Shown here: piece by piece, positions 1 to 64,000 of the stretch
Position numbering within the stretch: position 1 is the first letter of the stretch
Layout: every line of letters starts with the position of its first letter
From: Escherichia coli
GTDB lineage: Bacteria > Pseudomonadota > Gammaproteobacteria > Enterobacterales > Enterobacteriaceae
Length of the DNA: 64,000 bases
Direction: 5' to 3' (one strand)
NCBI RefSeq assembly: GCF_024223415.1
Contig: NZ_CP100503.1
The notes under the pieces: model-generated
Told to the model about the DNA's origin: nothing
Databases searched by the model: none
What the model saw: the letters and a program-made list of their open reading frames with translations, nothing else
Program-made: the position numbers and the translations under genes

Positions 1-11555: not shown

Positions 11556-14500
11556 CTATATTTTTCCGCCTACGCCTTTAAACTTCTCAATAAACGAGAC
11601 GATTTTCTGGAAAACTGCCTGTTTTTTCGTTTTATATTGCGGATTCAACGGACTAAGTTTTGGTAATGTTTCGTTTAATTCTGTGCCATTTTCGGTGGCG
11701 TATTCGCGTTTTAAAGACGTGCGAATATAGCGTTTTGCTGCTTCTTCATTGAGATTTTCTTCTTTTATCAATGCTTCTGCTTCACGTTGCTGTTCGCGTT
11801 GAGCAAATGTAAAGAATGCCTCAATGATACTGGCTTTGTCTGGTAAATCATCCAGGTTCGTTTGCTGAATAAAATCGACCACCAGGCCCTCTTTCGCCCG
11901 GTTTCCCAGGCTTGAACGAATTAAGCGTTTGACCTCTTCGATCATTTCGCCCTTGCCTTTATTTTGTCTGTTGTGTTCGAAAATCAGTCCAAGGATATAA
12001 TCCAGGTTTATTTCCTGAGACTTCAGCAAATCGACCTCAAAAACTACGTCATCCCAGTCAGTGGTTGATTTCTCTTTTTTCTCAGCTTCTTTCTCACGGC
12101 GCTGCCAGTCGCGAATATCGTTATAGGCAGAACGATAATCCTGAATCTTGCGATCAGCAGGGAGACGAATTGTTTGCAATTCAGCGAACTTTTCATCATC
12201 CACATAATGTTCTGCTTTGAATTTTTCTACCGCAACAGGATCGCTAAGATCGATTTGTTGCAGGGCTTTTAGCGTGGCAAATTCATCATAGTTTTGCAGG
12301 ATGTTCTCGGCACGCAGGTATTCGCCAAACAGTTTAACGAAGTCTTTCTTCTCTTTTTCACTTTCAATACTGGTAGGGTCAGGGAACCGTTGTTCCAGTT
12401 CTGAAACTACTGTCATGAAGCCGCGTTTAGCTTCACCAGTGGCAGCATCAGTAAAGCCTTCCATATACTCTGCATAACTCTTTTCTAAAACCACATTTTT
12501 GGTATTTTTGTCACCAAACAGCGTTATGGCATCAATGGTTGAGCGTTCCAGATCCCGGAACGTGACGATATTACCGAAGGTTTTAGTCGCGTCATAAATG
12601 CGGTTGGTGCGGGAGAATGCTTGCATCAGGCCGTGAAAACGCAAGTTTTTATCGACGAATAGCGTGTTCAATGTTGGAGCGTCGAATCCGGTTAAAAACA
12701 TCCCAACGACAATTAACAGATCGATATCCTGATTTTTAACCCGTTGGGCTAAATCACGATAGTAGTTCTGAAAACCGTTACTGTCGGTACTGAAGTTAGT
12801 TTTAAAATAGCTGTTATATTCACGAATTGCAGCGTCGAGAAACTCTTTAGCACTGCTGTCCATTGCGCTGGTATCAAAAGTTTCATCGGAAATTTCACCA
12901 ATAGCATTTTGTTCTTCATTAGCGGCAAAGGAGAAGATTGTCGCAACACGTAGTGGTTTATAGGTAGCAGATTTATTAGCGGCTTCCTCTTGTAACCGTT
13001 TAAACGTCGCGTAATAGGCTTTCGCGGCATCCACGCTGCTCACTGCCAGCATGGCATTAAAACCTTTGGAGCCAGGGAAAGTACGGTGGGTTTTCTGGCG
13101 GAAGTTATTCAGGATATATTGCGTAATTTCCTGAATACGCATGGGATGAAGGAACGCCTGCTGATTTTCAGCCGCACTCAGTTTTTTCTCGTCAGTTTCT
13201 GTCTCTAAAGACTTAAACTGTGGCCGCACATCGTTGTAGTCCACCTTGAATTTAAGCACTTTTTCATCACGAATCGCATCGGTAATTACATACGAATGCA
13301 ATTCACGACCAAATACGCTGGCGGTTGTTTCTGAGCCTAAGGCGTTTTCCGGGAAAATAGGGGTGCCGGTAAAACCAAACTGATAATAGCGTTTGAATTT
13401 CTTCTTCAGGTTTTTCTGCGCTTCTCCAAACTGGCTGCGGTGGCATTCATCAAATATAAACACCACTTGCTGATTATATACAGGCAGGTCGCTTTCTGCT
13501 TTCATCAGGTTATTGAGTTTCTGAATAGTAGTGACGATAATTTTGTTATCGTCCTTATCCAGATTTCGTTTAAGGCCTGCGGTATTTTCCGAGCCGTTGA
13601 CGCTGTCTGGCGAAAAACGCTGATATTCCTTCATGGTCTGGTAATCGAGGTCTTTCCTGTCGACCACAAAGAAGACTTTATCAATAAAGTCCAGCTCTGT
13701 TGCCAGACGCGCGGCTTTAAAGCTGGTGAGGGTTTTACCAGAACCGGTAGTGTGCCAGATATACCCACCGCTTTCCGGTTTTGACCAGTTCTTCGCTGTA
13801 AAGGAACTCTTAATTTTCCACAGAATGCGCTCGGTGGCGGCAATCTGGTACGGTCGCATCACCAGTAGCGTCTGACTACTGTCAAAAACGCTGTAGTTCA
13901 CCAGAACATTCAGCAGAGTATGTTTCTGGAAAAAGGTAGCGGTAAAGTCTTTGAGGTCTTTAATCAGCGTGTTGTCTGATTTCGCCCAATTCATGGTGAA
14001 GTCAAAACTGTTTTTATCGCGCTTTGTCGTGTTGGCAAAATAACGGGTATCGGTGCCGTTAGAAATGACAAACAGTTGCAGATACTTAAACAGGGAATTT
14101 TCGCTGTTAAAACTCTCTTTACTGTAACGATGTATCTGGTTGAAAGCCTCACGAATCGCCACCCCGCGTTTTTTTAGTTCGATTTGCACCAGCGGTAAAC
14201 CATTAACCAGGATCGTGACGTCATAACGGTTAGCATGAGAACCCGTCTGTTCAAACTGCTGGATAATCTGCACCTTATTGCGCATGAGATTCTTTTTATC
14301 TATCAAATAGATGTTCTCAAGACGCCCGTCATCAAAAATAAAGTCGCAAATATAGTCGATATGGATATTACGGGTCTTATCCAGAATGCCATCACTCGGG
14401 TTGTCCAGATACTGCTCCGTGAAACGCCGCCACTCGCTGTCATTAAATACCACACCATTGAGGCTCTGAAGCTGTTCCCGAACATTGGACAGCATCGCCA

Positions 14501-14672
14501 ACTGTGATTTTACCGAAATAAATTCATAGCCCTGATTCCGCAGGTCCTGAATCAGTTCCCGTTCCAGGTCCGATTCGCTCTGGTAGCTGTCGCCTGTTTG
14601 CTCAGCTTTGATGTACTTATCAAGGACGATAAAGTTATTGGATTCAGCAATGGTGTGTATCTGATGAGTCAT
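11556..14672 (-). CDS. hsdR: Type I restriction endonuclease subunit R (EcoR124-like, type IC)
   Basis: 1038 aa; Walker A TTGSGKT, DECH box, N-terminal nuclease region; matches my recollection of EcoR124 HsdR. Confidence 0.9.
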
Positions 14673-14793
14673 AGCGCATCCTTTGTCCCGCCTGGCAAGG
14701 GCCGGAAGGGCGTTAAGAGTGACTTCCGGCGCGTAAAAAATAGTCTATATACAGACCGGGTGTTAAGGTGGCCCGGTCGGTAGCAATGGTCAA

Positions 14794-16028
<1,235 letters not shown>

Positions 16029-16032
<4 letters not shown>

Positions 16033-17591
16033 TTCTGCACCTCGCAGCCTTCAATTTCAGCCACAATCGCATCAATATCTTTACGCAATTGGTCGATTTT
16101 GCTGACCGTGGTTTTCAGCTCTGCATTCAACTCAGCGATATCGATAATTTCGCGAGTATCTTTCGCTTCCACATAGCTGCTCACCGACAGGTTATAGTCA
16201 TTAGCTACAACGGTCTCAAACGCGACAGATTTTGCCAGATGAGCAACATCTTCCTTGCTGGTGAATACCTGCATAATTTGTTCGATATGGGCATCGGTCA
16301 GGATATTGTTGTTGGTCTCTTTTTTGAACAGTTCGCTGGCATCAATAAACTGAACGTTGGTATCCGTTTTATGTTTGGACAGAACCAGAATGTTTACGGC
16401 AATGGTGGTGCCAAAGAACAGGTTCGGTGCCAGTGAAATCACGGTTTCGACATAGTTATTGTCAACCAGATACTGACGGATTTTCTGCTCCGCGCCGCCA
16501 CGGTAAAAAATGCCCGGGAAGCAGACAATCGCAGCACGACCTTTGGCAGAAAGATAGTTCAGCGCATGTAATACAAACGCAAAGTCAGCTTTGGATTTGG
16601 GGGCCAGAACGCCAGCCGGGGCAAAACGCTCATCGTTAATCAGCGTCGGGTCATCGCTGCCAATCCATTTCACCGAATACGGCGGGTTAGAAACGATGGC
16701 ATCAAACGGTTTTTCATCTCTGAAGTGCGGTTCAGTCAGCGTATTGCCCAGCTTGATATCAAACTTGTCGTAGTTGATGTTGTGCAAAAACATGTTCATA
16801 CGTGCCAGGTTATAGGTCGTATGGTTGATTTCCTGTCCGAAAAAGCCTTCTTCAATGATATGGTTATCAAACTGCTTTTTAGCCTGCAACAACAGCGAAC
16901 CGGAACCTGCTGCCGGGTCGTAGATTTTGTTAACGTGGGTCTGCCCGTGCATAGCCAGTTGTGCAATCAGCTTAGAGACGTGCTGTGGTGTAAAGAACTC
17001 GCCGCCTGACTTACCGGCATTCGCGGCATAGTTAGAAATCAGAAACTCATAGGCATCGCCAAACAGGTCAATCTGATGTTCGTTAAAGTCGCCAAGCTTT
17101 AATCCTTCAACCCCTTTCAGAACCGCAGCCAGGCGGGCATTTTTATCCTTAACGGTGTTACCCAGGCGGTTACTGGTGGTATCGAAATCAGCAAACAAAC
17201 CTTTGATGTCTGCTTCTGAAGGATAACCGTAAGCAGAACTTTCGATAGCAACGAAGATGCTGTTTAAATCTGCATTCAGTCTGTCATTAGTATTTGCTTT
17301 CGCAGCTACGTTGCAGAAAAGCTGACTTGGGTAGATGAAGTAGCCTTTGGTTTTGATGGCATCGTCTTTAATGTCATCAGTAATTACGCTGTCATCCAGT
17401 TTCGCATAACAGATACTGTCATCACCGGCTTCAATATAGCTGGAAAAATTTTCGCTGATAAAACGGTAGAAAAGTGCGCCCAGAACGTATTGCTTAAAAT
17501 CCCATCCATCGACCGAACCCCTGACATCGTTAGCAATTTGCCAGATTTGACGATGAAGCTCTGCGCGTTGTTGAATACTTGTCATTTTCAT
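16029..17591 (-). CDS. hsdM: Type I R-M N6-adenine methyltransferase subunit M
   Basis: 520 aa; NPPY motif ([10 protein letters not shown]) and AdoMet-binding motif. Confidence 0.9.
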
Positions 17592-17767
17592 CCACTTATT
17601 TCAGGCTTATGTAATTGGCGGTGATTCTACAGCAACTTGGATGCTTTAGCAGTTCGGACATTAGGCTACGAATGATCTGCCTAGAGGTTTGTTAAGCCGC
17701 AAAGTGCTGGTGCTTTATGCCTGTGAAGTTTATAATTGTGTACACATAACGAGTACATGAGGTATTT

Positions 17768-17989
17768 ATGCAATCCATTAACTTCCGTACCGCGCGCGGC
17801 AACCTTTCTGAAGTGCTCAACAATGTTGAGGCCGGGGAAGAGGTTGAAATCACCCGCAGAGGCCGTGAGCCAGCAGTAATTGTCAGCAAGGCTACTTTCG
17901 AAGCCTACAAAAAAGCGGCGCTGGATGCTGAATTTGCATCCCTGTTTGACACCCTGGACTCCACCAACAAGGAACTGGTTAACCGATAA
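17768..17989 (+). CDS. phd: Phd antitoxin (prevent host death)
   Basis: 73 aa; matches P1 Phd as I recall it. Confidence 0.9.
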
Positions 17990-18369
17990 TGAGGCATATA
18001 TCACCGGAAGAACTTATTGCGCTTCATGATGCGAATATAAACCGCTACGGCGGCCTGCCGGGAATGTCAGATCCGGGTAGGGCAGAGGCCATTATCGGGA
18101 GAGTTCAGGCCAGAGTTGCCTACGAAGAGATCACCGACCTTTTCGAAGTCTCCGCCACCTACCTGGTGGCTACAGCGAGAGGGCATATATTCAATGATGC
18201 CAATAAGCGTACCGCGCTAAACAGCGCGCTGCTATTTCTACGCCGTAACGGGGTGCAGGTATTTGATTCACCTGAACTGGCAGACCTTACTGTAGGCGCT
18301 GCGACTGGCGAGATATCTGTATCTTCTGTCGCCGACACGTTACGTAGATTGTATGGTTCTGCGGAGTAG
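17989..18369 (+). CDS. doc: Doc toxin (Fic-fold kinase, death on curing)
   Basis: 126 aa; overlaps phd stop (ATGA); HIFNDANKR Fic-like motif. Confidence 0.9.
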
Positions 18370-18553
18370 ATTAATGGCACGCAAATACAACAAATTGTCC
18401 CGTGAAGCGTTAAAGATGCTTCTTGATGGCGTGAGTCGCCGCGAGGTAAAGCAATACCTGGCTGGTAAGCAAATTGGTGCCAGGACCGCTATTGCTGTGT
18501 TATGCCGTCAGGAAATGGTTGTGCTTAAACAGAGAATGCCGGGCAGCAGATAA
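18353..18553 (+). CDS. pdcA: Post-doc protein A-like
   Basis: 66 aa ORF immediately after doc; named by position. Confidence 0.45.
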
Positions 18554-18580
18554 AGCCCAATCAGTGATGAAAGGTGTGAT

Positions 18581-19624
18581 GTGAAAGCCGTAATTACTCC
18601 CTTTGTACAAAAAGAGCTTGGCGTCGCCACATTCAAAGTGGATCAGGAAGTCAGAAAGCTGGTGGAGGCTGGCCGTAAATTTATTATGGAGCCGGTGCCG
18701 CGTGAGTTAATCGAGCACATGGACGACGGCCTCGTTGTTTCCGAGCAAACTATGGCAACAAATGAGGCGTTGCAGCCGTTTTTTAACAGCGATGAACTGT
18801 TTCGCCGTATTGGTGGAATTGACTCGCTGGTGGCGTGGTTGCGCAGGAAAGAGGGGCAATGCCAGGCCGCAGATCGTAGCTGGTGTGACAACCATATTGT
18901 CCACGCTGAACGAGACAATAGCGCGGTGTTGTTGTGCTGGCATCACGATAACCATTACCGGATGCGTGGTTTTAATGAGCTGAAAGAAACGCTGCACAAT
19001 AATCGCGTTAACTGGATACTGGATGTCGCCCGTCAGGAAATGGGGCTTTCAGATGGCCATGATTTAAGTATTCAGGAACTGTGCTGGTGGGCTTTCATGC
19101 GCAACATGATGCACCTGATGCCGGAAGAAGTTTGCCGTATATCAATAAATAAGATGAAAGCCGCAACGCAGGATAGCGGACCTCTGAAAGAGGCGGATAT
19201 TCGCCCGTATGACGATCGCGCTACAGCATATGTTCAGATGATGGAAGAACGCGCCGCGCCGATGCGTGCAAAAGTATGCCCTGTGGATGTTGACTCCGAC
19301 CCTGGCATGGCGCATTTCAAAATACCAAAACTTCAATCGCTAAAATTGCCCGAGTACATGGACTTTGTGGCTTCCCGTCCATGCTGTGGCTGTGGAGCTG
19401 CGGGAGCTGGCGCTCACATTACGCCTTATATCGTTCGTCATAGTCGATTATGCGCGCATGACATTTATGCTATTCCTCTGTGCCAGTCATGCCAGCGTGA
19501 TATTGAGCGTGACCGCGATAATTGGGAGAAGACGCACGGTAGGCTGGCGATGCATCAACGATTGTTCTTTGATTACGCGCTTGGAGTCGGCGCTATCACA
19601 AGTCATTCGTCGAGCGTTAGATAA
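18581..19624 (+). CDS. pdcB: Post-doc protein B-like (Cys-rich)
   Basis: 347 aa ORF between doc and lpa; named by position. Confidence 0.5.
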
Positions 19625-19625
19625 A

Positions 19626-19642
19626 ATTGCTCTAATGTATTG
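19626..19642 (+). promoter_or_regulatory. C1 operator upstream of lpa
   Basis: ATTGCTCTAATGTATTG. Confidence 0.55.
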
Positions 19643-19712
19643 CTATTTCTTTAATCGAGGGTATTATATCCCACGTTGATTAGTTGACATGGGCTAATCA
19701 GTAGGTGACAGG

Positions 19713-20165
19713 ATGTTACTTAACTGGCAGGGACGCCACTTCATGGAAATAAATCACTCACGAATAACATCGTATGAGATTGCGGATTACATGATCCGCA
19801 CTAAATCTCTTCTATCAGCGAAAGAACTCGCAGCAATCCTTGAAAAGGAATACCCGCATCTGGATGTCGATAAGCGCGATGTTTATCTGCGCTTAAAGGC
19901 TATCGCTGTGTCTAAGTATTCGTCTGTTTTGATTGATGACAGTACACGCCCACGTAGATTTCAGATCCACTCTCTGAATCCTGAATTCTTTCGCCGCAGC
20001 CGCGCGCCGCGCCGGTTTGATGAAAAACTCCAGAACGAACTCTATATGACGCAGGACGAAAAGGAACGCCGGGAGCACCAGCCTTGGGTAATGGCGCGTC
20101 AACTTTTCAATAAGGTGGCCCGTCAGCACCGTCATTACGGTAATGCCACATCCGCACGTATGTGA
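19713..20165 (+). CDS. lpa: Late promoter activator
   Basis: 150 aa ORF downstream of a C1 operator and upstream of pacA; size and position as in P1. Confidence 0.6.
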   Translation: MLLNWQGRHFMEINHSRITSYEIADYMIRTKSLLSAKELAAILEKEYPHLDVDKRDVYLRLKAIAVSKYSSVLIDDSTRPRRFQIHSLNPEFFRRSRAPRRFDEKLQNELYMTQDEKERREHQPWVMARQLFNKVARQHRHYGNATSARM

Positions 20166-20250
20166 TTGATTGCTTGCCCGTTCCGGGCCTTTTGACATGT
20201 GACTTTCGTTACCCTCGCGTCAAAAAGAGTTTTTACGAAAGGAAGCATAA

Positions 20251-21444
20251 GTGACCTGGGACGATCACAAGAAGAATTTTGCTCGCCTGGCGCGAGATGG
20301 TGGTTACACCATCGCACAGTATGCCGCCGAGTTTAATCTTAACCCTAATACTGCACGTCGTTATCTCCGTGCCTTCAAAGAAGACACCAGGACAGCGGAC
20401 AGCCGCAAGCCAAATAAGCCAGTCAGGAAGCCACTAAAAAGCATGATCATTGATCACTCTAATGATCAACATGCAGGTGATCACATTGCGGCTGAAATAG
20501 CGGAAAAACAAAGGGTTAATGCCGTTGTCAGTGCCGCAGTCGAGAACGCGAAGCGCCAGAATAAGCGCATAAATGATCGTTCTGATGATCATGACGTGAT
20601 CACCCGCGCCCACCGGACCTTACGTGATCGCCTGGAACGCGACACCCTGGATGATGATGGTGAACGCTTTGAATTCGAAGCTGGCGATTACCTGATAGAT
20701 AACGTTGAAGCGCGGAAGGCCGCTCGCGCTATGTTGCGTCGGTCCGGGGCTGATGTTCTGGAAACCACTCTTCTGGAAAAGTCTCTCTCTCATCTCCTTA
20801 TGCTGGAGAACGCCAGGGATACGTGTATTCGCCTGGTGCAGGAAATGCGCGATCAGCAAAAAGACGATGATGAAGGGACTCCGCCTGAATATCGTATCGC
20901 GAGCATGCTAAACAGCTGTTCCGCGCAGATAAGCAGCCTGATCAACACCATTTACAGCATCCGGAATAACTATCGAAAAGAAAGCCGGGAGGCGGAAAAG
21001 CACGCTTTATCTATGGGGCAAGCTGGCATTGTTAAGCTGGCATACGAACGAAAGCGTGAAAATAACTGGTCAGTGCTGGAAGCAGCTGAATTCATCGAGG
21101 CGCATGGCGGAAAAGTGCCGCCCCTGATGCTGGAGCAAATCAAAGCCGATCTGCGTGCTCCTAAGACCAATACCGATGATGAGGAAAACCAAACAGCATC
21201 TGGCGCTCCATCACTTGAAGATCTGGATAAAATCGCGCGAGAACGGGCCGCCAGCCGCCGCGCTGATGCCGCATTGTGGATTGAGCATCGTAGAGAAGAA
21301 ATTGCCGATATCGTCGATACAGGTGGTTATGGTGATGTCGATGCGGAAGGCATATCAAACGAAGCATGGCTTGAACAGGATCTGGACGAAGACGAGGAGG
21401 AAGACGAAGAAGTTACCCGCAAACTGTACGGGGATGATGATTAA
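20251..21444 (+). CDS. pacA: Pacase (terminase) small subunit PacA
   Basis: 397 aa; GTG start; contains the pac site within its coding sequence. Confidence 0.8.
20444..20602 (+). other. pac: pac packaging site: 4 + 3 TGATC(A/G) hexamers flanking the cleavage region
   Basis: TGATCA at 20444, 20451, 20463, 20478; TGATCG/TGATCA at 20574, 20586, 20597; each carries a GATC Dam site. Confidence 0.8.
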
Positions 21445-22928
21445 TGGCCAGAAGTTGCGTAACGGACCCACGTTGGCGCGAGCTTGTGGCGCTATATCGT
21501 TATGACTGGATTGCGGCCGCTGATGTGTTGTTTGGGAAGACACCAACCTGGCAGCAGGATGAGATCATTGAGTCCACGCAGCAGGACGGCAGTTGGACAA
21601 GTGTGACCTCCGGCCATGGTACTGGTAAGTCGGATATGACGAGTATCATTGCAATACTCTTCATCATGTTTTTCCCCGGCGCTCGCGTTATTCTGGTCGC
21701 TAACAAAAGACAGCAAGTCCTTGATGGTATTTTCAAATACATAAAGAGCAATTGGGCTACTGCTGTTAGCAGATTCCCGTGGTTGTCGAAGTATTTCATT
21801 CTTACAGAAACGTCTTTTTTTGAGGTGACTGGCAAGGGTGTTTGGACAATATTGATAAAGTCCTGTCGCCCCGGGAATGAGGAGGCGTTGGCTGGTGAAC
21901 ACGCCGATCATCTCTTGTATATCATCGACGAAGCGTCGGGTGTGAGTGATAAAGCATTCAGTGTGATAACAGGTGCGCTGACCGGTAAGGATAACCGTAT
22001 TCTGCTTCTTTCCCAGCCTACGCGACCTTCAGGCTATTTCTACGATTCACACCACAGACTAGCTATTCGCCCGGGAAATCCTGATGGATTGTTTACTGCG
22101 ATAATACTGAATAGTGAAGAATCTCCGCTTGTAGATGCAAAATTTATACGAGCAAAACTTGCGGAGTATGGCGGTCGTGATAACCCCATGTACATGATCA
22201 AAGTACGTGGTGAATTTCCCAAATCTCAAGATGGCTTTCTTCTTGGTCGTGATGAGGTTGAGCGGGCGACGCGGCGAAAGGTCAAGATTGCCAAAGGATG
22301 GGGCTGGGTTGCATGTGTTGACGTTGCTGGTGGCACAGGACGAGATAAGTCCGTTATTAATATCATGATGGTGTCCGGCCAGCGAAATAAACGCCGTGTA
22401 ATCAACTATCGTATGCTGGAATACACAGACGTTACAGAAACGCAGTTAGCCGCCAAGATTTTCGCAGAATGTAACCCAGAACGGTTCCCGAACATAACCA
22501 TAGCTATTGATGGCGATGGCTTGGGGAAATCGACGGCTGATCTAATGTACGAACGCTATGGCATTACCGTCCAGCGTATCCGCTGGGGTAAAAAGATGCA
22601 CAGCCGTGAAGATAAGAGCCTGTACTTTGATAAGCGTGCTTATGCCAACGTTCAAGCCGCAGAGGCCGTAAAATCTGGTCGTATGAGACTGGATAAGGGT
22701 AATGAAACTATTGAGGAAGCGTCGAAAATCCCTGTAGGGATTAACTCCGCAGGTCAATGGAAGGTGATGAGTAAGGAGGATATGAAGAAAAAACTCAACC
22801 TGCACTCACCAGACCATTGGGATACATATTGTTTCGCTATGCTGGCTGATTATGTTCCCCAGGATGAAGTGCTTAGCGTCGAAGACGAAGCGCAGGTTGA
22901 TGAAGCTCTTGCATGGCTTAACGAATAA
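21444..22928 (+). CDS. pacB: Pacase (terminase) large subunit PacB
   Basis: 494 aa; start overlaps pacA stop; ATPase/nuclease-type terminase architecture. Confidence 0.85.
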
Positions 22929-22931
22929 ATA

Positions 22932-22948
22932 TTTGCTCTAATAAATTG
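22932..22948 (+). promoter_or_regulatory. C1 operator of immI-like module A
   Basis: TTTGCTCTAATAAATTG, 4 bp after the pacB stop. Confidence 0.55.
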
Positions 22949-22959
22949 TGTTTTTTGAC

Positions 22960-23100
22960 TGCCGATGTTACATTGAACCTGACCTCTTGCGCCTTGAGGC
23001 TTTTTCGGTTTATGCTTATCAGGCACCTCATTAAAACGGGTGCCGGGATTGGCCTCCCGCTTAAGTCTAAGGCGATACAGACGCCGCTCGCGTCTTTTTT
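22960..23100 (+). ncRNA. c4: Putative c4-like antisense RNA leader of module A
   Basis: Non-coding leader between operator and icd; ends at weak hairpin GACGC-N-GCGTC plus T6 (23080-23100); contains GTCTAAGG element repeated at the icd RBS. Confidence 0.3.
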
Positions 23101-23265
23101 GTATCGGCGTACACGCACACCTCTACAATGGTGGGCTGTATGGGGCTACCTTCGGGTAGGCTGGTTACCTTGGACGCCAGTAAGGCCAACTCCGTACAGT
23201 CCACCGCCAGCAAGATTGGTCTCTTCTGCGGTGGTTACATACCAACGTCTAAGGAGGCTGCCAAT

Positions 23266-23487
23266 ATGGCTACTATCCCTACCCCAACTCATCCTGAATT
23301 TATCTGGCGCTTTTACTCCTGCCAAAAACGTCACTATCACTTCGTTATTGCACCAACAGAAGATGAGGCCCGCTCTCAGCTTCCTGACGCCCCATGTATT
23401 TTCTCTGCCCGTTTTTCCACTGATTCACGCAATTCTCTCAGTTACTGGTGCCTCCCTGTTAACGCTTCTGCTCAGGAGGGACTATGA
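23266..23487 (+). CDS. icd: Icd-like small protein
   Basis: 74 aa from ATG at 23266 with AAGGAGG RBS; shares EFIWRFYSCQKRHYHFVIAPTEDEARSQLPDAPCIFSARF with copies B and C; stop overlaps ant start (ATGA). Confidence 0.6.
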   Translation: MATIPTPTHPEFIWRFYSCQKRHYHFVIAPTEDEARSQLPDAPCIFSARFSTDSRNSLSYWCLPVNASAQEGL

Positions 23488-24599
23488 GAACGTCATTAGT
23501 CACCCGTGAAGAGATGATCGAGGCAATTGAACAGCACACTGCCTGTATCAGTACCAGGGATATACCGGGCGTTATTGCCAACTACTTCATGATCACCAAA
23601 CAACTTTACCGGAGAAAGGACAAGAACGCGGTTCACCGCATTCTGCTAACCGATATCCGCGAATACCTGCTCGAACAGGGTCATCTGAATTACGCAACCG
23701 TCGCAGCCGAAACACGCAAGGAGGCACACAGAATGAAAGCAACTAACGTTAAATCAGAAAAAATTCATGCAACTTCAGTTCAGGAATCAGAGCTGGTGGT
23801 TGTTCAGAATCAGTCTGATGAAATTCCCGTTCTGGAATGGCTGGGAGTGCGTGTAGTGACAACCAAGATCCTTGCTAAGGGGTATGGGACCGATGCGGAT
23901 AACATCAAGAAGAACTTTTCCCGTAATGCTGAACGTTTTTGTGAAGGCAAGCATTTCTATAAAGTTATTGGAGATGATTTGAACAATTTGCGGGTGACTT
24001 TAAGTAACTCACAAAATCCCATCTCTCCTAAAGCCCGTTCACTCATCCTCTGGACAGAACGCGGCGCTGCCCGTCACGCTAAAATGCTCGAAACCGATCA
24101 GGCATGGGCATTCTTTGAAAAACTGGAAGACAGCTACTTCCGGCAAAAAGAACAGCAACCGGTTGCAATCCCCCAAACATTACCAGAAGCCCTACGCCTG
24201 GCTGCCGAACTGGCTGAACAAAAGCAGCTTCTGGAACAGAAAGCCCACCAGCTAAATCAGCAGCTGGTGGCCGCCGCTCCTAAGGTCGATTTTGCCGACC
24301 GGGTATCAGTAGCTAAAGGGATCCTGATTGGGAATTTTGCAAAGGTTGTTGGACTTAAGCAAAACGCGCTGTTTGCCTGGTTACGGGAGAACGGCATCCT
24401 GATAGCGTCCGGTGGACGTAAAAATGTGCCGTTCCAGCAGTACATCAACGCGGGGTATTTCACGGTGAAAGAAGTGGTGCTGGATGATGAAGATGGCTAC
24501 CAGATACGGTTGACGCCTCAATTAACGGGTAAAGGCCAGCAGTGGTTGACGCGTAAACTGCTCGATGCTGGCTTGTTAAAACCGGTGGCGGCTGAATAA
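23484..24599 (+). CDS. ant: Antirepressor Ant paralog A (KilA-C C-terminal domain)
   Basis: 371 aa; translationally coupled to icd; C-terminal domain shared with KilA (43795-44595) and other Ant copies. Confidence 0.7.
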   Translation: MRTSLVTREEMIEAIEQHTACISTRDIPGVIANYFMITKQLYRRKDKNAVHRILLTDIREYLLEQGHLNYATVAAETRKEAHRMKATNVKSEKIHATSVQESELVVVQNQSDEIPVLEWLGVRVVTTKILAKGYGTDADNIKKNFSRNAERFCEGKHFYKVIGDDLNNLRVTLSNSQNPISPKARSLILWTERGAARHAKMLETDQAWAFFEKLEDSYFRQKEQQPVAIPQTLPEALRLAAELAEQKQLLEQKAHQLNQQLVAAAPKVDFADRVSVAKGILIGNFAKVVGLKQNALFAWLRENGILIASGGRKNVPFQQYINAGYFTVKEVVLDDEDGYQIRLTPQLTGKGQQWLTRKLLDAGLLKPVAAE

Positions 24600-24606
24600 T
24601 GGAAGA

Positions 24607-24636
24607 ATGCCCGGTTGATGCCGGGCATAATTTATT
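24607..24636 (+). terminator. Hairpin between convergent ant A and c1
   Basis: ATGCCCGG-TTGATG-CCGGGCAT followed by AATTTATT; same hairpin recurs at 35220. Confidence 0.55.
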
Positions 24637-25483
24637 GCGCGCTTTCGGGGTTGTCGTTTACTGGCTGCCCCTTCTTGGTTTTACGGCTGCGCGTAACTGA
24701 TGCGGCTGACTTAACCTTTTTCTCTTCGCGAGTGATGGCAATTTGTTTTTTTACATTTTCAATATCTGCCAGGCGATATATTTTTGCTTGCGGCCAGCGG
24801 TCGCAGATGATCGGTTCTATGGAGTCATAAAGGCTAAATTTTGCTTTTTCGAATTCACCGTTGATGATAATTCCATCACGGAGAGTTTCATCGCAGATAA
24901 ACACGCCACACAGTGGCACATGGTAACTCACTGATTTACCGTTATTGTAGTTAGGACTACTGGAGATGTAGTGAACGCGCAGCATTGTTTCGCTAAAGCC
25001 GTGTACGCGCATACGGAATTTTTCATCCTCCGGGTACTGCTTCATTAGCTCTTTTGTTGCTTCCAGGTTCTCTATGTATTTCGCACTGTGCTCATTGAAC
25101 CCCGCGCTTTTTTGGATGCGAATGTCCTTATCAATCAGATGAATAATGCGGCCAGCGGTCATGTTGACGCTGTTTACAGCTTCTGTCTGATAGGTCGTAA
25201 CCTTACGCACACCGCGAAGGATGTTAGGCACAGGATATAAAATAGTCTTTGGGATATTGAGGTCTGGGTACTGTTCCAGTTCCCGCGCCATTAAAGTCCA
25301 TTTATCAATTTCAGCCTGAATGCTGTCAGTTTCTTTGAACGGTAGAACGACAACCGGGCGTACAGGACGACCGTCGCTGGCTGTATCAACGTGTTGGGCG
25401 CGTGCAACAGCTTTTTTTAGAAAGAGATCCCTGAAGCTGACGAACTCCTGGTACAGTTGTTCGCCGTAGACATAATTTATCAT
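24632..25483 (-). CDS. c1: C1 primary immunity repressor
   Basis: 283 aa; matches P1 C1 as I recall it; operators cluster upstream. Confidence 0.9.
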   Translation of the reverse strand: MINYVYGEQLYQEFVSFRDLFLKKAVARAQHVDTASDGRPVRPVVVLPFKETDSIQAEIDKWTLMARELEQYPDLNIPKTILYPVPNILRGVRKVTTYQTEAVNSVNMTAGRIIHLIDKDIRIQKSAGFNEHSAKYIENLEATKELMKQYPEDEKFRMRVHGFSETMLRVHYISSSPNYNNGKSVSYHVPLCGVFICDETLRDGIIINGEFEKAKFSLYDSIEPIICDRWPQAKIYRLADIENVKKQIAITREEKKVKSAASVTRSRKTKKGQPVNDNPESAQ

Positions 25484-25577
25484 TGATCCTCCTCCAGAAT
25501 TGACATGGTCAATAACGCCCGGCTGAGAAAACCGGTCATTACTGACCTATATTATAGAGGGATCAAACAAAAATAAT

Positions 25578-25594
25578 AGATTTATTAGTGCATT
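25578..25594 (+). promoter_or_regulatory. Weak C1 operator-like site between coi and c1
   Basis: AGATTTATTAGTGCATT, degenerate match to the reverse-complement consensus. Confidence 0.35.
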
Positions 25595-25803
25595 TATTGT
25601 GAGTCTAACTGGTTAGTTGCCATGAGATATTCGATTGTGTCAGTGAGGTCATCCAGGTCGTCTTGGGTGATGCGGTACTCCTGATTGGATATCTTTGAGT
25701 AGTGTTCAGCAATGGCGCGGGCAGCGTCGGTTTCGGCAGGGTCTACAGATAAAGCGTTAGAGCAATATCTAACGTCGTCGATGGTTGGTTGAATGAAAGC
25801 CAT
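25594..25803 (-). CDS. coi: C1 inactivator Coi
   Basis: 69 aa ORF immediately upstream of c1 on the same strand. Confidence 0.8.
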   Translation of the reverse strand: MAFIQPTIDDVRYCSNALSVDPAETDAARAIAEHYSKISNQEYRITQDDLDDLTDTIEYLMATNQLDSQ

Positions 25804-26043
25804 AATTATGCCTCACTGTATTGACAACACAGAGCCTGAAGCTCTGACCTACTGTTTCACCCATAATCCATGCTGGGGGTAATCTAACAACATTGCGCTG
25901 TGTGTAAGATGAGCAATGCATAGCTGTAATGCCGTTGTATAAGGTTTCCCTGTTTGCTCATTTCCTTCTGAGCCGCTCTACAACGCTGAAGACACATTAA
26001 ATAGTGAATCCAAAGTCGTATTACGTAACGGCGGCAAAACTAT

Positions 26044-26059
26044 AATTTATTAGAGCAAT
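26044..26059 (-). promoter_or_regulatory. C1 operator
   Basis: AATTTATTAGAGCAAT. Confidence 0.6.
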
Positions 26060-26125
26060 TGTCAAACAACTATGAAAAACAATCCAGTTTTTGGCTGGTG
26101 GAGTGGGATTTTTCTCTCAAAATTT

Positions 26126-26142
26126 ATTGCTCTAATAGTTCT
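26126..26142 (+). promoter_or_regulatory. C1 operator
   Basis: ATTGCTCTAATAGTTCT. Confidence 0.6.
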
Positions 26143-26185
26143 TGATCTTTATGCGCAGCTGGACGTAAACTGCTCTTCAGACCTA

Positions 26186-26219
26186 ATAACTTCGTATAGC
26201 AAACATTATACGAAGTTAT
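26186..26219 (+). other. lox: lox recombination site (loxP-like, spacer variant)
   Basis: ATAACTTCGTATA-GCAAACAT-TATACGAAGTTAT: perfect 13-bp Cre arms, spacer differs from canonical GCATACAT at one position. Confidence 0.85.
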
Positions 26220-26381
26220 CTTAAGGGTTATTGAACATGATTAATTTACCTGTAAATCCATACAGTTCAATACCTTATCAGGTCAAATAGTGATCACTTG
26301 ATCATTTGATCAAGGTTGCGCTACGTAAAATCTGCGAAATGTTGGCAGTGTTTGTGCTCCAGATTTCGCGTAGCGCATATA

Positions 26382-26425
26382 TCCCAAGATGGGACTAAAA
26401 AGCTTTACCTAATCCCAGAATGGGA
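26382..26425 (+). promoter_or_regulatory. Two palindromic putative HigA operator sites in the higBA promoter
   Basis: TCCCAAGATGGGA (26382-26394) and TCCCAGAATGGGA (26413-26425), 31 bp apart, just upstream of higB. Confidence 0.45.
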
Positions 26426-26456
26426 CTAATATACTTGCCGGGATAAGGAATATGTA

Positions 26457-26759
26457 ATGAAGATTATTTCGGTAAAAACATTGAGGGATTTTTGGTCTGT
26501 GAATCCCGATGCAGAACAACCATTAAAGGCCTGGGTTGACGAAGTCTCCAAGGCCACCTGGAAAAGCCCGGCTGATATCAAAGCGCAGTACCGATCTGCC
26601 AGCATTCTTAAAAACAGGCGGGTTGTCTTCAACATCAAAGGTAATGACTACAGATTAATTGTTGCAATTGCTTATCAGCGAGGATGGATGTTCGTTAAGT
26701 TTATTGGAACACATAAGGAATACGATGCCATCGACGCGGATACAATAGAGCTGGAGTAA
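26457..26759 (+). CDS. higB: HigB-family type II toxin (RelE/ParE superfamily mRNA interferase)
   Basis: 100 aa; C-terminal THKEYD motif and toxin-first gene order. Confidence 0.7.
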   Translation: MKIISVKTLRDFWSVNPDAEQPLKAWVDEVSKATWKSPADIKAQYRSASILKNRRVVFNIKGNDYRLIVAIAYQRGWMFVKFIGTHKEYDAIDADTIELE

Positions 26760-26762
26760 ATC

Positions 26763-27122
26763 ATGAACATTAAACCTATCCGTACAGAACAAGATTATCA
26801 GGCCGCACTACGCGCGGTCGAACCTATGTTCGATAACGAACCGGAAATGAACACCCCGGAAGGTGATTTCTTTGAGATAATGTGCCTGCTTATTGAAGAG
26901 TATGAAAAAAGACATTACCCAATTGAACCGCCTACACCCATTGAAGCGATTAAGTTCCGTATGGAACAGCAAGGGTTGACAGTGAAAGATCTGGAACCGG
27001 CGATTGGTAAGTCGAACCGTGTTTACGAAGTTCTGAATGGAACGCGAAATTTAACGTTACCAATGATTAGGCGTTTGCACGTACAGTTTGGCATTCCTCT
27101 CGAAAGTCTGGTTGGTGTGTGA
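26763..27122 (+). CDS. higA: HigA-family antitoxin (XRE-type HTH)
   Basis: 119 aa; C-terminal HTH (GKSNRVYEVLNGTRNLTLPMIRRL) resembling E. coli HigA. Confidence 0.7.
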   Translation: MNIKPIRTEQDYQAALRAVEPMFDNEPEMNTPEGDFFEIMCLLIEEYEKRHYPIEPPTPIEAIKFRMEQQGLTVKDLEPAIGKSNRVYEVLNGTRNLTLPMIRRLHVQFGIPLESLVGV

Positions 27123-27128
27123 CTTAAA

Positions 27129-28181
27129 ATGTCTAATGTCCTGACCGTACACCAAAATTTGCCTGCATTACCGGTCGATGCAACGAGTGATGAGGTTCGC
27201 AAGAACCTGATGGACATGTTCAGGGATCGCCAGGCGTTTTCTGAGCATACCTGGAAAATGCTTCTGTCCGTTTGCCGGTCGTGGGCGGCATGGTGCAAGT
27301 TGAATAACCGGAAATGGTTTCCCGCAGAACCTGAAGATGTTCGCGATTATCTTCTATATCTTCAGGCGCGCGGTCTGGCAGTAAAAACTATCCAGCAACA
27401 TTTGGGCCAGCTAAACATGCTTCATCGTCGGTCCGGGCTGCCACGACCAAGTGACAGCAATGCTGTTTCACTGGTTATGCGGCGGATCCGAAAAGAAAAC
27501 GTTGATGCCGGTGAACGTGCAAAACAGGCTCTAGCGTTCGAACGCACTGATTTCGACCAGGTTCGTTCACTCATGGAAAATAGCGATCGCTGCCAGGATA
27601 TACGTAATCTGGCATTTCTGGGGATTGCTTATAACACCCTGTTACGTATAGCCGAAATTGCCAGGATCAGGGTTAAAGATATCTCACGTACTGACGGTGG
27701 GAGAATGTTAATCCATATTGGCAGAACGAAAACGCTGGTTAGCACCGCAGGTGTAGAGAAGGCACTTAGCCTGGGGGTAACTAAACTGGTTGAGCGATGG
27801 ATTTCTGTCTCTGGTGTAGCTGATGATCCGAATAACTACCTGTTTTGCCGCGTCAGAAAAAATGGTGTTGCCGCGCCATCACCCACCAGCCAGCTATCAA
27901 CTCGCGCCCTGGAAGGGATTTTTGAAGCAACTCACCGATTGATTTACGGGGCTAAGGATGACTCTGGCCAGAGGTACCTGGCCTGGTCTGGACACAGTGC
28001 CCGTGTCGGAGCCGCGCGAGATATGGCCCGCGCCGGAGTTTCAATACCGGAGATCATGCAAGCTGGTGGCTGGACCAACGTAAATATTGTCATGAACTAT
28101 ATCCGTAACCTGGATAGTGAAACAGGGGCAATGGTGCGCCTGCTGGAAGTTGACATCCTCCCCCACCTTCGCACTTCGTGA
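27129..28181 (+). CDS. cre: Cre tyrosine recombinase with altered C-terminus
   Basis: 350 aa; matches P1 Cre as I recall it up to ...MVRLLE, then VDILPHLRTS encoded by IS end instead of DGD. Confidence 0.9.
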   Translation: MSNVLTVHQNLPALPVDATSDEVRKNLMDMFRDRQAFSEHTWKMLLSVCRSWAAWCKLNNRKWFPAEPEDVRDYLLYLQARGLAVKTIQQHLGQLNMLHRRSGLPRPSDSNAVSLVMRRIRKENVDAGERAKQALAFERTDFDQVRSLMENSDRCQDIRNLAFLGIAYNTLLRIAEIARIRVKDISRTDGGRMLIHIGRTKTLVSTAGVEKALSLGVTKLVERWISVSGVADDPNNYLFCRVRKNGVAAPSPTSQLSTRALEGIFEATHRLIYGAKDDSGQRYLAWSGHSARVGAARDMARAGVSIPEIMQAGGWTNVNIVMNYIRNLDSETGAMVRLLEVDILPHLRTS

Positions 28182-28200
28182 CTCAGGAGGGGGATTCCCA

Positions 28201-29433
28201 TTAGTGGGTGACGGCTGATTGCTCAGCGTCTGGTTCCTGCTTCAACGGGCGGTCTGACTGCACCGTCCCTCCACAGGCAAGTACGGCGTGCCCCGCCGCT
28301 AAAATGTTGCGAGCGCCGTTTACATCGGCGTTCGCTGTATATCCACAAGCCCGACACACGAATTTACTTTGTGTCAGGCGGTTTTCTTTCGCTGTATGAC
28401 CACAGCACGCGCAACGCTGGCTTGTGTACGCTGGCGGAACAGCAAGCACCTGACCACCACGCCAGAGCTGCTTGTACTCAAGCTGGCGGCGCATTTCATA
28501 CCAGCCCTGATCCAGTATCGAACGGTTTAAACCTGATTTTGCCCGGACATTGCGCCCCGGCTGGCTGACCGTACCCGCTGCTGACTTTGACATGTTGCTG
28601 ACCTTCAAATCCTCAATGACTATCATTGCGTGGTTTTTGCTGACGGTCGTTGTGACTTTGTGAAGGTAGTCCCTGCGGATATTTGCAATACGGGAATGCA
28701 GTTGCTGTATTTTGCGTTTCTGCTTCTGCCAGTTGTTGCTGAATTTGACCCTGCGGCTTAACTGTCGCTGAAGTCTCGCCAGCTTCTTCTGGTTTTTCTG
28801 AAAACTGTTTACAGGTTCAAAGACTGTGCCATCTGACAGCGTGGCGAGTTTAGCCACGCCAGCATCCAGACCGACTATCGTTGTGCTTGTGTGATTTGGT
28901 TCTGCCGTTTCAATTTCAACCTGAAACGAGATATACCACTGTCCCGCTAACTGACTGATTGTCGCATTTTTGATTTTACCGTTCACACGTTGAGATTGCC
29001 GGAATTTTACCCACCCAAGACCTGACGGTAGCTTCACTCTGCGATTTTCAAGGCAGCAATATTTCTCAAAGTTCACAAAACGGATTGAGTCTCTGCCCTC
29101 ATTTTTTCGTTTCCATACCGGAGCCTTAGCTGCGAGCTTTTTATCAAAACAACGTTTCCATGCGGTATGCAGGTCTTTCAGCTTTTGTTGCAGATTGTCG
29201 GTATAAGCATCCTGTAAGAAGATATATTCCGGCATTTTTTTCCACACTGTAATCATCCGGTTCAACTCGAAAGCCGAAGGTAACTTTTCGCCTGAGCCAA
29301 GTACGCGCTTTGTCTCCGCAAGACCTAAATTCCAGACAAAACGGGCGCAACCACATAACTGCCGCAAACGCTGCGACTGTTCATGCGTTGGTTCCAGTCT
29401 GAATTTGTAGGCTTTCAGGATTAGCATCATCAT
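28201..29433 (-). CDS. tnpB: TnpB (OrfB-family RNA-guided nuclease-like protein)
   Basis: 410 aa; C-terminal RuvC-like and zinc-finger region ([13 protein letters not shown]...[18 protein letters not shown]). Confidence 0.85.
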
Positions 29434-29485
29434 TCAGTGTGTAGTAGATTTTCTTGCAATATTACTGTTTTTACGGCCAACCTCA

Positions 29486-29890
29486 ATGCAAAAATACAAA
29501 ATCAATCGTTCAAGACATGCTGCCTTCCTTTTGCATGTTCATCTTGTCTTTGTAACAAAATACCGTCGAAAGATACTGGGAGAGTTACACTGTGCAGCAT
29601 TCCATCAGTATGCAGCAGAAGTCTGCCGTGACTTTGGGGCAGAACTTAAAGAAAGTAACGGAGATGTCGATCATGTCCACATGCTGATCGAATACCCACC
29701 AACAGTGCAGCTTTCGGTACTGGTTAACTCACTGAAAGCAGTGACATCCCGCCGTCTGCGAAACGAATTTCTTGATTTGCGGGGGGCATACGGAAAAGCC
29801 GTGCTCTGGTCGAGGTCATACTTTGCTGGCTCCTGCGGAGGTGCGCCGCTGGAAGTTGTGAAGCAATATATTCAACATCAGCGAGGCTGA
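29486..29890 (+). CDS. tnpA: IS200-type Y1 (HUH) transposase TnpA
   Basis: 134 aa; HVHLVF, HuH motif DHVHMLI, catalytic Tyr region WSRSYFAGS. Confidence 0.85.
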   Translation: MQKYKINRSRHAAFLLHVHLVFVTKYRRKILGELHCAAFHQYAAEVCRDFGAELKESNGDVDHVHMLIEYPPTVQLSVLVNSLKAVTSRRLRNEFLDLRGAYGKAVLWSRSYFAGSCGGAPLEVVKQYIQHQRG

Positions 29891-29995
29891 GCACCCTTCG
29901 GGCTTTTCAAGCCCGTCCAAATTCCCCTGCCGCCTTATGTCGGCGGGAGTACCCTTTGGAAGTTAAGATGGCGATTAGCCATTAACGCGTAAATG

Positions 29996-30012
29996 ATTGC
30001 TCTAATTCTTTG
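29996..30012 (+). promoter_or_regulatory. C1 operator
   Basis: ATTGCTCTAATTCTTTG. Confidence 0.55.
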
Positions 30013-30028
30013 ATATTTATGGTGACAT

Positions 30029-30340
30029 ATGAGAAAGGATTTCAACATCGACGGAAAATATGTAGTGCTGTCTGTAAGCACTAATATTCAGTCGCCAGCC
30101 GTCATTGTCACTGTAAAGCTGAGCGATAGAATACCTGATATTGACTCAATATCCGTTGCGTTCCCTGTCAAAAGTATTCGTAGTGCTGAACATTTCGTGA
30201 TGAATGCCACCGAGGAAGAAGCACGGCGCGGTTTTGCTAAAGTGATGTCTGAGTTTGGCGAACTCTTGGGTAAGGTTAACAATGTCCTTTCAATCAGTTC
30301 AGCAAGGTCCAAAGCGTTAACAGCTTCCATGATGAAATAA
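30029..30340 (+). CDS. Hypothetical protein
   Basis: 103 aa ORF immediately downstream of a C1 operator. Confidence 0.4.
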   Translation: MRKDFNIDGKYVVLSVSTNIQSPAVIVTVKLSDRIPDIDSISVAFPVKSIRSAEHFVMNATEEEARRGFAKVMSEFGELLGKVNNVLSISSARSKALTASMMK

Positions 30341-30471
30341 AAAAAGCCTGGCAAGGAGCCAGGCTGCACAAAAGAGCGGGTTTGTATTCCGCATCCAATC
30401 AATCAAGAAGGAGTATAGCACACAGGTACTGAAGTGAAAAAATGTGATTCGCGATTAACAAAATATCTACC

Positions 30472-30488
30472 ATTGCTCTAATTGATTG
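30472..30488 (+). promoter_or_regulatory. C1 operator with no downstream ORF
   Basis: ATTGCTCTAATTGATTG. Confidence 0.5.
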
Positions 30489-30554
30489 ATATAATTAAGC
30501 CGCAGTTTTTGTCAACTACGAAGACATTGCCATTATAGACTCCGTGACATCATT

Positions 30555-30578
30555 GGCGGCCGAAAGGCCGCCTTTTTT
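30555..30578 (+). terminator. Rho-independent terminator
   Basis: GGCGGCC-GAAA-GGCCGCC followed by TTTTTT. Confidence 0.65.
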
Positions 30579-30580
30579 AA

Positions 30581-31645
30581 TCATTCAGCCGCCACAGGTT
30601 TTAACAAGCCAGCATCGAGCAGTTTACGCGTCAACCACTGCTGGCCTTTCCCCGTTAATTGGGGCGTCAGCCGTATCTGGTAGCCCTCTTCATCATCCAG
30701 CACCACTTCTTTCACTGTGAAATATCCGGCGTTTATGTACTGCTGGAACGGTACATTTTTACGTCCACCGGACGCTATCAGGATGCCGTTCTCCCGTAAC
30801 CAGGCAAACAGCGCGTTTTGCTTAAGTCCAACAACCTTTGCAAAATTCCCAATCAGGATTCCATTAGCCACTGATACCCGGTCGGCAAAATCGACTTTAG
30901 GAGCGGCGGCCACCAGCTGCTGATTTAGCTGGTGGGCTTTCTGTTCCAGAAGTTGCTTTTGTTCAGCCAACTCGGCAGCCAGGCGGAGGGCTTCGGGGAG
31001 TGTCTGGGGGATCGCTGGAGAAGCAGCGCTAACCTGCTGCAACTCCTCCAGCTTGTCGATCAACGAACGGCGGACCGCTTTTGACTCGCGCGCGGCAACT
31101 CGCAGGGCTTGTTTGTAGGTCATGGTTATGACCTCAAAAGAGCGCCCAGCCCTTGTGCCATGGGATTTTACGAAAGTTTCGTAAAATTCCCCATCAAGTT
31201 CATCCTTAATTCTATTGAGAAAATCGTTATTGCGGATCTCATTTTCCCCACATAGCTTGCGCGCCTCATTGACCATCTTTAACAGTGTCTGGCTGTCGAT
31301 TGTGTCGCCCGTACTGGGGATAACATCCATGGCTGGTAGTGGTGTGGATTCTATCAAAGGCTTTGTAACGACAACATCTGGTTTGCTTGCTTTCATTCTG
31401 TGTGCCTCCTTGCGTGCTTCGGCGGTTACGGTTGCATAATCAAGACGACCCTGTTCGAGCAGGTATTCACGGATATCAGTTAGCAGAATGCGGTGAACCG
31501 CGTTCTTGTCCTTTCTCCGGTAAAGTTGTTTGGTGATCATGAAGTAGTTGGCTATAACACCAGGAATGTCCCTGGCGCTGATACAGATTGTGTGCTGTTC
31601 AATAGCCTCGATCATTTCTTCACGGGTAACTAATGACGTTCTCAT
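30581..31645 (-). CDS. ant: Antirepressor Ant paralog B (KilA-C C-terminal domain)
   Basis: 354 aa; N- and C-terminal regions near-identical to Ant A/C, central region resembles Ant D. Confidence 0.7.
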   Translation of the reverse strand: MRTSLVTREEMIEAIEQHTICISARDIPGVIANYFMITKQLYRRKDKNAVHRILLTDIREYLLEQGRLDYATVTAEARKEAHRMKASKPDVVVTKPLIESTPLPAMDVIPSTGDTIDSQTLLKMVNEARKLCGENEIRNNDFLNRIKDELDGEFYETFVKSHGTRAGRSFEVITMTYKQALRVAARESKAVRRSLIDKLEELQQVSAASPAIPQTLPEALRLAAELAEQKQLLEQKAHQLNQQLVAAAPKVDFADRVSVANGILIGNFAKVVGLKQNALFAWLRENGILIASGGRKNVPFQQYINAGYFTVKEVVLDDEEGYQIRLTPQLTGKGQQWLTRKLLDAGLLKPVAAE

Positions 31646-31863
31646 AGCCCCTCCTGAGCAGAAGCGTTAACAGGGAGGCACCAGTAACTGAGAGAGTTGC
31701 GCGAGTCAGTAGAAAAGCGTGCAGAGAAAATGCAGGGAGCGTCAGGAAGCTGAGAACGGGCCTCATCTTCTGTTGGTGCAATGACGAAGTGATAGTGACG
31801 TTTTTGACAAGAATAGAAGCGCCAGATAAATTCCGGGCGTGCGCAAGGATTGGCATTAACCAT
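31642..31863 (-). CDS. icd: Icd-like small protein
   Basis: 73 aa; identical to Icd copy C; overlaps ant B start. Confidence 0.6.
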   Translation of the reverse strand: MVNANPCARPEFIWRFYSCQKRHYHFVIAPTEDEARSQLPDAPCIFSARFSTDSRNSLSYWCLPVNASAQEGL

Positions 31864-32023
31864 AGTTACGGCCTCACAAGTTGAATTAACAACCTGCTAC
31901 CCGCTGTCAAACAGGTGGCAGGACGTGACAGGGTTGACAGACTGGCACTTGTGAAACCAGCAGGCCGAAGCCTCCCCATCACGCCCCACCATAATTCGGG
32001 CGTAACGCGGTTTTACGGACACA

Positions 32024-32170
32024 AAAATACCGCAATAACGGAGTGATGCGGTTGTCCGCACAAGTATTCAGGCTGTCAAACCCGGTCGCAGAATTTGCTA
32101 CGACGCAGGAACTATAAGCCTGAACGACGGGAAGATCAATAGTCTGGCGTCCAATAGTAGTTTATTTGTT
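32024..32170 (-). ncRNA. c4: Putative c4-like antisense RNA of module B
   Basis: Colinear (no indels) with the module C leader; GGTTTGACAGCC element at 32071-32082 (rc). Confidence 0.3.
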
Positions 32171-32181
32171 CCAATAAATCA

Positions 32182-32197
32182 AATTTATTAGAGCAAT
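32182..32197 (-). promoter_or_regulatory. C1 operator of immI-like module B
   Basis: AATTTATTAGAGCAAT on plus strand. Confidence 0.6.
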
Positions 32198-32428
32198 ACA
32201 ATCTGGTTGAATGTTTCCTCTCCGAGGTTGCAATGTGCACACTTATTGTTTTATTTGTATGCACTAATAAATATATTATTTTTAATAATAAATAATTGAC
32301 AACTGACAAGTGACTTCAGTCAGAATCATCACACGCCCGGTACGGATGGATCCCTTTTCAAATATTCCATGGACGGCACAGTCTGAGTACCGGGCGCTAC
32401 CTTCAGTTGTATTGCTAAGCCGCCGCTG

Positions 32429-33097
32429 GTGGCTTTTCTTTTTTGTAGGGGCGCTATGGATAAGAAAATATGCGTTGTTTCAATGTGCGTCGGCAAACCG
32501 GCGTCAATGACTGCTGCATGGATCAACAATGAGCTGATCATGGCTGAGCGGACCAGCTACCCTGAACGCCGCCGCGATATGGAACTCCAGCTGCTGCGCG
32601 AATTGCGAGAAAAAGAGGAAAAGGGTTTTATCGTGCTGGTGGAAGAGGAAAACAGCTTTATTACCGGTCGAGTTGGCCAGCGTGTAAGGTTGCGTGATCC
32701 CTTCATGAACGGCAGACCGGTACTGATTGAAGCAATGCAGATTTACAAGGAATTGGAACGCCAGAAAGCGATCAAGTTACCGCGCAAGGAATCCGGCAAA
32801 TACATCCTTCACCAAAGCATCTTCGATTCCGAACACGATAAAAAAGGCGATGAATTTTTCAACATCAACTGGAGCGAAATAACGACAGAGCACGTTCTGA
32901 CGTTGTTATGCTGCTTCGCAACGGAATATAACAACGTTGCAAGCGCCGACTACATCAGGGCAATGGCTGGAGAAGTTGAGGCACGCCAGGAACCATCGTT
33001 ACTAAGCCCTCTGATTAACATAATTCGCGGCACACAGAGACTTGCGGAAAAAAGCGTTCCACACGGAATCTTAACTGGGAAGGGAAACTATTTTTAA
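32429..33097 (+). CDS. Hypothetical protein
   Basis: 222 aa from GTG; ATG at 32456 (MDKKIC) may be the true start. Confidence 0.4.
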   Translation: MAFLFCRGAMDKKICVVSMCVGKPASMTAAWINNELIMAERTSYPERRRDMELQLLRELREKEEKGFIVLVEEENSFITGRVGQRVRLRDPFMNGRPVLIEAMQIYKELERQKAIKLPRKESGKYILHQSIFDSEHDKKGDEFFNINWSEITTEHVLTLLCCFATEYNNVASADYIRAMAGEVEARQEPSLLSPLINIIRGTQRLAEKSVPHGILTGKGNYF

Positions 33098-33130
33098 CAT
33101 CCCCAAATCCTTTTGGGGAACAACTCATTC

Positions 33131-33448
33131 TTACAATAGCTGCCCCATACATTGTCTCCAGGCACTCCCCTCATTACCGTTATCAAGAAACGTAGAGGTT
33201 GCATAAGGAATGCCTCTGATTTGTGTTGATGTGAATGGACCATCAGACGTCGAAGTTGTGCGCAGTTTTGATGTAAACTCGTAATTTCCACTGATGCCTT
33301 TCTCTGCCAGAGCTTTTGATTTTGTGATAACTAAATCTGCACATTTCTCTGCGGCTACATATTGCGGGTCTTTTTCAGCTTTTCCGGCACATGCAGTTAT
33401 CGTTAAAACGATAGCTGCGGCTAACAAATTACCTAGTTTCATCTGCAT
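33131..33448 (-). CDS. Putative lipoprotein
   Basis: Signal peptide with lipobox LTITAC; likely start MKLGNLL at 33442. Confidence 0.5.
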   Translation of the reverse strand: MQMKLGNLLAAAIVLTITACAGKAEKDPQYVAAEKCADLVITKSKALAEKGISGNYEFTSKLRTTSTSDGPFTSTQIRGIPYATSTFLDNGNEGSAWRQCMGQLL

Positions 33449-33547
33449 ACCTTATTAAGTGCATTAAAAACAGTAGGTTGCCAAGGTTTTAAACAAATTT
33501 CAATCCTCCATGACGCTCAATATGAGCAAAAATAACACACAAACATC

Positions 33548-33564
33548 ATTGCTCTAATAAATTT
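33548..33564 (+). promoter_or_regulatory. C1 operator of immI-like module C
   Basis: ATTGCTCTAATAAATTT, perfect consensus. Confidence 0.65.
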
Positions 33565-33574
33565 GATTTTTTAG

Positions 33575-33721
33575 GGCAAATAAACTACCATTGCGCACTG
33601 CCCTATTGATCTCCTTACCGTTCAGGCTTATATTCATGCCGTCGTAGCAAATTCTGCGACCGGGTTTAGCAGCCTGAATACTTACGCGGACAACCGCAGA
33701 TATCCGATATTGCGGTATTTT
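33575..33721 (+). ncRNA. c4: Putative c4-like antisense RNA of module C
   Basis: Leader with GGTTTAGCAGCC (33663-33674) and hairpin ACCGCAGA-N-TGCGGT plus ATTTTC (33693-33721); complementary element CTGCTAACC at 33805-33813. Confidence 0.3.
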
Positions 33722-33881
33722 CATGTCCGTATAACCGCGTTACGCCCGAATTATGGTGGGGCGTGATGGGGAGGCTTCGGCCTGCTGGTTTCGTAAGTGC
33801 CAGTCTGCTAACCCCGTCACGTCCTGCCACCTGTTTAGCAGCGGGTCGCAGGTTGTTTTATCAACTTACGAGGCCGTAACT

Positions 33882-34103
33882 ATGGTTAATGCCAATCCTT
33901 GCGCACGCCCTGAATTTATCTGGCGCTTTTACTCCTGCCAAAAACGTCACTATCACTTCGTTATTGCACCAACAGAAGATGAGGCCCGCTCTCAGCTTCC
34001 TGACGCCCCATGTATTTTCTCTGCCCGCTTTTCCACTGATTCGCGCAACTCTCTCAGTTACTGGTGCCTCCCTGTTAACGCTTCTGCTCAGGAGGGACTA
34101 TGA
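33882..34103 (+). CDS. icd: Icd-like small protein
   Basis: 73 aa from ATG at 33882; stop overlaps ant C start. Confidence 0.6.
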   Translation: MVNANPCARPEFIWRFYSCQKRHYHFVIAPTEDEARSQLPDAPCIFSARFSTDSRNSLSYWCLPVNASAQEGL

Positions 34104-35212
34104 GAACATCGTTAGTTACCCGTGAAGAGATGATCGAGGCAATTGAACAGCACACTGCCTGTATCAGTACCAGGGATATACCGGGCGTTATTGCCAACTA
34201 CTTCATGATCACCAAACAACTTTACCGGAGAAAGGACAAAAACGCGGTTCACCGCATTCTGCTAACCGATATCCGTGAATACCTGCTCGAACAGGGTCAT
34301 CTGAATTACGCAACCGTCGCAGCCGAAGCACGCAAGGAGGCACACAGAATGAAAGCAACTAACGTTAAATCAGAAAAAATTTATGCACCTTCAGTTCAGG
34401 AATCGGAACTGGTGGTTGTTCAGAATCAGCCGGATGAAATTCCCGTTCTGGAATGGCAGGGAGTACGTGTCGTGACAACCGAAACTCTTGCTAGAGGGTA
34501 TGGGACCGAAACTAATAACATCAAAGTTAACTATACGCGTAATGCTGATCGCTTTGAGGAAGGTAAACATTACTTTCTACTAACTGGTTCAAAATTAAAA
34601 GAATTGAAGGACAAGGTTACTCAAAGTAACTTAGTCGCACCGCGAGCAAAGCACCTCACTCTCTGGACGGAACGCGGCGCAGCCCGCCACGCTAAAATGC
34701 TCGAAACCGATCAGGCATGGGCATTCTTTGAAAAACTGGAAGACAGCTACTTCCGACAAAAAGAACAGCAACCGATCGCAATCCCCCAGACGCTTCCTGA
34801 AGCTCTGCGCCTGGCTGCCGAACTGGCTGAACAAAAGCAACTTCTGGAACAGAAAGCCCACCAGCTAAATCAGCAGCTGGTGGCCGCAGCCCCTAAAGTC
34901 GAGTTTGCCGACCGGGTATCAGTGGCCAAGGGGATCCTGATTGGGAATTTTGCAAAGGTTGTTGGACTTAAGCAAAACGCGCTGTTTGCCTGGTTACGGG
35001 AGAACGGCATCCTGATAGCGTCCGGTGGACGTAAAAATGTGCCGTTCCAGCAATACATCAACGCCGGGTATTTCACGGTGAAAGAAGTGGTGCTGGATGA
35101 TGAAGATGGCTACCAGATACGGTTGACGCCCCAGCTAACTGGGAAAGGCCAGCAGTGGTTGACGCGTAAACTGCTCGATGCTGGCTTGTTAAAACCGGTG
35201 GCGGCTGAATAA
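34100..35212 (+). CDS. ant: Antirepressor Ant paralog C (KilA-C C-terminal domain)
   Basis: 370 aa; closest to Ant A throughout. Confidence 0.7.
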   Translation: MRTSLVTREEMIEAIEQHTACISTRDIPGVIANYFMITKQLYRRKDKNAVHRILLTDIREYLLEQGHLNYATVAAEARKEAHRMKATNVKSEKIYAPSVQESELVVVQNQPDEIPVLEWQGVRVVTTETLARGYGTETNNIKVNYTRNADRFEEGKHYFLLTGSKLKELKDKVTQSNLVAPRAKHLTLWTERGAARHAKMLETDQAWAFFEKLEDSYFRQKEQQPIAIPQTLPEALRLAAELAEQKQLLEQKAHQLNQQLVAAAPKVEFADRVSVAKGILIGNFAKVVGLKQNALFAWLRENGILIASGGRKNVPFQQYINAGYFTVKEVVLDDEDGYQIRLTPQLTGKGQQWLTRKLLDAGLLKPVAAE

Positions 35213-35219
35213 TGGAAGA

Positions 35220-35245
35220 ATGCCCGGTTGATGCCGGGCAAAAGG
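35220..35245 (+). terminator. Hairpin after ant C (same as at 24607)
   Basis: ATGCCCGG-TTGATG-CCGGGCA. Confidence 0.5.
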
Positions 35246-35254
35246 GCGGAAAGT

Positions 35255-35503
35255 TTAATCAGCATTCAGGAGCAATGCGTTATCTATGATGATCTGCTCC
35301 CATTCTTCGAATGCCCGGTCGCGGACGCCCTGGGGAACACTGTTAGTTTTGAAATCGACGACCATACGCCATTTCCCGTCCGGACGGTACATGCGCAGAG
35401 CTTTACTTCCCCCTTCCCTGCGCACCTCAACGTTATGCTTGTCAGCAAACTCTTGTAATGCTCGTAGCGTCCCATGCTTTACTGTGTAGTATCGCTTTTT
35501 CAA
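35255..35503 (-). CDS. Hypothetical protein
   Basis: 82 aa; last gene of the minus-strand operon headed by the giant helicase gene. Confidence 0.4.
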   Translation of the reverse strand: MKKRYYTVKHGTLRALQEFADKHNVEVRREGGSKALRMYRPDGKWRMVVDFKTNSVPQGVRDRAFEEWEQIIIDNALLLNAD

Positions 35504-35940
35504 GTTTTCTCTCCAGCCTGTGCCAAGGCTTCAACTTCCAAATCGTAAGACTCAAACTCATAGTCCTGGTCGTCAACTTCTTCAGGCACTGGCAGTAAGT
35601 GCCAGGCTGAGTATATCTGACCATTATCAAAACGCTCCTGGCTGTAGAGCGTCGCGGCTATGAGTGTTAGCGCCGGGCGGTCATAACGGTAAATTTTGCG
35701 AACGTCACGGTCAACGAGACGACCGAAATTACCATAACCGCGCTCCAGTAATAATTTTTTAATTTCCGGCCAGTATGGACCATAGCTGCGGTACAGGCGG
35801 TGATTTTTCAGTAATCGCCCGCGTAGCCCTGACAGGAAGAAATCAACGTATTCGTCTTCTGTCTTTCCTAACAACGCTGTACGGAGTACCGCCTCAAGAT
35901 ATGTTTTATTCGGTTTTATTGTATCAGATAGTGTGGCCAT
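35500..35940 (-). CDS. Hypothetical protein
   Basis: 146 aa; overlaps downstream ORF by 4 bp. Confidence 0.4.
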   Translation of the reverse strand: MATLSDTIKPNKTYLEAVLRTALLGKTEDEYVDFFLSGLRGRLLKNHRLYRSYGPYWPEIKKLLLERGYGNFGRLVDRDVRKIYRYDRPALTLIAATLYSQERFDNGQIYSAWHLLPVPEEVDDQDYEFESYDLEVEALAQAGEKT

Positions 35941-35973
35941 ATTATGCGACGCCCGGCGAACCGGGCGCTCCTG

Positions 35974-38900
35974 TTATGCGTATTGTTGGATGACGGCCAG
36001 AACGTCCGCCACGTTGTGTTTTGTCTCGATAATCCACCAGTTACCCGGGAAATCGCTGTTCTTCGCCTTCGCTGGCAGCCAGCGAGCGCCGAATTTCGCC
36101 TTGATTGCGTCTTTCGCACGGAAAAGAACCCCTTTCATGCCTGAGGCTTCCTGAAGCCCAAATACCTCGCCAGCGGCGAATTTTGGTGCGTACATCATCT
36201 TCAGGTCGGCGGTGGATACGCGATAATTCAGGCCAAGAGACTGAGCTATGCTGGTGGCATCACCCTGTATTGATGATAACTCTTCTTGTTTCTCGTTTCT
36301 GGCGGCAATCTCTTCCTCCGTGATGTTGCCAAGGGCCAGGTTTATCCGATCAGCGTCGGCCTGTTTCTCTTCATCGGTGCGCCCGGCAAGAACCGTGTTA
36401 ATTCTCTGCAATATCTCCACATGATTCTTGCGCATGCTGAGCAATTCCGGCGTAACCTCGTTAAGATCCACCAGCCCAAGGATGGCAAGGTCGGAAAACA
36501 TTGATACCAGGTTGTAGGTCATGCGATAGCTGAGTTGACCATAGGCTGATGGCAACTTCACCGCATCCATTTGATAGGCATCCATAAATTTAGAGCCGTC
36601 GTTTACGACATCCGCTATTGCAGGTGTGATTTTCCCTGTGGTGGCGGCCTCCCTGATTGCTGTTACCCACGATTGAGTCAGCGCGGCGACTGCATGATTC
36701 AGATTGGCTTTCCGTTCTGCTGCGATGCGCGCGCTTGCTGCGTCCATTGCCTGCTTGATCTCGGCTTTATTGCTGTAAATGCCAATGGTGCCAAACTGTG
36801 CTGTGGTGATCTCATAATCTGACGCCCGGAACTCATTGGTACCGAAAATGGCATTGGTGACTTCAAGTTCAGAATCCCCGTTACGAGTAGCCCCCTGGCT
36901 TGTTTTTTCCGGCATTCTGGCGATCGCATCCGCTATTTTCTCCTGAATTGCTTCAGGGGATAGCGTATCTCCGTATGACGCGATTACATCGCCATAATTG
37001 GAGCCAAACAATTCAACCAGGAATGTTTCTGCCGAACGGATCTGGCGGTTATTCCCTTCCGACATCATACCAAGCACCCATTTTGCAATTGACGACTTCA
37101 GCGCGCCGTCACGGCGATCCGGGTAAACCGCATGCTTCAGTGGGTCCGTATAGGTACCAACAAAATCAATGCTATAGCCTGACTCTGTAGTCTGAACGCC
37201 GTATGAGTCAGTGATTTTGATCATGCCGCGCTGCTGGAAACGGTAGAAATCGTCACAGGAAATGATGTCGTTAATCCCGGCGATGGAGACGCCACCACTG
37301 ATTTTCTGCATAACAGCATCTTCATCGGGAGTTACATCCACCTGTTTATCCAGCGTCTTCACATCCCAGTTACCCGATTTGGTGCCTTTGAAGGTAAAGA
37401 TGATCTCCACGTCTGCGCGCTGGCTGTCGAAGTCCAGCGACTTAATGCGAACGATATCACCGGCACAATCGTAGTATTGGCCTACACGCCATGAGCGATC
37501 GCCGATAACAAGGAACTCACTCGCATGGTTAACCAGGTCAGGATCAACATCCAGAATGCCTTTATTTATTGCATCCTCCACCAGCGGGCGCAGGCGTTTG
37601 ATATCCGTCGCGGCCTTCTGAGTACGGTTCAATAATTTCTCATAGCGGGAGATGGCTTGAGAGATATTAGCCTTGCGCTGAATGGCGTTTTTCAACGACG
37701 CGCGATACTGTGCTAACAACATACGGTCTGTGTGATGGACGCTCCCCCAGCGGGCCTTCCAGTCTGCGTTATCAGCTGCTTTGGCCATTACCGCCTGTTT
37801 GAATTTAGCTACCTCGGCGGTGGTCTTTTCAAGTTCCGCTTTGCTTCGCTCTAATTCAGCGGTAAGTACCTCCACATCCTCGCCAGCTGCGTGCTGCGCC
37901 TTGATGTAGTTCTGAAGGTCGATAGTAGCCTGTTCTTTCTGGCGAGCGCGTTGCGCGGCTTTCGCCTTATCCATTTGAACCTGCATCATTGCCAGACGTT
38001 CGCCATCATCCTTAGCGGTATACATCTGCATTTCGATCATATCGTTGGCGTCGGCGTTCTCCATTTCAGACTTATCTGAGCGGAGGATATCGGAGATCCA
38101 GCCTGCTTTACGCTTCAGCGTCTTCAGTCGGTATTCATCGAAAGAACCCTTGCCGCAGTAGTAGTGAACGCGAACGCTTGCACGGTTGGAACCAACTCGG
38201 GCACCGCGACCGTTACGCTGTGCGATACTGGCTGGTGTCCATGGCAACGTCAGATGATGGATGTCAGTCGTTCCTCGATGCAGGTTGATACCCACCTCTG
38301 CCTTTTTGTTGCAGATGATGATCGGAGTCCGGCCCTCCTGGAAGTCGGCAGCAATCTTTTCCAGCCCACCCAGCGACATTTCATTTTGCTGCGCGATATA
38401 GGCGTCATACAGAGCCATTTGCTCGTTGTATTTCGCTATCTGTGCATCTGTTGGTTCATCCGGTAGCTCTTTCGGCGGTTTAACCGCTTTCAGTTTCTTA
38501 CCGGTTTTACCTGCCTCGGCAACCGTCTGAGCATTCAGGATCCCCACCTTTGAAGGTTCAAGGTTAAGAGCATTGCAGATAATGCGCTTGAGCTTCTGGT
38601 GTTGCGTTTTTTCATCGGTGAAGATGATTTGCTTACCTTCCGGGAAAAACTCCTTCAGCGTGGCGATCAGCTTCGCGTATTTCGGCGTAACGGGGTGAGT
38701 TACGGTCTGTTCGTCAATGCCAAACCTGGCCAGGCGCTTATTCACTTCCTGCTCGAACGCTTCCGGAACCTGCAACTGAATAAACTCGCCCTTATCTATC
38801 AGGGAGTATTGCGATTGCTGCGTGATCGAATCATCACTGTCGTCGTCTTCGCTGGTGGCTTGTTTAGGCAAACTGTCCGCCAGCTGCTGCACCGCATCGG

Positions 38901-40863
38901 CGTACTCCGGCAGGAAACGATAGGTGATCCTGCGATAGTACAGGTCCATGTCAGTACATACGCGGTCCATATCCCTGATTATTGAGAAGATCGGACGGGC
39001 TTTCTCGTGCTCAATCACGCCGTCTTCATTGACCGAGGTCGTTACGCCATTGTTGGCTTTGGCTGCCGCTTCCGCCTGCTGACGCAATTCTTCATACGCC
39101 GCCAGTTGTTCTTCCGTAAGTGGTGCATCCTGCTGGTGTTCGTCCAGTTCCGGGATCTCCACGGTATCCTTAACGTCTTCCGCCGTTTTAAGCGTTGTCC
39201 AGCGATGGAATATGCCGCGCAGCGCATCAAGGTTTTCAAAGCCCACCAGCGCCATTTTTTCTTCAACTTCACCGCTAATTTTCTGTACCGTTTCCAGCCT
39301 GGTCTTGCCGAAGAATTTAACGAAGTCATCAGGACCGTAGATCCCCATCTTCTGCCAGTATTCCTTCGGCAGCACATGAGAAAGCATGTTGTATGCATCG
39401 ATCGGGGTGTTAACGACTGGCGTTGCAGTCAGGAGAACCGGTCCGCGCCCACCATTCTTTTTCATCAGGTACGCGTTTTTAATTGCCATATCCCGCGCCG
39501 ATTGCGCCACCGCGCTGGTGGGCAGATAGGCCAGTTGTGACGCTTCGCGACCATTTTTATAGCTATTGCGGTAGTTGTGACCTTCGTCAGCGATCACACT
39601 ATCGAAGCCCATATCCTCAAAGTACGGATACTTCTCTGCTTTTTCGGTGCCGGTATCTGAATACTCCGACAATACCCGGCGACGCGCGGCCTCTTTGCGG
39701 TGGGAGTCGGAGTCCATTGCGCTGGCTACGCGCCCGGCGGCAACGAAGTCATAAAGCATATCCTGTGCATGCTCATCTACGGTGTCATCACGTAGCGGAA
39801 TGCGGGCGTATTGTTCTTTGGTAAACACGACTGCACGGTAATTTGAGTGCGGGATCGCGTTCATCCGCGCCGTGATAGTGGCTTCATCTGCCAGCTTAAG
39901 AGCATCGCGCATAACTGGAGTGCCATCAGTACCAAGAACAGGTTTACCGTTCTCATTGAGCACCGGCACCTGGCGAATCTGATCGCCATCCATCAGCACA
40001 TCAAGACCGACGAACAGGTAGTTACTGAATGCCTCTTCACTCAGGAACTCTTTTGCTTCGTAATACCAGTTTTCCAGCACTGATTTAGGCACTACATACG
40101 CAGTACGGGTGGAACGACCGTTCTCATAGTTGAACGCCTCAAGCGCCAGCGCGGTCGTGGTTTTACCCAGCCCGGTACCGAAGCCCAGGATGCCGCGCCC
40201 ATCTTCGGACAGTCGGCGCACCTCGCTATTCTGGTAATCAAATGGCTGTCGCTTACCGCTTAATCCCTTCAACCCAAGCGGATCGCCAGAGTGTTCATAC
40301 GGGATATTGCTATTGAACACATCGTTGTATTTGGCAACCAGCTCATCGTAGCGATCGTGCGTCTTGATCCACTTATTGAACTGGTCCTCAAGCAGTGCCA
40401 TCTGCTCGCGGTAGCCGTTCGCCGTCGCGCTATCTTTGCCACCGATACGCGCACCATTGAGATACTTTTCCAGCTGTGCCGGGAACCCGGTCGCGTTTTC
40501 ACCTGATTTACGGTCCCACTCGTAGCGGATCTCGCCTGTTTCTTTATCCTTGCGCTGGACGACACCGTATCGGTGCCCGACGAACAGACCATCACCACCG
40601 TGATAGGTGTCAGAAACCATTTCGTCGCCTTCCAGCTGCACTGACTGCACATAGCGAAGATCCGGATAGCCGTTTTCCTGCAAAAATTCCAGAATGACGG
40701 AACGGTCGAACCAACGGCTATTGAGCTTAAAGCGGATATTCTCTGCTGGCGTCTTGATGCGCTTCTCTTCGATCGCTGCCAGCTGATTAAGGACGTTGTT
40801 CTTTACCCAGTGCGCCGTAAAGCCCCGTCCTTCAGGTCGGGGATATAAGGCGCGGTTTTCCAC
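35974..40863 (-). CDS. Large SF2 helicase-domain protein, 5'-truncated by IS insertion (DarB-like anti-restriction candidate)
   Basis: 1629 codons; Walker A GFGTGLGKTT, DEGH box, TATP, QRNGRGARVGS; first 19 codons (40807-40863) are IS left-end sequence, host-derived part starts at 40806. Confidence 0.5.
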   Translation of the reverse strand: MENRALYPRPEGRGFTAHWVKNNVLNQLAAIEEKRIKTPAENIRFKLNSRWFDRSVILEFLQENGYPDLRYVQSVQLEGDEMVSDTYHGGDGLFVGHRYGVVQRKDKETGEIRYEWDRKSGENATGFPAQLEKYLNGARIGGKDSATANGYREQMALLEDQFNKWIKTHDRYDELVAKYNDVFNSNIPYEHSGDPLGLKGLSGKRQPFDYQNSEVRRLSEDGRGILGFGTGLGKTTTALALEAFNYENGRSTRTAYVVPKSVLENWYYEAKEFLSEEAFSNYLFVGLDVLMDGDQIRQVPVLNENGKPVLGTDGTPVMRDALKLADEATITARMNAIPHSNYRAVVFTKEQYARIPLRDDTVDEHAQDMLYDFVAAGRVASAMDSDSHRKEAARRRVLSEYSDTGTEKAEKYPYFEDMGFDSVIADEGHNYRNSYKNGREASQLAYLPTSAVAQSARDMAIKNAYLMKKNGGRGPVLLTATPVVNTPIDAYNMLSHVLPKEYWQKMGIYGPDDFVKFFGKTRLETVQKISGEVEEKMALVGFENLDALRGIFHRWTTLKTAEDVKDTVEIPELDEHQQDAPLTEEQLAAYEELRQQAEAAAKANNGVTTSVNEDGVIEHEKARPIFSIIRDMDRVCTDMDLYYRRITYRFLPEYADAVQQLADSLPKQATSEDDDSDDSITQQSQYSLIDKGEFIQLQVPEAFEQEVNKRLARFGIDEQTVTHPVTPKYAKLIATLKEFFPEGKQIIFTDEKTQHQKLKRIICNALNLEPSKVGILNAQTVAEAGKTGKKLKAVKPPKELPDEPTDAQIAKYNEQMALYDAYIAQQNEMSLGGLEKIAADFQEGRTPIIICNKKAEVGINLHRGTTDIHHLTLPWTPASIAQRNGRGARVGSNRASVRVHYYCGKGSFDEYRLKTLKRKAGWISDILRSDKSEMENADANDMIEMQMYTAKDDGERLAMMQVQMDKAKAAQRARQKEQATIDLQNYIKAQHAAGEDVEVLTAELERSKAELEKTTAEVAKFKQAVMAKAADNADWKARWGSVHHTDRMLLAQYRASLKNAIQRKANISQAISRYEKLLNRTQKAATDIKRLRPLVEDAINKGILDVDPDLVNHASEFLVIGDRSWRVGQYYDCAGDIVRIKSLDFDSQRADVEIIFTFKGTKSGNWDVKTLDKQVDVTPDEDAVMQKISGGVSIAGINDIISCDDFYRFQQRGMIKITDSYGVQTTESGYSIDFVGTYTDPLKHAVYPDRRDGALKSSIAKWVLGMMSEGNNRQIRSAETFLVELFGSNYGDVIASYGDTLSPEAIQEKIADAIARMPEKTSQGATRNGDSELEVTNAIFGTNEFRASDYEITTAQFGTIGIYSNKAEIKQAMDAASARIAAERKANLNHAVAALTQSWVTAIREAATTGKITPAIADVVNDGSKFMDAYQMDAVKLPSAYGQLSYRMTYNLVSMFSDLAILGLVDLNEVTPELLSMRKNHVEILQRINTVLAGRTDEEKQADADRINLALGNITEEEIAARNEKQEELSSIQGDATSIAQSLGLNYRVSTADLKMMYAPKFAAGEVFGLQEASGMKGVLFRAKDAIKAKFGARWLPAKAKNSDFPGNWWIIETKHNVADVLAVIQQYA

Positions 40864-41280
40864 CTAACCAGGTGTTTGCTGTTGTTCAATGTATTGGCGG
40901 ATGATGGATATTGGTGCGCCACCGCAGCTACTGGCAAAATAGCTGGGACTCCATAAAACGCCTTTGTAGTAATATCGGGCTGCAATATCTGGTCGATCTC
41001 GTCGCAATAATCTACTCGATACGCCCTTGAGACTGTTCACCAGGCTGGATATCGCCAATTTGGGGGGATAGTTAATTAGCAGGTGAACGTGATCTCGTTC
41101 TCCATCCATTTCAACCAGTTCAGCTTCAAAATCAGCACATACACTTGAAAAGTAAGTGCGTAGTTTTTCTATTGCGTCATGGTCAAAAATCTGACGTCGG
41201 TATTTTGCGACAAAGACCAGGTGAACGTGCATCAGGAAGACGCAGTGTCTTCCACGTCGGATATCAGTTTCTTTTTTTAT
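40864..41280 (-). pseudogene. tnpA: IS200-type transposase tnpA with start codon changed to ATA
   Basis: Copy 3 has ATG at the equivalent position (63558-63560); copy 2 has ATA at 41278-41280; ORF track only finds a TTG-initiated 178-aa extension. Confidence 0.5.
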
Positions 41281-42511
41281 GGACCAAAGTATAATTTGGC
41301 TTATGAAACGACTACAAGCTTTCAAATTCCAGTTAAGACCAAATGGACAGCAGGAGCGTGAAATGAGGCGCTTCGCGGGCGCATGTCGTTTCGTTTTCAA
41401 TCGTGCTCTGGCGCTTCAGAATGAGAATCATGAGGCCGGGAACAAATATATTTCTTATGCAAAGATGACTTCCTGGCTGGTTGAATGGAAAAATGCTACT
41501 GAAACGCAATGGCTTAAAGATTCTCCCTCACAGCCATTGCAGCAGTCACTGAAAGACCTTGAGCGAGCCTACAAAAATTTCTTTCAGAAGCGTGCCTCTT
41601 TTCCCCGCTTCAAAAAGCGGGGACAGAATGATGCATTCCGCTATCCGCAGGGCGTTAAGCTCGACCAAGGGAACGGTCGTATTTTTCTGCCAAAACTTGG
41701 CTGGATGCACTACCGGAACAGCCGTCAGGTCTCGGGGATTGTGAAAAACGTCACTGTCAGCCAGTCCTGCGGTAAGTGGTACATCAGTATTCAGACAGAA
41801 AGTGAAGTATCAACTCCGGTTCACCCTTCAGCATCAATAGTCGGTCTGGATGCAGGCGTGGCTAAACTCGCCACGCTGTCAGATGGCACAGTCTTTGAGC
41901 CTGTAAACAGTTTTCAGAAAAACCAGAAGACGCTGGCGAGACTTCAGCGACAGTTAAGCCGCAAGGTCAAATTCAGCAACAACTGGCAGAAGCAGAAATG
42001 CAAAATACAGCGACTGCATTCCCGTATCGCAAATATCCGCAGGGACTACCTTCACAAAGTCACAACGACCGTCAGCAAAAACCACGCCATGATAGTCATT
42101 GAGGATTTGAAGGTCAGTAACATGTCAAAGTCAGCAGCGGGTACGGTCAGCCAGCCGGGGCGCAATGTCCGGGCAAAATCAGGTTTAAACCGTTCGATAC
42201 TGGATCAGGGCTGGTATGAAATGCGCCGTCAGCTTGAGTACAAGCAGCTCTGGCGAGGCGGTCAGGTGCTTGCGGTTCCGCCAGCGTACACAAGCCAGCG
42301 TTGCGCGTGCTGTGGTCATACAGCGAAAGAAAACCGCCTGTCACAAAGTCAATTCAGATGCCAGGTATGTGGATATACAGCGAACGCCGATGTAAACGGC
42401 GCTCGTAACATTTTAGCGGCGGGGCACGCCGTTCTTGCCTGTGGAGGGATGGTGCAGTCAGGCCGCCCGTTGAAGCAGGAACCCACCGAAATGATTCAGG
42501 CGACAGCCTGA
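41279..42511 (+). CDS. tnpB: TnpB
   Basis: 410 aa; C-terminal 230 aa nearly identical to tnpB at 28201-29433, N-terminal half divergent. Confidence 0.85.
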
Positions 42512-42592
42512 ACGTAGCAGGAATCCACGTCCTTCAGGGCGTGGAGGATGTCAATGGAGCCTCCCCTTCTCTGCCGACGTTCAGGGGGGTTT

Positions 42593-43630
42593 ATGAAAAC
42601 ACCTCTCGTCACCCGTAATGACATAGCCGAAGCGATCGCCCTGCATACTGCCTGTATGCCGACACGGGAGATCCCCGGCGCAATTGCCAACTATTTCATG
42701 ATAACCAGACGTTTTTATACCCGAACAGATAAGGCTGTGATCAACAAGCTACTGATAGCCGAGATCAGGGATTATTTGATTGAACAAGGACGTCTACGTT
42801 ACGCAACAGTGGCAGCAGAAATGAGAAAGGAGGCACATAGAATGACCGGTAATAATTTAAATGTTGAAAAACCAGCACCTGTTGCTTCAGCTACGCCAGC
42901 ACCAGCCGTGAATATCATCCCCAACACCGGAGACACAATCGACAGCCTGACACTGTTAAAGATGGTCAATGAAGCGCGTAAGTTATGTGGGGAACCAGAG
43001 GTTCGGAACAACAAATTCATCGAAAAAATACTCGATGAGCTTGATGGTGAGCACTACACAAAAAGTGTAGTGGAAAAAATGAACAAAACATCAATGCTTG
43101 TCATAACCATGACTTTCAAACAAGCCCTGCGAGTCGCCGCGCGCGAGTCAAAAGCGGTCCGCCGTTCGCTGATCGACAAACTGGAAGAATTACAGCAGGC
43201 AAACTCACCTACCCCATCGATCCCCCAGACATTACCAGAAGCCCTACGCCTGGCTGCCGAGTTGGCAGAACAGAAAATGCAGCTGGAACAACAGCTGGTG
43301 GCCGCAGCCCCTAAAGTCGATTTTGCCGACCGGGTATCAGTGGCCAATGGAATCCTGATCGGGAACTTTGCAAAGGTCGTTGGACTTAAGCAAAACGCCC
43401 TTTTCTCATGGTTGCGCCAGAACGGCATTCTCATGGCTTTTGGTGCGCGCAAAAACGTACCGCGCCAACAGTACATCAACGCCGGGTATTTCACGGTGAA
43501 AGAAGTGGTGCTGGATGATGAAAATGGCTACCAGATACGGCTGACGCCCCAATTAACGGGTAAAGGCCAGCAGTGGTTAACTCGCAAGCTACTTGATGCT
43601 GGTTTGTTAAAACCAGTAGCAATAGGTTAA
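42593..43630 (+). CDS. ant: Antirepressor Ant paralog D at the native position upstream of kilA
   Basis: 345 aa from MKTPLVTRND; preceded by 38 bp remnant of icd 3' end (…LPFSADVQGGL*) then the IS right end. Confidence 0.7.
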   Translation: MKTPLVTRNDIAEAIALHTACMPTREIPGAIANYFMITRRFYTRTDKAVINKLLIAEIRDYLIEQGRLRYATVAAEMRKEAHRMTGNNLNVEKPAPVASATPAPAVNIIPNTGDTIDSLTLLKMVNEARKLCGEPEVRNNKFIEKILDELDGEHYTKSVVEKMNKTSMLVITMTFKQALRVAARESKAVRRSLIDKLEELQQANSPTPSIPQTLPEALRLAAELAEQKMQLEQQLVAAAPKVDFADRVSVANGILIGNFAKVVGLKQNALFSWLRQNGILMAFGARKNVPRQQYINAGYFTVKEVVLDDENGYQIRLTPQLTGKGQQWLTRKLLDAGLLKPVAIG

Positions 43631-43643
43631 CAAAAGAAAAAAA

Positions 43644-43667
43644 CCTGCCAGCAAACTGGCAGGTTTC
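43644..43667 (+). terminator. Rho-independent terminator after ant D
   Basis: CCTGCCAG-CAAA-CTGGCAGG followed by TTTC. Confidence 0.6.
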
Positions 43668-43708
43668 TGAGCAGATCGTCCAACCCGATCTGGATCGAGC
43701 CAGAAAAA

Positions 43709-43725
43709 TTTGCTCTAATAAATTT
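43709..43725 (+). promoter_or_regulatory. C1 operator upstream of kilA-repL
   Basis: TTTGCTCTAATAAATTT. Confidence 0.65.
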
Positions 43726-43794
43726 CGTTTTCTAAGTGCAAAGAATCACCATTTCGAGCTGGTGATTGAAGGTTGATGCAAATTTGGAGAAAAA

Positions 43795-44595
43795 ATGCAA
43801 CAAACATTCAATGCGGATATGAATATATCAAACCTTCATCAAAATGTCGATCCTTCAACCACTCTGCCTGTTATTTGTGGTGTTGAAATTACGACCGACC
43901 GCGCTGGCCGTTACAACCTTAATGCTCTACACAGAGCGAGCGGACTCGGTGCCCATAAAGCGCCAGCTCAATGGCTAAGAACGCTGTCAGCCAAACAGCT
44001 CATCGAAGAGCTGGAAAAAGAAACTATGCAGAATTGCATAGTTTCGTTCGAAGGCCGTGGCGGCGGCACTTTTGCCCATGAATTGCTCGCTGTGGAGTAC
44101 GCAGGCTGGATTTCTCCCGCGTTTCGGCTGAAGGTAAACCAGACATTTATCGACTATCGAACCGGAAGATTACAACCTGCTATTCCGCAGAGTCTCCCTG
44201 AAGCTCTCCGTTTGGCTGCCGACCTGGCAGAGCAAAAGCAACGGCTGGAGCAAAAAATGCTTATGGATGCACCTAAAGTCGAATTCGCTGAACGCGTTGC
44301 TACCGCCAGCGGGGTTCTAATCGGCAACTATGCCAAAGTGCTCGGCCTGGGCCAAAACTATCTCTTCACCTGGTTGCGTGATAACGGAATTCTGATCGCA
44401 ACCGGTGAACGCAGGAACGTCCCCAAACAAGAATACATATCTCGTGGGTATTTCACCCTTAAAGAAACCGTGATCGATACAAGCAATGGAAGCAGGATTT
44501 CTTTCACGACTCGTATAACCGGCAAAGGTCAGCAGTGGCTGATGAAGCGATTGCTTGATGCTGGTGTGCTGGTACCTGTCGCGGCAACGCGCTAA
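43795..44595 (+). CDS. kilA: KilA (KilA-N domain plus KilA-C domain)
   Basis: 266 aa, size and position as in P1; C-terminal domain homologous to Ant C-termini. Confidence 0.75.
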   Translation: MQQTFNADMNISNLHQNVDPSTTLPVICGVEITTDRAGRYNLNALHRASGLGAHKAPAQWLRTLSAKQLIEELEKETMQNCIVSFEGRGGGTFAHELLAVEYAGWISPAFRLKVNQTFIDYRTGRLQPAIPQSLPEALRLAADLAEQKQRLEQKMLMDAPKVEFAERVATASGVLIGNYAKVLGLGQNYLFTWLRDNGILIATGERRNVPKQEYISRGYFTLKETVIDTSNGSRISFTTRITGKGQQWLMKRLLDAGVLVPVAATR

Positions 44596-44624
44596 CAGAC
44601 GTAGTAAGAACCACCAGCATTGTA

Positions 44625-45470
44625 ATGCTGGCTAAAGTCACTTTCCTGAGCTGTATAACGATGAGCGATTTTACTTTTTCTGGCTATGAATTGGCCTGCT
44701 TTGTAACACACTCCGGTCTATCCCGTAGCGCCGGGCATATCCTGTCGCAATGTGCAAATCTCGCGGCAACAACCAGTGAATACTTCATTCACAAGCCTCA
44801 CCGCCTGATCGCGGCAGAAACTGGTTATAGCCAATCAACCGTCGTTCGTGCATTCCGTGAAGCTGTAAACAAAGGAATTCTGTCTGTAGAGATTGTTATC
44901 GGCGATCACCGTGAACGTCGCGCTAACCTGTACCGGTTTACACCATCCTTTTTGGCCTTCGCACAACAAGCCAAAAATGCGCTGATTGAAAGCAAATTAA
45001 AGATCTCTTCAGCGGCAACCAAGGTTAAAGCTGTTCTCGCTAAGACATTGGCTTTATTTAATTTTTTATCCACACCCCCATGTCAAAATGATACCCCCTC
45101 CCCCTGTCAGGATGACGTGGCAATAAAGAATAAGAAGTCAGAAATTAAAAAAACAAAAAGATCAGTTTCCGGCGGTGCCGGAACGACCAGCCTCAAAAAA
45201 CTGACTTCATGGATCGCCGAGGCAAAAGCAAAGGCTGACAATCTGCGGTTATCCAAAAAACGCGCTCAAAAACATGAGTTCAAGCAGAAAGTAGAGGCGG
45301 CAGCGCGGAAATATGCTTACCTGAAGGACAAGCGTTCTCCTGATATTGGCGGGATATCAAACTTCGATAATCTGCCGCATTGCATGACAGTAAACGAAGC
45401 TCTTAATGCGGTATTAGCCAAAAATAAAGATAACGAACAATGGGGTATACCGGCAGGATTCAGAGGGTGA
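44625..45470 (+). CDS. repL: Lytic replication initiator RepL
   Basis: 281 aa ORF directly after kilA; size and position as P1 RepL. Confidence 0.7.
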   Translation: MLAKVTFLSCITMSDFTFSGYELACFVTHSGLSRSAGHILSQCANLAATTSEYFIHKPHRLIAAETGYSQSTVVRAFREAVNKGILSVEIVIGDHRERRANLYRFTPSFLAFAQQAKNALIESKLKISSAATKVKAVLAKTLALFNFLSTPPCQNDTPSPCQDDVAIKNKKSEIKKTKRSVSGGAGTTSLKKLTSWIAEAKAKADNLRLSKKRAQKHEFKQKVEAAARKYAYLKDKRSPDIGGISNFDNLPHCMTVNEALNAVLAKNKDNEQWGIPAGFRG

Positions 45471-45473
45471 TAG

Positions 45474-45490
45474 ATTGCTCTAATCTGGAG
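45474..45490 (+). promoter_or_regulatory. C1 operator at the repL stop
   Basis: ATTGCTCTAATCTGGAG. Confidence 0.5.
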
Positions 45491-45520
45491 TCACCTGGCG
45501 TTTTCAGTTTGAGGTCGGAG

Positions 45521-45766
45521 ATGCAATCTGATTTTTTACAGTTAGCGATCGCTTTTGCAGGATATGTTTGTATTGGCTTCTGTGTATACATGATCAGCCG
45601 AAGAATGCTTGTCGATATCGACCGCAAAGAACGAACAGAGGAGATCTTAGTATGGATTTTCTTTGGCGCGGTCTGGCCATTAGGGATCATGTTTGCTGCA
45701 ACATTTCTTCTGATGTGGATATTCACCCTTCCTGGTGATTTCTATAGAAAAAAAGCCAGACATTGA
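45521..45766 (+). CDS. Small membrane protein (two predicted TM helices)
   Basis: 81 aa from ATG at 45521 with GAGGTCGGAG RBS; the ORF track starts it upstream at 45440. Confidence 0.4.
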   Translation: MQSDFLQLAIAFAGYVCIGFCVYMISRRMLVDIDRKERTEEILVWIFFGAVWPLGIMFAATFLLMWIFTLPGDFYRKKARH

Positions 45767-45948
45767 TACAATCGTTACGGGTGCTTGAGGCTATCTGCTT
45801 CAGGCATTACCCGAAAAGCAGATAGAAGAAAGCCCCAGATAACATTACGCGTCCTGCAAGACGCTTAACATTAATCTGAGGCCATCTCTATGCTTAGCAT
45901 ACGTAGATTAACCCTCTCCCCTTTTAAGGAGCAAGGAATTTTTTACTG

Positions 45949-46581
45949 CTATGCCGCATTTCCAATTATGGATTCAGCGACCAGAACAACCCCATGCTTA
46001 CTTCGATCTGGGTGTTCACTCCATATCTCGGATTCAGGAATACTTACCCCGTCATAGCAAACACGTTCGCCGTCAAACGGGTAATACTGAGCGGCATCGG
46101 TGTCAAGGATAAACACTTTTAGCTCGGAAGAGCGACGGGCGATGTGTTGCCAAAGAGCTTTTCCACCTTCGTATTGCTCATTATCACTGAGCAAAACAAC
46201 ACCAGCTTTTGAGGCTACGGTTTCGTAAACAAAAGTAGCTAAACCGACATCCCGGACGGTTCCATCAACCACGATACCTTCAATCTGGGCAACATCGCTA
46301 TCCTCCCAGAACTTCCTTACCAGTACGCCTTCAAGCTGCGGGCGACGTTGAAGTTCAAGAGTAGCGACAACCTTATGGCGCATATCACCATCGATAATAG
46401 AAGGCGCAGCCTCTATTACAGCTGCAAATGGGGTTTTGGAATCCCATATAACCTGGTAAAGCACACCCTGGATGGTAACTCCGTCCAGGATCGAAAATCG
46501 ACGAGCGACAGTACCCGGGGAGTACGACATTGGAATCACAGCCATTTTAGAGTCCCCCTTTAACAGTACAGGCACAAACAT
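45949..46581 (-). CDS. Hypothetical protein
   Basis: 210 aa ORF. Confidence 0.4.
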   Translation of the reverse strand: MFVPVLLKGDSKMAVIPMSYSPGTVARRFSILDGVTIQGVLYQVIWDSKTPFAAVIEAAPSIIDGDMRHKVVATLELQRRPQLEGVLVRKFWEDSDVAQIEGIVVDGTVRDVGLATFVYETVASKAGVVLLSDNEQYEGGKALWQHIARRSSELKVFILDTDAAQYYPFDGERVCYDGVSIPESEIWSEHPDRSKHGVVLVAESIIGNAA

Positions 46582-46673
46582 CTACCTCAATAATTGTAGT
46601 TTATTAGAACATTAATAATCTAACATAAAACTCCAGACAATGTTATCGATGCATGTTTATATAAAATAGTTAT

Positions 46674-46697
46674 AAAAAAAGCTCCCGAAGGAGCTTT
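46674..46697 (-). terminator. Rho-independent terminator
   Basis: On minus strand hairpin AGCTCC-TTCG-GGAGCT followed by T7. Confidence 0.6.
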
Positions 46698-46716
46698 AAA
46701 ATACAAGGGATGACTC

Positions 46717-47226
46717 TTAATCCCACTCAATCCAGTTGTAGACGATACGAAGTGACGGGCGCACAGCGGCAGTCACATCTTCGGTACTAAAGTCGATTGC
46801 ATCACTGTAGATTTTGCAGTCCAACATTTCAATTGTTGTAGCAGCTTTTGTCACAGCGTTAACCCCGGAAGATTTGGATTCAGGGGTCGCAGCCATCGTG
46901 ATATCAACATAGTCCTTCGCCGCAATGCGATCCTTGATGAACTGAAGAATATCGCCTTCGATAGTCTCCACGCACTGGACCTGGATTTCCCCAGAGTTTC
47001 GAATTGGTCCGTGCTGGTTGAACTTCACACCATTCGGACCATAGTCCTCCACATCCTCGCGGGTCATTTCAGGAATTTGCGACGTGCGAACCAGTACGCT
47101 GATATCTTCATGGCCTGCAAAAGTGAGCTGGAATTCAGAAGATACCAGTCGTTCGCCTTTGGCCGCGTTGGCAGTATAGCGGCCCTTAATAAATTTACGG
47201 TTTCCCTTAGTGTTATTGTGCCCCAT
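46717..47226 (-). CDS. Hypothetical phage structural protein (tail tube-sized)
   Basis: 169 aa; last gene of operon starting near parS. Confidence 0.35.
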   Translation of the reverse strand: MGHNNTKGNRKFIKGRYTANAAKGERLVSSEFQLTFAGHEDISVLVRTSQIPEMTREDVEDYGPNGVKFNQHGPIRNSGEIQVQCVETIEGDILQFIKDRIAAKDYVDITMAATPESKSSGVNAVTKAATTIEMLDCKIYSDAIDFSTEDVTAAVRPSLRIVYNWIEWD

Positions 47227-47237
47227 ATAAAATCCTT

Positions 47238-47819
47238 TTACTGGAACGCCCGAACAATATCGGAGCTGTTATATATCGAAGAACCGGTCAACTGGAGGTT
47301 GACGGTGTTTTTCAGGAAATGCCCATTGCTGTCCCTGGGCGCATCGAGATCGAAACTTATGTCCTGGATAGCGACATCAATGATGTTGATCCGGCGACCA
47401 ATGTTTAGCGTCACACGCTCCGGGATTCGACCACCAATACTGGCATCTTTGAGTTCCGGGCTAATCATCGCTGACAATGCGGCGATAGCTCCTGAAACCT
47501 CCGTGAATGGGTCAAACAAAGCGATGAAAGTTACTGGCAGCGTGAAAGTCGGCGGTGTTCCCCCTTCCCAAACCATTAAGCTGTTCCAACGAGCAACAGA
47601 CGTTGTTTCAGTACCAACCTGCGCAAAACCACTGAAGGCACCAGCAACAGAACCCATGGACATACCAGTAAAAGGTGCTTCCCAATTCTGGGCCATGTTC
47701 ATTGCCGCCCCCTGGCTGATATATCCGGTAACCTGGTACTGAGAGTTCGTTAAAGTAACTTTCAGAAATGGCGATACACCGTCAGCCTGGCTGTAAACCC
47801 CATAAGGTATAGGTGCCAT
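47238..47819 (-). CDS. Hypothetical phage structural protein
   Basis: 193 aa. Confidence 0.35.
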   Translation of the reverse strand: MAPIPYGVYSQADGVSPFLKVTLTNSQYQVTGYISQGAAMNMAQNWEAPFTGMSMGSVAGAFSGFAQVGTETTSVARWNSLMVWEGGTPPTFTLPVTFIALFDPFTEVSGAIAALSAMISPELKDASIGGRIPERVTLNIGRRINIIDVAIQDISFDLDAPRDSNGHFLKNTVNLQLTGSSIYNSSDIVRAFQ

Positions 47820-47854
47820 TCAAGTTAAAGGCCGGAGTTCTCCGGCCTCCTCCT

Positions 47855-48670
47855 TTAGCCGAGGCGCTTACGGCGCAGTTTCATTGACTTTTTGCGGGCC
47901 AGTTTTGCCGCGCCGGTCTGGGCTTTACGACGCGCTTTTTTCAGCGCCGATTTTTGAGCCGCAGTCAGACGTTTTTTACGCAGGCGTTTACGGATGAGTT
48001 TGATCTCACCGTTACGAACAACCTTCTTAAATGCTTCAGTCAGCATTTCATCAGAAGTGCCAGCAACAACAAACGCCGCTTCCAGTTCGTCACGGTCGTC
48101 GCTATCTAAACCAGCGATAGAGGCACCAACATCAGCAGCTGCGTCGTCGTCTTCATCGTCAGCCAGTGCTTCGATCAGGTCATCATCTACACCGCATGCT
48201 GCGAGGAAGTCAGCAACATTTGCCCATGCTTCGTTATAGGCATCGTCCTGTTCTTCTGTAACTTCGGAGTCGTCGTCATCAGAGATACCAGCGATAGCCT
48301 GAACGAAACCATCAAGGGAGTCGAAAGTCAGATCACCGCTATCAGCCCAGGCGAAAACGGCGTCGGCCGCATCACTCAACGCATTCTGCATAGCACTTCG
48401 ATTTGCAGCTTCCAGAATCATCTGGTGCGCCTGTTCGACGGTCCATTCTTTACCGTCTTTCCCTTCCAGGATTTGCTCAGGAGCCGGGGCAGATGGAACG
48501 TTATCGTTAGTCTGTGCCGCCGGTTCCGGATTATTATTAATAACCGGATCTGTTGGCGGTTCGGCGCTTGCTCGGGCAGACTCCATCAGCTGCACAGGAT
48601 CAGAGTTCAAAGCGAAACGGGACAGTCCATTCCCCAAAAATGCCCCGGATTGAAAAAAGTTTTTGCTCAT
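47855..48670 (-). CDS. Hypothetical protein with acidic centre and basic K/R-rich C-terminus
   Basis: 271 aa. Confidence 0.35.
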   Translation of the reverse strand: MSKNFFQSGAFLGNGLSRFALNSDPVQLMESARASAEPPTDPVINNNPEPAAQTNDNVPSAPAPEQILEGKDGKEWTVEQAHQMILEAANRSAMQNALSDAADAVFAWADSGDLTFDSLDGFVQAIAGISDDDDSEVTEEQDDAYNEAWANVADFLAACGVDDDLIEALADDEDDDAAADVGASIAGLDSDDRDELEAAFVVAGTSDEMLTEAFKKVVRNGEIKLIRKRLRKKRLTAAQKSALKKARRKAQTGAAKLARKKSMKLRRKRLG

Positions 48671-48679
48671 TGTATTCCC

Positions 48680-50269
48680 TTACTTAATAAGCAGCGGTAC
48701 GCCCTGGATACGACGGGCTACGCCAGTCGGGCAGCAGGCCCAGACTACTTCCCATTTATCGAATTCCGCCTGCGTAACTTTCAGCACATACGGTTCTGTA
48801 CCGTCAGCATCGGGATCACGAGGAGCCACCAGAGCGCCGGAGGCGACAAAGCGATCTAAAAGTTTGGTCATCCCTTTAGTCAGGCCAGCCGCAGTAATAC
48901 CGTCCGGGCTATGCTTCATCTGTCGGGCTAACTGGACAAAGAAACGGCTGATTGCATTCATCAGGGATGGGACGTGCTGGAAGTGCAGATAGTTATCCTG
49001 CGTGCAGCAAGTTAAAGCATCGTCGATGATCATCTGGCCAGAGGTGCCAACAGATACTTTATTGAGACGGCCCTTGACCATTGCTTCTTCGTCCGGGGTA
49101 TCTTCCGGATACAGCGGTTGAATTGACGCACGAGCAATGACGGCACGTTCTTCACCAGCCGGTGAGTAATGCCAACCGCCGACATCAGAGTTTTTCTTGA
49201 CGCCATGAGCTTTCGCCGCATACGCCACGCCAGACAGACCAAAGACCACACGGGATTGGGTCCATTTGTCTTTGCAGGAGAACGGATAGTGATAGAAAGA
49301 ACAGCTTACATAATCGGTACCAAGTAAACCGGTATCTTCAACAGCAGACAGCGCTTCCGTATACGTCAATGTCGGTTTGACATCAAAGAAGCCATCAATC
49401 AGGCGATCAGAACAGATATTACCTAACGCGGTGATAGCCGCATTGTCATAGCAGCCCAGGCCAAGAACAGCGGTGTACATGTACGGCGCATTGTTCAGCA
49501 CTTTCACCGCACGCAGGTACGCAGCGGTTGAGATTTTCGACTGATCACCGTTGGTACCACCAGTGAACGCCAACGATTTTTTGTTTGTTACTTTCGCTGT
49601 AGAAATCAGATCTTCATTAACAACCGCGCGCAGATATTTAGAACGGGCTTCCAGAGCCGTAGGCAGATAACACAAGCGGCCCATATCATCTTTCGCTTCT
49701 TCCGCCAAAGACACAGTGTGTGTCTCCAGGGTCGTTACCACGCCGAGCGAAGTCGTCTGGGTCAGTTTCAGGAGGAAGCGTTCATTACCTGCGCTGTCCG
49801 CTGTTGCCATTTCGATGGTTAACTCACGGGTAGGTGAAATACACGGATCACCATCATCAACGTAGATAGCAAAGGCTTCGCCGCTATCAAGTTCAATTTC
49901 AGAACCGTATGGCAACGCACTGTAAGCCGGTTCGCCTGATTCATCGAACATAATAACCGGGAACTTCGCATCATCCGGAACAGCACGGACAACATAACCA
50001 GACGTTTGCTGAATAGCTTCGTATACATGGCGAATTGGTTCGAACTGTGAGCCGGAAGACGGCTTCAGCGGTTCGCCGAGAACATCTTCGTAATTGGACT
50101 CAGTAACCGCAAGAACAGTAAACGGCTTGCCACGCGCAAATACGCCAATACCAGCCCACAAGCTGCTATTTAATGCAACACCGGTAGATAACATCGCATC
50201 GGTATTGATCGGGCTAACCGCGACGCCGGATGCATTACCTAATGACTGTTGAATTGAATATTGAGACAT
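48680..50269 (-). CDS. Putative tail sheath protein
   Basis: 529 aa; size and position (between major structural gene and smaller tail genes); assignment tentative. Confidence 0.4.
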   Translation of the reverse strand: MSQYSIQQSLGNASGVAVSPINTDAMLSTGVALNSSLWAGIGVFARGKPFTVLAVTESNYEDVLGEPLKPSSGSQFEPIRHVYEAIQQTSGYVVRAVPDDAKFPVIMFDESGEPAYSALPYGSEIELDSGEAFAIYVDDGDPCISPTRELTIEMATADSAGNERFLLKLTQTTSLGVVTTLETHTVSLAEEAKDDMGRLCYLPTALEARSKYLRAVVNEDLISTAKVTNKKSLAFTGGTNGDQSKISTAAYLRAVKVLNNAPYMYTAVLGLGCYDNAAITALGNICSDRLIDGFFDVKPTLTYTEALSAVEDTGLLGTDYVSCSFYHYPFSCKDKWTQSRVVFGLSGVAYAAKAHGVKKNSDVGGWHYSPAGEERAVIARASIQPLYPEDTPDEEAMVKGRLNKVSVGTSGQMIIDDALTCCTQDNYLHFQHVPSLMNAISRFFVQLARQMKHSPDGITAAGLTKGMTKLLDRFVASGALVAPRDPDADGTEPYVLKVTQAEFDKWEVVWACCPTGVARRIQGVPLLIK

Positions 50270-50329
50270 AACTTTCCCTGTTATGCGCCCCGCACGGGGG
50301 CGCTATGTTAAACGGAGAACTTCCCCTGA

Positions 50330-52057
50330 TTACTCAGAGTCACCGGCATCAATCGTGTCGCCGCTTATGAAGTTAAGCCCGCCTTTTTTGGCCATTGTCA
50401 GCGTTACACGAGTGAAGTAATCAGCGCCGTTGCGTGGGTGCATATCGTTGATAGCCGAACCCCACAGCGTGGTACGGTTGACCAGCGCCGGAGTGGTCGG
50501 ATGCTGGAACGGGATGGCCGGGACAGCATCACCAGTCACGAAGCCTGCTTTACCCGGATTTTCATCACGGACGTAGCACAGCACATCCATCGAGCTGAAC
50601 TGAATGTTCTCTGTCGTTAAGTTCTTACAAATACCAGCAGGTACTTCGTACACTTTCACGTTACCGAACAGGGTACCGATGTAGTGAACATACGGAGTCT
50701 GGATATAGTCTTCGGCTGGCTGGAAGAAATCCTTCGGCAACTGTTTGAAGAAAGATGCTGCATCAGCACCAGCAAACATCCCCATCGCACCAGAAGATTT
50801 AACGCGCTCAATAATGTCGCGATATACAGTCTGGAATTTGCCACGAATGATGGTTGCCCATACATCAAAGGACTGGTTAACCGGCAGAGCGATGTCAAAG
50901 GTGTCGTTCGCAAGAGTACGCCAGATCATGATGCGAAGACGCAGCATATCCTGTTCATGAGACAGGTATTCCTTCAGGGTGCGGAACTGTAGGGAACCCA
51001 GGTCCAGACCAAATTCACGCTGTGCTTCATACGCCGCCTGTACCGTGTGCTCAGCCGCGATAACGAACTGGCTTGGGAACAGGGTGTATTTCTTCATTTC
51101 GTGGTTGATCAGCGGGATCAGCTCAGGAGCGGCTTCAATATTGATTTCCGTCTCAATTGCGATCTCAGTGCCTTTATCCGGCGCTTTGGAGAACGACAGG
51201 GCAATCTGACCAATGTTGTAGTTCAGAGAGCAGGTAACAGTGATTTGCTCACCAGCAGCATTAGTAAACGAGTGAAGTAGGCTGCCGGAACCGTTATCAA
51301 CAACAGACTTAATACGGTTAACGTAGATATTAGTGCGACCTTTTCGGATTGGTACATTCTGGCCTTCGAAGTCTTCCATCTTGAAGGTTGCGGTTTTGCT
51401 GGTGCCATCGGAGCTTGCCACCAGCACATAGCGGCGGCGTAACTGGCTGTACACACCGACGGATTGCATGTCCAGAACATCACCAGCAGCATAAGAACCA
51501 AAAGAGGAACCTGCCACGTTAAAGACTTCATAGATGTCGGACTGGTCACGCGTAACCGGAATGAAGGTACACGCATCAGCGGTAGCTGCCCCCAACTGAA
51601 CAGGCAGGATCATCGCGAGGAATAAAGGCAGACGCATAACACCGTCAGAAACGCTCATCATCTCTGCTGCGACGGATTCCAGCATCGCTTTATTAGTGGC
51701 ATCCATGCTATTGCGGGTAGACTCAATCAGGCAGTTTTCCAGCGTCTGGTGGCAGGAGGCCAGAATTTCCGGACGCGGCATAGATTTATGTGCTGCGGCG
51801 TAGTCAGCCAGTGCACTTGCCCACGCTGTAGCGATTTGAGCGGTGGCATTATCAGAGATACCCGCAAAAACCGGGTCTTTACGTGCAGCTTCAAGGATAG
51901 ATGCGGCACGCGCGGCATCATCTTTAATGAATTGGTTATCAGTACCGAACTGCGCAGTGCTTGCCCAGCCAAGCACAGCTTTAGAGCGTTTTGCGATATC
52001 TGCAATACGATTCTGGTATTCGCGTAAGTTACTCAATTTACTCTTCCTTAAACACAA
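50330..52057 (-). CDS. Putative major head/structural protein (gene adjacent to parS, P1 gene 23 position)
   Basis: 575 aa ORF starting next to parS; assignment by position only. Confidence 0.4.
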   Translation of the reverse strand: MCLRKSKLSNLREYQNRIADIAKRSKAVLGWASTAQFGTDNQFIKDDAARAASILEAARKDPVFAGISDNATAQIATAWASALADYAAAHKSMPRPEILASCHQTLENCLIESTRNSMDATNKAMLESVAAEMMSVSDGVMRLPLFLAMILPVQLGAATADACTFIPVTRDQSDIYEVFNVAGSSFGSYAAGDVLDMQSVGVYSQLRRRYVLVASSDGTSKTATFKMEDFEGQNVPIRKGRTNIYVNRIKSVVDNGSGSLLHSFTNAAGEQITVTCSLNYNIGQIALSFSKAPDKGTEIAIETEINIEAAPELIPLINHEMKKYTLFPSQFVIAAEHTVQAAYEAQREFGLDLGSLQFRTLKEYLSHEQDMLRLRIMIWRTLANDTFDIALPVNQSFDVWATIIRGKFQTVYRDIIERVKSSGAMGMFAGADAASFFKQLPKDFFQPAEDYIQTPYVHYIGTLFGNVKVYEVPAGICKNLTTENIQFSSMDVLCYVRDENPGKAGFVTGDAVPAIPFQHPTTPALVNRTTLWGSAINDMHPRNGADYFTRVTLTMAKKGGLNFISGDTIDAGDSE

Positions 52058-52169
52058 GGCACTTGTGTGAATCCCTTTTCGGAAGAGATTTTATTGAAAG
52101 TCACTTGTTGACTTTCTCGTGACAAGCAATTTTTTTATTTTTTTCGGGAGTAGGGGAGGAAGGTAAAAT

Positions 52170-52261
52170 CCAAGGTGAAATCGTGGCGATTTCACCTTGA
52201 AATTTTAGATGGATTTACTTTAAAAACAGTAGGTTAATAGTGAAATTTGAATGGCGAAAGT
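52170..52261 (-). other. parS: parS partition site
   Basis: GTGAAAT-CGTGGCGA-ATTTCAC (box A heptamers and box B hexamer TCGCCA) at 52174-52196, A/T-rich IHF-like centre, second GTGAAAT...TGGCGA at 52240-52258; immediately downstream of parB stop. Confidence 0.75.
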
Positions 52262-53263
52262 TTAAGGCTTCGGCTTTTTATCGAGGCTCTTTCTAAGGAT
52301 ATGCCCAATCATCCTGTCGAGTTCTTCCTGTAGCTCTTTTGAAAGTCGATTAAACTCATAAGAAAATGCACGGCCTTTCACGCGCTTCCTTGCAAAGCGA
52401 TCCTTGTCCTCAAATTTCCATAATTCAGTAACTACGGACTTATCTTTAGAACCTTTATCCGTGAGTAGTGAGGCTTCCTTTGTTATCAAGCGCAGGATTT
52501 TATTTTTAACTTCATCTTCGGCCATTTCTTCAATGGATAAGATGTCGTTTATTTCCGGGGATATGTTTTGAATAAGCTGATCAAACTCTAAATTCTTGTT
52601 CCCCATTTCGTCGCCAACAGCACAAAGCGTTTTGTAGTCCGAAAAGGTTAATTCCGACTGCACAGGGAAAAGGGCGACTAATTCTTCCGGAGCACTCGCT
52701 GCCTGGAGAGCACGCGTGACCTTCGCCTGAGACAGCCCTTCTTTGGCTGCAATATCCTTCTGACTCATCCCATCATTTTTCATTCGCATCAAACGCAGAC
52801 CTATTTCTCGAATGCTGTGCTGCAATGCTGTCTGAACGTCTTTCGCTAAATTTTGCGCTTCCTGAACGCTGATCTCCTGGTCCGTGACTAAAACCCGCAA
52901 CCCTACGTTCTCTAAGATGGCAGAAGCTCGACGCCGGGAACCATCCAAAATTTCAATTTTCCCTGTAGCCTGTCTAACACCTATTGCAGGGTAAAATTGC
53001 TGATGCTTAATAGTGCTTCGGATACTTTTTAATGATTTTGGCGTAAGAGATGCCTGGTCACGCCCGTTGTTATGCTGATCAACAAAGGTATCGCTTTCTA
53101 CCTGGTTCGGAGGTATTACCTCTTCAATAAATGTGGCCTGGCGACCAGTTGATAACTTGAATACCTGCTCGACTCGATCGCCAGAGGCTGAAGAACTATC
53201 AAATCCGCTTAATATTGAAGGATTAAGGGTTCGCCCAATTGTTGGTCTGTTTTTCTTTGACAT
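52262..53263 (-). CDS. parB: Partition protein ParB
   Basis: 333 aa; size and position as P1 ParB. Confidence 0.9.
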   Translation of the reverse strand: MSKKNRPTIGRTLNPSILSGFDSSSASGDRVEQVFKLSTGRQATFIEEVIPPNQVESDTFVDQHNNGRDQASLTPKSLKSIRSTIKHQQFYPAIGVRQATGKIEILDGSRRRASAILENVGLRVLVTDQEISVQEAQNLAKDVQTALQHSIREIGLRLMRMKNDGMSQKDIAAKEGLSQAKVTRALQAASAPEELVALFPVQSELTFSDYKTLCAVGDEMGNKNLEFDQLIQNISPEINDILSIEEMAEDEVKNKILRLITKEASLLTDKGSKDKSVVTELWKFEDKDRFARKRVKGRAFSYEFNRLSKELQEELDRMIGHILRKSLDKKPKP

Positions 53264-53279
53264 GGGGGTTTCTTACTCC

Positions 53280-54476
53280 TCAGTTAGATCTGATAAATTC
53301 AATACGGTCAAAAACTGCTTTAGCAAAATCTTCCGCAGCAATTCGCGCGTTCTTCAATGCATCAGCACTACCAACATACGTTGCCGGGTTAGCTGAAATA
53401 ACAGTGTCAAAAGACTCGCCGCAGCGTTCAAAACCGTCAAGGCGAGGGAGGACGACATCAAGCATATCCCCACCGAACACTTCTTTAGCCAGGCTATGGC
53501 AATACTTATGGTCTGCCTTGTTACTCAACTTGGACATAAAACCAATGTTAGTCGCAAGCTGGCACTCGCAGCCTTCATCCGAAATGAGTTTCACCAACTC
53601 AGGAAGGCGAGCAACATATTTAAGCGATGAGTGGAAATCAACCGTTGCAGGCGGCAGAGGTGTAAACAGTATATTGGCCGAGGCCAAAGCATTTTTCAGG
53701 AAGGCGTCAAGGTGAGGACCACTATCAACGAGGATAAAGTCATAATCGCTCTTCAGCTTATCAATCACATTTTCTTTCAGGACTGCATGGATGTTCTGAC
53801 CCGGTAGATGCTCATTGCACAGCTCTCTCCAATCGGATGCAATAAAGGCATCGTCAATCGACGCAGGCATAACGTCAACCCCAGGTACAACAGAAGGAAC
53901 AATAAACTCCTCTAACAGCTCTTCACGGCTTACATTCTGCAACATAGCCTGTGCAGATGTTGCGTTTACGATACCAATAGAGTGTTTATGGCTTAAAAAC
54001 ATCGTTGCTGAAGATTGCGGATCAAGGTCAATAACCAGAATCCTTAAATCTTCCATCAGAAGATGAGGGTGAGCACGCATTGCATGCGCCAGAGAAACCG
54101 TCGATACAGTTTTTGACACACCGCCTTTAAGATTGGAGATGAAAATCACATACGCTTCGCTGTAGCGATCCCGGTATTTTGGCACTCCGCGATGTTCATA
54201 TATGTCAATGATGTTCTGAATTGACATCGCATATTTCATTGAAGAGCCAGCAGGGCGTTTATCGAAAACATAACCCTTTTCTTCCATTTCACTTACGGCA
54301 TAGTCAACGTTCGCTCGAGTCAGTAGAGGCAATTTTGCCAGTGCCGCTTTCGCATAGACTTGGTAAAACTCGTTCGCGTGTAGCTCATCCTTTTGCAACT
54401 GTACTTGTTCAGTCAGAACATTGAGCATTCTGTTTGCTCTTTGAGCAACCTTGTGAAGCTGGCTGGAATCACTCAT
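53280..54476 (-). CDS. parA: Partition ATPase ParA (type Ia, with N-terminal HTH)
   Basis: 398 aa; deviant Walker A KGGVSKT. Confidence 0.9.
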   Translation of the reverse strand: MSDSSQLHKVAQRANRMLNVLTEQVQLQKDELHANEFYQVYAKAALAKLPLLTRANVDYAVSEMEEKGYVFDKRPAGSSMKYAMSIQNIIDIYEHRGVPKYRDRYSEAYVIFISNLKGGVSKTVSTVSLAHAMRAHPHLLMEDLRILVIDLDPQSSATMFLSHKHSIGIVNATSAQAMLQNVSREELLEEFIVPSVVPGVDVMPASIDDAFIASDWRELCNEHLPGQNIHAVLKENVIDKLKSDYDFILVDSGPHLDAFLKNALASANILFTPLPPATVDFHSSLKYVARLPELVKLISDEGCECQLATNIGFMSKLSNKADHKYCHSLAKEVFGGDMLDVVLPRLDGFERCGESFDTVISANPATYVGSADALKNARIAAEDFAKAVFDRIEFIRSN

Positions 54477-54644
54477 CGAAAGTCATCCTTTATGCTGTAT
54501 TTTTGAATTTACTTAAAAATGCTGCATAAAATAATAATGTATGCACAGATGCTTGTACATAGCATTCTCTGCATGTTTGGTTCATTTTGCACGATTGAGA
54601 GTTACAAGGAGGACACAAAAAAGCCCCGTTCAGGGGCATCAGTG

Positions 54645-55454
54645 TTATTTGCTAAGAGCAGCGAATAATCGTTCGAAATCGATAGTATCTATAGCACGCG
54701 TAAGCGCCGGAAGTTCAGTCTCAAAGTACCCGTGTCGATCGTAAAAGAAGGGACCGAAGAGCGAGGCATGTTGGATTCTACTTCGCCCCAGCCCGGACAC
54801 ACAGTTAAGCCCATTACCGGCTAAAAGGCTAAAAAACTTCTCTGGATTATCGTGGTAAAGCTGGGAATCAATGGTGGCGGTTAACTCTTCCATAGGGAAG
54901 CACACCCGCCCTGTCTCCCAGGGATATTTAGTCCGAAGCATAAACACTGCTTTCAGCAATTCACATTGAGCGCGGATCGCGTCCGGTTCATAGCCAGATA
55001 TGGAGACATAAGCCACGTCCCTCATTCCTGCGTCATCTTTGAAAGTCACGATAGAAGTAACATCCAACTCTTTTTCGAAAGAGCGAGCAGCATCTACTGG
55101 ACGCTGAAGTAAATCATTCGACTTAATGCGCTCGAGAATCCCTCCCCACATATCATTTAGATATTCGATATGAGCCAAAACCTTATCAAGACACTCTCGT
55201 GTAAACCATTCAGTATGCCCGCCACCGGCGCTTTTCTCCCACGGCGCATTCCAGGGGAAAAAGGTTGCGTGTAAAGCCCGCTCAAGATTAACTATTGCCA
55301 AACGCGTACCACGATAGACCCGTGAAAGCGCAAAATCGGGACTCACTTGTAGCCCTTTAAACCGTGCCAATGGACCACATGAAATGCCGATTTTAAAAGT
55401 ATCTCCATTCTCCGGCACCAGAACGTAGAGGTAGTGTTGTTTCTCTTCTTGCAT
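54645..55454 (-). CDS. T5orf172 / GIY-YIG-like domain protein
   Basis: 269 aa; YLYVL...FKIGIS...GGHTEWF pattern at N-terminus; sits between incA iterons and parA. Confidence 0.5.
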   Translation of the reverse strand: MQEEKQHYLYVLVPENGDTFKIGISCGPLARFKGLQVSPDFALSRVYRGTRLAIVNLERALHATFFPWNAPWEKSAGGGHTEWFTRECLDKVLAHIEYLNDMWGGILERIKSNDLLQRPVDAARSFEKELDVTSIVTFKDDAGMRDVAYVSISGYEPDAIRAQCELLKAVFMLRTKYPWETGRVCFPMEELTATIDSQLYHDNPEKFFSLLAGNGLNCVSGLGRSRIQHASLFGPFFYDRHGYFETELPALTRAIDTIDFERLFAALSK

Positions 55455-55488
55455 ATCAATACCACTGCTTGATGAGAACCGCGCAAAT

Positions 55489-55745
55489 GTTGACTATGCG
55501 CGAAAGTTAATGTGAATAGTTGACTATGCGCGATGTGACTACAGTAAAAAGTTGACTGTAGTCGATTTAACTCCACCAAAGATCGACTATGTAAGATATT
55601 GTCGGGAGAAACGTTGACTATACGCGATGAAATGACCCTAAAAGCCATCTCAATAGCGACTTGCAGAATATTGACGCCAGCAAAAATCCACCAGCGTCAA
55701 CGAATGTCGCCTATAGTCAACTTCTCGCTATCGCATATAGTCAAT
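55489..55745 (-). repeat. incA: incA-like iteron array downstream of repA
   Basis: About 8 copies of GTTGACTATGCGCGA-like 15-mers in both orientations (55489, 55519, 55551, 55581, 55613, 55706, 55731). Confidence 0.7.
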
Positions 55746-55746
55746 A

Positions 55747-56631
55747 TTATGGATTACGCTTATGGATCTGGAAGCCGATTTTCCTGCCGTTTTTTATCTC
55801 TGAAAATTTAAGATATTCAATAGCTTCCAAATCTTTCATGGCTTTTCTGATAACGCTATTTTGCACGCTAACGGATGATTTGAGATTAAGCCTTGCTCTA
55901 AGGCGCTCAATGCTGACAGGTGCCGGGTTGGCGGGTAGAGCCTCAAAGAATGTATACAGTACCTTGGCCGTCTCTTTGCGCCCGAGCTTATCCAGCATCT
56001 TCAGCTTCAGGATTCGCTTATAGTCAACATAGTAAAGTTCAGATAGCTGTTTCTGCGGCTGGATCTCGATAACATCAAGCTCGGTATTCAGGCTGCTATA
56101 TGCCAACAAGTTGACGTTAATGTTATTGAGATGACCTTTTGCCGCCGGGAAGCGGAATTTGACAACTGTCTGCTGAATGCGTGTCAGAGAGTCATCAATA
56201 CTTTTACGGAACGCCTTTGAAAGGCGCTTACGTGGATAGCCGCATCGATCGGCAAACTCGGAGAATGGCAGGGTGATTATGCCGTCATCATCAGGTGCGT
56301 AGTCAAACAACGCGGAGGTTATGCCCACCCACACCTTAAAATCAGTATCCATATCCAGGCGTGGACCATGAATTTCAATTCCCTCATAGCCTTCCTGCTC
56401 AACAATTTTGAGGCTTGATAGTTCTTCGGTTGCGTTCGTTGTGTTTGTAGTAACTGACGATCCGCGACGTAGTGCCACATTGGTAGATTTTAAGGTTGGC
56501 ACAAACACACCTAAGCGCAACAAAGCGATGGGTTGTATAGTGCTATTGTTATTGGGTTTCAGGCTGTGGATTTCTCCTGTATTTCCTGCAACTTCTTCAA
56601 CGCTAAGGAAGCCTTTATTTTCTTCCGGCAT
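55747..56631 (-). CDS. repA: Plasmid replication initiator RepA
   Basis: Flanked by iteron arrays; start set at MPEENKG (294 aa), ORF track extends to a TTG at 56688. Confidence 0.75.
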   Translation of the reverse strand: MPEENKGFLSVEEVAGNTGEIHSLKPNNNSTIQPIALLRLGVFVPTLKSTNVALRRGSSVTTNTTNATEELSSLKIVEQEGYEGIEIHGPRLDMDTDFKVWVGITSALFDYAPDDDGIITLPFSEFADRCGYPRKRLSKAFRKSIDDSLTRIQQTVVKFRFPAAKGHLNNINVNLLAYSSLNTELDVIEIQPQKQLSELYYVDYKRILKLKMLDKLGRKETAKVLYTFFEALPANPAPVSIERLRARLNLKSSVSVQNSVIRKAMKDLEAIEYLKFSEIKNGRKIGFQIHKRNP

Positions 56632-56693
56632 CGTGGTTTCTCCATATGTGGCGCGGCCTGGCGTCATCTGGATTGCAGTTATCAACAACTGTG

Positions 56694-56811
56694 AATAGTC
56701 AGGCTCTAAAATCGCGTACAGTCAATGTTTCTGTCGCGTATAGTCAACAATAAATCGCGTGCAGTCAACAATAAATCGTGCACAGTCAACATAAAATCGC
56801 GTATAGTCAAT
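56694..56811 (-). repeat. oriR: oriR iteron array upstream of repA
   Basis: Five direct repeats of TCGCGTATAGTCAAC-like units at about 21-bp spacing. Confidence 0.7.
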
Positions 56812-56964
56812 GTTAATCCCATTTCAGGCCAGAAATGGCGCGGCTTACAGCGATCCGGGATCTTCTTTGGATCTTCCTGGGTTCTCTTTAGGATCTGTTT
56901 ATTGGATCTATGCTGTGGATAAGTTGAATAAACCGGCCAACATAGCCGGTTGGAAGGAAGGGTA

Positions 56965-57357
56965 TTATTCTACGCTTTCGATAAGAAGACCATGTTCATA
57001 ACATTTAAGCTCATCGCCTTCGTACAGGAATTGGTATCCAATACCACCATTTTCATGGACATTAGGGAATAACTCATAACTCACTGAAGAGCAAATCACA
57101 CCAATGCAACGATCAACGCCTTCTCGTTCTTCAGTGCTGAAAAAATCCTCTTCGGTAAGAACATGAGTACATTGCTCATCAGCATAGGTCGGAAATACAT
57201 GCTCGATGCAATCCGGGTGTTTTAAACCAAGCTGATCGGCAAGCTCGAAAGCATGACGGTATTGTTCAGATCCTGGCTTGCCAACAGTGATGTGCTCAAT
57301 TTTGTAGATTGAAGTCGCTTTGTTGATAGTTTGCTTTACTGTTACTTTATCAGACAT
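56965..57357 (-). CDS. Hypothetical protein (upfA position)
   Basis: 130 aa ORF upstream of oriR. Confidence 0.4.
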   Translation of the reverse strand: MSDKVTVKQTINKATSIYKIEHITVGKPGSEQYRHAFELADQLGLKHPDCIEHVFPTYADEQCTHVLTEEDFFSTEEREGVDRCIGVICSSVSYELFPNVHENGGIGYQFLYEGDELKCYEHGLLIESVE

Positions 57358-57368
57358 AAAAATCCCTT

Positions 57369-57701
57369 TTAGTTACCGCTGATAGCGCGGTTGTAATCAT
57401 TAACGTTGCGATTCTTCCTGTTAATCCCCTTCAGCATCGTTTCTGTATCAAGGATATAGGCTGGCAGATCATCAAAATATTCACTGCTAAATTCTGGCAT
57501 CCTGCACATAAATGCACTTTTGGGGGCAGGGTGGTTAACCTTTGTCGGCGTCGGCGTTAAATTCGCTGATCGACTCCCGGAGCAACCGCTGAGTGTCAGC
57601 AGGAATACGCTGGCGAACATTACCCGCCGCAACCAGTTGTTTCTGAACTTCAGCTTTTCGTTCCATTTGCCTGTCAGCATACTTGGCTTGTTCTGATTCA
57701 T
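57369..57701 (-). CDS. Putative membrane lipoprotein (mlp position)
   Basis: Lipobox LTLSGC; true start probably internal, so the gene is shorter than the ORF. Confidence 0.45.
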   Translation of the reverse strand: MNQNKPSMLTGKWNEKLKFRNNWLRRVMFASVFLLTLSGCSGSRSANLTPTPTKVNHPAPKSAFMCRMPEFSSEYFDDLPAYILDTETMLKGINRKNRNVNDYNRAISGN

Positions 57702-57957
57702 TTTTCACTTCCTGGCTGTGAAAATGTTGCTCTGCTTTGTTCATCGTCTCAATGGCCTGGTTAAGATCCATTATTGACTTATCACGTTCCTTAACAGCCT
57801 GATCAAGACTGCCAATTTTCTCCATGGCTTGCTTTAGCTGATGACGTTCCCATGCAAACCCAGCACCAACAAGTGCGCAAATCAGAACAAGAACACCAGT
57901 AGCAGCAAGTTTCTCCTTCAAAGACAAAGCTGTTTTTAACGTAGAAAAGAATGACAT
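57535..57957 (-). CDS. Membrane-anchored coiled-coil protein (ppfA position)
   Basis: Start at MSFFST with AGGAGG RBS; N-terminal TM segment. Confidence 0.4.
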   Translation of the reverse strand: MSFFSTLKTALSLKEKLAATGVLVLICALVGAGFAWERHQLKQAMEKIGSLDQAVKERDKSIMDLNQAIETMNKAEQHFHSQEVKNESEQAKYADRQMERKAEVQKQLVAAGNVRQRIPADTQRLLRESISEFNADADKG

Positions 57958-57996
57958 GTCTTCCTCCTGAAGAAAAATTATCAATGAAGTCCTTTG

Positions 57997-58842
57997 TTAC
58001 TGTGCCGCTTTGTTTAATTCATCAAGAACAGAATCAGGAACCAAAGCGGCAACTGCGCTGGCTGTGCTGGCCTTATTTGCTGATGCTTCCGCAAGCGCGG
58101 TACCGATAGCATGGTTATAAGCAGTTATGGCTACGTTGGCGCTTTCATTCGCTCGTTCATACTGCTGTTGTAACGCAGTTGTGGGCGCTGTTGTCTGGTT
58201 GAAAACAACCCCAAACTGTTCAGTTGCTACTTTCAGAGATTCAATTTGCTCTTCTGTTAGTGCTGGTGGGGGAATGGCAGTGCCGCCGCCTGAACCAGAG
58301 CCTGACGAGCTTCCTGAACCAGTGTTAAGGGTCTGGTTAATCTCCCCCATAGCAGCGACTAAACTTGATGTATTAAGCGCGTTAACAGCGTCCTCAAGCG
58401 ATTTAGTAATATTCACATCACCAATGGCAATAGAGATCAGCAGTTCTGAAACTTCTCGCTCATTAGCACGGCAGTAAACATCCCAACCAATATCGAGTTG
58501 AAGCAGCATTGACAGATCTGCATAACCAGCCAACAGGTCCGCGTGCTTAGTTGCCAGTTCTCCAATGTTCGTTAAGCCGGTTGTGGTTGTTCTGATCGTT
58601 GAAACATAGCTGGTAATAGTGTCGGGATAGACAATTGTATCCAGAATTAATCCGGTCAATTCTTCTGCAAGCTGTTTTGCCGTGTTAGCACTGTTTCGTG
58701 CCGATGTTATGGCACCAGGTGTTTTCATCCCACCGGCAGCGGCCAATTTTTTATATGCGGATAACTGGTAGTCTTTTTCCAGCATGATATCTCCTAACTT
58801 ACCTGAACCAGGCCGTCTCCTGACGCTACGGTAGAGCCGCAT
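57997..58842 (-). CDS. Hypothetical protein with Gly/Ser-rich linker
   Basis: 281 aa ORF; start may be internal (MLEKDY at 58785). Confidence 0.35.
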   Translation of the reverse strand: MRLYRSVRRRPGSGKLGDIMLEKDYQLSAYKKLAAAGGMKTPGAITSARNSANTAKQLAEELTGLILDTIVYPDTITSYVSTIRTTTTGLTNIGELATKHADLLAGYADLSMLLQLDIGWDVYCRANEREVSELLISIAIGDVNITKSLEDAVNALNTSSLVAAMGEINQTLNTGSGSSSGSGSGGGTAIPPPALTEEQIESLKVATEQFGVVFNQTTAPTTALQQQYERANESANVAITAYNHAIGTALAEASANKASTASAVAALVPDSVLDELNKAAQ

Positions 58843-59078
58843 GAAACAGGGTCACCAACGCATACGACCCCTTTACCATTGACGGTAAACCATGCCCTGG
58901 TTGATATAGCTTGCCCACCGTGCGTACTGTTTCCATCGGTATGCTGTGCATATTGCTTACCATCAACTAACACTTCGACTCCGTTGACTTTAAGTAGTGG
59001 TTCACTCTCTACAGGAGGCCTGGATGGGAATCCTCCGTGCCCCGAACAAATGCTGTCTTTTGTTGCAATACTTGCCAC
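58794..59078 (-). CDS. Small Cys/Gly-rich protein, possible PAAR-like spike tip
   Basis: 94 aa; VNGxxVxVxGD...CG pattern; weak assignment. Confidence 0.3.
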   Translation of the reverse strand: MASIATKDSICSGHGGFPSRPPVESEPLLKVNGVEVLVDGKQYAQHTDGNSTHGGQAISTRAWFTVNGKGVVCVGDPVSCGSTVASGDGLVQVS

Positions 59079-59158
59079 GTCATCACCAATTATTTGCTCT
59101 GGTTTTTGTTATTTTAACTTAGGTTACTTGTGGTCTAAATGGCGTTAACTATTGCATA

Positions 59159-59175
59159 ATTGCTCTAATAAATAT
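59159..59175 (+). promoter_or_regulatory. C1 operator upstream of uhr-hrdC-dmt
   Basis: ATTGCTCTAATAAATAT. Confidence 0.65.
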
Positions 59176-59531
59176 TGTTTTTTATGTCGTGTTTTCGGTA
59201 CCATTCAGCCATCGCCCTTCAATGGGCATTTGTTTGGAGTCGTCAGATGCAGATGGAGCTAATAAGCCGCAAGGAGTTCGATAGCCGTGTAACCAGCGGT
59301 GAACTCGACAACTTGCAGGCTATCAAGGTGAAAGAAGGCTTTTGCCTCATTGGGAATCAGAGCGGAACAAATCGCGTTTTTATGCTTCGCCGTACGGATT
59401 TGAAGCCATTTGTCTGGAAGAACGAAATTGGTCCCAGCTCATACGCTCAAACGAGGGGGTGCCACAACCTGGCCTTTTTCTACAAAGACGAGCTTTCTGT
59501 GGTTGATATTCAAGGGTTACAACATGTTTAA
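59175..59531 (+). CDS. uhr: Hypothetical protein upstream of hrdC
   Basis: ORF overlapping hrdC start by 8 bp; start may be internal. Confidence 0.4.
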
Positions 59532-60429
59532 GCACTGGAAAAACATTACTATTTATAAACTTTCTCGTGAGGCGGATCTGACCGACTTAGAAGATAAAAA
59601 GAAAATGATCCTTTTCACGCCATGCGGTAGTCAGGATATGGCCAAGTTCGGTTTTGTATCTCCATTTGGTGATAATTCCGAAGTTATCGCTATGCATGGA
59701 AATGGTTTTATCCTTGTTGAAGCAAAGCGCGAAACAAAAATTCTTCCCCCGCCGGTTATCCAGCGAGCTATTCAAGAAAAAATTGAAAAACTTGAGCAAG
59801 AACAAGCGCGTAAACTGAAGAAAACAGAGAAGGACTCCCTGAAAGACGAAGTTCTGCATTCTCTTCTGCCACGGGCTTTTTCAAAGTTTTCTGTTATCCA
59901 GGCGATCTACGACGGTTCAACTAAACGTATCTATATCAATGCCAGCACGCGGCAGGCAGAGGATATGCTCGCGCTTATGCGTAAGTCTCTGGGTTCTCTT
60001 CCTGTTGTTCCCCTGAGTGTTGAAAATCCCATTGAATTAACGCTGACCGACTGGGTACGTGATGGTAGTGCTCCACAGGGATTTCAAATGGGGGATGCGG
60101 CAGAACTTAAGGCAGTGCTTGAGGATGGCGGTATTGCCCGAGTGAAAAAGCAGGATTTGGGAAGCGATGAAATTTCCACACACCTGGAAGCTGGCAAGCT
60201 CGTCACTAAGTTGGCACTCGACTGGCAGAACCGCATTAAATTTACACTGGACCATAACTTCAGCCTTACCAGCGTCAAATTTGCGGATGAATTGCTTGAG
60301 CAGAACTCTGATATTGATAGTGAAGATGTAGCGCAGCGACTGGACGCAGATTTCTTCCTGTTGACCAGTGAAATTTCGTGCCTGGTTGATGCTCTGGTAA
60401 ATGCCCTTGGTGGAGAGGCTAAGCAGTGA
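59524..60429 (+). CDS. hrdC: RdgC-homologous recombination-associated protein
   Basis: Start at MFKHWKNIT; strong similarity to E. coli RdgC as I recall it ([11 protein letters not shown]..., [13 protein letters not shown]). Confidence 0.8.
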
Positions 60430-63128
60430 AAGAGCTGTGCTATGGATCTGTTTGCAGTGGAATTGAAGCCGCGAGTATTGCCTGGGAACCGTTGGGTATG
60501 CGTCCGGCGTGGTTTGCTGAAATCGAGCCTTTTCCATCAGCCGTTCTTGCGCACCGCTGGCCCCATGTCGCCAACCTTGGCGACATGACAAAACTTGCCA
60601 AAAAAGTCCTGGCTGGGGAAATCGAATCCCCTGATGTGCTGGTGGGAGGGACACCATGTTTTACCGCGGGCCATATGGTTCTTTGTAAAAATGGTTATAA
60701 ACCAATAGAAGATGTTTGCCCTGGCGATTACGTAGTCAGTCATCTCGGGCGGTTACAACAAGTAAAAAAAGTTGGTTCAAAAATAGCTAATACGGGGTTA
60801 CTTAATGCCGTTGGGCAGCCTTTAGGTATAAGAACAACCAACGACCATCCCTTCCTGGCGGTTCGGTGGAAAGCCCAAAACACCCGGAAAAATGGCACAT
60901 ATTTTAAGAGAGAGTTGTTGTCTGAACCGGAATGGCGAGCAGCATGTGATATGCCGGGATATCAATGGTGTGCTCTAACTAATTTCAATATTGCATCTCC
61001 AGATATTTGTTCTCGGTTCTTGTCTGAAGAACAGGCTATGTATCTTGCGGGCGCTTATGTTGGCGATGGATATATTAGGAGATGGAGAGGTAAATCTAAG
61101 AAGGCGGTTGTTTTTGGCATAAATTGCCAGAAATTGAGAAAGTTTCATTGCCGCATATCAGAAAACATATTTTCCGTGGCAAGCGAAATCCGAGGGAGCA
61201 TCAAAGTAACCTTGAATGATACGTGTTATGCCAATTGGCTTAATGAACATTTTGGCGAGTTAAGCCATGCTAAGCGTATCCCTGCATGGGTGATGTCGCA
61301 TCCATTGCGTCATGTGTTTTTACAAGGCTATCTTGATACTGATGGGACACCAAGTGGTAAAGCGGGATTTAGAATTAATAGTGTTAGTCCTGCGCTTGCT
61401 TGGGGCGTTGCGGAGTTGTCACAGACTTGTGGTTATGTTTCTTCGGTCAGCTTTATTGAAGTTGAGCCCAAAAAAGTGATTGAGGATCGCGTGGTAAATC
61501 AACGGAATTATTATCAGGTAACAATCTGCCCGCAGAAATTGTCACGTAAATCAAGATTGGCTCATGGAATGCTTTTACGAACAGTCAAAGAGTTTAAATC
61601 GGTAGGCCTAGATACTGTATACAACATAGAAGTCGAAGGTGATCATTCCTATATCCTCAATGGTGCGGTGGTCCATAACTGTCAGGCATTCAGTATCGCT
61701 GGATTACGTGGCGGGCTTGATGATGAGCGTGGCGCGCTAACTTTAAAGTATGTGGAGCTTGCAAATGCAATTGACGACAAACGGGCTGAGTCATTTCTCA
61801 AACCAGCCGTTATCGTCTGGGAAAATGTCCCAGGAGTCTTGTCATCGGCAGATAACGCCTTCGGATGTTTCCTTGCCGGATTGGCTGGAGAAGATGTGCC
61901 ATTTGAACCAGGTGATCGACCTGAATCAGGAAAAAGCAACGCGTTCTGGCGGTGGGATGGCAAAACCGGTTGCCATGTTCCAAAGTGGCCGCAGTGTGGT
62001 TGTATTTATGGACCGCAGCGAAAGGTGGCCTGGAGAATCCTTGATGCCCAATACTTCGGAGTGGCACAACGACGCCGACGCGTGTTTGTTGTCGCAAGTG
62101 CTCGAACAGACCTCGATCCCGCAACGGTACTTTTTGAGTTCGAAGGCGTGCGCCGGAATATTGCGCCGAGCCGAAAAAAGAAGGAAATCGCTTCCGCCAT
62201 TACTGCAAATGGCGCTGCAATCAGTGGCGAAAGCCTAAATCCATGCCTACACGCTGGCATGTCCCCCGGTATGAAATCGACGAAAGCCGTAAACGCTTTC
62301 AGGATGGCAGCATTTGGGGAATATATTGACGATGAAACCGCATCGACAGTAAAGGCAAGAGATTTTAAAGATGCCACTGACCTTGCCGTTTTTAGCAGCA
62401 CAGGAGCAGGTTTTTGGTCAGAAGGGCATGGTACATTGCGGGCACGTGAGCAAGAAAGCCATGAGCATCTTGTTACATTGGCTTTTCCTGAGCGTATGAG
62501 CGGTACACAACATGCTGCAACTAAGAATACTTCACCATCTCTAATGGCTAAAAATCCAACAGCTGTTTGCTATGAAGTAAGAAACGCAGAAGTAGCTGTC
62601 CGCCGTCTTACCCCTGTCGAATGTGAAAGGCTGCAAGGTTTTCCTGATGGGCATACGTTGATCCCGACGGAAAAGCGTAAAAAAGTTAATTCAGATGAAC
62701 TGGCATATCTTCGCAATCACTATCCAGATTTAAGCGAAGAAGAGGCCGCGATGCTTGCAGCTGACGGACCGCGTTACAAAGCGATCGGCAATAGTATGGC
62801 AATACCAGTAATGCGCTGGATTGGCGATCGGATTACTAAGGCCGTATGTCGGCAGAAAGAAGGAAGTGAAACAAAAGAGCGAAAAGTTAAACCAGCGGCA
62901 GAATTCGAACGGTCCATATTCAAATGGGCTGGTGGAAAATTTGGTGTTCTGGAACAAATCTTTCGCTATTTGCCAGAAGGGAAGCGCCTGATTGAACCTT
63001 TTGTCGGTGGCGGAGCTGTCTTCACGAATGCCGGATACCAGGAAAATCTGCTAAATGATGTGAATGCTGACCTGATTAACTTTTACCCAGTGCGCCGTAA
63101 AGCCCCGTCCTTCAGGTCGGGGATATAA
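60426..63128 (+). CDS. dmt: Bifunctional DNA methyltransferase Dmt (C5-cytosine MTase domain with intein, Dam-like domain), 3'-interrupted by IS
   Basis: Motif [14 protein letters not shown] split by intein; ENV, QRRRVF motifs; Dam-like FKWAGGKF...[10 protein letters not shown]...DLINFY; last 14 codons are IS-derived from 63087. Confidence 0.8.
60657..61679 (+). other. Intein (341 aa) with LAGLIDADG homing endonuclease domain
   Basis: Begins Cys (CFTAGH...), block [17 protein letters not shown] motifs [12 protein letters not shown] and [11 protein letters not shown], ends ...[21 protein letters not shown] followed by +1 Cys. Confidence 0.85.
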
Positions 63129-63143
63129 GGCGCGGTTTTCCAC

Positions 63144-63560
63144 CTAACCAGGTGTTTGCTGTTGTTCAATGTATTGGCGGATGATGGATATTGGTGCGCC
63201 ACCGCAGCTACTGGCAAAATAGCTGGGACTCCATAAAACGCCTTTGTAGTAATATCGGGCTGCAATATCTGGTCGATCTCGTCGCAATAATCTACTCGAT
63301 ACGCCCTTGAGACTGTTCACCAGGCTGGATATCGCCAATTTGGGGGGATAGTTAATTAGCAGGTGAACGTGATCTCGTTCTCCATCCATTTCAACCAGTT
63401 CAGCTTCAAAATCAGCACATACACTTGAAAAGTAAGTGCGTAGTTTTTCTATTGCGTCATGGTCAAAAATCTGACGTCGGTATTTTGCGACAAAGACCAG
63501 GTGAACGTGCATCAGGAAGACGCAGTGTCTTCCACGTCGGATATCAGTTTCTTTTTTCAT
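63144..63560 (-). CDS. tnpA: IS200-type Y1 transposase TnpA (intact ATG start)
   Basis: 139 aa from ATG at 63558-63560 (MKKETDIRRGRHCVFLMHVHLVF...); HuH motif DHVHLLI. Confidence 0.8.
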   Translation of the reverse strand: MKKETDIRRGRHCVFLMHVHLVFVAKYRRQIFDHDAIEKLRTYFSSVCADFEAELVEMDGERDHVHLLINYPPKLAISSLVNSLKGVSSRLLRRDRPDIAARYYYKGVLWSPSYFASSCGGAPISIIRQYIEQQQTPG

Positions 63561-64000
63561 GGACCAAAGTATAATTTGGCTTATGAAACGACTACAAGCT
63601 TTCAAATTCCAGTTAAGACCAAATGGACAGCAGGAGCGTGAAATGAGGCGCTTCGCGGGCGCATGTCGTTTCGTTTTCAATCGTGCTCTGGCGCTTCAGA
63701 ATGAGAATCATGAGGCCGGGAACAAATATATTTCTTATGCAAAGATGACTTCCTGGCTGGTTGAATGGAAAAATGCTACTGAAACGCAATGGCTTAAAGA
63801 TTCTCCCTCACAGCCATTGCAGCAGTCACTGAAAGACCTTGAGCGAGCCTACAAAAATTTCTTTCAGAAGCGTGCCTCTTTTCCCCGCTTCAAAAAGCGG
63901 GGACAGAATGATGCATTCCGCTATCCGCAGGGCGTTAAGCTCGACCAAGGGAACGGTCGTATTTTTCTGCCAAAACTTGGCTGGATGCACTACCGGAACA
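63559..64000 (+). CDS. tnpB: TnpB (5' part, continues beyond window)
   Basis: Same sequence as tnpB at 41279; divergent from tnpA with overlapping CATG starts. Confidence 0.8.
   Translation, partial: MDQSIIWLMKRLQAFKFQLRPNGQQEREMRRFAGACRFVFNRALALQNENHEAGNKYISYAKMTSWLVEWKNATETQWLKDSPSQPLQQSLKDLERAYKNFFQKRASFPRFKKRGQNDAFRYPQGVKLDQGNGRIFLPKLGWMHYRN

Follow-up and report, generated by a model that had tools for sequence, protein, structure and literature searches.

What occupies the junction between pacB and c1 in this P1-like DNA, and does it confer an immunity specificity of its own? In P1, the pacB and c1 stop codons lie 24 bp apart, which bears out the statement, in a sequence-only reading of this DNA, that c1 there directly follows pacB. 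In the window (the whole 64-kb stretch of Escherichia coli DNA that was analysed), the pacB stop at 22928 is separated from the convergent c1 by an operator-like site, a 330-bp leader, icd and ant. This is the layout that the sequence-only reading had described, and its coordinates hold, with icd starting at 23266 and not within a longer ORF. We conclude that the element is probably an intact immI-type immunity module, that is, an icd-ant antirepressor operon under antisense-RNA control, with a C4 specificity of its own. The presence of an immI-type operator-leader-icd-ant module at the junction, and its absence from P1 at the same place, are supported; the word 'inserted' says more than the data, which are compatible with an insertion here and with a deletion in P1. 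The genes at the downstream end are as follows.

23266-23487, plus strand: icd, 73 aa (NCBIfam phage_ICD_like, E = 2.6e-13)
23484-24599, plus strand: ant, Ant1-like, 371 aa (Pfam ORF6N, residues 117-201; ANT/KilAC, residues 259-360)
24607-24628, no strand assigned: G+C-rich hairpin between the convergent ant and c1, a probable bidirectional terminator (terminator scan; 9-bp stem, 6 G-C pairs)
24632-25483, minus strand: c1 (ORF list)

Both icd and ant are intact. The icd stop overlaps the ant start within an ATGA (23484-23487), the same 4-nt overlap as in P1, and an in-frame internal Ant2-like start at 23733, read from the sequence, is preceded by AAGGAGG. Together with the KilAC domain (Pfam ANT, E = 8.6e-31; an NCBIfam search returned no family for this Ant), the overlap and the nested Ant1/Ant2 starts place the operon in the immI type. 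Of the two proteins previously called conserved, Icd matches its counterparts in modules B and C of the window at every residue beyond the first 9, and Ant is 89% identical to Ant B, 65% to Ant C and 55% to P1 Ant1. Given this last figure, and the conservation of its N- and C-terminal parts, Ant may act as a C1 antagonist.

Upstream of the leader RNA lie three candidate control sites.

22932-22948, plus strand: C1 operator-like site TTTGCTCTAATAAATTG, at the position of P1 Op51/Oc4, with 2 end mismatches to the P1 C1-operator consensus
22946-22974, plus strand: putative C1-controlled promoter (-35 TTGTGT, 17-bp spacer, -10 TACATT), equivalent to P1 P2c4/P51a by positional alignment only
22987-23016, plus strand: putative constitutive promoter (-35 TTGCGC, 18-bp spacer, -10 TATGCT), equivalent by alignment to P1 P1c4/P51b and Gifsy-1 PisrK

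Sites within 3 mismatches of the P1 C1-operator consensus number 15 in the window, against 0.32 expected, and TTTGCTCTAATAAATTG lines up with the operators annotated in P1 and in both other modules, B and C, suggesting a C1 operator-like site in a position homologous to that of the P1 operator. A consensus promoter scan of the leader called no forward promoter, the hexamers of both putative promoters being weak, so both are proposed from the P1/Gifsy-1 alignment only. In this alignment TTGCGC/TATGCT corresponds to TTGACC/TATAGT in P1 and to TTGACA/TATATT in Gifsy-1, and transcription from the putative constitutive promoter is predicted to start near 23023, which is also where the first of the leader's RNA elements begins.

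23023-23100, plus strand: isrK-type upstream RNA element (Rfam RF01394, 60.8 bits against a gathering score of 50)
23124-23211, plus strand: C4 antisense RNA (Rfam RF01695, 75.9 bits against a gathering score of 45)
23216-23222, plus strand: a2 target TTGGTCT (7 pairs with a', one of them G-U)
23247-23257, plus strand: b2 target GTCTAAGG, overlapping the icd Shine-Dalgarno AAGGAGG (23251-23257), read from the sequence

The RF01394 match spans the full model length (1-77). Hairpin 1 is followed by hairpin 2, whose loop holds a1 (TTGGCCT, 23049-23055), then by a linker holding b1 (GTCTAAGG, 23065-23072), and finally by an intrinsic terminator (23079-23095 plus a T run). The terminator hairpin was found by the terminator scan, and the minimum free energy (MFE) fold gives three hairpins. 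This is the isrK architecture, with two 5' hairpins, a single-stranded linker, a Rho-independent terminator and an antirepressor operon downstream. Assignment of the same element to the c4-a1b1 model RF03163, whose threshold modules B, C and Gifsy-1 all pass, was dropped, the leader scoring 20.5 bits (23010-23063) against a gathering score of 46.7, though its first two hairpins are common to the c4-a1b1 family. By sequence, the element is homologous to c4-a1b1 in layout, but diverged.

The C4 match is the best scoring of the three in the window. Folded alone by RNAfold, C4 takes the canonical form (MFE, -41.6 kcal/mol), in which a long stem closes the structure around two internal hairpins and a single-stranded linker; by analogy with the annotated P1 c4, the mature RNA is predicted to span ~23130-23208. 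The hairpin-2 loop carries b' (CCTTGGAC, 23168-23175; also given as the recognition loop CCUUGGAC) and the linker carries a' (AGGCCAA, 23183-23189). The two copies of GTCTAAGG (23065-23072 and 23247-23254) and their complement at 23168-23175 had been picked out before and were confirmed; GTCTAAGG occurs nowhere else in the window on either strand. A second three-way match, TTGGCCT/AGGCCAA/TTGGTCT (a1/a'/a2), had been missed. The b pairing, like that of a2, contains a G-U wobble. When the two flanks were dinucleotide-shuffled 3000 times, both b sites were matched as well once and both a sites 4 times, and all four together never.

Since RefSeq annotates 'ash family protein' CDSs over the C4 stretch, we considered whether this stretch is conserved as a small protein (orf45), here an N-terminal extension of Icd translated from ATG 23128 in frame into icd. 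The ORF (23128-23487) is indeed open, and a tagged orf45 product has been detected in Gifsy-1, where, according to the same authors, the nucleotide but not the amino-acid sequence is conserved (PMC4825925). Against this idea, stem positions change by compensatory substitutions that keep the pairing, and the frame is not maintained: in P1 it meets a stop after 14 codons, RCS47-type leaders have it as a CDS of its own (39 aa), and here it is joined to icd. ATG 23128 lies in a 16-bp stem with no Shine-Dalgarno before it, and NCBIfam gives no match for the 46-aa peptide over C4. We regard a conserved protein as very improbable here.

Covariation points instead to selection on an RNA. Across 30 distinct leaders, both recognition triplets co-vary at all three copies, with 98-100% paired as against 24-54% in slid controls, figures that reflect only a small number of independent allele changes, in sequences that are close relatives, and a pairing taken from the window sequence itself. 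Upstream, pairing of a1 and b1 with a' and b' is complete (100%; slid controls, 32-45%), and 10 of the 15 pairs have changed on both sides; downstream, a'-a2 and b'-b2 together reach 99.1%, with compensatory changes in 8 of 15 pairs. Taken separately, a'-a2 is 100% paired, 4 of its 7 pairs having changes on both sides, and b'-b2 is 98.3% paired, again with compensatory changes. The C4 helices themselves are 99-100% paired (11 of 27 pairs changed on both sides). The leader set rests on a looser anchor than the C4 motif ATGGTGG, which proved too strict and missed RCS47-type leaders. Within this set, the a alleles (GGCCT, GAGAC, GGAAC) and b alleles (GTCTAAGG, GTCAAAGG, GCAAAAGG) assort freely, and the three copies always match.

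Neither modules B and C nor P1 and P7 share these recognition sequences, so that C4 should act on cognate ant operons alone, and an independent immunity specificity would result. Predicted energies agree. For the b'-b2 duplex the prediction is -11.3 kcal/mol; on the same target, the b' loops of B, C, P1 and Gifsy-1 are predicted to reach -3.2 to -4.2, and predicted b' duplexes overall fall at about -10 to -11 kcal/mol for cognate and -1.6 to -8.0 for non-cognate partners. The a' linker energies did not discriminate between modules, because GGCC is self-complementary and matches 'GAGGCC' in the B, C and P1 leaders; the specificity argument therefore rests on b and on covariation. An antisense specificity separate from those of modules B, C, P1 and Gifsy-1 is thus well supported, as had been proposed for B and C, with loop-target energies predicted to be orthogonal.

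The same data bear on whether the module might be an inert duplicate, a recombination remnant neither expressed nor selected. The plasmid holds several icd-ant copies, and a deletion variant is present in L054. However, all ORFs are intact, and matched three-way allele changes imply selection on pairing. In addition, identical a and b sites recur in 29 of the 68 isrK-type leaders analysed (mostly IMG/VR contigs); 27 of these share one downstream sequence, and the other 2 differ by a single base immediately ahead of the start codon. Leaders at least 95% identical to this one occur in 158 RefSeq records. We regard an inert remnant as very improbable.

How might the module operate? In P1, trans repression by C4 is proven, with b2 lying over the icd Shine-Dalgarno, and a mechanism can be proposed by homology. 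Transcription would start at the C1-operated promoter, and probably also at a second, weak constitutive promoter, and would first cross the isrK-type element with its decoy sites a1 and b1, ending at the intrinsic terminator; as this terminator precedes C4, C4 output would depend on read-through. Longer transcripts would yield C4, presumably excised by RNase P as in P1, whose b' and a' would pair with b2, over the icd ribosome-binding site, and with a2, and so block icd translation. With ant coupled to icd, and with transcription Rho-polar in P1, antirepressor synthesis would be blocked too. Expression could be released by titration of C4, either through the short isrK-like RNA that ends at the terminator or through a1/b1 in cis, an effect demonstrated for IsrK in Gifsy-1. 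Release of C4 by RNase P, trans repression of icd and Rho-dependent polarity on ant are all suggested by homology.

Control could, alternatively, be mainly positive, of the IsrK type, a reading that we hold possible at somewhat less than even odds. The long transcript would then be inactive or self-sequestered, a short isrK-like RNA, induced when C1 leaves the operator, would be the activator, and C4 would be the structural partner that is opened. The isrK match and its terminator favour such a scheme, as does Gifsy-1, where IsrK supplied in trans raises anrP translation more than 100-fold (PMC4825925); a short RNA that builds up, associates with Hfq and stimulates translation downstream when acting in trans is known only for this IsrK (PMC4825925). 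It is also favoured by the MFE fold of the unprocessed full leader, in which a1:a' and b1:b' pair in cis and the icd ribosome-binding site is open, so the default state could be ON rather than OFF. The position of b2, exactly as in P1, argues for repression, and a pure activator model does not need the b'-b2 and a'-a2 covariation, which is as strong as that of the upstream pairs. Repression by C4 and activation by the isrK-like RNA are compatible, and probably belong to one circuit.

Four known systems lie closest to the module. The immI region of P1 and P7 (Op51, c4, icd, ant1/ant2; Citron & Schuster 1990; annotation AF234172) has the same order of operator, two promoters, a1/b1, C4 RNA and a2/b2 over the icd ribosome-binding site, and also the ATGA overlap, nested Ant1/Ant2 starts, an RF01695 match and a KilAC C-terminal domain. 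It lies between sim and kilA, however, and its leader is ~50% identical to that of the window module, where an isrK-type element ending in a strong intrinsic terminator forms the upstream part. The b sequence is GTCTAAGG in the window but GTTAGTG in P1 and GATTGTG in P7, a is TTGGCCT but TTGACAG and TTAGCAG in P1 and P7, respectively, and in its centre Ant carries ORF6N, not the P1-type domain. The Gifsy-1 isrK-orf45(STnc1160)-anrP locus, in a lambdoid prophage, likewise has an isrK element and terminator, then a C4-family RNA, then a2/b2 at the antirepressor ribosome-binding site, with AnrP and Ant homologous across the ORF6N part (53% identity over 105 aa). It differs in its a and b sequences and lacks both a C1 operator and icd, C4 there targeting the anrP ribosome-binding site directly. 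In work on Gifsy-1 (Hershko-Shalev et al. 2016, PMC4825925), the compensatory mutants G28/C162 and G31/C159 map onto a1-a', and an RNA of ~80 nt is processed from the C4 region (PMC4825925).

The RCS47-type module (phage RCS47, NC_042128; pTZ20_1P, MN510447) occupies the same site with the same genes and an isrK-plus-C4 leader, and is 93% identical over the whole module. Its leader is ~75% identical, has another C4 body and other alleles of a and b, and contains a block of 21 columns, between terminator and C4, with no counterpart in the window leader. Outside P1-like plasmids, the closest leaders (83-88% identity) belong to P4-like chromosomal elements of E. coli (P4 CI RNA/seqA-seqC), which have in common with the window the C4 body and the a allele TTGGCCT/AGGCCAA, but have other b alleles (CAATCAAGG, GTTAGAGG) and, downstream, primase-encoding satellite genes without ant. 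In P4, the CI RNA acts by transcription termination. The window leader precedes icd and ant, not a primase operon, and does not belong to that system.

The leader had been called unrelated to those of modules B and C, but it is collinear with these and with P1 immI from operator to icd at ~50% identity, and consists of a C4-family RNA and an isrK element with c4-a1b1 hairpins. Identity to module B is 42-58% up to ~23290 and 90-100% beyond, except at 23759-24057 (53-90%, lowest at 23939-24057). By sequence comparison the module is a mosaic whose two parts meet inside icd codon 9-10: the leader has its nearest relatives in P4-like chromosomal elements, and the icd-ant body is nearly identical to that of module B.

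Nor is a module at this site rare, as had been implied. Up to 280 PLSDB plasmids have it, compared with 314 with an uninterrupted P1-type junction, so that the site is occupied in up to ~40% of P1-like plasmids; phages RCS47, JL22 and vB_EcoM-673R5 carry it as well, and Venturini et al. 2019 (PMC6906374) noted, 'as in RCS47', an ant inserted at the pacB-c1 junction. P1-like references thus commonly carry a module at this position, which largely refutes the sequence-only reading on its implied rarity. It had also been counted as a third module, but the closest complete plasmid has four, one of which, a canonical P1-type immI, would fall outside the window. Plasmid NZ_CP128972 is 99.5-99.9% identical to the window in the module regions and is not collinear throughout. 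The module is a new allele of an already known type, its parts belong to known families, and it leaves the known c4 mechanism unchanged.

P1/P7 heteroimmunity is the textbook case of immunity specificity set by an antisense RNA. Natural P1-like plasmids hold many more specificities than these two types, built of two independently assorting recognition elements, and three to four orthogonal modules per plasmid are possible. This is relevant to predicting which phage-plasmids, many of which carry resistance genes, coexist, exclude or induce one another. More tentatively, and with the balance slightly against it, the pacB-c1 slot could be a locus for swappable specificity cassettes, a x b leaders being exchanged among P1-like plasmids, other immI sites and P4-like satellites, with up to four orthogonal C4/Ant modules stacked in an arms race, the isrK-like RNA serving as a natural C4 decoy, and partial cross-talk arising via the a allele common with satellites. 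Each extra ant would then break the immunity of residents without the cognate C4, each extra C4 would guard its resident against more invaders, and the IsrK and c4 literatures would be unified through the decoy RNA. The Salmonella IsrK sRNA is here tied to the a1/b1 decoy of the c4 system, and the 'ash family protein' annotations are probably translations of an RNA gene.

In the window, a P1-like phage-plasmid, the stop codons of pacB and c1 lie 1703 bp apart, as against 24 bp at the same junction in P1 (AF234172), where pacB is directly followed by c1, as the sequence-only reading had stated. From pacB to c1, this interval contains an operator-like 17-mer, a leader in which we found no convincing ORF, icd and ant (together module A), and a G+C-rich hairpin.

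Features of the pacB-c1 region and positions of the two other c4-icd-ant modules in the window
20251-21444, + strand, pacA
21444-22928, + strand, pacB
22932-22948, operator-like 17-mer TTTGCTCTAATAAATTG
23023-23100, isrK RNA (Rfam; 60.8 bits, gathering score 50)
23049-23055, upstream site a1, TTGGCCT, isrK hairpin 2 loop
23124-23211, C4 antisense RNA (Rfam; 75.9 bits, gathering score 45)
23183-23189, C4 recognition sequence a', AGGCCAA, in the C4 linker
23216-23222, downstream target a2, TTGGTCT
23251-23257, icd Shine-Dalgarno, AAGGAGG, overlapped by downstream target b2
23266-23487, + strand, icd of module A
23484-24599, + strand, ant of module A
24607-24628, G+C-rich hairpin in the ant-c1 interval
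24632-25483, - strand, c1
25594-25803, - strand, coi
32197 down to 30581, - strand, module C
33548-35212, + strand, module B

The operator-like TTTGCTCTAATAAATTG departs from the C1 consensus at its two end positions only. Operator-like 17-mers with at most three mismatches occur 15 times in the window, where 0.32 would be expected (examples lie at 11303, 26043, 32181, 33548, 43709 and 59159), and these sites appear to outline the C1 regulon of the element.

The C4 match in module A is the highest-scoring of three in the window, and RNAfold alone returned the canonical C4 fold (-41.6 kcal/mol), with CCTTGGAC as the loop of the second hairpin, the position of b' in P1 c4. Its counterpart GTCTAAGG was found twice in the 64 kb when both strands were searched, both times inside the module A leader. 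The three 8-mers of the sequence-only reading lay exactly at its coordinates; that reading missed the second, a-type triplet. When the two flanks were shuffled with dinucleotides preserved (n=3000), both b sites were equalled in quality in 1/3000 shuffles, both a sites in 4/3000 and all four in 0/3000.

The leader had been described as sharing the layout of those of modules B and C while being unrelated to them in sequence. The layout was borne out: module A is collinear with modules B and C and with the annotated P1 immI leader, in the order operator, P51a-like promoter, P51b-like promoter, two hairpins, b1, terminator-like hairpin, C4, a2, b2, ATG. At about 50% identity, however, the leaders are diverged, not unrelated. 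In the minimum free energy structure of the unprocessed leader (z = -3.25), a1:a' and b1:b' are paired in cis and the icd ribosome-binding site is free. This structure agrees with an earlier proposal of competition between a1/b1 and a2/b2, and it also implies that the resting state of module A is not predictable from sequence.

The coding part is conserved, as previously noted. Icd A equals Icd B and Icd C apart from its first 9 residues, while Ant A (371 aa; ORF6N and ANT/KilAC domains) shares 89% identity with Ant B, 65% with Ant C and 55% with P1 Ant1. The two genes overlap by ATGA, as in P1, and an in-frame Ant2-like start at 23733 is preceded by AAGGAGG. Sliding identity between modules A and B runs at 42-58% to about 23290 and at 90-100% thereafter, except over 23759-24057 (53-90%, with the minimum in 23939-24057); module A thus combines a leader cassette distinct from that of B with an icd-ant body resembling B's.

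To ask how the pairing behaves across relatives, we scanned IMG/VR with Icd A, which gave 79 loci, and analysed 68 isrK-type leaders from IMG/VR together with plasmid and phage loci. A pacB stop lay at most 400 nt upstream in 58/69 of the leaders found. In every allele combination all three copies match.

Allele combinations of isrK-type leaders
a1/a2 TTGGCCT / TTGGTCT, a' AGGCCAA; b1/b2 GTCTAAGG, b' CCTTGGAC; 29 loci (the window's type)
a1/a2 TTGAGAC, a' GTCTCAA; b1/b2 GCAAAAGG, b' CCTTTTGC; 14 loci
a1/a2 TTGAGAC, a' GTCTCAA; b1/b2 GTCAAAGG, b' CCTTTGAC; 8 loci
a1/a2 TTGGAAC, a' GTTCCAA; b1/b2 GCAAAAGG, b' CCTTTTGC; 11 loci
a1/a2 TTGGAAC, a' GTTCCAA; b1/b2 GTCAAAGG, b' CCTTTGAC; 6 loci

It is difficult to see how a and b alleles would assort 2 x 2 in this way unless pairing were under selection. 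In an alignment of 30 distinct leaders, including Gifsy-1, which are closely related and so offer few independent changes, a1-a' and b1-b' were 100% paired, with changes on both sides in 4/7 and 6/8 pairs (slid controls for the whole structure in this upstream-pair run, 32-45%). For the downstream sites, a'-a2 was 100% and b'-b2 98.3% paired, 8/15 pairs being compensatory (slid controls, 24-54%). In both runs the pairing under test had been taken from the window sequence itself. P1-type leaders in the same data carry six b alleles, again with matched targets.

Target sequences of the modules and of P1 and P7
Module A: a target TTGGCCT, b target GTCTAAGG
Module B: a target TTAGCAG, b target ACTTACG
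Module C: a target TTGACAG, b target ACTTGTG
P1: a target TTGACAG, b target GTTAGTG
P7: a target TTAGCAG, b target GATTGTG

Duplexes between b' loops and downstream targets were predicted at -10.0 to -11.3 kcal/mol for cognate and -1.6 to -8.0 for non-cognate combinations; a' energies did not discriminate between the two because GGCC is self-complementary. These predictions support a specificity of module A orthogonal to the others. The proposed third antisense specificity is thus favoured as to its distinctness, although the closest complete plasmid, NZ_CP128972/AP026456 (99.9% identity over module A), has four icd-ant modules: A, a divergent B and C flanking mat, and, adjoining kilA/repL in a part of the record unmatched by the window, a canonical immI that carries the b' allele of P1. 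The window and this record are collinear only in part, so that a fourth module does not follow for the window's own replicon. PLSDB yielded the divergent pair of B and C in one plasmid only, under two accessions. In the window these modules point apart around a mat-like gene (30581-35212), each with a perfect C1 operator and with matches to both c4-a1b1 and C4; the b allele of neither module is that of P1 or of P7.

Sequence and comparison establish the predicted RNA folds, the three-way complementarity, the position of b2 over the Shine-Dalgarno and the icd-ant coupling signal. By analogy with P1, C4 would be processed by RNase P and would repress icd translation in trans, Rho polarity would act on ant, and Ant would antagonise C1, a model that reportedly stems from Citron & Schuster 1990 and later work. 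By analogy with Gifsy-1 (PMC4825925), a terminated isrK-like RNA may titrate C4.

The Gifsy-1 isrK-orf45(STnc1160)-anrP locus (L005) resembles module A in its anatomy: isrK is followed by C4, and a2/b2 come next, at the ribosome-binding site of anrP. The Gifsy-1 isrK element passes the c4-a1b1 model as well (48.1 bits); isrK is therefore an a1/b1 element plus terminator. With +1 set at 2031 of this locus, a1 (UUGGCG) and a' (CGCCAA) are exactly where the compensatory pairs G28/C162 and G31/C159 of PMC4825925 land, C18/G173 likewise fall on the right bases, and the C4 match occupies the place of the processed STnc1160 (about 80 nt; PMC4825925). What the IsrK paper calls helix b-I, and tested by mutation through G28/C162 and G31/C159, is in c4 terms the a1-a' pairing (2031-2273). 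The b-type site of Gifsy-1, ATCACCGG, overlaps the anrP Shine-Dalgarno. The searchable literature makes no link between IsrK and c4-a1b1, and a 2025 review still has IsrK and c4 as separate, unrelated entries.

Outside P1-like plasmids, the module A leader is closest (83-88% identity) to leaders found in P4-like elements that encode primase-family proteins on E. coli chromosomes (L091, 1990-2300; L092 and L093, 1975-2260). They share the C4 body and a allele (TTGGCCT/AGGCCAA) with module A but differ in their b alleles, which suggests cassette exchange between P4-like satellites and P1-like plasmids, and perhaps partial cross-talk. In L092 and L093, b2 GTCAGAGG is mismatched to b' CCTCTAAC. 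A deletion in IMG/VR contig 2609459791_000005 (L054, about 2600-3003) fuses an internal pacB-like coding sequence to the icd b2/Shine-Dalgarno, with operator, isrK element and C4 all gone. RefSeq 'ash family protein' CDSs exactly cover the C4 RNA of isrK-type leaders (L007, 2022-2141; L008, 2012-2131) and correspond to the Gifsy-1 orf45 ORF; in the window (23128-23265) this ORF starts from an AUG that is conserved within the C4 stem, and it reads in frame into icd. The 'ash family protein' is probably an RNA gene annotated as a protein.

Intact and widespread, module A is of the immI type, a known kind of system, and has a previously undescribed recognition allele. Parts of the P1 pacB/c1 junction are matched by 702 PLSDB records, in 314 of which the junction is P1-type and uninterrupted; at least 80% of module A is covered in 280 records and at least 80% of the leader in 313 ('distant' sensitivity), both counts taking in a few copies at other sites, such as a canonical immI adjoining kilA (L008) and a copy after ref (L009). 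The window's leader type (at least 95% identity) occurs in 102 PLSDB and 158 RefSeq E. coli records. Phages RCS47, JL22 and vB_EcoM-673R5 carry the module, and P1, P7, SJ46 and D6 lack it. The sequence-only observation is confirmed and its interpretation partly supported. Venturini et al. 2019 placed two short hypothetical orfs and ant between pacB and c1, with RCS47 alike; we found no paper analysing the RNA elements or specificity of the pacB-c1 module.

Elsewhere in the window, a HigB-like toxin and HTH antitoxin pair (26457-27122, + strand; so annotated in the near-identical NZ_CP128972) lies between coi and an integrase-like gene, and a sok antitoxin RNA (45779-45953, + strand; RF01794, 91.4 bits) implies a hok/sok-type post-segregational killing locus.

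Follow-up and report, generated by a model that had tools for sequence, protein, structure and literature searches.

Complete immI-type operons with exchanged antirepressor domains beside the canonical P1 ant gene in a defective P1-family plasmid prophage of Escherichia coli

Known immunity modules and the replicon

Phage regulators that combine KilA-N, Bro-N, ORF6N and KilAC domains are said to shuffle these domains, as reportedly set out by Iyer, Koonin and Aravind in 2002; in general, N-terminal modules that resemble DNA-binding domains are joined by recombination to KilAC or to other C-terminal domains. Antirepressor domain shuffling has long been known, and paralogues with shuffled domains are expected biology. 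P1 and P7 contain one immI module each, as part of their tripartite immunity system; between the two phages each C4 loop, a' and b', shows two base changes, with the target sites changed to match. What C1, C4, Icd and Ant do in this regulation has been summarised (PMC8198154) and is also given in the annotated P1 and P7 records, and the Ant1/Ant2 complex of P1 binds and inactivates C1. In the isrK-orf45-anrP locus of Gifsy-1 in Salmonella, where IsrK is an activator in trans (Hershko-Shalev et al. 2016, PMC4825925), isrK extends over a1/b1 and is followed by C4 and by a short ORF that is AUGA-coupled to an ORF6N protein; AnrP has 187 aa and is devoid of the Ant1 N-terminus and of KilAC. A surplus of ant genes in P1-like plasmids is common and already noted in the literature, with extra ant or icd-ant copies in RCS47, pTZ20_1P and pSvP1 (Venturini et al. 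2019, PMC6906374). The extra genes are mentioned there in passing only, and in the searchable literature neither c4 specificity nor domain mosaicism nor module number was found to have been analysed.

The whole stretch of E. coli DNA analysed here (the window; 64,000 nt) is a defective plasmid prophage of the P1 family that lacks some 33 kb of the head, tail and lysis genes of P1. The replicon encodes four ant1/ant2 antirepressor genes (A, B, C and D); these four ORFs and kilA were found exactly where a sequence-only reading had placed them, and since the ORFs of A to D are long and highly alike, a chance origin is no concern. Modules A, B and C are full immI-type operons in which a C1 operator is followed by a promoter, a1/b1, the C4 RNA, a2/b2, icd and ant1/ant2, and D is without the regulatory half. 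The repeated unit is the whole immI operon including its own C4 antisense RNA and thus goes beyond the ant gene alone; A, B and C are additions and D is the canonical P1 ant. Compared with P1 and P7, the three additions hold every sequence element of immI in unchanged order and D is the P1 gene itself, so that three complete modules and a decapitated fourth stand against a single one in either phage. The stacked modules with swapped centres are a variant of a known system and no new system.

The c1 gene (24632..25483, minus strand; 95% DNA identity to P1 c1), which encodes the repressor inactivated by P1 Ant, is the sole repressor gene identified among the window ORFs examined. With the 17-nt query ATTGCTCTAATAAATTT, which we take to be the P1 C1-operator consensus, eight operator-like sites were detected in the window versus 0.01 expected. 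A match to this query (43709-43725) precedes kilA (43795-44595, plus strand; PF04383), whose product carries KilA-N, a linker in common with the Ant proteins, and KilAC.

Three added modules and the canonical gene

Module A is located on the plus strand between pacB and c1, which is the place of ant in the plasmids of PMC6906374; identities of RCS47, 673R5 and JL22 to this module are 94-98%. Its C1 operator-like site TTTGCTCTAATAAATTG (22932..22948) has two mismatches to ATTGCTCTAATAAATTT and aligns with the annotated P1 Oc4, and a putative sigma-70-like promoter at 22987..23016 is suggested by a pattern match and by where it lies with respect to the P1c4 promoter annotated in P1. An isrK-like RNA element (23023..23100; RF01394, 60.8 bits, gathering score 50) includes a1 (23049-23055) and b1 (23065-23072), both complementary to the loops of the module's own C4 antisense RNA. 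The latter (23124..23211; RF01695, 75.9 bits, gathering score 45) folds like P1 C4, with b' at 23168-23175 (CCTTGGAC) and a' at 23182-23189 (AAGGCCAA), and the loops are the same in all 30 of 30 copies of this scaffold. The second target pair consists of a2 (23216-23222) and of b2 (23247-23254), which overlaps the ribosome-binding site of an icd-like gene (23266..23487, 73 aa); cognate duplexes at a2 and b2 reach -8.3 and -8.5 kcal/mol. In plasmid pMTY1886 the icd homologue bears the annotation Icd-like. The icd stop codon overlaps the start of ant1 (ATGA), and AntA (23484..24599, 371 aa; ant2 start 23733) consists of an N-terminus (23484-23732), an ORF6N domain (23832-24086) and KilAC (24258-24563). 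Module A differs from P1 and P7 in its C4 scaffold with an isrK-like a1/b1 element, and its regulatory half and centre match the Gifsy-1 locus.

Module B is encoded on the minus strand. An operator-like site (32181..32197) that matches ATTGCTCTAATAAATTT exactly is followed by a region (32058..32139) comprising a promoter-like site (32111-32139), a1 (32073-32079) and b1 (32058-32065), which is recognized by the Rfam c4-a1b1 model (RF03163, 56.8 bits, gathering score 46.7). The C4 antisense RNA (31911..31996; RF01695, 68.6 bits) again folds like that of P1 and presents b' (31947-31954, TCACAAGT) and a' (31934-31940, CTGTCAA); a2 is found at 31904-31910, and b2 (31874-31881) lies over the icd ribosome-binding site, with a cognate b'/b2 duplex of -10.8 kcal/mol. 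The icd-like gene (31642..31863, 73 aa) matches NCBIfam NF033153 with an E-value of 2.5e-13, in a scan that covered the icd of module B only, and shares an ATGA overlap with ant1. AntB (30581..31645, 354 aa; ant2 30581-31396) has a P1-type centre (31034-31306) and KilAC (30617-30922).

Module C, on the plus strand, is located in the res-mod region, and icd-ant1/2 homologues of the plasmids in PMC6906374 occupy the same place, termed RD-1. Here, too, the operator-like site (33548..33564) is an exact match to ATTGCTCTAATAAATTT. The region 33606..33687, with a promoter-like site (33606-33634), a1 (33666-33672) and b1 (33680-33687), scores 54.6 bits against RF03163, and the C4 antisense RNA (33749..33834; RF01695, 70.8 bits; fold like P1 C4) exposes b' (33791-33798, TCGTAAGT) and a' (33805-33811, CTGCTAA). 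Downstream follow a2 (33835-33841) and b2 (33864-33871; cognate b'/b2 duplex -10.3 kcal/mol), the latter over the ribosome-binding site of the icd-like gene (33882..34103, 73 aa), which overlaps ant1 by ATGA. AntC (34100..35212, 370 aa; ant2 start 34349) contains ORF6N (34445-34699) and KilAC (34871-35176); it shares with AntA the ORF6N centre in place of the P1-type centre.

AntD (42593..43630, plus strand, 345 aa; ant2 start 42842) has a P1-type centre (42932-43198) and KilAC (43286-43594), and its region is 97% identical at the DNA level to P1 48650-51585. A search upstream of D for an operator, a promoter-like site, c4 and an intact icd detected none of these, and only the last ~40 nt of icd are kept. 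An IS200/IS605-family element (40799..42554; tnpA 40864-41400 on the minus strand, tnpB 41279-42511 on the plus strand) joins a truncated darB to this icd remnant and stands in place of P1 coordinates 15301-48650. This junction had no match in the plasmid collection or in 5,426 complete E. coli genomes. An IS-associated deletion of about 33 kb has cut D off from the operator and promoter and has taken away c4 and the greater part of icd; D may be silent or else deregulated.

Mosaic structure of the Ant proteins

All five proteins, AntA to AntD and KilA, possess the KilA-C domain that had been proposed for them (PF03374, ANT/KilAC; 106-112 bits versus a Pfam cut-off of 25.3, E-values of 1e-30 to 1e-32). 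The N-terminal region thought to be common to the four Ant proteins is real, with a length of 83 aa instead of about 90. In this region A, B and C are 93-99% identical to each other and D is 60-63% identical to them, which agrees with its earlier description as divergent; D is nevertheless the canonical P1 ant, with 95% identity to P1 Ant1. The two central motifs quoted earlier, one for A and C and one for B and D, occur as written, and the two types of centre that they denote were recovered: the centres of A and C are ORF6N domains (PF10543; 66 bits, E 4e-18 and 73 bits, E 2e-20, cut-off 27.8), and those of B and D represent a domain unnamed in Pfam, with zero Pfam matches even at E-values up to 10. 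None of 22 members of the B/D-centre family hit ORF6N, pRha, KilA-N or Bro-N, and for this classical P1 Ant centre neither Pfam nor NCBIfam has a model. Thousands of enterobacterial ORF6N proteins, many of which are encoded on chromosomal contigs, share 65-82% identity with the ORF6N centre.

Centre identity amounts to 73% between A and C, 62% between B and D and about 20% between the types, with the centre of AntD being 85% identical to P1. In the C-terminal 136-143 aa, A, B and C are 98-99% identical, and D shows 86-87% identity to them and 100% to P1. The flanks thus group A, B and C against D and P1, and the centres group A and C against B, D and P1; since these groupings conflict, the proteins are true mosaics. 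N-terminus and centre meet exactly where Ant2 begins in frame, at Met84; all four genes have AAGGAGG ahead of this codon, and the ant2 start annotated in P1 is at the same position. In other genomes, one locus or one C4 class is found with either centre, and protein P0273 contains both centre types in tandem. Together with the conflicting groupings and the mapped DNA breakpoints, these observations bear out the domain shuffling postulated earlier. Ant is built from an N-terminus found in Ant1 only, a winged-helix-like centre that can be exchanged, and a conserved linker with KilAC, and cassettes and regulatory segments have been swapped via recombination in the conserved flanks. Among 117 related modules, the type of centre is independent of both N-terminal lineage and C4 class, which are likewise independent of each other. 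In this genome KilA-N, ORF6N and the P1-type centre each sit on a KilAC chassis, as in the domain architectures attributed to Iyer and colleagues; unlike there, the shuffling took place among paralogues in one replicon with mappable breakpoints, and one cassette, the classical P1 Ant centre, has no Pfam or NCBIfam model.

C4 specificity and possible roles of stacked modules

The C4 loops differ between A, B and C in the same way as between P1 and P7, the four target sites of each module match its own loops, and P1 and P7 have loop combinations other than these three. Cognate b'/b2 duplexes have energies of -7.7 to -10.8 kcal/mol versus mostly -1 to -7 kcal/mol for non-cognate pairs; owing to a cryptic leader site, a'/a2 energies are a poor means of telling cognate from non-cognate pairs. 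Across the 117 related modules in viral contigs, which represent 12 loop combinations, the exact loop complement is present at b2 in 114 of 115, at a2 in 115 of 115, and at b1 and a1 in 113 of 113 cases each, and the complement of a non-cognate allele was seen once in 690 comparisons. Judged by duplex energies and co-variation, each C4 may act on its cognate icd-ant only. Within a genome (eight isolates, the window and pMTY1886) the C4 classes always differ as combinations of a' and b', a result that 17% of random draws also give and that is not statistically significant. In pMTY1886, the closest plasmid, which carries the same three extra modules and an intact canonical module of the P1 class, a' alone distinguishes two modules with the same b', which leaves orthogonality uncertain.

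If the published biology of P1 and P7 applies, each intact module would be shut twice in the lysogen, by C1 at the operator and by its own C4 RNA, which would stop icd translation and thereby ant expression, and any Ant produced would inactivate C1. AntD, whose flanks are 95-100% and whose centre is 85% identical to P1, presumably does so as well. With less certainty, stacked C4 specificities might enable a resident to silence ant of more related incoming phages, and an incoming element might have more chances for one of its ant genes to escape the resident C4; as the window replicon cannot make virions, the latter advantage is inapplicable to it at present. On balance we favour the explanation that these are immI modules with their own C4 locks and swapped cassettes, whose stacking may be of benefit as resident or incomer. 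A wider interpretation, which we put forward tentatively, sees in them a combinatorial RNA-coded self/non-self system with at least 12 C4 loop combinations plus the isrK-type scaffold and up to four modules per genome, in which the cassette might widen the Ant targets to unrelated prophages. If so, an added c4 would confer immunity to another class of relatives, an added ant would offer an incomer another way in, and the centre type common with the lambdoid AnrP might hit repressors of unrelated prophages.

Alternatively, the central cassette might determine which repressor is bound, so that A and C inactivate others than B and D, for example those of co-resident lambdoid prophages versus C1. 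The centre is the most variable part of Ant (62-85% identity within a type versus 86-100% in the C-terminus) and has a hypervariable wing patch, and the similarity of the ORF6N centre to the many enterobacterial proteins on chromosomal contigs would fit such a role. However, A, B and C each have a C1 operator and D is derived from the C1-controlled P1 operon, both centres occur at one locus and with one C4 class, as expected for interchangeable and not for specialised parts, and c1 alone was identified as a repressor gene among the ORFs examined; a division of labour of this kind is doubtful.

The extra modules could also be neutral recombination debris from co-resident relatives, left at variable hot spots of P1-like plasmids (pacB/c1, c8/mat, mat/lxc) and redundant with the canonical immI. 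B and C sit where ref and res/mod would be, the res-mod site is a region of difference (RD-1) and insertions into the c8-mat and pacB-c1 intervals are on record (PMC6906374), the replicon is IS-ridden and deleted, and the within-genome differences in C4 class lack significance. Yet A, B and C are intact in all their ORFs and overlaps, in ribosome-binding sites and operators, and in RNA structure, and a copy of the A/B/C lineage is present in 335 of 576 plasmids (58%) with an Ant1-type N-terminus. The near perfect co-variation of loops and targets across the 117 modules points to ongoing selection on RNA control, and we regard mere debris as unlikely.

For both centres a winged-helix fold is predicted, which probably resembles the DNA-binding domains of pSK1 Par, MerR-family regulators, RFX, Mbp1 and Dachshund. 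The paralogues might hence be transcription factors with different DNA targets, instead of or besides being antirepressors; KilA of the same genome, with its KilA-N on the same KilAC chassis, would speak for such a role, which we consider quite improbable. The fold class predicted for both also qualifies the earlier view of the centres as unrelated: hhalign gives a probability of 0.5%, unchanged with a deeper profile, and with a sequence relationship undetectable and the predicted winged-helix fold class common, they are probably different families of one fold class and not demonstrably unrelated. That they are far-diverged alleles of one domain, without any shuffling, might be read from the shared fold class and order of secondary structure, a brief local match in the final helices, and PHROG profiles 1726 and 63, which hit both types at equal profile columns, but it is very hard to reconcile with this hhalign result, with centres of about 20% identity between flanks of 93-99% and sharp DNA breakpoints, and with the large family and other partner domains of each centre, and a single diverged domain is effectively ruled out by the tandem protein and the breakpoints.

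Resistance genes of Enterobacteriaceae often travel on P1-like phage-plasmids, and immunity systems govern which of these coexist, exclude or induce one another. The textbook view of immI rests on two alleles, those of P1 and P7; the present data point to many alleles, which are often stacked and in which RNA lock, Ant N-terminus and central cassette recombine freely, and the central domain of P1 Ant itself represents an undescribed domain family with 710 cluster representatives. If the specificities are real, the modules would provide a simple, sequence-readable predictor of heteroimmunity among these plasmids, as well as natural antisense switches orthogonal to one another.

The immI operons and their C4 RNAs

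The four antirepressor genes, antA (23484, plus strand), antB (30581, minus strand), antC (34100, plus strand) and antD (42593, plus strand), and kilA (43795) were found at the positions that a sequence-only reading had given for them. The repeated units are operons and not genes. In Rfam scans, the regions upstream of A, B and C each score above the gathering threshold for C4 antisense RNA; 5' of the C4 gene, modules B and C match the c4-a1b1 element, and module A matches isrK at the corresponding place. When the three upstream regions were aligned with the annotated immI region of P1 (the c4-icd-ant1/ant2 region known from P1 and P7), all elements were found in the same order, i.e. a site resembling the operator of the P1 repressor C1, a promoter-like hexamer pair, the target sites a1 and b1, c4, the target sites a2 and b2, a 73-codon icd and ant1. 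In modules A, B and C alike, b2 covers the ribosome-binding site of icd, and the icd stop codon overlaps the ant1 start as ATGA. The operator-like motif occurs eight times in the window with up to two mismatches (0.01 occurrences expected), and one such site each lies before A, B, C and kilA.

All C4 copies fold in the P1 architecture; what varies are the two single-stranded recognition elements, b' and a'. These are TTTCACTAA and TCTGTCAA in P1, and TTTCACAAT and TCTGCTAA in P7. The C4 of module B combines b' TTTCACAAGT with a P1-type a', that of module C combines b' TTTCGTAAGT with a P7-type a', and that of module A carries b' TTACCTTGGA and a' TAAGGCCAA on a different scaffold. Matching complementary changes are present at all four target sites in every module. 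Predicted duplexes between b' and b2 have energies of -7.7 to -10.8 kcal/mol for cognate pairs and mostly of -1 to -7 kcal/mol for non-cognate pairs, the closest non-cognate pair being P7 with module B (-7.0 kcal/mol). The energies of the a'/a2 duplexes are not informative, since the P7-type a' pairs with a cryptic GTAGCAG in the leader; in-register complementarity was used instead.

A scan of a viral contig collection with the conserved C4 scaffold, in which the loop positions were left free, yielded 117 modules, among which seven b' alleles and two a' alleles form 12 combinations. At b2, the cognate allele had its exact complement in 114 of 115 modules, at a2 in 115 of 115, and at b1 and a1 in 113 of 113 each; the complement of a non-cognate allele was encountered once in 690 tests. 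There is thus strong comparative evidence that RNA-target pairing is under selection in these modules, and likewise that there are many more immI types than the two classical ones of P1 and P7. The C4 scaffold of module A is monomorphic (30/30) and follows directly after pacB in 29 of 30 cases. The combinations of a' and b' differ between the modules of one genome in 10/10 genomes, which has a chance probability of 0.17, and in the closest plasmid, pMTY1886, two modules have a common b'; an avoidance of shared C4 classes within a genome is therefore unconfirmed and was not used as evidence.

Mosaic Ant proteins and their two centres

The four Ant proteins had been proposed to be mosaics, with a KilAC C-terminus in common with KilA, and a domain search indeed detected PF03374 in all five proteins. 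ORF6N (PF10543) was found in the centre, i.e. the middle part, of A and C and KilA-N in KilA; the centres of B and D are without a Pfam match. For segment identities, the proteins were split at two conserved landmarks, EAHR|M and IPQTLPEAL. The shared N-terminus comprises 83 aa rather than the approximately 90 aa assumed before, and is 93-99% identical within A, B and C; D is divergent as proposed (60-63% identity to A, B and C) and is 95% identical to P1. For the centre, identities are 73% between A and C, 62% between B and D, 85% between D and P1, 72% between B and P1, and about 20% across the two types. Over the C-terminal 136-143 aa, A, B and C are 98-99% identical to each other, D is 86-87% identical to them, and D is 100% identical to P1. 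The flanks thus group A, B and C against D and P1, while the centres group A and C against B, D and P1, so that the suspected domain shuffling among the Ant proteins is borne out as a real mosaic. That KilA-N, Bro-N, ORF6N and KilAC proteins exchange domains has long been known as a principle, which is reported to have been described by Iyer, Koonin and Aravind in 2002.

The boundary between N-terminus and centre coincides with an in-frame Ant2 start: AAGGAGG precedes Met84 in 4/4 genes, and the position of Met84 is that of the annotated ant2 start in P1. Ant2 therefore consists of centre, linker and KilAC, a plan like that of KilA (KilA-N, the same linker and KilAC). The centre is the most variable part of Ant and includes a hypervariable wing patch, which would fit a specificity surface; that the Ant proteins may have different repressor targets had been suggested in the sequence-only reading. 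This patch comprises residues ~155-170 of AntD (window ~43055-43105) and ~155-172 of AntB and corresponds to the predicted hairpin from strand 2 to strand 3 of the P1-type centre (the type of B and D); at least five unrelated versions of it occur among close relatives. AntD and the canonical Ant of pMTY1886 are otherwise ~93% identical and differ mainly in the wing patch.

The two centre types had been called unrelated, and at the sequence level this stands. A comparison of trimmed family alignments with hhalign gave a probability of 0.5% (E 0.13), and the result was the same when the B/D-type profile was deepened from Neff 2.2 to Neff 3.5 (196 segments), with both ORF6N profiles in these comparisons being shallow; homology of the centres at this level was therefore rejected, and very distant common ancestry is neither shown nor excluded. 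Permissive Pfam scans of B, D and 22 relatives revealed no family for the P1-type centre, no member of the B/D-type family matched ORF6N, pRha, KilA-N or Bro-N in Pfam, and NCBIfam scans likewise found no family for this centre and named Icd alone. Two PHROG profiles match both centre types in the same columns, although PHROGs are remote clusterings and may simply mix the two. In its AlphaFold model (pLDDT 74), the B centre is arranged as strand, helix, helix, strand, strand, helix, helix, and the model of the A centre (pLDDT 83) follows this arrangement, with a strand added at the N-terminus and a helix added between the wing strands. From these predicted structures we conclude that the two centres, unrelated as they are in sequence, probably represent different sequence families of one winged-helix fold class.

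The B/D-type domain forms a family of its own with 710 cluster representatives, in which it mostly forms the N-terminus of proteins of ~230-260 aa, joined to one of several C-terminal domains. Enterobacterial sequences are rich in ORF6N-type centres, of which many are encoded on chromosomal contigs; a P22AR_C tail is often present. In addition, P0273, an Ant1 variant of 467 aa encoded outside the window, contains the Ant1 N-terminus, a B/D-type domain (114-202), ORF6N (212-317) and then KilAC; this protein represents either an intermediate of recombination that occurs naturally or a chimera produced by the assembly. Together, the separate B/D-type family, the abundance of ORF6N and the tandem arrangement in P0273 show that the two centres behave as separate cassettes and not as alleles.

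A defective P1-family prophage and its IS elements

The window region is a P1-family plasmid prophage in which PacB, C1, Coi, Cre, Mat, Lxc, Ulx, DarB, KilA and RepL are recognisable and which aligns with P1 (NC_005856) by BLAST in long collinear blocks of 95-98% identity. P1 15301-48650, roughly 33 kb, is missing from the window, and with it the portal, pro, lysis, darA, cin, tail-fibre, tail, sit and sim genes, Oc4, the c4 promoters, c4 and most of icd. The element therefore cannot form virions and is a defective prophage. Truncated darB (35974-40863, junction at ~40806; 1629 of 2255 codons) ends at P1 coordinate 15301.

The deleted replicon has kept c1, the three immI modules, kilA-repL and the partition genes. 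Several segments differ from P1. A higB/higA-like toxin-antitoxin pair (26457-27122) lies between lox and cre in place of P1 cra and is common to the window and pMTY1886. The segment at 45484-46675 stands in place of P1 rlfA/rlfB and contains an Rfam match to the sok antitoxin RNA (45779-45953, 91 bits) just 3' of repL; apparently, a hok/sok-type stability module was inserted beside the lytic replicon. Blocks without P1 counterpart replace the pmgT-humD region (11480-17692, ~6 kb) and incA/repA (54578-56828); in the closest plasmid, which is of type IncHI1B, the initiator belongs to the RepB family. A 105-aa ORF with a lipoprotein-like signal sequence (33131-33448, minus strand) is located between mat and module C in a segment without P1 counterpart.

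The fourth gene, antD, is the canonical ant1/ant2 of P1, as 42555-45484 matches P1 48650-51585 by BLAST at 97% identity, and it is followed by kilA and repL as in P1. With P1 15301-48650 gone, D is left without its whole regulatory half. Directly upstream lies an IS200/IS605-family element (about 40799-42554), with truncated darB on its left. An Rfam scan detected no C4 or other Rfam element upstream of D, no operator-like site (at most two mismatches to the motif) is located between the IS element and D, and no plus-strand sigma-70-like site was found from 41200 to the start of D. The end of the IS element creates GGAGG, followed after six bases by an ATG (42554) in the ant1 frame; translation of D from tnpB read-through transcripts is thus possible, which is speculation.

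The exact junction between the IS element and antD is absent from all records of the plasmid collection and from 5,426 complete E. coli genomes. The window contains a second IS200/IS605-family element (28153-29964; tnpB on the minus, tnpA on the plus strand), and an inversion between the two inverted copies was considered as the source of the darB-IS-antD junction; undoing it, however, fails to restore the P1 gene order, and a simple deletion fits better. The second element is inserted at P1 ~1459 in the last codons of cre (27129-28181) and changes the Cre C-terminus to ...LLEVDILPHLRTS from what is presumably ...LLEDGD. The two copies are inverted relative to each other and have in common a 652-nt stretch (28232-28883 and 41832-42483; 96% identity) that corresponds to the 3' half of each tnpB; in the 5' half of tnpB and in tnpA they differ. 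Either the two elements are mosaic, or they have undergone recombination. In reverse orientation, the final ~140 nt of the element upstream of D (42415-42554; right end with hairpin) show 79% identity to P1 61346-61484. This P1 segment lies between the par operator and the incA iterons and may be what remains there of the end of a related IS. Split matches and annotation indicate that the canonical ant is apparently split by IS1 in the P1-like E. coli plasmids NZ_CP062905.1, NZ_CP062860.1 and NZ_AP027471.1, and loss or disruption of the canonical module seems to recur in P1-like plasmids.

Recombination, occurrence and proposed function of stacked modules

Sliding-window DNA identities within the window resolve module B into a four-piece patchwork: promoter and c4 resemble P1 (90% or more), icd and the N-terminus resemble A and C (90% or more), patches of the centre resemble P1 (75-90%), and the C-terminus again resembles A and C (90% or more), with switches near 31424 and 30998. 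By the same analysis, the regulatory regions of A and C, before 23275, are different and unrelated; identity is 90% or more across icd and the N-terminus, drops again in the wing half of ORF6N (23905-24054) and from there on is back at 90% or more. Homologous recombination or gene conversion between paralogues would have an obvious substrate in the conserved flanks of ~450 nt. Among the modules from viral contigs, one C4 class can occur with either centre type and either N-terminal lineage; the CGTAAGT/CT class was found 13 times with a P1-type centre and the P1/D-lineage N-terminus and four times with ORF6N and the A/B/C lineage. One module at the pacB locus has a P1-type centre in place of ORF6N.

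The isrK match in module A provides a link to the Salmonella Gifsy-1 locus (Hershko-Shalev et al., PMC4825925). According to Rfam matches on the Gifsy-1 sequence, isrK overlaps c4-a1b1 there and is followed by C4 just before anrP, and AnrP, in its ORF6N domain, has 53% identity to the AntA centre. Considering this layout and identity, modules A and C resemble hybrids in which a P1-type frame (icd, Ant1 N-terminus, KilAC) is combined with a cassette of the lambdoid AnrP type, and the regulatory region of module A also looks isrK-type.

A tblastn search with the 83-aa N-terminus detected 913 places in 576 plasmid records. Of these records, 335 contain a copy with 90% or more identity to the A/B/C lineage; two copies per record are typical, three are not rare and four are occasional. 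In the closest plasmid, pMTY1886_untypable_1, the three extra modules are likewise present, at the loci they occupy in the window; the plasmid lacks the IS elements and also has an intact canonical module of the P1 class. Venturini et al. 2019 (PMC6906374) mentioned, with no analysis, an ant located between pacB and c1 (pTZ20_1P, RCS47) and icd-ant1/2 homologues in the res-mod region of pSvP1. C4 diversity, module stacking and the Ant mosaic were not found to be treated in the searchable literature. The C1, C4 and Ant biology of P1 and P7 is reportedly covered further by Citron and Schuster 1990, Biere et al. 1992, Riedel et al. 1993 and Heinrich et al. 1995.

In P1 and P7, the immI promoter is repressed by C1, C4 is processed from the same transcript and blocks translation of icd, and hence expression of ant, by pairing with a2/b2, and the Ant1/Ant2 complex binds and inactivates C1; the heteroimmunity of both phages results from their differing C4/target pairs (PMC8198154; P1/P7 annotations). 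By analogy, A, B and C would each be silenced by C1 and their own C4. The ant gene of a related phage entering the cell would be silenced only if the resident has a matching C4, so that more C4 classes would provide broader immunity, and an incoming element with several differently locked ant genes would be likelier to express one of them in a lysogen. The window contains three complete immI operons with different predicted antisense specificities and a decapitated canonical ant, the modules apparently being drawn from a polymorphic, freely recombining pool. The stacking of immI modules observed here is a variant of a known system and not a new system.

Follow-up and report, generated by a model that had tools for sequence, protein, structure and literature searches.

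A natural one-base spacer variant of the lox site in a P1-like phage-plasmid of Escherichia coli

The lox site described here lies in a 64,000-nucleotide stretch of an Escherichia coli contig (NZ_CP100503.1, hereafter the window). It is of the P1 Cre-lox type and, judged by its sequence, represents a new natural allele of this well-known site. The best reading, to which we assign a probability of about three in four, is that of a working lox site of a P1-like phage-plasmid that has undergone a recent and private A-to-T point mutation at position 5 of its spacer. The allele would most likely be a harmless rare one, functional with itself and presenting only a partial block to recombination with standard loxP.

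The site, its cre gene and its P1-type surroundings

On the plus strand the site reads ATAACTTCGTATA-GCAAACAT-TATACGAAGTTAT (Table 1). Its two arms carry no mismatch to those of loxP over 26 positions. A search with the arms and an N8 spacer (both strands, up to 3 arm mismatches) returned this site as a single match in the window and thus no second or pseudo-lox partner site; the number of matches expected by chance is 0.00 (0 of 100 dinucleotide-preserving shuffles). Read toward cre, the spacer is GCAAACAT instead of the canonical GCATACAT, that is ATGTTTGC instead of ATGTATGC. The variant base is window position 26202, an A where canonical loxP has a T on the same strand. It corresponds to a single A-to-T change at spacer position 5 (numbering of ATGTATGC), which converts the central TA into TT. 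This position is located inside the 6-bp strand-exchange region (spacer positions 2-7; cleavage positions according to PMC4777119). A loxP site in the strict sense has ATGTATGC as its spacer; with ATGTTTGC, one mismatch away, the present site is a lox variant. The spacer is nevertheless 8 bp long and asymmetric (the reverse complement of GCAAACAT differs from GCAAACAT) and the site therefore retains its directionality. The earlier note had described 13-bp arms identical to those of loxP together with a one-base spacer variant, a description that direct reading, the perfect arms and the alignment with plasmid AP026456 prove exact.

Table 1. Coordinates of the lox site, the neighbouring genes and the insertion element in the window.
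Feature	Position	Strand	Remarks
Left Cre-binding arm, 13 bp	26186..26198	+	Equal to loxP arm ATAACTTCGTATA; read directly and found by arm-pattern search
Spacer, 8 bp, GCAAACAT (= ATGTTTGC)	26199..26206	+	Direct reading and alignments
Right Cre-binding arm, 13 bp	26207..26219	+	Equal to loxP arm TATACGAAGTTAT; read directly and found by arm-pattern search
c1 repressor gene	24632..25483	-	Left synteny marker of the P1 lox region; NCBIfam phage_rep_C1 NF041318, 609 bits
coi (C1 inactivator)	25594..25803	-	Between c1 and lox as in P1
HigB/RelE-like toxin	26457-26759	+	Depositors' annotation of AP026456 and NZ_CP128972
HigA-like antitoxin	26763-27122	+	Depositors' annotation of AP026456 and NZ_CP128972
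cre, 350 aa	27129..28181	+	
IS200/IS605-family insertion, 1815 bp	28150..29964		After codon 340 of cre
tnpB of the IS200/IS605-family element, 410 aa	28201-29433	-	
tnpA of the IS200/IS605-family element, 134 aa	29486-29890	+	

The genes around the site identify the window as part of a P1-like phage-plasmid. P1 and its relatives have the same gene order (c1, coi, lox, cre). Searches with the region yield 23 phage records (86.7-98.8% identity; about 95% for P1 and P7) together with 699 plasmid records, most of which are 95-99% identical. The interval between lox and cre is occupied by a higBA-like cassette (26457-27122), where P1 and most of its relatives carry cra. This arrangement is common to AP026456 and NZ_CP128972. 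No NCBIfam match was obtained for the HigB/RelE-like and HigA-like pair, and the antitoxin gene shows 86.7% DNA identity to a gene of phage D6. Homology to the cra-type relatives stops at 26377 and restarts at 27127, so that the replacement begins ~158 bp to the right of lox. The possibility that lox itself is a mosaic breakpoint was considered and rejected, since both of its sides are identical to AP026456 and the switch from cra to higBA takes place at this distance.

Immediately to the right of lox (26236-26245), the window and AP026456 carry GAACATGATTAATT whereas most relatives carry GATCAATT. A Dam GATC site near lox has thus been lost in the lineage of these two elements. The cre promoters of P1 have been described in the region of this lost site.

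Other parts of the window include three copies of the C4 antisense RNA (Rfam RF01695), at 23124-23211 (+), 31911-31996 (-) and 33749-33834 (+). Each adjoins an icd-like ORF and a KilA/antirepressor ORF (23484-24599, 30581-31645 and around 34-35 kb), and the window contains two c4-a1b1 target elements as well. For P1, a single immI module is the usual description. A match to the Rfam sok antitoxin RNA (45779-45953, plus strand, 91 bits) points to a post-segregational killing locus of the hok/sok type in another part of the element.

A cognate cre with an intact tyrosine-recombinase active site is found close to the lox site (27129-28181). Its product aligns with the crystallised P1 Cre of the PDB with a score of 757 bits and is about 99% identical to it over residues 1-340, where L4V and A252P are the only differences from P1 Cre; both are also present in AP026456. 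Residues R173, K201, H289, R292, W315 and Y324 are all conserved and fall in invariant alignment columns. The 3' end of the gene is modified by the IS200/IS605-family insertion: read-through into the IS replaces the terminal DGD of Cre by VDILPHLRTS (three residues lost and seven more added). An IS at codon 340 of cre was found in no PLSDB record, and AP026456 does not carry it. Residues 341-343 directly follow the C-terminal helix by which Cre docks on the neighbouring subunit, and the altered C-terminus may therefore affect Cre activity.

Nearest relative, rarity of the allele and census of natural lox sites

Locally, the closest match is with E. coli plasmid pMTY1886_NA2 (AP026456), whose spacer is the canonical GCATACAT. 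Between about 23.5 kb and 28.15 kb of the window (>4.6 kb) the two differ at base 26202 only, suggesting that the spacer change is recent and private. The allele is thus a singleton that a single mutational step separates from a sequenced relative. Rarity was estimated with a 54-bp megablast query. The longest exact word that this query has in common with canonical loxP is shorter than 28 bases and it therefore seeds only on sites with a closely similar spacer. It gave no match in 50,697 phage records. The allele is also absent from 72,556 PLSDB plasmids and 5,426 complete E. coli genomes, where the query matched only two ETEC plasmids; these carry another spacer (GCGAACAT, equivalent to ATGTTCGC). 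The exact 34-mer of the window site occurs neither in the species-representative genome collection nor in the metagenome collection, and the allele is not among the 95 IMG/VR loci with perfect arms. The survey of P1-like genomes for the same spacer, which the earlier note had in view, thus reveals no second carrier in phages, PLSDB, E. coli genomes, IMG/VR, species genomes or metagenomes.

A singleton of this type might reflect a sequencing or assembly error at base 26202, the true site being canonical loxP. Absence from all of these collections would be expected in that case, as would the fact that this base is the sole difference from AP026456 in >4.6 kb. Perfect inverted repeats are moreover subject to systematic errors by some sequencing platforms, and lox is such a repeat. 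However, the lack of any other substitution or indel with respect to AP026456 over this length indicates that the assembly is locally clean. In addition, the change is a substitution and not a homopolymer-length error, and independent complete plasmids carry comparable natural lox variants, among them ATGTTCGC with the same A-to-T change at position 5. A base-calling error is therefore an unlikely explanation.

About 13% of complete E. coli genomes contain P1-like plasmids, and canonical loxP and an active-looking cre are found in nearly all of these plasmids. Lox was found in 705 PLSDB plasmid records, of which 668 are canonical (at least 99% identity to loxP) and 37 non-canonical (17 with one mismatch, 12 with two or three, 8 weaker). 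The complete E. coli genomes contributed 697 records (693 of 5,426 genomes), 678 canonical and 19 non-canonical (15 with one mismatch, 3 with two or three, one weaker). All 47 sites on metagenome contigs, which were anchored on the P1 right flank, are canonical. IMG/VR, where perfect arms were required, provided 97 sites at 95 loci (93 canonical and 4 non-canonical). Non-canonical lox sites are therefore found in about 2-5% of P1-like elements and the canonical spacer in at least 95%. Rare spacer alleles are thus a normal low-frequency feature of wild P1-like elements.

A scan of species-representative genomes with an N spacer was unfit as a census because loxP copies located at scaffold joins of unrelated draft assemblies dominated its output. 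Dozens of perfect loxP-armed sites among the matches listed (L098-L177) are situated at contig ends and scaffold joins, or close to them, in unrelated draft genomes, including those of Candidatus Paracaedibacter symbiosus (NZ_JQAK01), Legionella tunisiensis (NZ_CALJ01) and Sediminibacterium salmoneum (NZ_KI866530). These copies look like linker remnants left in public assemblies by Cre-lox circularisation during paired-end library preparation rather than biology.

The natural alleles include ATGTTCGC, carried by the pig ETEC plasmids CP122667 / NZ_CP122664 and by IMG/VR locus L018, and ATGTATAC, which equals the engineered lox511 and is a natural site in E. coli p13C1065T-3 (NZ_CP019262.1, L218:2501-2534). 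The latter is a 150-kb IncFIB/P1-like plasmid of cointegrate size. Allele ATATATGC was found in pPSJ-07_1, ATGAACGC in IMG/VR locus L064 and ATGTGTGT in IMG/VR locus L039, which has divergent flanks. Two arm variants are carried by pFORC64.1 and pEC18-3. Allele ATGCATGC is palindromic and is located in a P1 context (L041:1524-1557, IMGVR_UViG_2684622670_000009). With such a symmetric spacer directionality should be lost, and Cre could invert as well as delete between two sites of this type. The Cre proteins of elements with variant lox sites are 97-99% identical to that of the window.

Only the three central spacer positions vary among 84 IMG/VR loci. Beyond these loci, changes are observed at position 7 (natural lox511), position 3 and position 8 (one divergent IMG/VR locus). 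A hypermutable spacer, for example one subject to Cre-induced mutation, was rejected as an explanation: 3/8 spacer sites vary in the 84 loci compared to about 27% of 300 flank positions, which represents no excess of spacer variation.

The ATGTTCGC allele shares with the window its P1-like context, its arms and the A-to-T change at position 5, and the Cre proteins of the two are 99% identical. It differs in carrying a second change (position 6, T to C) and in its flanking haplotype (3 differences in the 25 bp to the left). Because of this different haplotype, the position 5 changes in the two alleles are probably independent. The window allele is formally the one-step intermediate between loxP and ATGTTCGC.

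Expected compatibility of the spacer and competing explanations

With respect to P1 loxP (ATAACTTCGTATA-ATGTATGC-TATACGAAGTTAT), the window site has the same arms, an 8-bp asymmetric spacer and the same place between coi/c1 and cre. It differs by the A-to-T change at position 5 (central TA to TT), while the element as a whole differs from P1 by the higBA-like cassette in place of cra and by the IS read-through at the Cre C-terminus. The engineered sites lox511 (ATGTATaC), lox5171 (ATGTgTaC) and lox2272 (AaGTATcC) also combine wild-type arms with a change in the 6-bp crossover region, and lox5171, like the window site, is altered at position 5. However, the useful engineered sites, which strongly exclude loxP, are altered at position 7 or at positions 2 and 7, whereas the window site is altered at position 5 alone. 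Furthermore, it is a natural site, in contrast to these three and to the engineered series of Lee & Saito.

Spacer identity determines partner compatibility in Cre recombination (PMC11260471; PMC1479339), as the earlier note had stated. Its further proposal, that the variant may recombine poorly with loxP, is probably overstated for position 5. The interpretation in the earlier note draws on generic Cre-lox knowledge and is only partly supported. Compatibility with the wild type is strongly affected by position 7, less by positions 3-6 and not at all by positions 1 and 8 (PMC4777119). In the study of Sheren 2007, in vitro recombination still reached 22% for the best non-matching pair, with its difference at one position, and 12/21 unmatched pairs recombined to completion in Cre-expressing E. 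coli (PMC2018622). A-T mismatches were the commonest type among the cross-reacting pairs of Cautereels 2024 (PMC10850332). The best expectation for ATGTTTGC with loxP would be a reduced and leaky recombination, strict incompatibility being unlikely. It is also doubtful that ATGTTTGC would be a full member of a mutually exclusive lox class such as lox511 / lox2272, since single changes at positions 3-6 are only partly excluding.

According to the account given in PMC1479339, all 24 single spacer substitutions were assayed by Lee & Saito 1998, and the claim of the earlier note is therefore not new. ATGTTTGC should belong to this set of single substitutions. From the naming pattern, it is presumably Lee & Saito mutant '52'. 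A literature text search for ATGTTTGC or GCAAACAT together with lox/loxP retrieved only unrelated primer sequences, and neither string occurs in the main texts of Missirlis 2006, Sheren 2007 and PMC9586403.

Recombination of ATGTTTGC with itself is likely to be kept, because 84% of 6,000 matched non-canonical spacers recombine efficiently and the sequence preference of Cre concerns the outer spacer positions A4', G3 and C4 (PMC11260471). The central TA is dispensable for recombination (PMC2018622). Earlier studies (Hoess 1986 and Lee & Saito 1998, cited in PMC2018622 and PMC1479339) considered it to be important for strand exchange. If so, self-recombination of ATGTTTGC could be noticeably weaker than that of loxP.

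The Cre-lox system of P1 serves in the resolution of plasmid dimers and is able to close terminally redundant infecting DNA into circles. In the explanation that we favour, the element's own Cre would bind the two unchanged 13-bp arms and cut at the edges of the 6-bp crossover region. The recombining copies would always come from one element, either as sister plasmids in a dimer or as the terminally redundant ends of an infecting genome. Since both partners would then have the same spacer, the mutation would cost the element little; indeed, the cost of a new spacer mutation would be set only by the way Cre handles that spacer. Dimer resolution and cyclisation would go on, possibly with some loss of efficiency owing to the missing central TA step. 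Exchange with a canonical loxP on another P1-like element would generate a mismatch (A.A or T.T) midway along the exchanged segment, so that recombination would be reduced but not abolished. Under the strand-swapping model, position 5 would be the least damaging place for such a mismatch, as it is three to four bases from either ligation point. At least 95% of P1-like elements retain the canonical spacer, a hint that its sequence may not be entirely neutral.

A broader interpretation would be that wild P1-like phage-plasmids possess functionally distinct lox types, namely ATGTTTGC (window), ATGTTCGC, ATGTATAC, ATATATGC, ATGCATGC, ATGAACGC and ATGTGTGT, which partly isolate lineages from mutual Cre recombination. 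The window allele would then be a fresh first step of a switch toward the ETEC ATGTTCGC. We regard this as speculative and improbable.

It is very unlikely that the spacer change was adaptive, creating a private lox type that insulates the element from Cre-mediated co-integration or crossing-over with loxP-bearing P1-like elements. Several natural spacer alleles do exist while arms and Cre stay constant, and the presence of lox in 693/5426 E. coli genomes makes encounters plausible. The sole difference from AP026456 also falls in the 8-bp spacer, an event with an a priori chance of about 8 in 4,650, or 0.2%, but this figure was calculated after the fact, for a site that had drawn attention by lying in lox, and we treat the location of this lone difference as chance. 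Moreover, every variant allele is rare and the canonical one prevails at the frequency given above, a pattern unlike that of diversifying selection. In the 84 IMG/VR loci, spacer variability does not exceed that of the flanks, and a single central mismatch is expected to be leaky.

Least probable of all is that lox is beginning to decay under relaxed selection following impairment of Cre by the IS at the 3' end of its gene: the insertion does replace the last three Cre codons and add seven residues, and neither it nor the spacer change is present in AP026456, but the arms are perfect, Cre residues 1-340 are intact including all catalytic residues, one base has changed in the whole c1-cre region, and C-terminal Cre fusions are widely used and active.

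Meaning for the Cre-lox system

The working lox site with a recent point mutation remains the preferred reading. Its practical message for Cre-lox biology is small. The window allele is private and shows no sign of selection, and such a single-base change leaves our understanding of the Cre-lox system unaltered. From the published account of the 1998 series, the same single substitution belongs to those already assayed in vitro. A modest gain comes from the census, which reveals a small allele spectrum in wild P1-like plasmids, including a natural lox511 and a symmetric spacer. These natural alleles display the spacer changes that are tolerated in the wild and could serve as naturally validated heterospecific sites.

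Follow-up and report, generated by a model that had tools for sequence, protein, structure and literature searches.

Few recombination systems are used as heavily as Cre/lox. The regulation of cre in phage P1 involves three promoters, Dam methylation and an unexplained gene, cra, and is only partly understood. Sternberg is said to have reported on the lox-cra-cre region of P1 in 1986. The canonical P1 order runs from lox through P3cre with its Dam sites, cra with P2cre, and P1cre to cre.

The HigB-HigA pair of Escherichia coli K-12 (YgjN-YgjM; PDB 5IFG, 6KML; Shigella 5YCL) is a chromosomal toxin-antitoxin system of family PF09907 in which the toxin gene comes first, an order that defines higBA loci (PMC2814082). 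The K-12 toxin causes growth arrest through translation-dependent mRNA cleavage, and the antitoxin is neutralising and protease-labile (PMC2814082). The antitoxin has a C-terminal Xre helix-turn-helix, and one upstream promoter carries palindromic repressor sites (PMC2814082, PMC11980606). In the D6-like phage-plasmids pTB423 and pYU39_89, a higBA module forms an island among tail genes, ends in an intrinsic terminator and is faced by a convergent gene; these elements also bear phd-doc, and in D6-like plasmid prophages the phd-doc and higBA pairing is already on record as a double addiction system (PMC6799933). In F (ccdA-ccdB-resD) and in Tn3-family pairs at res, a toxin-antitoxin module lies directly upstream of a co-oriented multimer-resolving recombinase gene, near the target site, and co-expression of the two has been proposed or shown (PMC5065971, PMC7157771). 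PD-lambda-2 gives protection from lambda-vir through abortive infection, a defence that needs its third, P4 antitoxin-like gene, PD-lambda-2C (Vassallo et al. 2022, PMC9519451). Its HigB-like component A and the HigA-like N-terminal part of component B match HigB and HigA of the present locus.

We analysed 64,000 nucleotides of E. coli DNA (contig NZ_CP100503.1), referred to as the window. To judge by its sequence, this P1-like phage-plasmid has an ordinary HigB/HigA cassette in the P1 slot of cra and two cre promoters. The features are given below; P1 coordinates (AF234172) were converted as window = P1 + 26202.

17768-18366, plus strand: phd-doc (phd 17768-17986, doc 17989-18366), classical addiction module of P1 (tblastn)
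26186-26219, no strand: lox site, two perfectly inverted 13-nt arms around an 8-nt spacer; aligns with lox as annotated in phiW39 and P1
26249-26264, no strand: LexA box (CTGT-N8-ACAG) of the leftward P2coi, P1 backbone; maps to the LexA site at AF234172 46-65
26292-26331, plus strand: P3cre (pR1) promoter region, P1 backbone, mapped from AF234172 98-129
26317-26377, no strand: imperfect inverted repeat, P1 backbone (repeat search, folding, end of phiW39 homology at 26377)
26378-27126, plus strand: higBA module of 749 bp with operators, promoter, higB and higA (homology breakpoints, P1 annotation)
26382-26394, no strand: putative operator O1, TCCCAAGATGGGA (palindrome scan, repeat search)
26404-26432, plus strand: putative higBA promoter (alignment with homologues that keep the -35, palindrome and -10)
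26413-26425, no strand: putative operator O2, TCCCAGAATGGGA, within the promoter spacer (palindrome scan, homologue alignment)
26457-26759, plus strand: higB, 100 aa, RelE-fold toxin of the PF09907 (K-12 YgjN) type (ORF, Pfam and PDB matches)
26763-27122, plus strand: higA, 119 aa, antitoxin/repressor with a C-terminal Xre-type helix-turn-helix (ORF, PDB and PADLOC matches)
27129-28181, plus strand: cre, 350 aa (ORF, Pfam), its ATG 6 nt after the higA stop

The 749-bp module stands in place of the 258 bp that bear cra, P2cre and P1cre in P1 and phiW39, and the substitution is base-precise. P1-like homology spans 26150-26377 and 27127-27200, D6-like higBA homology (87%) spans 26379-27125, and the replacement junctions are at 26377/26378 and about 27126/27127. 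In AF234172, cra (207-428), P2cre (283-312) and P1cre (400-424) fall within the replaced stretch. The window thus departs from the canonical P1 order in having cra, P2cre and P1cre replaced, while lox, the LexA box with P2coi, the Dam-sensitive P3cre, the inverted repeat and cre are retained. The first-pass annotation had described the pair as inserted between lox and cre, about 940 bp apart. The position stands and the distance is close (the gap is 909 bp, longer than the P1 interval), but this is not a simple insertion, since cra and the two proximal cre promoters have been replaced base for base. All the sequence features it listed were recovered, exactly in place or only a few bases away. 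The end of lox (26219), the start of O1 (26382), the higA stop (27122) and the cre ATG (27129) together place the pair beside the recombination site and directly upstream of cre, in the same orientation. The exact junction strings were present in 11 of 11 carriers checked, and the order c1-coi-lox-higB-higA-cre in 12 of 12 contexts read. A search of the lox-cre interval against Rfam gave no match.

Our main reading, to which we give a probability of about 0.7, is that a functional type II toxin-antitoxin of the HigB(PF09907)/HigA kind replaced the dispensable cra and the two cre-proximal promoters, giving a compact higB-higA-cre operon.

The genes higB and higA are 3 nt apart on the same strand, toxin gene first. 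HigB matches the Pfam family HigB_toxin (PF09907; E 9.2e-35; 119 bits, the cut-off being 27) over profile positions 1-74 of 74, and the PDB HigB chains 5IFG and 5YCL at E about 8e-9. Residues 6-112 of HigA match the PDB HigA chains 5IFG_B and 5YCL_A at E about 3e-8, and its Pfam HTH_3 score (22.3 bits) is slightly below the cut-off of 23. No NCBIfam model matched HigB or HigA at E <= 0.001, so the naming rests on Pfam, PDB and PADLOC. HigB residues K42, F58, N59, G62, N63, R66, H86, Y89 and D90 are invariant in 18 homologues including K-12 HigB, with which FN..GN..R and (T)H.(E/Q)YD are held in common. The toxins are nevertheless only 29% identical, HigA has 119 aa here and 138 aa in K-12, and the window pair is on a phage-plasmid with a recombinase gene directly after it, whereas the K-12 pair is chromosomal. 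Against the D6-like alleles and the divergent allele L098, dN/dS is 0.04-0.07 for higB and higA (0.06-0.07 for higB), which indicates strong purifying selection on both genes. The family matches, the gene order, the shared K-12 residues and these ratios bear out the original naming of the pair as a HigB-like toxin and a HigA-like antitoxin.

By analogy with K-12 HigBA (PMC2814082, PMC11980606), HigB would cut mRNA on translating ribosomes and HigA would bind and neutralise it. HigA would be protease-labile as in K-12, so cells that lose the replicon would be arrested or killed, and on the same analogy higBA would be a second stabilisation module added to phd-doc. Phd and Doc queries matched in tblastn at 100% and 98% identity over their full length, and the proposal that the pair is a second addiction module beside phd-doc agrees with this.

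Two palindromes, which the first-pass annotation had taken for operators, precede higB. The motif TCCCA-N3-TGGGA has only two matches in the 64 kb, against 0.04 expected, and at least two matches occurred in 0 of 100 shuffles. Both are the cores of a 25-nt direct repeat at a spacing of 31 bp, a two-operator layout common to the D6-like and L098 alleles. Among homologues with at least 50% identity, 41 of 42 distinct upstream regions hold the same motif between the -35 and -10, compared with a background of 27 in 1600 windows; in these regions the arms are conserved and the 3-nt spacer is free. This recurrence argues for the operator assignment, and HigA or the HigBA complex probably represses the promoter via O1 and O2, by analogy with K-12 HigBA (PMC2814082, PMC11980606). 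The putative promoter has a -35 TTTACC (26404-26409), a 17-nt spacer holding O2, and a -10 TAATAT (26427-26432). At 8 of 12 consensus positions it was not called by the promoter scan, and the same scan calls the equivalent TTTACA-17-TACTAT in pTB423; the window promoter is therefore marked as inferred, from the homologue alignment and the pTB423 call.

The arrangement is absent from all P1, P7 and D6 reference phages (0 of 23 phage records) and was found in 2 of 700 P1-like plasmid records, so P1-like references do not all carry the pair at this site. In a spread sample of 60 of those 700 records, 57 were cra-type full-query matches with a spanned interval of about 845-872 bp, and the only other full-length match, pMTY1886_NA2, carries higBA. 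We considered the lox-cre slot as a general cargo hotspot and rejected this, the sampled intervals being consistent with a cra-sized insert. An identical HigB protein is encoded on 463 contigs, mostly draft assemblies, and HigB variants of 94-99% identity (P0051, P0052) occupy the same slot. The replacement is present in a sub-lineage of P1-like phage-plasmids. The near-invariance of the cassette was rejected as a sign of recent spread because the loci were retrieved by exact HigB sequence. Compared with a 96% variant (L097), the cassette (749 bp, 16 differences) is as diverged as cre (1022 bp, 22 differences). The D6-like alleles are 87-88% identical in nucleotide sequence across the operators, promoter and both genes, and a search for a closer donor among the 94-99% HigB variants checked identified no outside donor. 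Most homologous modules are two-gene. The cassette itself is ordinary and of a known kind; its position is new and mildly interesting.

Upstream of the pair, the first-pass annotation had noted a cluster of GATC sites and a long inverted repeat. Both are present; they belong to the P1 backbone, which is 98% identical to phiW39 here, and not to the toxin-antitoxin module, and correspond to the annotated Dam-sensitive P3cre promoter region of P1. GATC sites lie at 26292, 26300 and 26308. The P1 annotation served to map Dam sites 2 and 3 as well as the P3cre hexamers (-35 TTGATC, 26306-26311; -10 TAAAAT, 26326-26331). The whole window has 248 GATC sites against about 250 expected, so the clustering at 26292-26308 is local. 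The inverted repeat has 18-nt arms (26317-26334 and 26360-26377) that are 89% complementary around a 25-nt loop, and folds as DNA at -15.5 kcal/mol (z = -4.3). Its outer right edge is the final base of P1-like homology and hence the left junction of the replacement. A role as an RNA terminator or attenuator is unlikely, as no T-run follows it; the P3cre -10 lies inside the left arm, so a P3cre transcript cannot contain both arms. The 13-bp lox arms, ATAACTTCGTATA and TATACGAAGTTAT, flank the spacer GCAAACAT, which differs from canonical loxP (GCATACAT) by T to A at 26202, a variant private to the window among 12 cassette carriers.

At the other end, the cassette abuts cre. The Cre catalytic residues are intact, and there are two substitutions relative to P1 before an altered C-terminus, in which an IS insertion has replaced the final residues DGD by VDILPHLRTS. 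In pTB423 an intrinsic terminator (GGCGGTC-N5-GACCGCC-TTTGTTGT) follows higA; it is absent from the window, exactly at the junction. The D6-like copy thus lies between tail genes with a terminator, while the window copy lies between lox and cre, lacks it and is fused to cre. No plus-strand terminator was found in 25900-28300. With the D6-like terminator missing and only 6 nt between the higA stop and the cre ATG, transcription very probably reads through into cre. The suggestion in the first-pass annotation that the toxin-antitoxin promoter may read into cre is supported by the anatomy, to which the deletion of P1cre and P2cre also belongs. The predicted ribosome binding site of cre is weak (-4.7 kcal/mol at long spacing, compared with -6.2 for higB and -5.9 for higA), so cre translation probably depends on ribosomes finishing higA. 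In L098 a 74-nt spacer separates higA from cre, and such tight coupling is thus not universal. A weak cre promoter inside higA is possible.

The cassette sits exactly at the slot of cra and the two promoters, so that cre now seems to occupy third place in a self-repressed toxin-antitoxin operon. Transcription of cre would come from the self-repressed higBA promoter, together with read-through from the retained Dam-sensitive P3cre. It is possible, and we propose it tentatively, that Cre control has been handed to the toxin-antitoxin autoregulatory circuit, with an entry burst, a repressed lysogen level and a stress response. Phage DNA entering a HigA-free cell would have an unrepressed higBA promoter and produce a burst of higB-higA-cre mRNA, supplying Cre when the terminally redundant genome needs circularising at lox. 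As HigA built up, the lysogen would settle at a low, repressed level of Cre, enough for dimer resolution. Events that deplete HigA, for instance stress or a drop in copy number, would increase Cre and at the same time slow growth for a while. F and the Tn3 family differ from this locus in their toxin families (CcdB, ParE, others) and recombinases; Cre also circularises the infecting phage genome, and higBA-cre co-transcription is here predicted from the anatomy.

The pair might instead serve its host mainly in anti-phage defence, abortive infection or competition between elements, with addiction and effects on cre secondary. The trigger would then be an infecting phage that switches off host gene expression or makes HigA unstable. 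HigB matches the PADLOC model PD-Lambda-2_A (PDLC03979; E 1.1e-41, positions 1-96 of 97) and HigA matches PD-Lambda-2_B (E 1e-42), but only at positions 1-119 of 402. HigB relatives occur in IMG/VR viral contigs (the best 80 of 98 stretches, at 40-92% identity), the D6-like homologue lies among tail genes, PD-lambda-2 itself acts by abortive infection, and RelE/ParE-superfamily modules are increasingly tied to defence (PMC11980606). Yet the 119-aa HigA of the window lacks the C-terminal ImmA/IrrE peptidase domain of PD-lambda-2B, cre follows higA in place of the PD-lambda-2C gene needed for defence, and a literature search found no defence phenotype for two-gene HigBA modules of this clade. 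Membership of PD-lambda-2 is rejected because two defining components are absent, and a mainly defensive role seems doubtful. It is compatible with the main reading rather than exclusive of it. In PD-lambda-2 the HigA-like B is toxic and the HigB-like A rescues (PMC9519451); the polarity is reversed, so homology leaves some doubt as to which of the two proteins is toxic.

It seems unlikely that higBA is merely a selfish passenger, unconnected with the regulation of cre, and that P3cre read-through or a promoter overlooked near the 3' end of higA keeps Cre at P1-like levels. P3cre is indeed retained upstream together with its Dam sites, the 74-nt spacer of L098 could hold signals of its own, and the site tolerates change, since P1 needs neither cra nor cre to form plaques (PMC10695390). 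But no sigma-70-like plus-strand promoter was called in 25900-28300 or in L098 1500-2800, the junction is precisely where the donor-type terminator has been lost, and the junction strings are exact in every carrier checked. A P3cre transcript, moreover, must cross O1, O2 and both toxin-antitoxin genes, placing cre on the same mRNA anyway. It is highly improbable that higBA is an inactive remnant in decay, such as a dead toxin beside an antitoxin kept only as an anti-addiction gene: D6 and many D6-like plasmids do keep a higA homologue without this higB, but here neither ORF is truncated, HigB retains every family-invariant residue, higB has the low dN/dS given above, and an identical HigB recurs on 463 contigs. 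We thus favour a functional HigB/HigA module in a compact operon with cre. Its role may be addiction, defence or Cre control, between which sequence does not discriminate.

On this reading, P1-like elements can carry two stabilisation modules, as already known for D6-like elements. If Cre control has indeed passed to the toxin-antitoxin circuit, multimer resolution would be coupled to a pause in division, as suggested for Tn3-family toxin-antitoxin/resolvase pairs and for F. The locus adds a phage-plasmid example to the recurring pattern of a toxin-antitoxin beside a multimer-resolution recombinase (F ccdAB-resD, the Tn3 family), and the natural swap of cra and two of the three promoters for a self-repressed cassette is a ready-made experiment on what cre regulation needs.

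The lox-cre interval of this P1-like phage-plasmid holds a two-gene toxin-antitoxin module in the order lox, higB, higA, cre, with all genes on the + strand. Its features, taken from an ORF listing of 25800-28500, from alignment and from mapping of P1 (AF234172; window = P1 + 26202), are as follows.

26186-26219, lox, upstream of higB
26249-26264, LexA box of P2coi, retained, mapped from P1
26292, 26300, 26308, GATC sites; the last two are P1 Dam sites 2 and 3, retained, mapped from P1
26306-26311 and 26326-26331, P3cre -35 (TTGATC) and -10 (TAAAAT), retained backbone, mapped from P1
26382, start of palindrome O1, TCCCA-N3-TGGGA
26404-26409 and 26427-26432, inferred higBA promoter, -35 (TTTACC) and -10 (TAATAT), by alignment, with a 17-nt spacer holding O2
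26413, start of palindrome O2, TCCCA-N3-TGGGA
26457-26759, + strand, ORF 1, higB, 100 aa
26763-27122, + strand, ORF 2, higA, 119 aa
27129-28181, + strand, cre

HigB matches the Pfam HigB_toxin family (PF09907) over its full length (E 9.2e-35) and the HigB structures from E. coli K-12 and Shigella (5IFG, 5YCL, 6KML; E about 8e-9), and HigA residues 6-112 match the cognate HigA chains of those structures (E about 3e-8), as the first-pass annotation had proposed for this pair. The helix-turn-helix of HigA scores slightly below the Pfam HTH_3 cut-off. HigB residues K42, F58, N59, G62, N63, R66, H86, Y89 and D90 are invariant in 18 homologues, among them K-12 HigB, whose toxicity is experimentally established. 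In comparisons with the divergent L098 allele and the D6-like alleles, higB has a dN/dS of 0.06-0.07 and higA one of 0.04, and both genes are predicted to be functional. Relatives are nearly all two-gene systems (a toxin of ~100 aa and an antitoxin of ~120 aa), and the cassette, already machine-annotated in GenBank, is unremarkable within a well-known family. The second addiction module named in that annotation, phd-doc, was found at 17768-18366. Within higA, a 16-nt near-repeat (AAGTTCCGTATGGAAC at 26952-26967, AAGTTCTGAATGGAAC at 27028-27043; 76 bp apart), whose copies are each partly palindromic and lie in different reading frames, is probably due to chance.

In PADLOC, HigB strongly matched PD-lambda-2 component A (E about 1e-41) and HigA component B (E about 1e-42). 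That system depends on a third gene, C, and on a B component extended by a peptidase domain (PMC9519451). HigA spans profile positions 1-119 of 402 and the next gene is cre, so PD-lambda-2 membership is ruled out, both the B peptidase part and gene C being absent. A role of the two-gene module in defence is possible, though unsupported. In PD-lambda-2 the toxic component is B, not A (PMC9519451), a reminder that homology leaves toxin polarity to experiment.

Pairwise BLAST assigned 26150-26377 and 27127-27200 to P1-like backbone (phiW39, 98% and 96%; P1, 94% and 96%), and gave 87% identity between 26379-27125 and higBA as carried by D6-like phage-plasmids, for example pTB423. This homology switch delimits a 749-bp module which starts at O1 and stops just past the higA stop codon, and which stands in, with base-precise junctions, for 258 bp of P1 or phiW39 sequence. 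The replaced features, in AF234172 coordinates, are:

207-428, cra
283-312, P2cre
400-424, P1cre

The pair was thus correctly placed between lox and cre, but it replaces cra, P2cre and P1cre rather than being simply inserted. Likewise, the GATC cluster and inverted repeat noted upstream of it are real but belong to the backbone, not the cassette; the repeat (arms 26317-26334 and 26360-26377, 89% complementary, z = -4.3) has its outer edge exactly at the left junction. P1 Dam site 1 near lox is absent (GATT for GATC at 26239-26242) and the GATC at 26292-26295 is GACC in P1, so that the methylation-sensitive layout of P3cre is slightly unlike that studied in P1; phiW39 has both GATC sites. Cra itself (73 aa; P1 207-428, phiW39 660-881) has no Pfam match, and the label 'creatininase' that it commonly bears in NCBI and UniRef seems to have spread in error from the gene symbol.

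The TCCCA-N3-TGGGA palindrome occurs twice in 64 kb against 0.04 expected, with no extra site at one mismatch in the 64-kb window, and O1 and O2 each form the core of a copy of a 25-nt direct repeat, at a spacing of 31 bp. Upstream regions were taken from the best 80 of 98 viral-contig loci with HigB relatives (40-92% identity). Allowing <=1 mismatch at <=120 bp from the start codon, the palindrome was present in 41 of 42 distinct regions (relatives of at least 50% identity) versus 27 of 1600 windows drawn at random from these loci. Its arms are conserved, its middle three bases vary freely, and it usually lies between TTGnnn (-35) and TAnnnT (-10) hexamers; conserved arms in this position are the signature of a repressor-binding site within a promoter, and the two proposed operators are retained as putative ones. 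The promoter scan called the equivalent TTTACA-17-TACTAT on pTB423 but made no call for the weaker counterpart in the window.

In pTB423 an intrinsic terminator (GGCGGTC-TGTAT-GACCGCC followed by TTTGTTGT) directly follows the higA stop, and the tail gene beyond it is convergent. This terminator is missing from the window, where 27122 is the last base of higA and 27129 the first of cre, and neither a + strand terminator nor a + strand sigma-70-like promoter was called in 25900-28300. The cre Shine-Dalgarno is weak (-4.7 kcal/mol, long spacing), as it is in P1 (-2.5), where the cra stop lies 7 nt ahead of cre. With the terminator lost, a short gap, no called promoter and a weak Shine-Dalgarno, cotranscription of higB, higA and cre is very likely and translational coupling of cre is plausible, in agreement with the read-through suggested earlier. 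By taking the place of cra and of two cre promoters, the cassette has probably created a higB-higA-cre operon.

Two further differences flank this arrangement. The lox spacer (26199-26206) is GCAAACAT in place of the canonical GCATACAT, with T->A at its fourth base (26202); the canonical spacer is present in all 12 other carriers (L005, L007-L016, L097), L098, phiW39 and P1. As with lox spacer mutants, such a change could mean poor recombination with canonical loxP; a sequencing error is another possibility. Codon 341 of cre is interrupted by an IS200/IS605-family element:

28153-29964, IS element
28201-29433, - strand, tnpB, with OrfB_IS605 and Cas12f1-like TNB domains
29486-29890, + strand, tnpA (Y1_Tnp)

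It changes the Cre C-terminus from DGD to VDILPHLRTS (350 aa), leaving catalytic residues intact, and parts c8 from its annotated promoter, which lies within the cre 3' end in P1. Of 12 related loci, 4 have it (L007, L010, L013, L015), and pMTY1886_NA2 lacks it. A sub-threshold Rfam match to RAGATH-18 RNA (28234-28277, - strand; 28.1 bits, gathering score 44.9, E 0.015) overlaps the 3' portion of tnpB, close to the IS end nearest cre.

P1-like references do not generally carry the pair at this site. The lox-higBA-cre order was found in none of 23 phage records with a match to the region (P1, P7, phiW39, SJ46, RCS47, D6), in 2 of 700 P1-like plasmid records in PLSDB (both pMTY1886_NA2, deposited twice) and in 1 of the 767 complete E. 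coli genomes that gave a match. When 60 plasmid records spread over the 700 were sampled, 58 matched over the full length; 57 of these have a cra-sized interval, and the other is pMTY1886_NA2. The lineage is not rare across the wider assembly collection: the exact HigB protein is on 463 contigs, mostly draft assemblies, the order c1-coi-lox-higB-higA-cre was seen in all ten contexts read for such contigs, and the 11 carriers checked all have identical strings at both junctions.

L097 (HigB 96% identity) and L098 (Logan ERR273769_308; 94%) use the same lox-cre slot. L098 differs from the window by a dS of 0.5-0.6 versus 0.11 for cre; it shares the left junction and has a 74-nt spacer between higA and cre. 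Hence the cra/higBA polymorphism is of some evolutionary age or has had more than one origin. In the L098 arrangement, which spans 1550-2700, the operators are GTCCCATTTTGGGAC and GTCCTGAAATGGGAC, cre begins MPNLLT and the lox left arm has one mismatch (ATAGCTTCGTATA). Phage D6 (MF356679, 2240-3367) carries another RelE/HigA pair (orf70, orf71) and then a lone higA, 86% identical to that of the window, without a cognate higB; many D6-like plasmids match in the higA part only. This pattern points to a swap of toxins, or to retention of an orphan antitoxin as an anti-addiction gene.

K-12 HigB cleaves mRNA only when translated, HigA neutralises it and represses the sole upstream promoter, and induction is Lon-dependent (PMC2814082; PMC11980606). 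By analogy, HigB of the window would cleave translated mRNA and be neutralised by HigA, and HigA or HigBA may repress the promoter by binding at O1 and O2, with Lon-dependent induction. A cell that lost the replicon would be arrested by the HigB set free, which would make higBA a second stabilisation module beside phd-doc, a pairing described for D6-like plasmid prophages (PMC6799933). On the F plasmid, ccdAB lies upstream of resD in a reported shared operon (PMC5065971, PMC7157771), likewise a toxin-antitoxin pair directly upstream of a multimer-resolution recombinase, and lox-higBA-cre is a further, independent case of this pattern. Our literature searches found no paper on higBA at the lox-cre position. 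The original finding stands, and its interpretation is upheld in sharpened form. The new element is the fusion of higBA to cre, a moderately interesting natural variant for studies of P1, of Cre regulation and of toxin-antitoxin/recombinase association.

Follow-up and report, generated by a model that had tools for sequence, protein, structure and literature searches.

We analysed a window of 64,000 nucleotides from an Escherichia coli contig (NZ_CP100503.1), in which an insertion sequence (IS) sits in the last codons of the cre recombinase gene of a P1-like phage-plasmid. A lox site, a higB-higA-like gene pair, cre, the IS and c8 follow one another in this order, and the features of the region are collected in Table 1. 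The only mismatch of the lox site lies in its spacer, which reads GCAAACAT instead of GCATACAT.

The IS lies between base 1 and base 2 of cre codon 341, the fourth-from-last codon of the gene: positions 28140..28149 read CTGCTGGAAG, and from 28150 on the sequence is TTGACATCCTCC. The original prediction held that cre runs until 28149 and then passes into IS-encoded VDILPHLRTS and a stop, with the displaced end of cre at 29968 beyond the IS; the former matched the window base for base, and ATGGCGATTAG is indeed present at the latter position. The product of the hybrid open reading frame ends in ...MVRLLEVDILPHLRTS before its stop (also given as ...SETGAMVRLLEVDILPHLRTS). P1 Cre, for which the original prediction gave the end LLEDGD, does end so in NC_005856, where the 343-residue protein closes with ...SETGAMVRLLEDGD (MVRLLEDGD). 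DGD is swapped for VDILPHLRTS and Cre grows from 343 to 350 residues, the predicted net gain of 7. Residues 1-340 differ from P1 Cre by only two substitutions, L4V and A252P (14 nt differences over the cre-derived part), and Cre chains in the PDB (343 residues) align with residues 1-340 at an E value of 2.8e-227 (phmmer). As judged from these comparisons, the gene is cre by all tests except that of its last three residues. The window allele lacks the native DGD C-terminus of the 343-residue protein, which does not exclude it from the Cre family because this tail is unconserved in the wider family.

The expected loss of the acidic tail held only in part: DGD is replaced, but the new tail keeps one Asp (position 342), and its net charge is about 0 compared to -2 for the native tail. 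VDILPHLRTS also adds hydrophobic residues (V, I, L, P, L) beside helix N. In its two remaining frames the IS right end would encode tails of 22 residues or 1 residue, and the frame used here also gives the tail DILPHLRTS to a truncated darA on plasmid pVTB432v-3. Downstream, the distance from the predicted c8 promoter to the c8 start codon is 1,911 bp in the window versus 93 bp in the uninterrupted arrangement, and tnpA reads toward c8. As a side effect, the insertion thereby appears to have separated c8 by 1.8 kb from its predicted promoter. A scan for consensus promoters and terminators over 27900..30400 stayed at chance level (3 sites, 2.2 expected) and is uninformative on c8 expression.

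Table 1. Positions of cre, the inserted element and neighbouring features in the window.
Feature	Position	Strand	Remarks
lox, Cre substrate	26186..26219	+	33/34 matches, 0 expected by chance
Hybrid cre ORF, 350 aa	27129..28181	+	Cre residues 1-340 + VDILPHLRTS (10 IS-encoded residues) + TGA stop
cre-derived part	27129..28149	+	codons 1-340 + base 1 of codon 341
Predicted c8 promoter	28087..28118	+	inside cre 3' end; identical to P1 annotation (P1 nt 1394-1425)
Predicted TnpB guide template, guide CTTCCAGCAGGCGCACCATT	28130..28149	-	flank 3' of right end, antisense to cre codons 334-340
IS200/IS605-family insertion sequence, 1,818 bp	28150..29967	-	top (active) strand is window minus; left end 29967, right end 28150
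IS right-end stretch read in cre frame	28150..28181	+	encodes (V)DILPHLRTS + stop
Right-end subterminal hairpin region, ending ...GGGGGAGGATGTCAA	28150..28200	-	predicted DNA fold -20.1 kcal/mol, z -2.9
tnpB, RNA-guided endonuclease family gene, 408-410 aa	28201..29433	-	NF040570; RuvC D-E-D and CxxC..CxxC zinc finger conserved
RAGATH-18 sub-threshold match	28234..28277	-	where omega-RNA scaffold is expected; RAGATH-18 is the guide-RNA scaffold family of IS607 TnpBs
tnpA, Y1 HUH transposase, 134 aa	29486..29890	+	NF033573; HxH and C-terminal Tyr conserved
IS left end with subterminal hairpin CCGCCGACATAAGGCGG	29891..29967	-	predicted DNA fold -19.3 kcal/mol, z -2.2
Target tetranucleotide 5'-CCAT-3' (ATGG on plus)	29968..29971	-	native cre abutting IS left end; presumed TnpB TAM
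Displaced cre end (AT GGC GAT TAG), 11 nt	29968..29978	+	far side of IS; ATGGCGATTAG begins at 29968
c8, annotated 'lysogeny establishment protein'	30029..30340	+	downstream of IS

The inserted element and its target in cre

The insert, predicted to be an IS, proved to be a complete IS200/IS605-family element. Its TnpA matches NF033573 (transpos_IS200) with 139.3 bits (cutoff 55) and its TnpB matches NF040570 (NCBIfam guided_TnpB) with 361.2 bits (cutoff 100), and Pfam OrfB_IS605 and Cas12f1-like_TNB were found on the sister loci of the window allele. When aligned to IS608 TnpA, the window TnpA keeps DHVHM (HxH) and the Tyr in VVKQYI; likewise, alignment of TnpB to ISDra2 TnpB shows that the counterparts of D191, E278 and D361 (GLDAG and VIEDL among the motifs) and the zinc finger are kept. 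The two IS ends, TTGACATCC... and CTTAACTTCC..., are unrelated, i.e. the element has no terminal inverted repeats.

We compared nine copies of the element, that of the window and those at eight unrelated sites (DUF2057, dadA, pemK, traC, darA, pilV, If1 and hok). The boundaries were constant in all nine, with TTGACATCC at the start and GGAAGTTAAG at the end; ATGG (CCAT on the element top strand) abutted the left end, on the tnpA side, in 9/9 sites, and the flank on the tnpB side was variable among them. Copies that are nearly identical abound in E. coli and E. coli plasmids. One copy sits in the reference genome of the filamentous phage If1. Transposition in this family, as in IS608 and ISDra2, inserts the element 3' of a fixed short motif and duplicates no target sequence. 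At the level of sequence, the window element shows the characters of the family: a Y1 TnpA, a tnpB, predicted hairpins and no inverted repeats, and a fixed target without duplication. TGGAAGTT, which is shared near both ends, was considered as a target-site duplication and rejected, since its right-hand occurrence lies inside the IS and recurs in every copy of the element.

For the empty site, both cre flanks were joined in silico and searched against complete E. coli genomes. A 97-kb plasmid of E. coli TUM1886 (NZ_CP128972.1) matched 100% of the 2,509 bp at 99.9% identity and carries lox, a higB-higA-like pair, cre and c8 in the same order as the window. The two 60-nt flanks are contiguous in this plasmid, cre nt 1-1021 show 0 differences from the window, and cre goes on as ...CTGCTGGAAG followed directly by ATGGCGATTAG, giving ...LLEDGD and the stop. 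Because position 28149 joined to 29968 equals the empty-site cre base for base, the junction is no chance resemblance, and comparison of the two alleles shows the insertion to be exact, with no base duplicated or lost. Moreover, since the empty site has ATGG, this tetranucleotide is the native cre target and lies outside the element.

The motif CCAT/ATGG occurs 11 times in cre, and only the one used, after nt 1021, retains codons 1-340, while insertion at any of the ten remaining sites would truncate Cre before E340. This distribution fits random target use followed by survival of a harmless insertion. The element lies 3' of CCAT on the bottom strand of cre, which we propose it entered by the single-strand 'peel and paste' route. 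The reading frame continues past Glu340 through 10 codons of the IS right end, and precise excision by TnpA would restore wild-type cre.

Distribution of the cre::IS allele

An exact-protein look-up returned the 350-residue protein from 153 public E. coli contigs of up to 103 kb, where it is titled 'site-specific integrase [Escherichia coli]'. These hits come from independent NCBI, ENA and Logan assemblies (228 index blocks), and it was only in such draft and metagenome assemblies that the cre::IS junction was found. The junction was absent from 5,426 complete E. coli genomes, 72,556 PLSDB plasmids and 50,697 INPHARED phage records (no record covering at least 80% of the query), and IMG/VR gave 0 matches. 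The protein has already been deposited, yet we found no description of it.

Nine sister loci, one metagenome included, were fetched around the 350-residue protein, and all nine show the arrangement c1 ... higB higA cre::IS c8. The same junction stands on varied backbones: one locus (L011) has an extra DDE transposase upstream, another (L015) has Ref instead of Ant downstream, and further sister loci differ by up to 55 SNPs upstream of the junction region. The cre DNA is identical in the nine loci and, because of this identity, there is no power for a selection test on cre. On the strength of these records, we regard the cre::IS allele as real, of single origin and successful. An uninterrupted cre that shares the L4V and A252P substitutions was found on 4 contigs, which could be ancestors or, because TnpA excision is precise, revertants. 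Hitch-hiking with a plasmid or host clone that is itself successful may also account for the prevalence of the occupied allele. This is conceivable because P1 maintenance does not require cre, and P1 plasmids tolerate its loss.

Predicted recombinase activity of the 350-residue product

Published work on P1 Cre sets the functional limit of its C-terminus close to the junction. Using stepwise C-terminal erosion, Duplus-Bottin et al. (2021; PMC7997657) found Cre lacking its last 2 or 3 residues to be fully active and Cre without 4 or more C-terminal residues to be 'totally inactive'. E340, which touches R192 of the neighbouring subunit, is needed, the D341-R139 salt bridge is 'not essential', and a Cre-GGSG-VVD C-terminal fusion stays active (PMC7997657). 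In the 2022 cryo-EM structure of the Cre tetramer, residues 20-341 were modelled and 342-343 were not (PMC8860596). Among the protein sequences that we found is also an engineered Cre that continues after D343 into a receptor domain (P0019); we read it as a ligand-regulated steroid-receptor fusion.

In the window allele, helix N is kept through Glu340 (...ETGAMVRLLE), and the catalytic residues R173, K201, H289, R292, W315 and Y324 all lie upstream of the junction and are invariant in the 19-21 Cre relatives aligned (27-42% identity for 19 of them). Beyond position 340, the tails of these relatives consist of 0 to about 10 unrelated residues, e.g. ...LMEGASQPPDEAQ. Because the last 3 residues are dispensable and 342-343 unmodelled, the 350-residue protein is likely active. 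Our preferred reading is that the allele is most likely active or only mildly impaired, and that the IS insertion has probably produced a Cre(1-340)-VDILPHLRTS that still recombines lox at or near the wild-type level. The residues replaced are dispensable, poorly ordered and naturally variable, with Glu340 the last one found necessary by experiment, and kept function would account for the tolerance and spread of the insertion.

The tail replaces native residues and lengthens the protein, unlike a clean deletion, and it removes the D341-R139 salt bridge. Furthermore, the yeast assay is saturating for the wild type, and 'fully active' could therefore hide moderate defects. On the role of the C-terminus, for which the original prediction had pointed to Cre structures, residues 341-343 are dispensable (PMC7997657) and 342-343 were left unmodelled (PMC8860596), but the E340A/D341A double substitution costs about 10% of the activity, and its effect is severe in sensitised backgrounds (PMC7997657).

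An alternative, which we consider unlikely, is that the 350-residue allele is a hypomorph or null whose tail disturbs the trans-docking of helix N or alters its cis autoinhibitory docking, and that plasmid survival depends on partition, on host recombination and on toxin-antitoxin modules, among them the HigBA pair directly upstream. Helix N docks in the neighbouring subunit and, when Cre is free, over the protein's own DNA-binding surface (PMC8860596, PMC11661208), and the C-terminal segment 330-343 governs not only oligomerisation but also an autoinhibition that lowers DNA binding about six-fold (PMC8860596; 2024 preprint PMC11661208). In addition to E340A/D341A, the E340R/D341A and E340R/D341R variants are less active, markedly so (PMC7997657). 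The loss of the D341-R139 salt bridge in the window allele points the same way, but Cre stays fully active when 341-343 are removed entirely, and bulky C-terminal fusions are active too; similarly, the shift of the tail's net charge from -2 to about 0 has to be set against relatives whose tails are unconserved in length and sequence. That P1 plasmids tolerate the loss of cre, as is generally known, and that the lox spacer of the window is also changed would both suit an impaired enzyme. However, the 350-residue allele has been sampled far more often than its uninterrupted sister (153 versus 4 contigs), and the nine sister loci show no secondary decay of cre, though they were chosen as encoding the identical protein.

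The predicted TnpB guide and comparison with known systems

In this family of elements, transcription of the TnpB guide RNA crosses the right end of the element and enters the flank. On the minus strand, wild-type cre reads ...ATCGCCAT followed directly by CTTCCAGCAGGCGCACC, i.e. CCAT and then the guide-matching flank, and we infer that CCAT would serve as TAM. Because the guide flank directly follows CCAT in uninterrupted cre, the TnpB of the window copy would be programmed against wild-type cre (CCAT + CTTCCAGCAGGCGCAC). Of 5,426 complete E. coli genomes, 643 carry the 3' end of cre without interruption, and 335 records show full identity across 51 nt. The region of the putative scaffold folds better than shuffled sequences (RNA fold z -3.6), and its only RNA-family match was to RAGATH-18 (Rfam) and scored 28.1 bits, short of the gathering score of 44.9, at an E value of 0.032. 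RAGATH-18 is shown to be a TnpB guide RNA in IS607 elements (PMC11061315); we did not accept the sub-threshold match as proof of a guide RNA.

These observations bear on a second alternative, quite improbable in our view, in which the insertion persists mainly through the element, either as a self-maintaining drive within the P1 family, in which TnpB with its cre-derived guide would cut wild-type or reverted cre sites and force the IS to be copied, or through tnpA read-out that changes c8 expression. The catalytic residues of TnpB are intact and the empty site consists of CCAT and then the would-be guide flank, but guide expression, the TAM and nuclease activity are predictions, and the RNA-family match is sub-threshold. 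The potential targets in 643 of the 5,426 genomes (335 records identical over 51 nt) and the occupied:empty ratio of 153:4 would also agree with a drive. As for c8, tnpA points to it and it lies far from its predicted promoter, but the promoter scan was at chance (3 versus 2.2 expected). Persistence through the element is moreover compatible with a functional Cre and no replacement for it. In the strongest form of this idea, to which we give an equally low probability, the IS copy would be an RNA-guided drive or weapon whose TnpB, with the guide CTTCCAGCAGGCGCAC..., cuts the uninterrupted cre of other P1-family elements. If this were true, revertants would be erased and co-resident or superinfecting P1-like genomes would be converted (homing) or destroyed; the element would be an accidental weapon in phage-plasmid competition, and the 153 versus 4 ratio of occupied to empty alleles could be explained. 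Such a role is perhaps possible only because the IS occupies the sole CCAT site that leaves the recombinase functional.

That the junction is an assembly chimera or sequencing artefact is refuted, because the exact product stands on 153 public contigs of independent assemblies, up to 103 kb long, and both junctions follow the target rule of the element, and the only point in its favour is the absence of the junction from three curated complete-record collections and IMG/VR.

With a Cre that probably still works as the preferred reading, the insertion of an IS in a gene of a phage-plasmid is an ordinary type of event, here with a neat placement at the functional limit of Cre. Few enzymes are used in genetics as much as Cre, whose C-terminal helix is currently under study as a switch for assembly and autoinhibition; the natural allele ends native Cre exactly at Glu340, the last residue required by mutagenesis. 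Its spread on at least 153 contigs would give independent, population-scale support to this functional boundary, and the neutral, partly hydrophobic tail is a ready-made variant for studying how the tail affects autoinhibition. The locus is also a clean worked example of target choice (CCAT) by an IS200/IS605-family element with a matched empty site, and may be a natural case of a TnpB guide aimed at a gene that is widely shared among phage-plasmids. As regards annotation, E. coli entries titled 'site-specific integrase' with 350 aa represent Cre whose tail is encoded by a transposon.

Compared to P1 Cre (PDB 1NZB, 1CRX, 7RHX), the window allele has in common the catalytic residues, a lox site upstream and the c1 ... 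lox ... cre c8 neighbourhood, and differs in that the DGD end is replaced by the transposon-encoded VDILPHLRTS; furthermore, P1 has the cra gene and the promoters P1cre and P2cre upstream of cre, where the window has the HigBA-like pair. The C-terminal delta-2 and delta-3 variants of Cre (PMC7997657) end at or just after Glu340 and are without residues that the window allele also loses, but they simply stop, whereas the window allele adds 10 foreign residues. Cre-GGSG-VVD and the receptor fusions likewise carry extra polypeptide past helix N and recombination is not abolished; however, they keep D341-G342-D343 and a designed linker, whereas the window junction follows directly after E340.

Among insertion sequences, IS608 and IS605 of Helicobacter pylori and ISDra2 of Deinococcus have in common with the window element a Y1 HUH TnpA and TnpB, subterminal hairpins, the lack of inverted repeats and the use of a short fixed target without duplication, but this target is TTAC in IS608 and TTGAT in ISDra2 rather than CCAT. 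A right end finishing in TCAA is a feature of IS608 and a divergent gene order one of IS605; the window element combines the TCAA right end of the former with divergent tnpA and tnpB as in the latter. The proteins of the window element share little identity with those of these studied elements, with phmmer E values of about 1e-18 (TnpA) and 1e-43 (TnpB). The literature on ISEc46, consulted for a name, yielded no length or target. IS609 was rejected as a name, since the IS609 described in the P1-like plasmids pJIE250-3 and pSvP1 (Venturini et al. 2019) is 1,340 bp long with the left site TTAT; it lies between the head-processing and lysis operons and has the right cleavage site TCAA (PMC6906374). 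Like the window, these plasmids thus present an IS200/IS605-family insertion in a P1-like E. coli phage-plasmid with TCAA as the right site, but the window element has 1,818 instead of 1,340 bp, targets CCAT instead of TTAT, and carries both genes.

Surroundings of cre and the lineage Cre protein

We compared the lox site of the window with those of related plasmids. The canonical loxP spacer was present in all nine public sister loci that share the cre::IS junction (L010-L018), as well as in the empty-site plasmid with uninterrupted cre (L019); thus, the spacer change is private to the window. Spacer homology between lox sites governs their recombination. Judged from the spacers, recombination between the window's lox site and a canonical loxP should be poor, and between two copies of the same plasmid the spacers would still match.

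Features in the window, with coordinates on one strand
Feature	Coordinates	Description
lox site	26186..26219	8-bp spacer with a single change: GCAAACAT vs canonical GCATACAT
HigB-toxin/HTH-antitoxin-like pair	26378..27126 (region)	higB-like 26457..26759; higA-like 26763..27122
Second, distinct IS200/IS605-family element	40864..42555	tnpA minus strand, ~40864..41250; tnpB plus strand, 41279..42511
Third tnpA-like ORF	63144..63680	178 aa; 80% match to tnpA of the cre element

The region upstream of cre also differs from that of P1. The two share only the lox-proximal 175 bp, at 93% identity, which hold P3cre and the LexA site, whereas in the window the HigB/HTH-antitoxin-like pair takes the place of P1 nt 176-433, a stretch comprising cra together with two annotated promoters, P2cre and P1cre. 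Since only 6 nt separate the stop of the antitoxin gene from the start of cre, cre and the toxin-antitoxin pair are probably co-transcribed.

Compared with P1 Cre, the Cre of this lineage (cre part 27129..28149) carries the substitutions L4V and A252P, both of which are also present in the uninterrupted sister allele. Residue 252 lies within the stretch VAAPSATSQ, which is probably part of the alpha J-K loop of the Cre structure. This loop is described in a cryo-EM paper (PMC8860596) as a flexible loop with a role in DNA recognition. Separately, P0019 in the representative protein library is a 622-aa protein in which Cre is fused at D343 to an apparent steroid-receptor ligand-binding domain; this entry is an engineered laboratory construct amid 'natural' predicted proteins.

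Variation within the cre element and its relatives in the window

A cluster of 9 differences from the window, within 132 bp of tnpB (28573..28704), is common to seven sister loci out of nine (L010, L011 and L013-L017), and the rest of their IS is the window sequence without further differences. L012 differs from the window at 6 IS positions, 3 belonging to the clustered set and 3 being its own (28456, 28735 and 28751). L018 shows no differences over the part of the IS that it covers, which ends inside the IS at about window position 28455 and so does not include the clustered positions. The clustered tnpB differences look more like gene conversion between IS copies than like point mutation.

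In the second element, part of tnpB shows 96% identity to the cre element, and the right end of the second element reads ...GGAGGATGTCAA at 42555. This element adjoins a DarB-like ORF (35974..40863) in which ~645 N-terminal residues of a 2,278-position family profile are absent, which places the second element at a truncation or rearrangement point. Furthermore, an ORF at 40864..41400 within this element has the same length as the third tnpA-like ORF and the same match to tnpA of the cre element; by this resemblance, the third ORF probably represents a further copy of the second element that extends past the window end.

Copies of the cre element in a phage and a P1-like plasmid

Filamentous phage If1 has in its reference sequence (L008; NC_001954 / U02303, 5306..7137) a 97%-identical copy of the cre element, 1,827 bp long and adjoining ATGG. 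In the If1 annotation, the sole label of tnpB is 'ORF348 / hypothetical protein'; the remainder of the IS is given as an intergenic region. Moreover, the same IS truncates darA of another P1-like plasmid, pVTB432v-3 (L006; NZ_CP178693.1, 252..341), in the same reading frame as in cre and hence with the same tail, ...VLDIDILPHLRTS*; RefSeq labels this hybrid as an ordinary DarA protein.

Follow-up and report, generated by a model that had tools for sequence, protein, structure and literature searches.

The window, by which we mean the whole 64-kb stretch of DNA analyzed, is a P1-like phage-plasmid. Between the stop codon of c8 and a convergent ant gene it carries a C1 operator, an extended -10 promoter element, and an intrinsic terminator; ant itself lies at the near end of an inverted immunity cassette (Table 1). 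A sequence-only reading had singled out this interval as an orphan C1 operator followed about 70 bp later by a strong terminator, and had proposed that it encodes a repressor-controlled small RNA, antisense to the 3′ untranslated end of the ant mRNA. We compared the interval with the annotated P1 genome (NC_005856) and with a set of 71 loci, 51 with ref and 20 with ant, which together yielded 22 distinct leader alleles. A scan of IMG/VR with a 15-nt leader motif (described below) returned mostly chance matches and was filtered to 48 genuine P1-like loci.

Table 1. Features of the operator-terminator interval and the adjoining cassette, in window coordinates
Feature	Position	Strand	Basis or remark
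Minus-strand intrinsic terminator AGCCTGGC-TCCTT-GCCAGGCT-T7	30338-30365	-	-16.2 kcal/mol
Weak P2ref -35, CTACCA	30467-30472	+	Placed by homology to the P1 annotation (1957-1962)
C1 operator ATTGCTCTAATTGATTG	30472-30488	+	Homologue of P1 Oref (formerly Op1/Op2a)
P2ref extended -10, TGaTATAAT	30487-30495	+	Aligned to P1 P2ref -10 (1980-1985)
Predicted P2ref leader RNA, ~75 nt	30502-30578	+	From promoter geometry
P1ref homologue, TTGCCA-15 nt-CATCAT	30527-30553	+	Aligned to P1 2017-2044; promoter predicted
Intrinsic terminator GGCGGCC-GAAA-GGCCGCC-T6	30555-30578	+	ref leader 'attenuator'
Inverted immI-type cassette replacing ref	30579-32259	-	P1 homology gap, 30578 to 32259
ant	30581-31645	-	Pfam ANT/KilAC domain, E = 9e-31
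icd-like ORF	31642-31863	-	RefSeq annotation of 99.8%-identical NZ_CP128972 supports cassette content
C4 antisense RNA	31911-31996	-	Rfam
a1/b1 target sites	32065-32117	-	Rfam c4-a1b1
Perfect C1 operator of cassette	32181-32197	-	Consensus match
Omat operator homologue ATGCACTAATAAATAT	32260-32275		Same as string within P1 2628-2645, annotated Omat; right swap boundary

The operator, promoter, and terminator

The operator agrees with the C1 consensus ATTGCTCTAATAAATTT, a 17-bp asymmetric site, at 14 of 17 positions, and is identical at all 17 to P1 nt 1962-1978. The P1 record annotates that site as 'monovalent C1 controlled operator Oref; controls transcription of ref' and states that it 'corresponds to former Op1 and Op2a'. 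The site is thus formally a C1 operator, with repressor binding predicted. C1-type sites with three or fewer mismatches occur 15 times in the window, against 0.32 expected from shuffled sequence. The C1 gene, a 283-aa ORF at 24632-25483 on the minus strand, occupies the position of the 'phage repressor protein C1' in the RefSeq annotation of NZ_CP128972, so that operator and cognate repressor are carried on the same element.

The -10 element belongs to the homologue of P2ref, one of two promoters predicted in NC_005856 (P2ref, -35 at 1957-1962 and -10 at 1980-1985; P1ref, 2017-2044). The TG of TGaTATAAT is formed by the final two bases of the operator, and the annotated P2ref of P1 has the same geometry. 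Because the operator overlaps the extended -10, bound C1 would occlude P2ref. Our consensus promoter scan did not list P2ref, since its -35 is poor. The homologue of P1ref, the weaker of the two predicted promoters, has a spacer 1 nt shorter than that of P1, and its start site would land within the 5′ arm of the terminator; in three loci (L004, L008, and L106), its -35 is destroyed by a 1-nt deletion.

The terminator combines seven G-C pairs, a 4-nt loop, and a T6 run, with a folding energy of -17.0 kcal/mol. It has the form of an intrinsic terminator, and termination is predicted. Its hairpin begins 66 nt after the operator ends, and the GGCGGCC hairpin occurs once in the 64-kb window; it is the sole canonical plus-strand terminator from the c8 stop to ant. 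The spacing and strength claimed for the operator-terminator pair were therefore borne out.

Placing the start site 7 nt past the -10 gives the leader RNA of Table 1, most likely ending in the T-run; a predicted 79-nt transcript folds with z = -3.7. The claim that no ORF separates operator and terminator also held, insofar as none of at least 30 aa lies wholly inside the interval. A mechanically called 58-aa GTG ORF (30544-30720) begins 11 nt 5′ of the hairpin and runs antisense through ant; we regard it as spurious. No ATG occurs in the predicted leader. A leader peptide was considered and rejected: the 9-codon TTG frame has no Shine-Dalgarno sequence and is broken relative to P1, as judged by eye. 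An antiterminator pairing of GCCGC (30499-30503) with GCGGC (30556-30560) was likewise set aside. It is weaker than the terminator, is not kept in divergent alleles, and requires an RNA start no later than 30499.

Several neighboring features were noted in passing. An operator-like sequence, ATTGCTCTAATTCTTTG, lies at 29999-30015 on the plus strand, 13 nt 5′ of the c8 ATG. Its initial 12 nt are those of Oref, and 23 of the 26 P1-like loci examined have it. P1 carries ATTGCTATAATTATTTG at this place, where its record annotates no C1 operator. Upstream, an IS200/IS605-family element (28150-29964) is inserted 11 nt ahead of the cre end, at P1 nt 1456, and encodes a Y1 transposase, TnpA (29486-29890, plus strand), and TnpB (28201-29433, minus strand); a second TnpB copy lies at 41279-42511 (plus strand). 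The insertion alters the Cre C terminus (350 aa versus 343 aa) and splits c8 from its predicted promoter inside cre. The right end of the element (29900-29972) shares 98.6% identity with a 73-bp part of the 'major intergenic region' of filamentous phage If1. Between lox and cre, at the site where P1 has cra, a HigB-like toxin and transcriptional-regulator pair (26457-27122, plus strand) is assigned by homology to genes annotated in RefSeq for NZ_CP128972. A sok antitoxin RNA of a hok/sok-type module lies at 45779-45953 (plus strand; Rfam, 91.4 bits).

Descent from the P1 ref region and the cassette swap

Window positions 29965-30578 align collinearly with P1 nt 1454-2069 at 97.1% identity over 616 nt, and the homology breaks off exactly at the end of the T-run, at 30578. 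In P1, the same 7-bp stem, with an ATTA loop and a T8 run, ends 8 nt ahead of the ref ATG; the ref coding sequence begins at 2077 (NC_005856). The two regions thus share the operator, the position of the extended -10, and the G+C stem followed by a T-run. They differ in the loop (GAAA in the window, ATTA in P1), in the length of the T-run (6 versus 8), and in what follows: ref in P1, a convergent ant in the window. A tblastn search of the 64-kb window detected no Ref homologue, whereas Cre, C8, and Mat do match.

Induction of ref in the lytic cycle and occlusion of one ref promoter by a C1 site are described in PMC4713147, and a ref attenuator-antiterminator is named in the title of a paper cited there (Windle, Laufer & Hays 1988, J Bacteriol 170:4881). 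Operator, promoter, and leader terminator had therefore already been described, through the P1 annotation and this cited work, as the control region of ref. By sequence descent the interval is the ref control region; by function it no longer is, as ref is not downstream.

Homology to P1 picks up again at 32259, at the Omat operator; in P1, that operator and the end of ref overlap. Between the T-run and Omat, P1 has 559 bp that are essentially the ref coding sequence. In their place the window has 1.68 kb, comprising the inverted immI-type cassette with ant, an icd-like ORF, C4, the a1/b1 sites, and a C1 operator of its own. The operator at Oref is an orphan because this swap removed ref. The word applies in that one sense: the same operator controls ref in P1, and the window has lost the gene.

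The TGA stop codon of ant (30581-30583) lies 2 nt past the T-run, and the hairpin stems are palindromic, so the same hairpin forms in minus-strand RNA right after the ant stop. It might on that account be the cassette's own terminator, arrived with ant, with the operator as an unrelated neighbor. We consider this scarcely credible. The same hairpin stands at the same place in P1, P7, SJ46, JL22, RCS47, and 45 other sampled ref-context loci, all without ant there, and only the plus strand has the T-tract. Each of the two remaining ant copies in the window closes with another hairpin, GCCCGG-TTGAT-GCCGGGC, which indicates that the GGCGGCC hairpin came from the ref side and not with the cassette. 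Membership of the hairpin in the ant cassette is contradicted.

The junction of c8, Oref, hairpin, and convergent ant is not confined to the window. About 55 of 705 matching plasmids have it, as do 53 complete E. coli genomes, with identities of 91-99.8%; it occurs also in E. albertii and E. fergusonii. Among 700 plasmids matching a query of the P1 leader plus ref, 558 keep ref. All 20 sampled ant-context loci share the junction TTTTTT|AATCA(T/C)TCA, which implies one ancestral event that spread by descent and recombination. The interval between c8 and mat has been reported as an insertion site and hot spot of variation in P1-like plasmids (PMC6906374), and an exchange of ref for ant at the T-run and Omat fits that hot spot.

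In all, the window holds three modules of C1 operator, c4, icd, and ant, at 22932-24599 (plus), 30581-32197 (minus), and 33548-35212 (plus), and two of the three are divergent around mat. Their C4 RNAs lie at 23124-23211, 31911-31996, and 33749-33834, and an isrK-like RNA at 23023-23100. Extra ant modules have been described between pacB and c1, and also at the res-mod site (PMC6906374).

Conservation of the leader in ref and ant contexts

Across the 22 alleles, conservation falls on the operator core, on TG-TATAAT, on a 15-nt block within the leader, on the stretch just 5′ of the hairpin, and on the stems, whose cells in the alignment are 99.4% paired. Variants in the stems are mostly G-U, and the loops vary freely (GAAA, ATTA, ATCA, GCAA, and TAAA). 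No stretch of the cre-c8-ant locus varies more than the leader body (30445-30544), with 58 of 100 columns variable. Within the leader, the 15-nt block GTCAACTACGAAGAC is nearly invariant in both contexts.

RNAalifold on the alleles retained the terminator alone, with 0 compensatory pairs. A 5′ hairpin predicted from the single sequence gave no covariation signal, was equaled by 90 of 500 shuffles, and has pairs broken in up to 9 of the 22 alleles. An apparent compensation in the leader, GCAG/UUGC versus GUGGC/GCCAU, proved to be out of register. Rfam, searched over the whole window at gathering score, gave nothing matching the interval; searched over 30250-30650 at E values up to 10, it gave only subthreshold, terminator-driven matches, the best on the plus strand in the interval being isrD, which scored 19 bits where the cut-off is 37.

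A nearly invariant block in an otherwise variable RNA could be the seed of a trans-acting small RNA, in which the single-stranded GUCAACUACGAAGAC, under C1 control, would pair with phage or host mRNAs in both contexts. The block lies partly within a hairpin loop in the P1-type fold, and the strong terminator with its U-tail resembles those of Hfq-dependent small RNAs. The stem flanking the block is not conserved, however, and no Rfam family comes at or near threshold. Neither a second copy nor a complement of the 15-mer occurs in the 64-kb window at three or fewer mismatches. The block can equally be read at the DNA level as part of a promoter, with a predicted -35, TTGTCA, at 30509-30514. A trans-acting role is, on balance, very unlikely.

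Changes to the operator and promoter were confined to loci without ref. Substitutions in the operator core (ATTGCTATAAT and ATTGTTATAAT) were found in 8 of the 20 ant-context loci and in none of the 48 assessable ref-context loci. The -10 is altered to CATAAT or deleted in four ant-context loci and no assessable ref-context locus, so that TATAAT is present in 16/20 and 48/48, respectively. One ant-context locus outside those eight (L021, NZ_CP058881) has lost 13 bp through the operator and -10, between TAATT repeats, and has in addition an A-C mismatch in the hairpin; such a deletion was seen in 0 of the 48 assessable ref-context loci. Both contexts include a small fraction of loci with imperfect hairpins. 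Two further ref-context loci from IMG/VR (L067 and L132) fall outside the assessable set, as Oref has lost its left half in both to a rearrangement upstream. Both keep TATAAT and ref, and ref may there have escaped C1 control.

The contrast between contexts points to relaxed constraint on promoter and operator after the loss of ref, with the terminator retained, although the loci are phylogenetically nonindependent, alleles recombine between contexts, and the changes may amount to as few as three or four events. At the same time, operator core, TG-TATAAT, and hairpin are intact in the window and in most ant-context loci amid flanking intergenic divergence of up to about 14%, which could mean that the promoter is still under selection and has not simply persisted.

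Taken together, the highly variable body, the lack of a supported structure or an Rfam family, and the restriction of promoter and operator changes to lineages without ref favor a remnant leader over a selected small RNA. What the interval shares with a small-RNA gene are the weakest of its marks: a predicted promoter, a predicted terminator, and no ORF. We judge it quite probable that the interval is the control region of ref stranded without its gene, and that any RNA made from it is a by-product and not the product of a dedicated small-RNA gene. Of the earlier proposal, the C1-repressed short RNA is a reasonable prediction, with the operator on the -10 and a terminator downstream; the free-standing gene gives way to a homologue of the P1 ref region.

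A separate small-RNA candidate lies on the opposite strand of the same intergenic region. Between c8 and ref, no intergenic block is better conserved than 30338-30440 (minus strand), which has 4 variable columns in 80 nt among 11 loci and is nearly invariant across the 22 alleles. Reading from 30440 to 30412, it has an extended -10 promoter-like sequence, TTTTCA-17-TGcTATACT, followed by the T7 terminator at 30365-30338. From this arrangement we predict an RNA absent from the annotation, about 65-70 nt long and made up of a 5′ hairpin, a U-rich linker, and the terminator. Rfam gave no family match here; SorX came closest, scoring 22.6 bits where 46.6 is the cut-off. On its predicted features, it is a better small-RNA candidate than the interval between Oref and the terminator.

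Antisense potential and the fate of a control region without its gene

The convergent layout sets the predicted leader against the end of the ant transcript. On the minus strand, the hairpin at 30555-30572 has no U-tract, and the first canonical terminator 3′ of the inverted ant is the one at 30365-30338. An ant 3′ UTR of about 240 nt would therefore probably span the whole Pref leader. The antisense relationship claimed from the sequence is geometrically correct on this layout, the ant 3′ end being itself a prediction.

Complementarity of this kind could have been put to use. The C1-repressed RNA of about 75 nt might be an exapted, OOP-like cis-antisense RNA kept for pairing with the 3′ UTR of the inverted ant, so that ant mRNA stability or expression is tuned at induction, for instance through RNase III cleavage, like OOP on cII. 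Lambda OOP, 77 nt long, is transcribed from a promoter of its own to its own terminator and is complementary to the 3′ end of the cII mRNA; it overlaps the cII coding sequence, and its RNase III-dependent activity has been demonstrated. The P2ref leader resembles OOP in size, in being a promoter-terminator unit convergent to a lysis-lysogeny regulator, and in complementarity to the 3′ end of that regulator's mRNA. It differs in that it would cover UTR only, ending 2 nt short of the ant stop codon, in being a prediction, and in its origin as what remained of a leader, where OOP has a dedicated gene. In the window, as in most of the 20 ant-context loci, promoter, operator, and terminator have stayed intact, the ant mRNA should include the full leader complement by read-through to 30365-30338, and both convergent promoters are C1-controlled and would fire together.

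Several observations weigh on the other side. The convergent layout gives complementarity automatically, without selection, and variation in the locus peaks in the leader. Some ant-context lineages have a weakened or deleted promoter or operator, and the neighboring ant is truncated in several loci (L008, L009), which argues against a finely tuned pair. We therefore regard recruitment as an antisense regulator as unlikely, though less so than a trans-acting role. Were it true, the leader would have been recruited to tune the antirepressor in phage-plasmids with three c4-icd-ant modules.

Two other kinds of short RNA invite comparison. The C4 RNA of P1 (RF01695) is the known small regulatory RNA of immI and, like the P2ref leader, has a C1-controlled promoter; it governs ant. 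The P2ref leader has no sequence or structural likeness to C4, and C4 is cut out of the 5′ portion of the ant operon transcript instead of coming from a convergent unit. Some terminated attenuator or riboswitch leaders act in trans, an example being Listeria SreA. Like these, the P2ref RNA would be a short RNA produced by premature termination in a 5′ leader. Unlike them, it has neither a gene downstream nor a supported alternative structure, whereas such leaders keep both gene and sensing structure.

For the stranded ref control region, we propose the following course of events. In an ancestor, the inverted 1.68-kb immI-type cassette would have taken the place of ref, from the base after the T-run to Omat. 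In the lysogen, C1 from 24632-25483 (minus strand), bound at Oref, would keep P2ref shut. On derepression P2ref would most likely fire, and polymerase would stop about 75 nt on, at 30576-30578, releasing a short, noncoding leader RNA. The terminator would then most likely serve as an insulator that blocks P2ref transcription from running antisense into ant-icd. As the first plus-strand terminator past c8, it would also stop cre-c8 transcription and read-through from the upstream IS tnpA ahead of ant. In P1, the same terminator would limit entry into ref.

What the interval holds is a regulatory region already known, in a variant setting that lacks the gene. It carries a caution for the annotation of such elements, since an operator, a promoter, and a terminator without a gene mimic a small-RNA gene and can simply be the control elements that a swap left behind. 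The locus further marks a mosaic boundary, precise and recurrent, in P1-like phage-plasmids, at which an inverted immunity cassette takes the place of the ref coding sequence.
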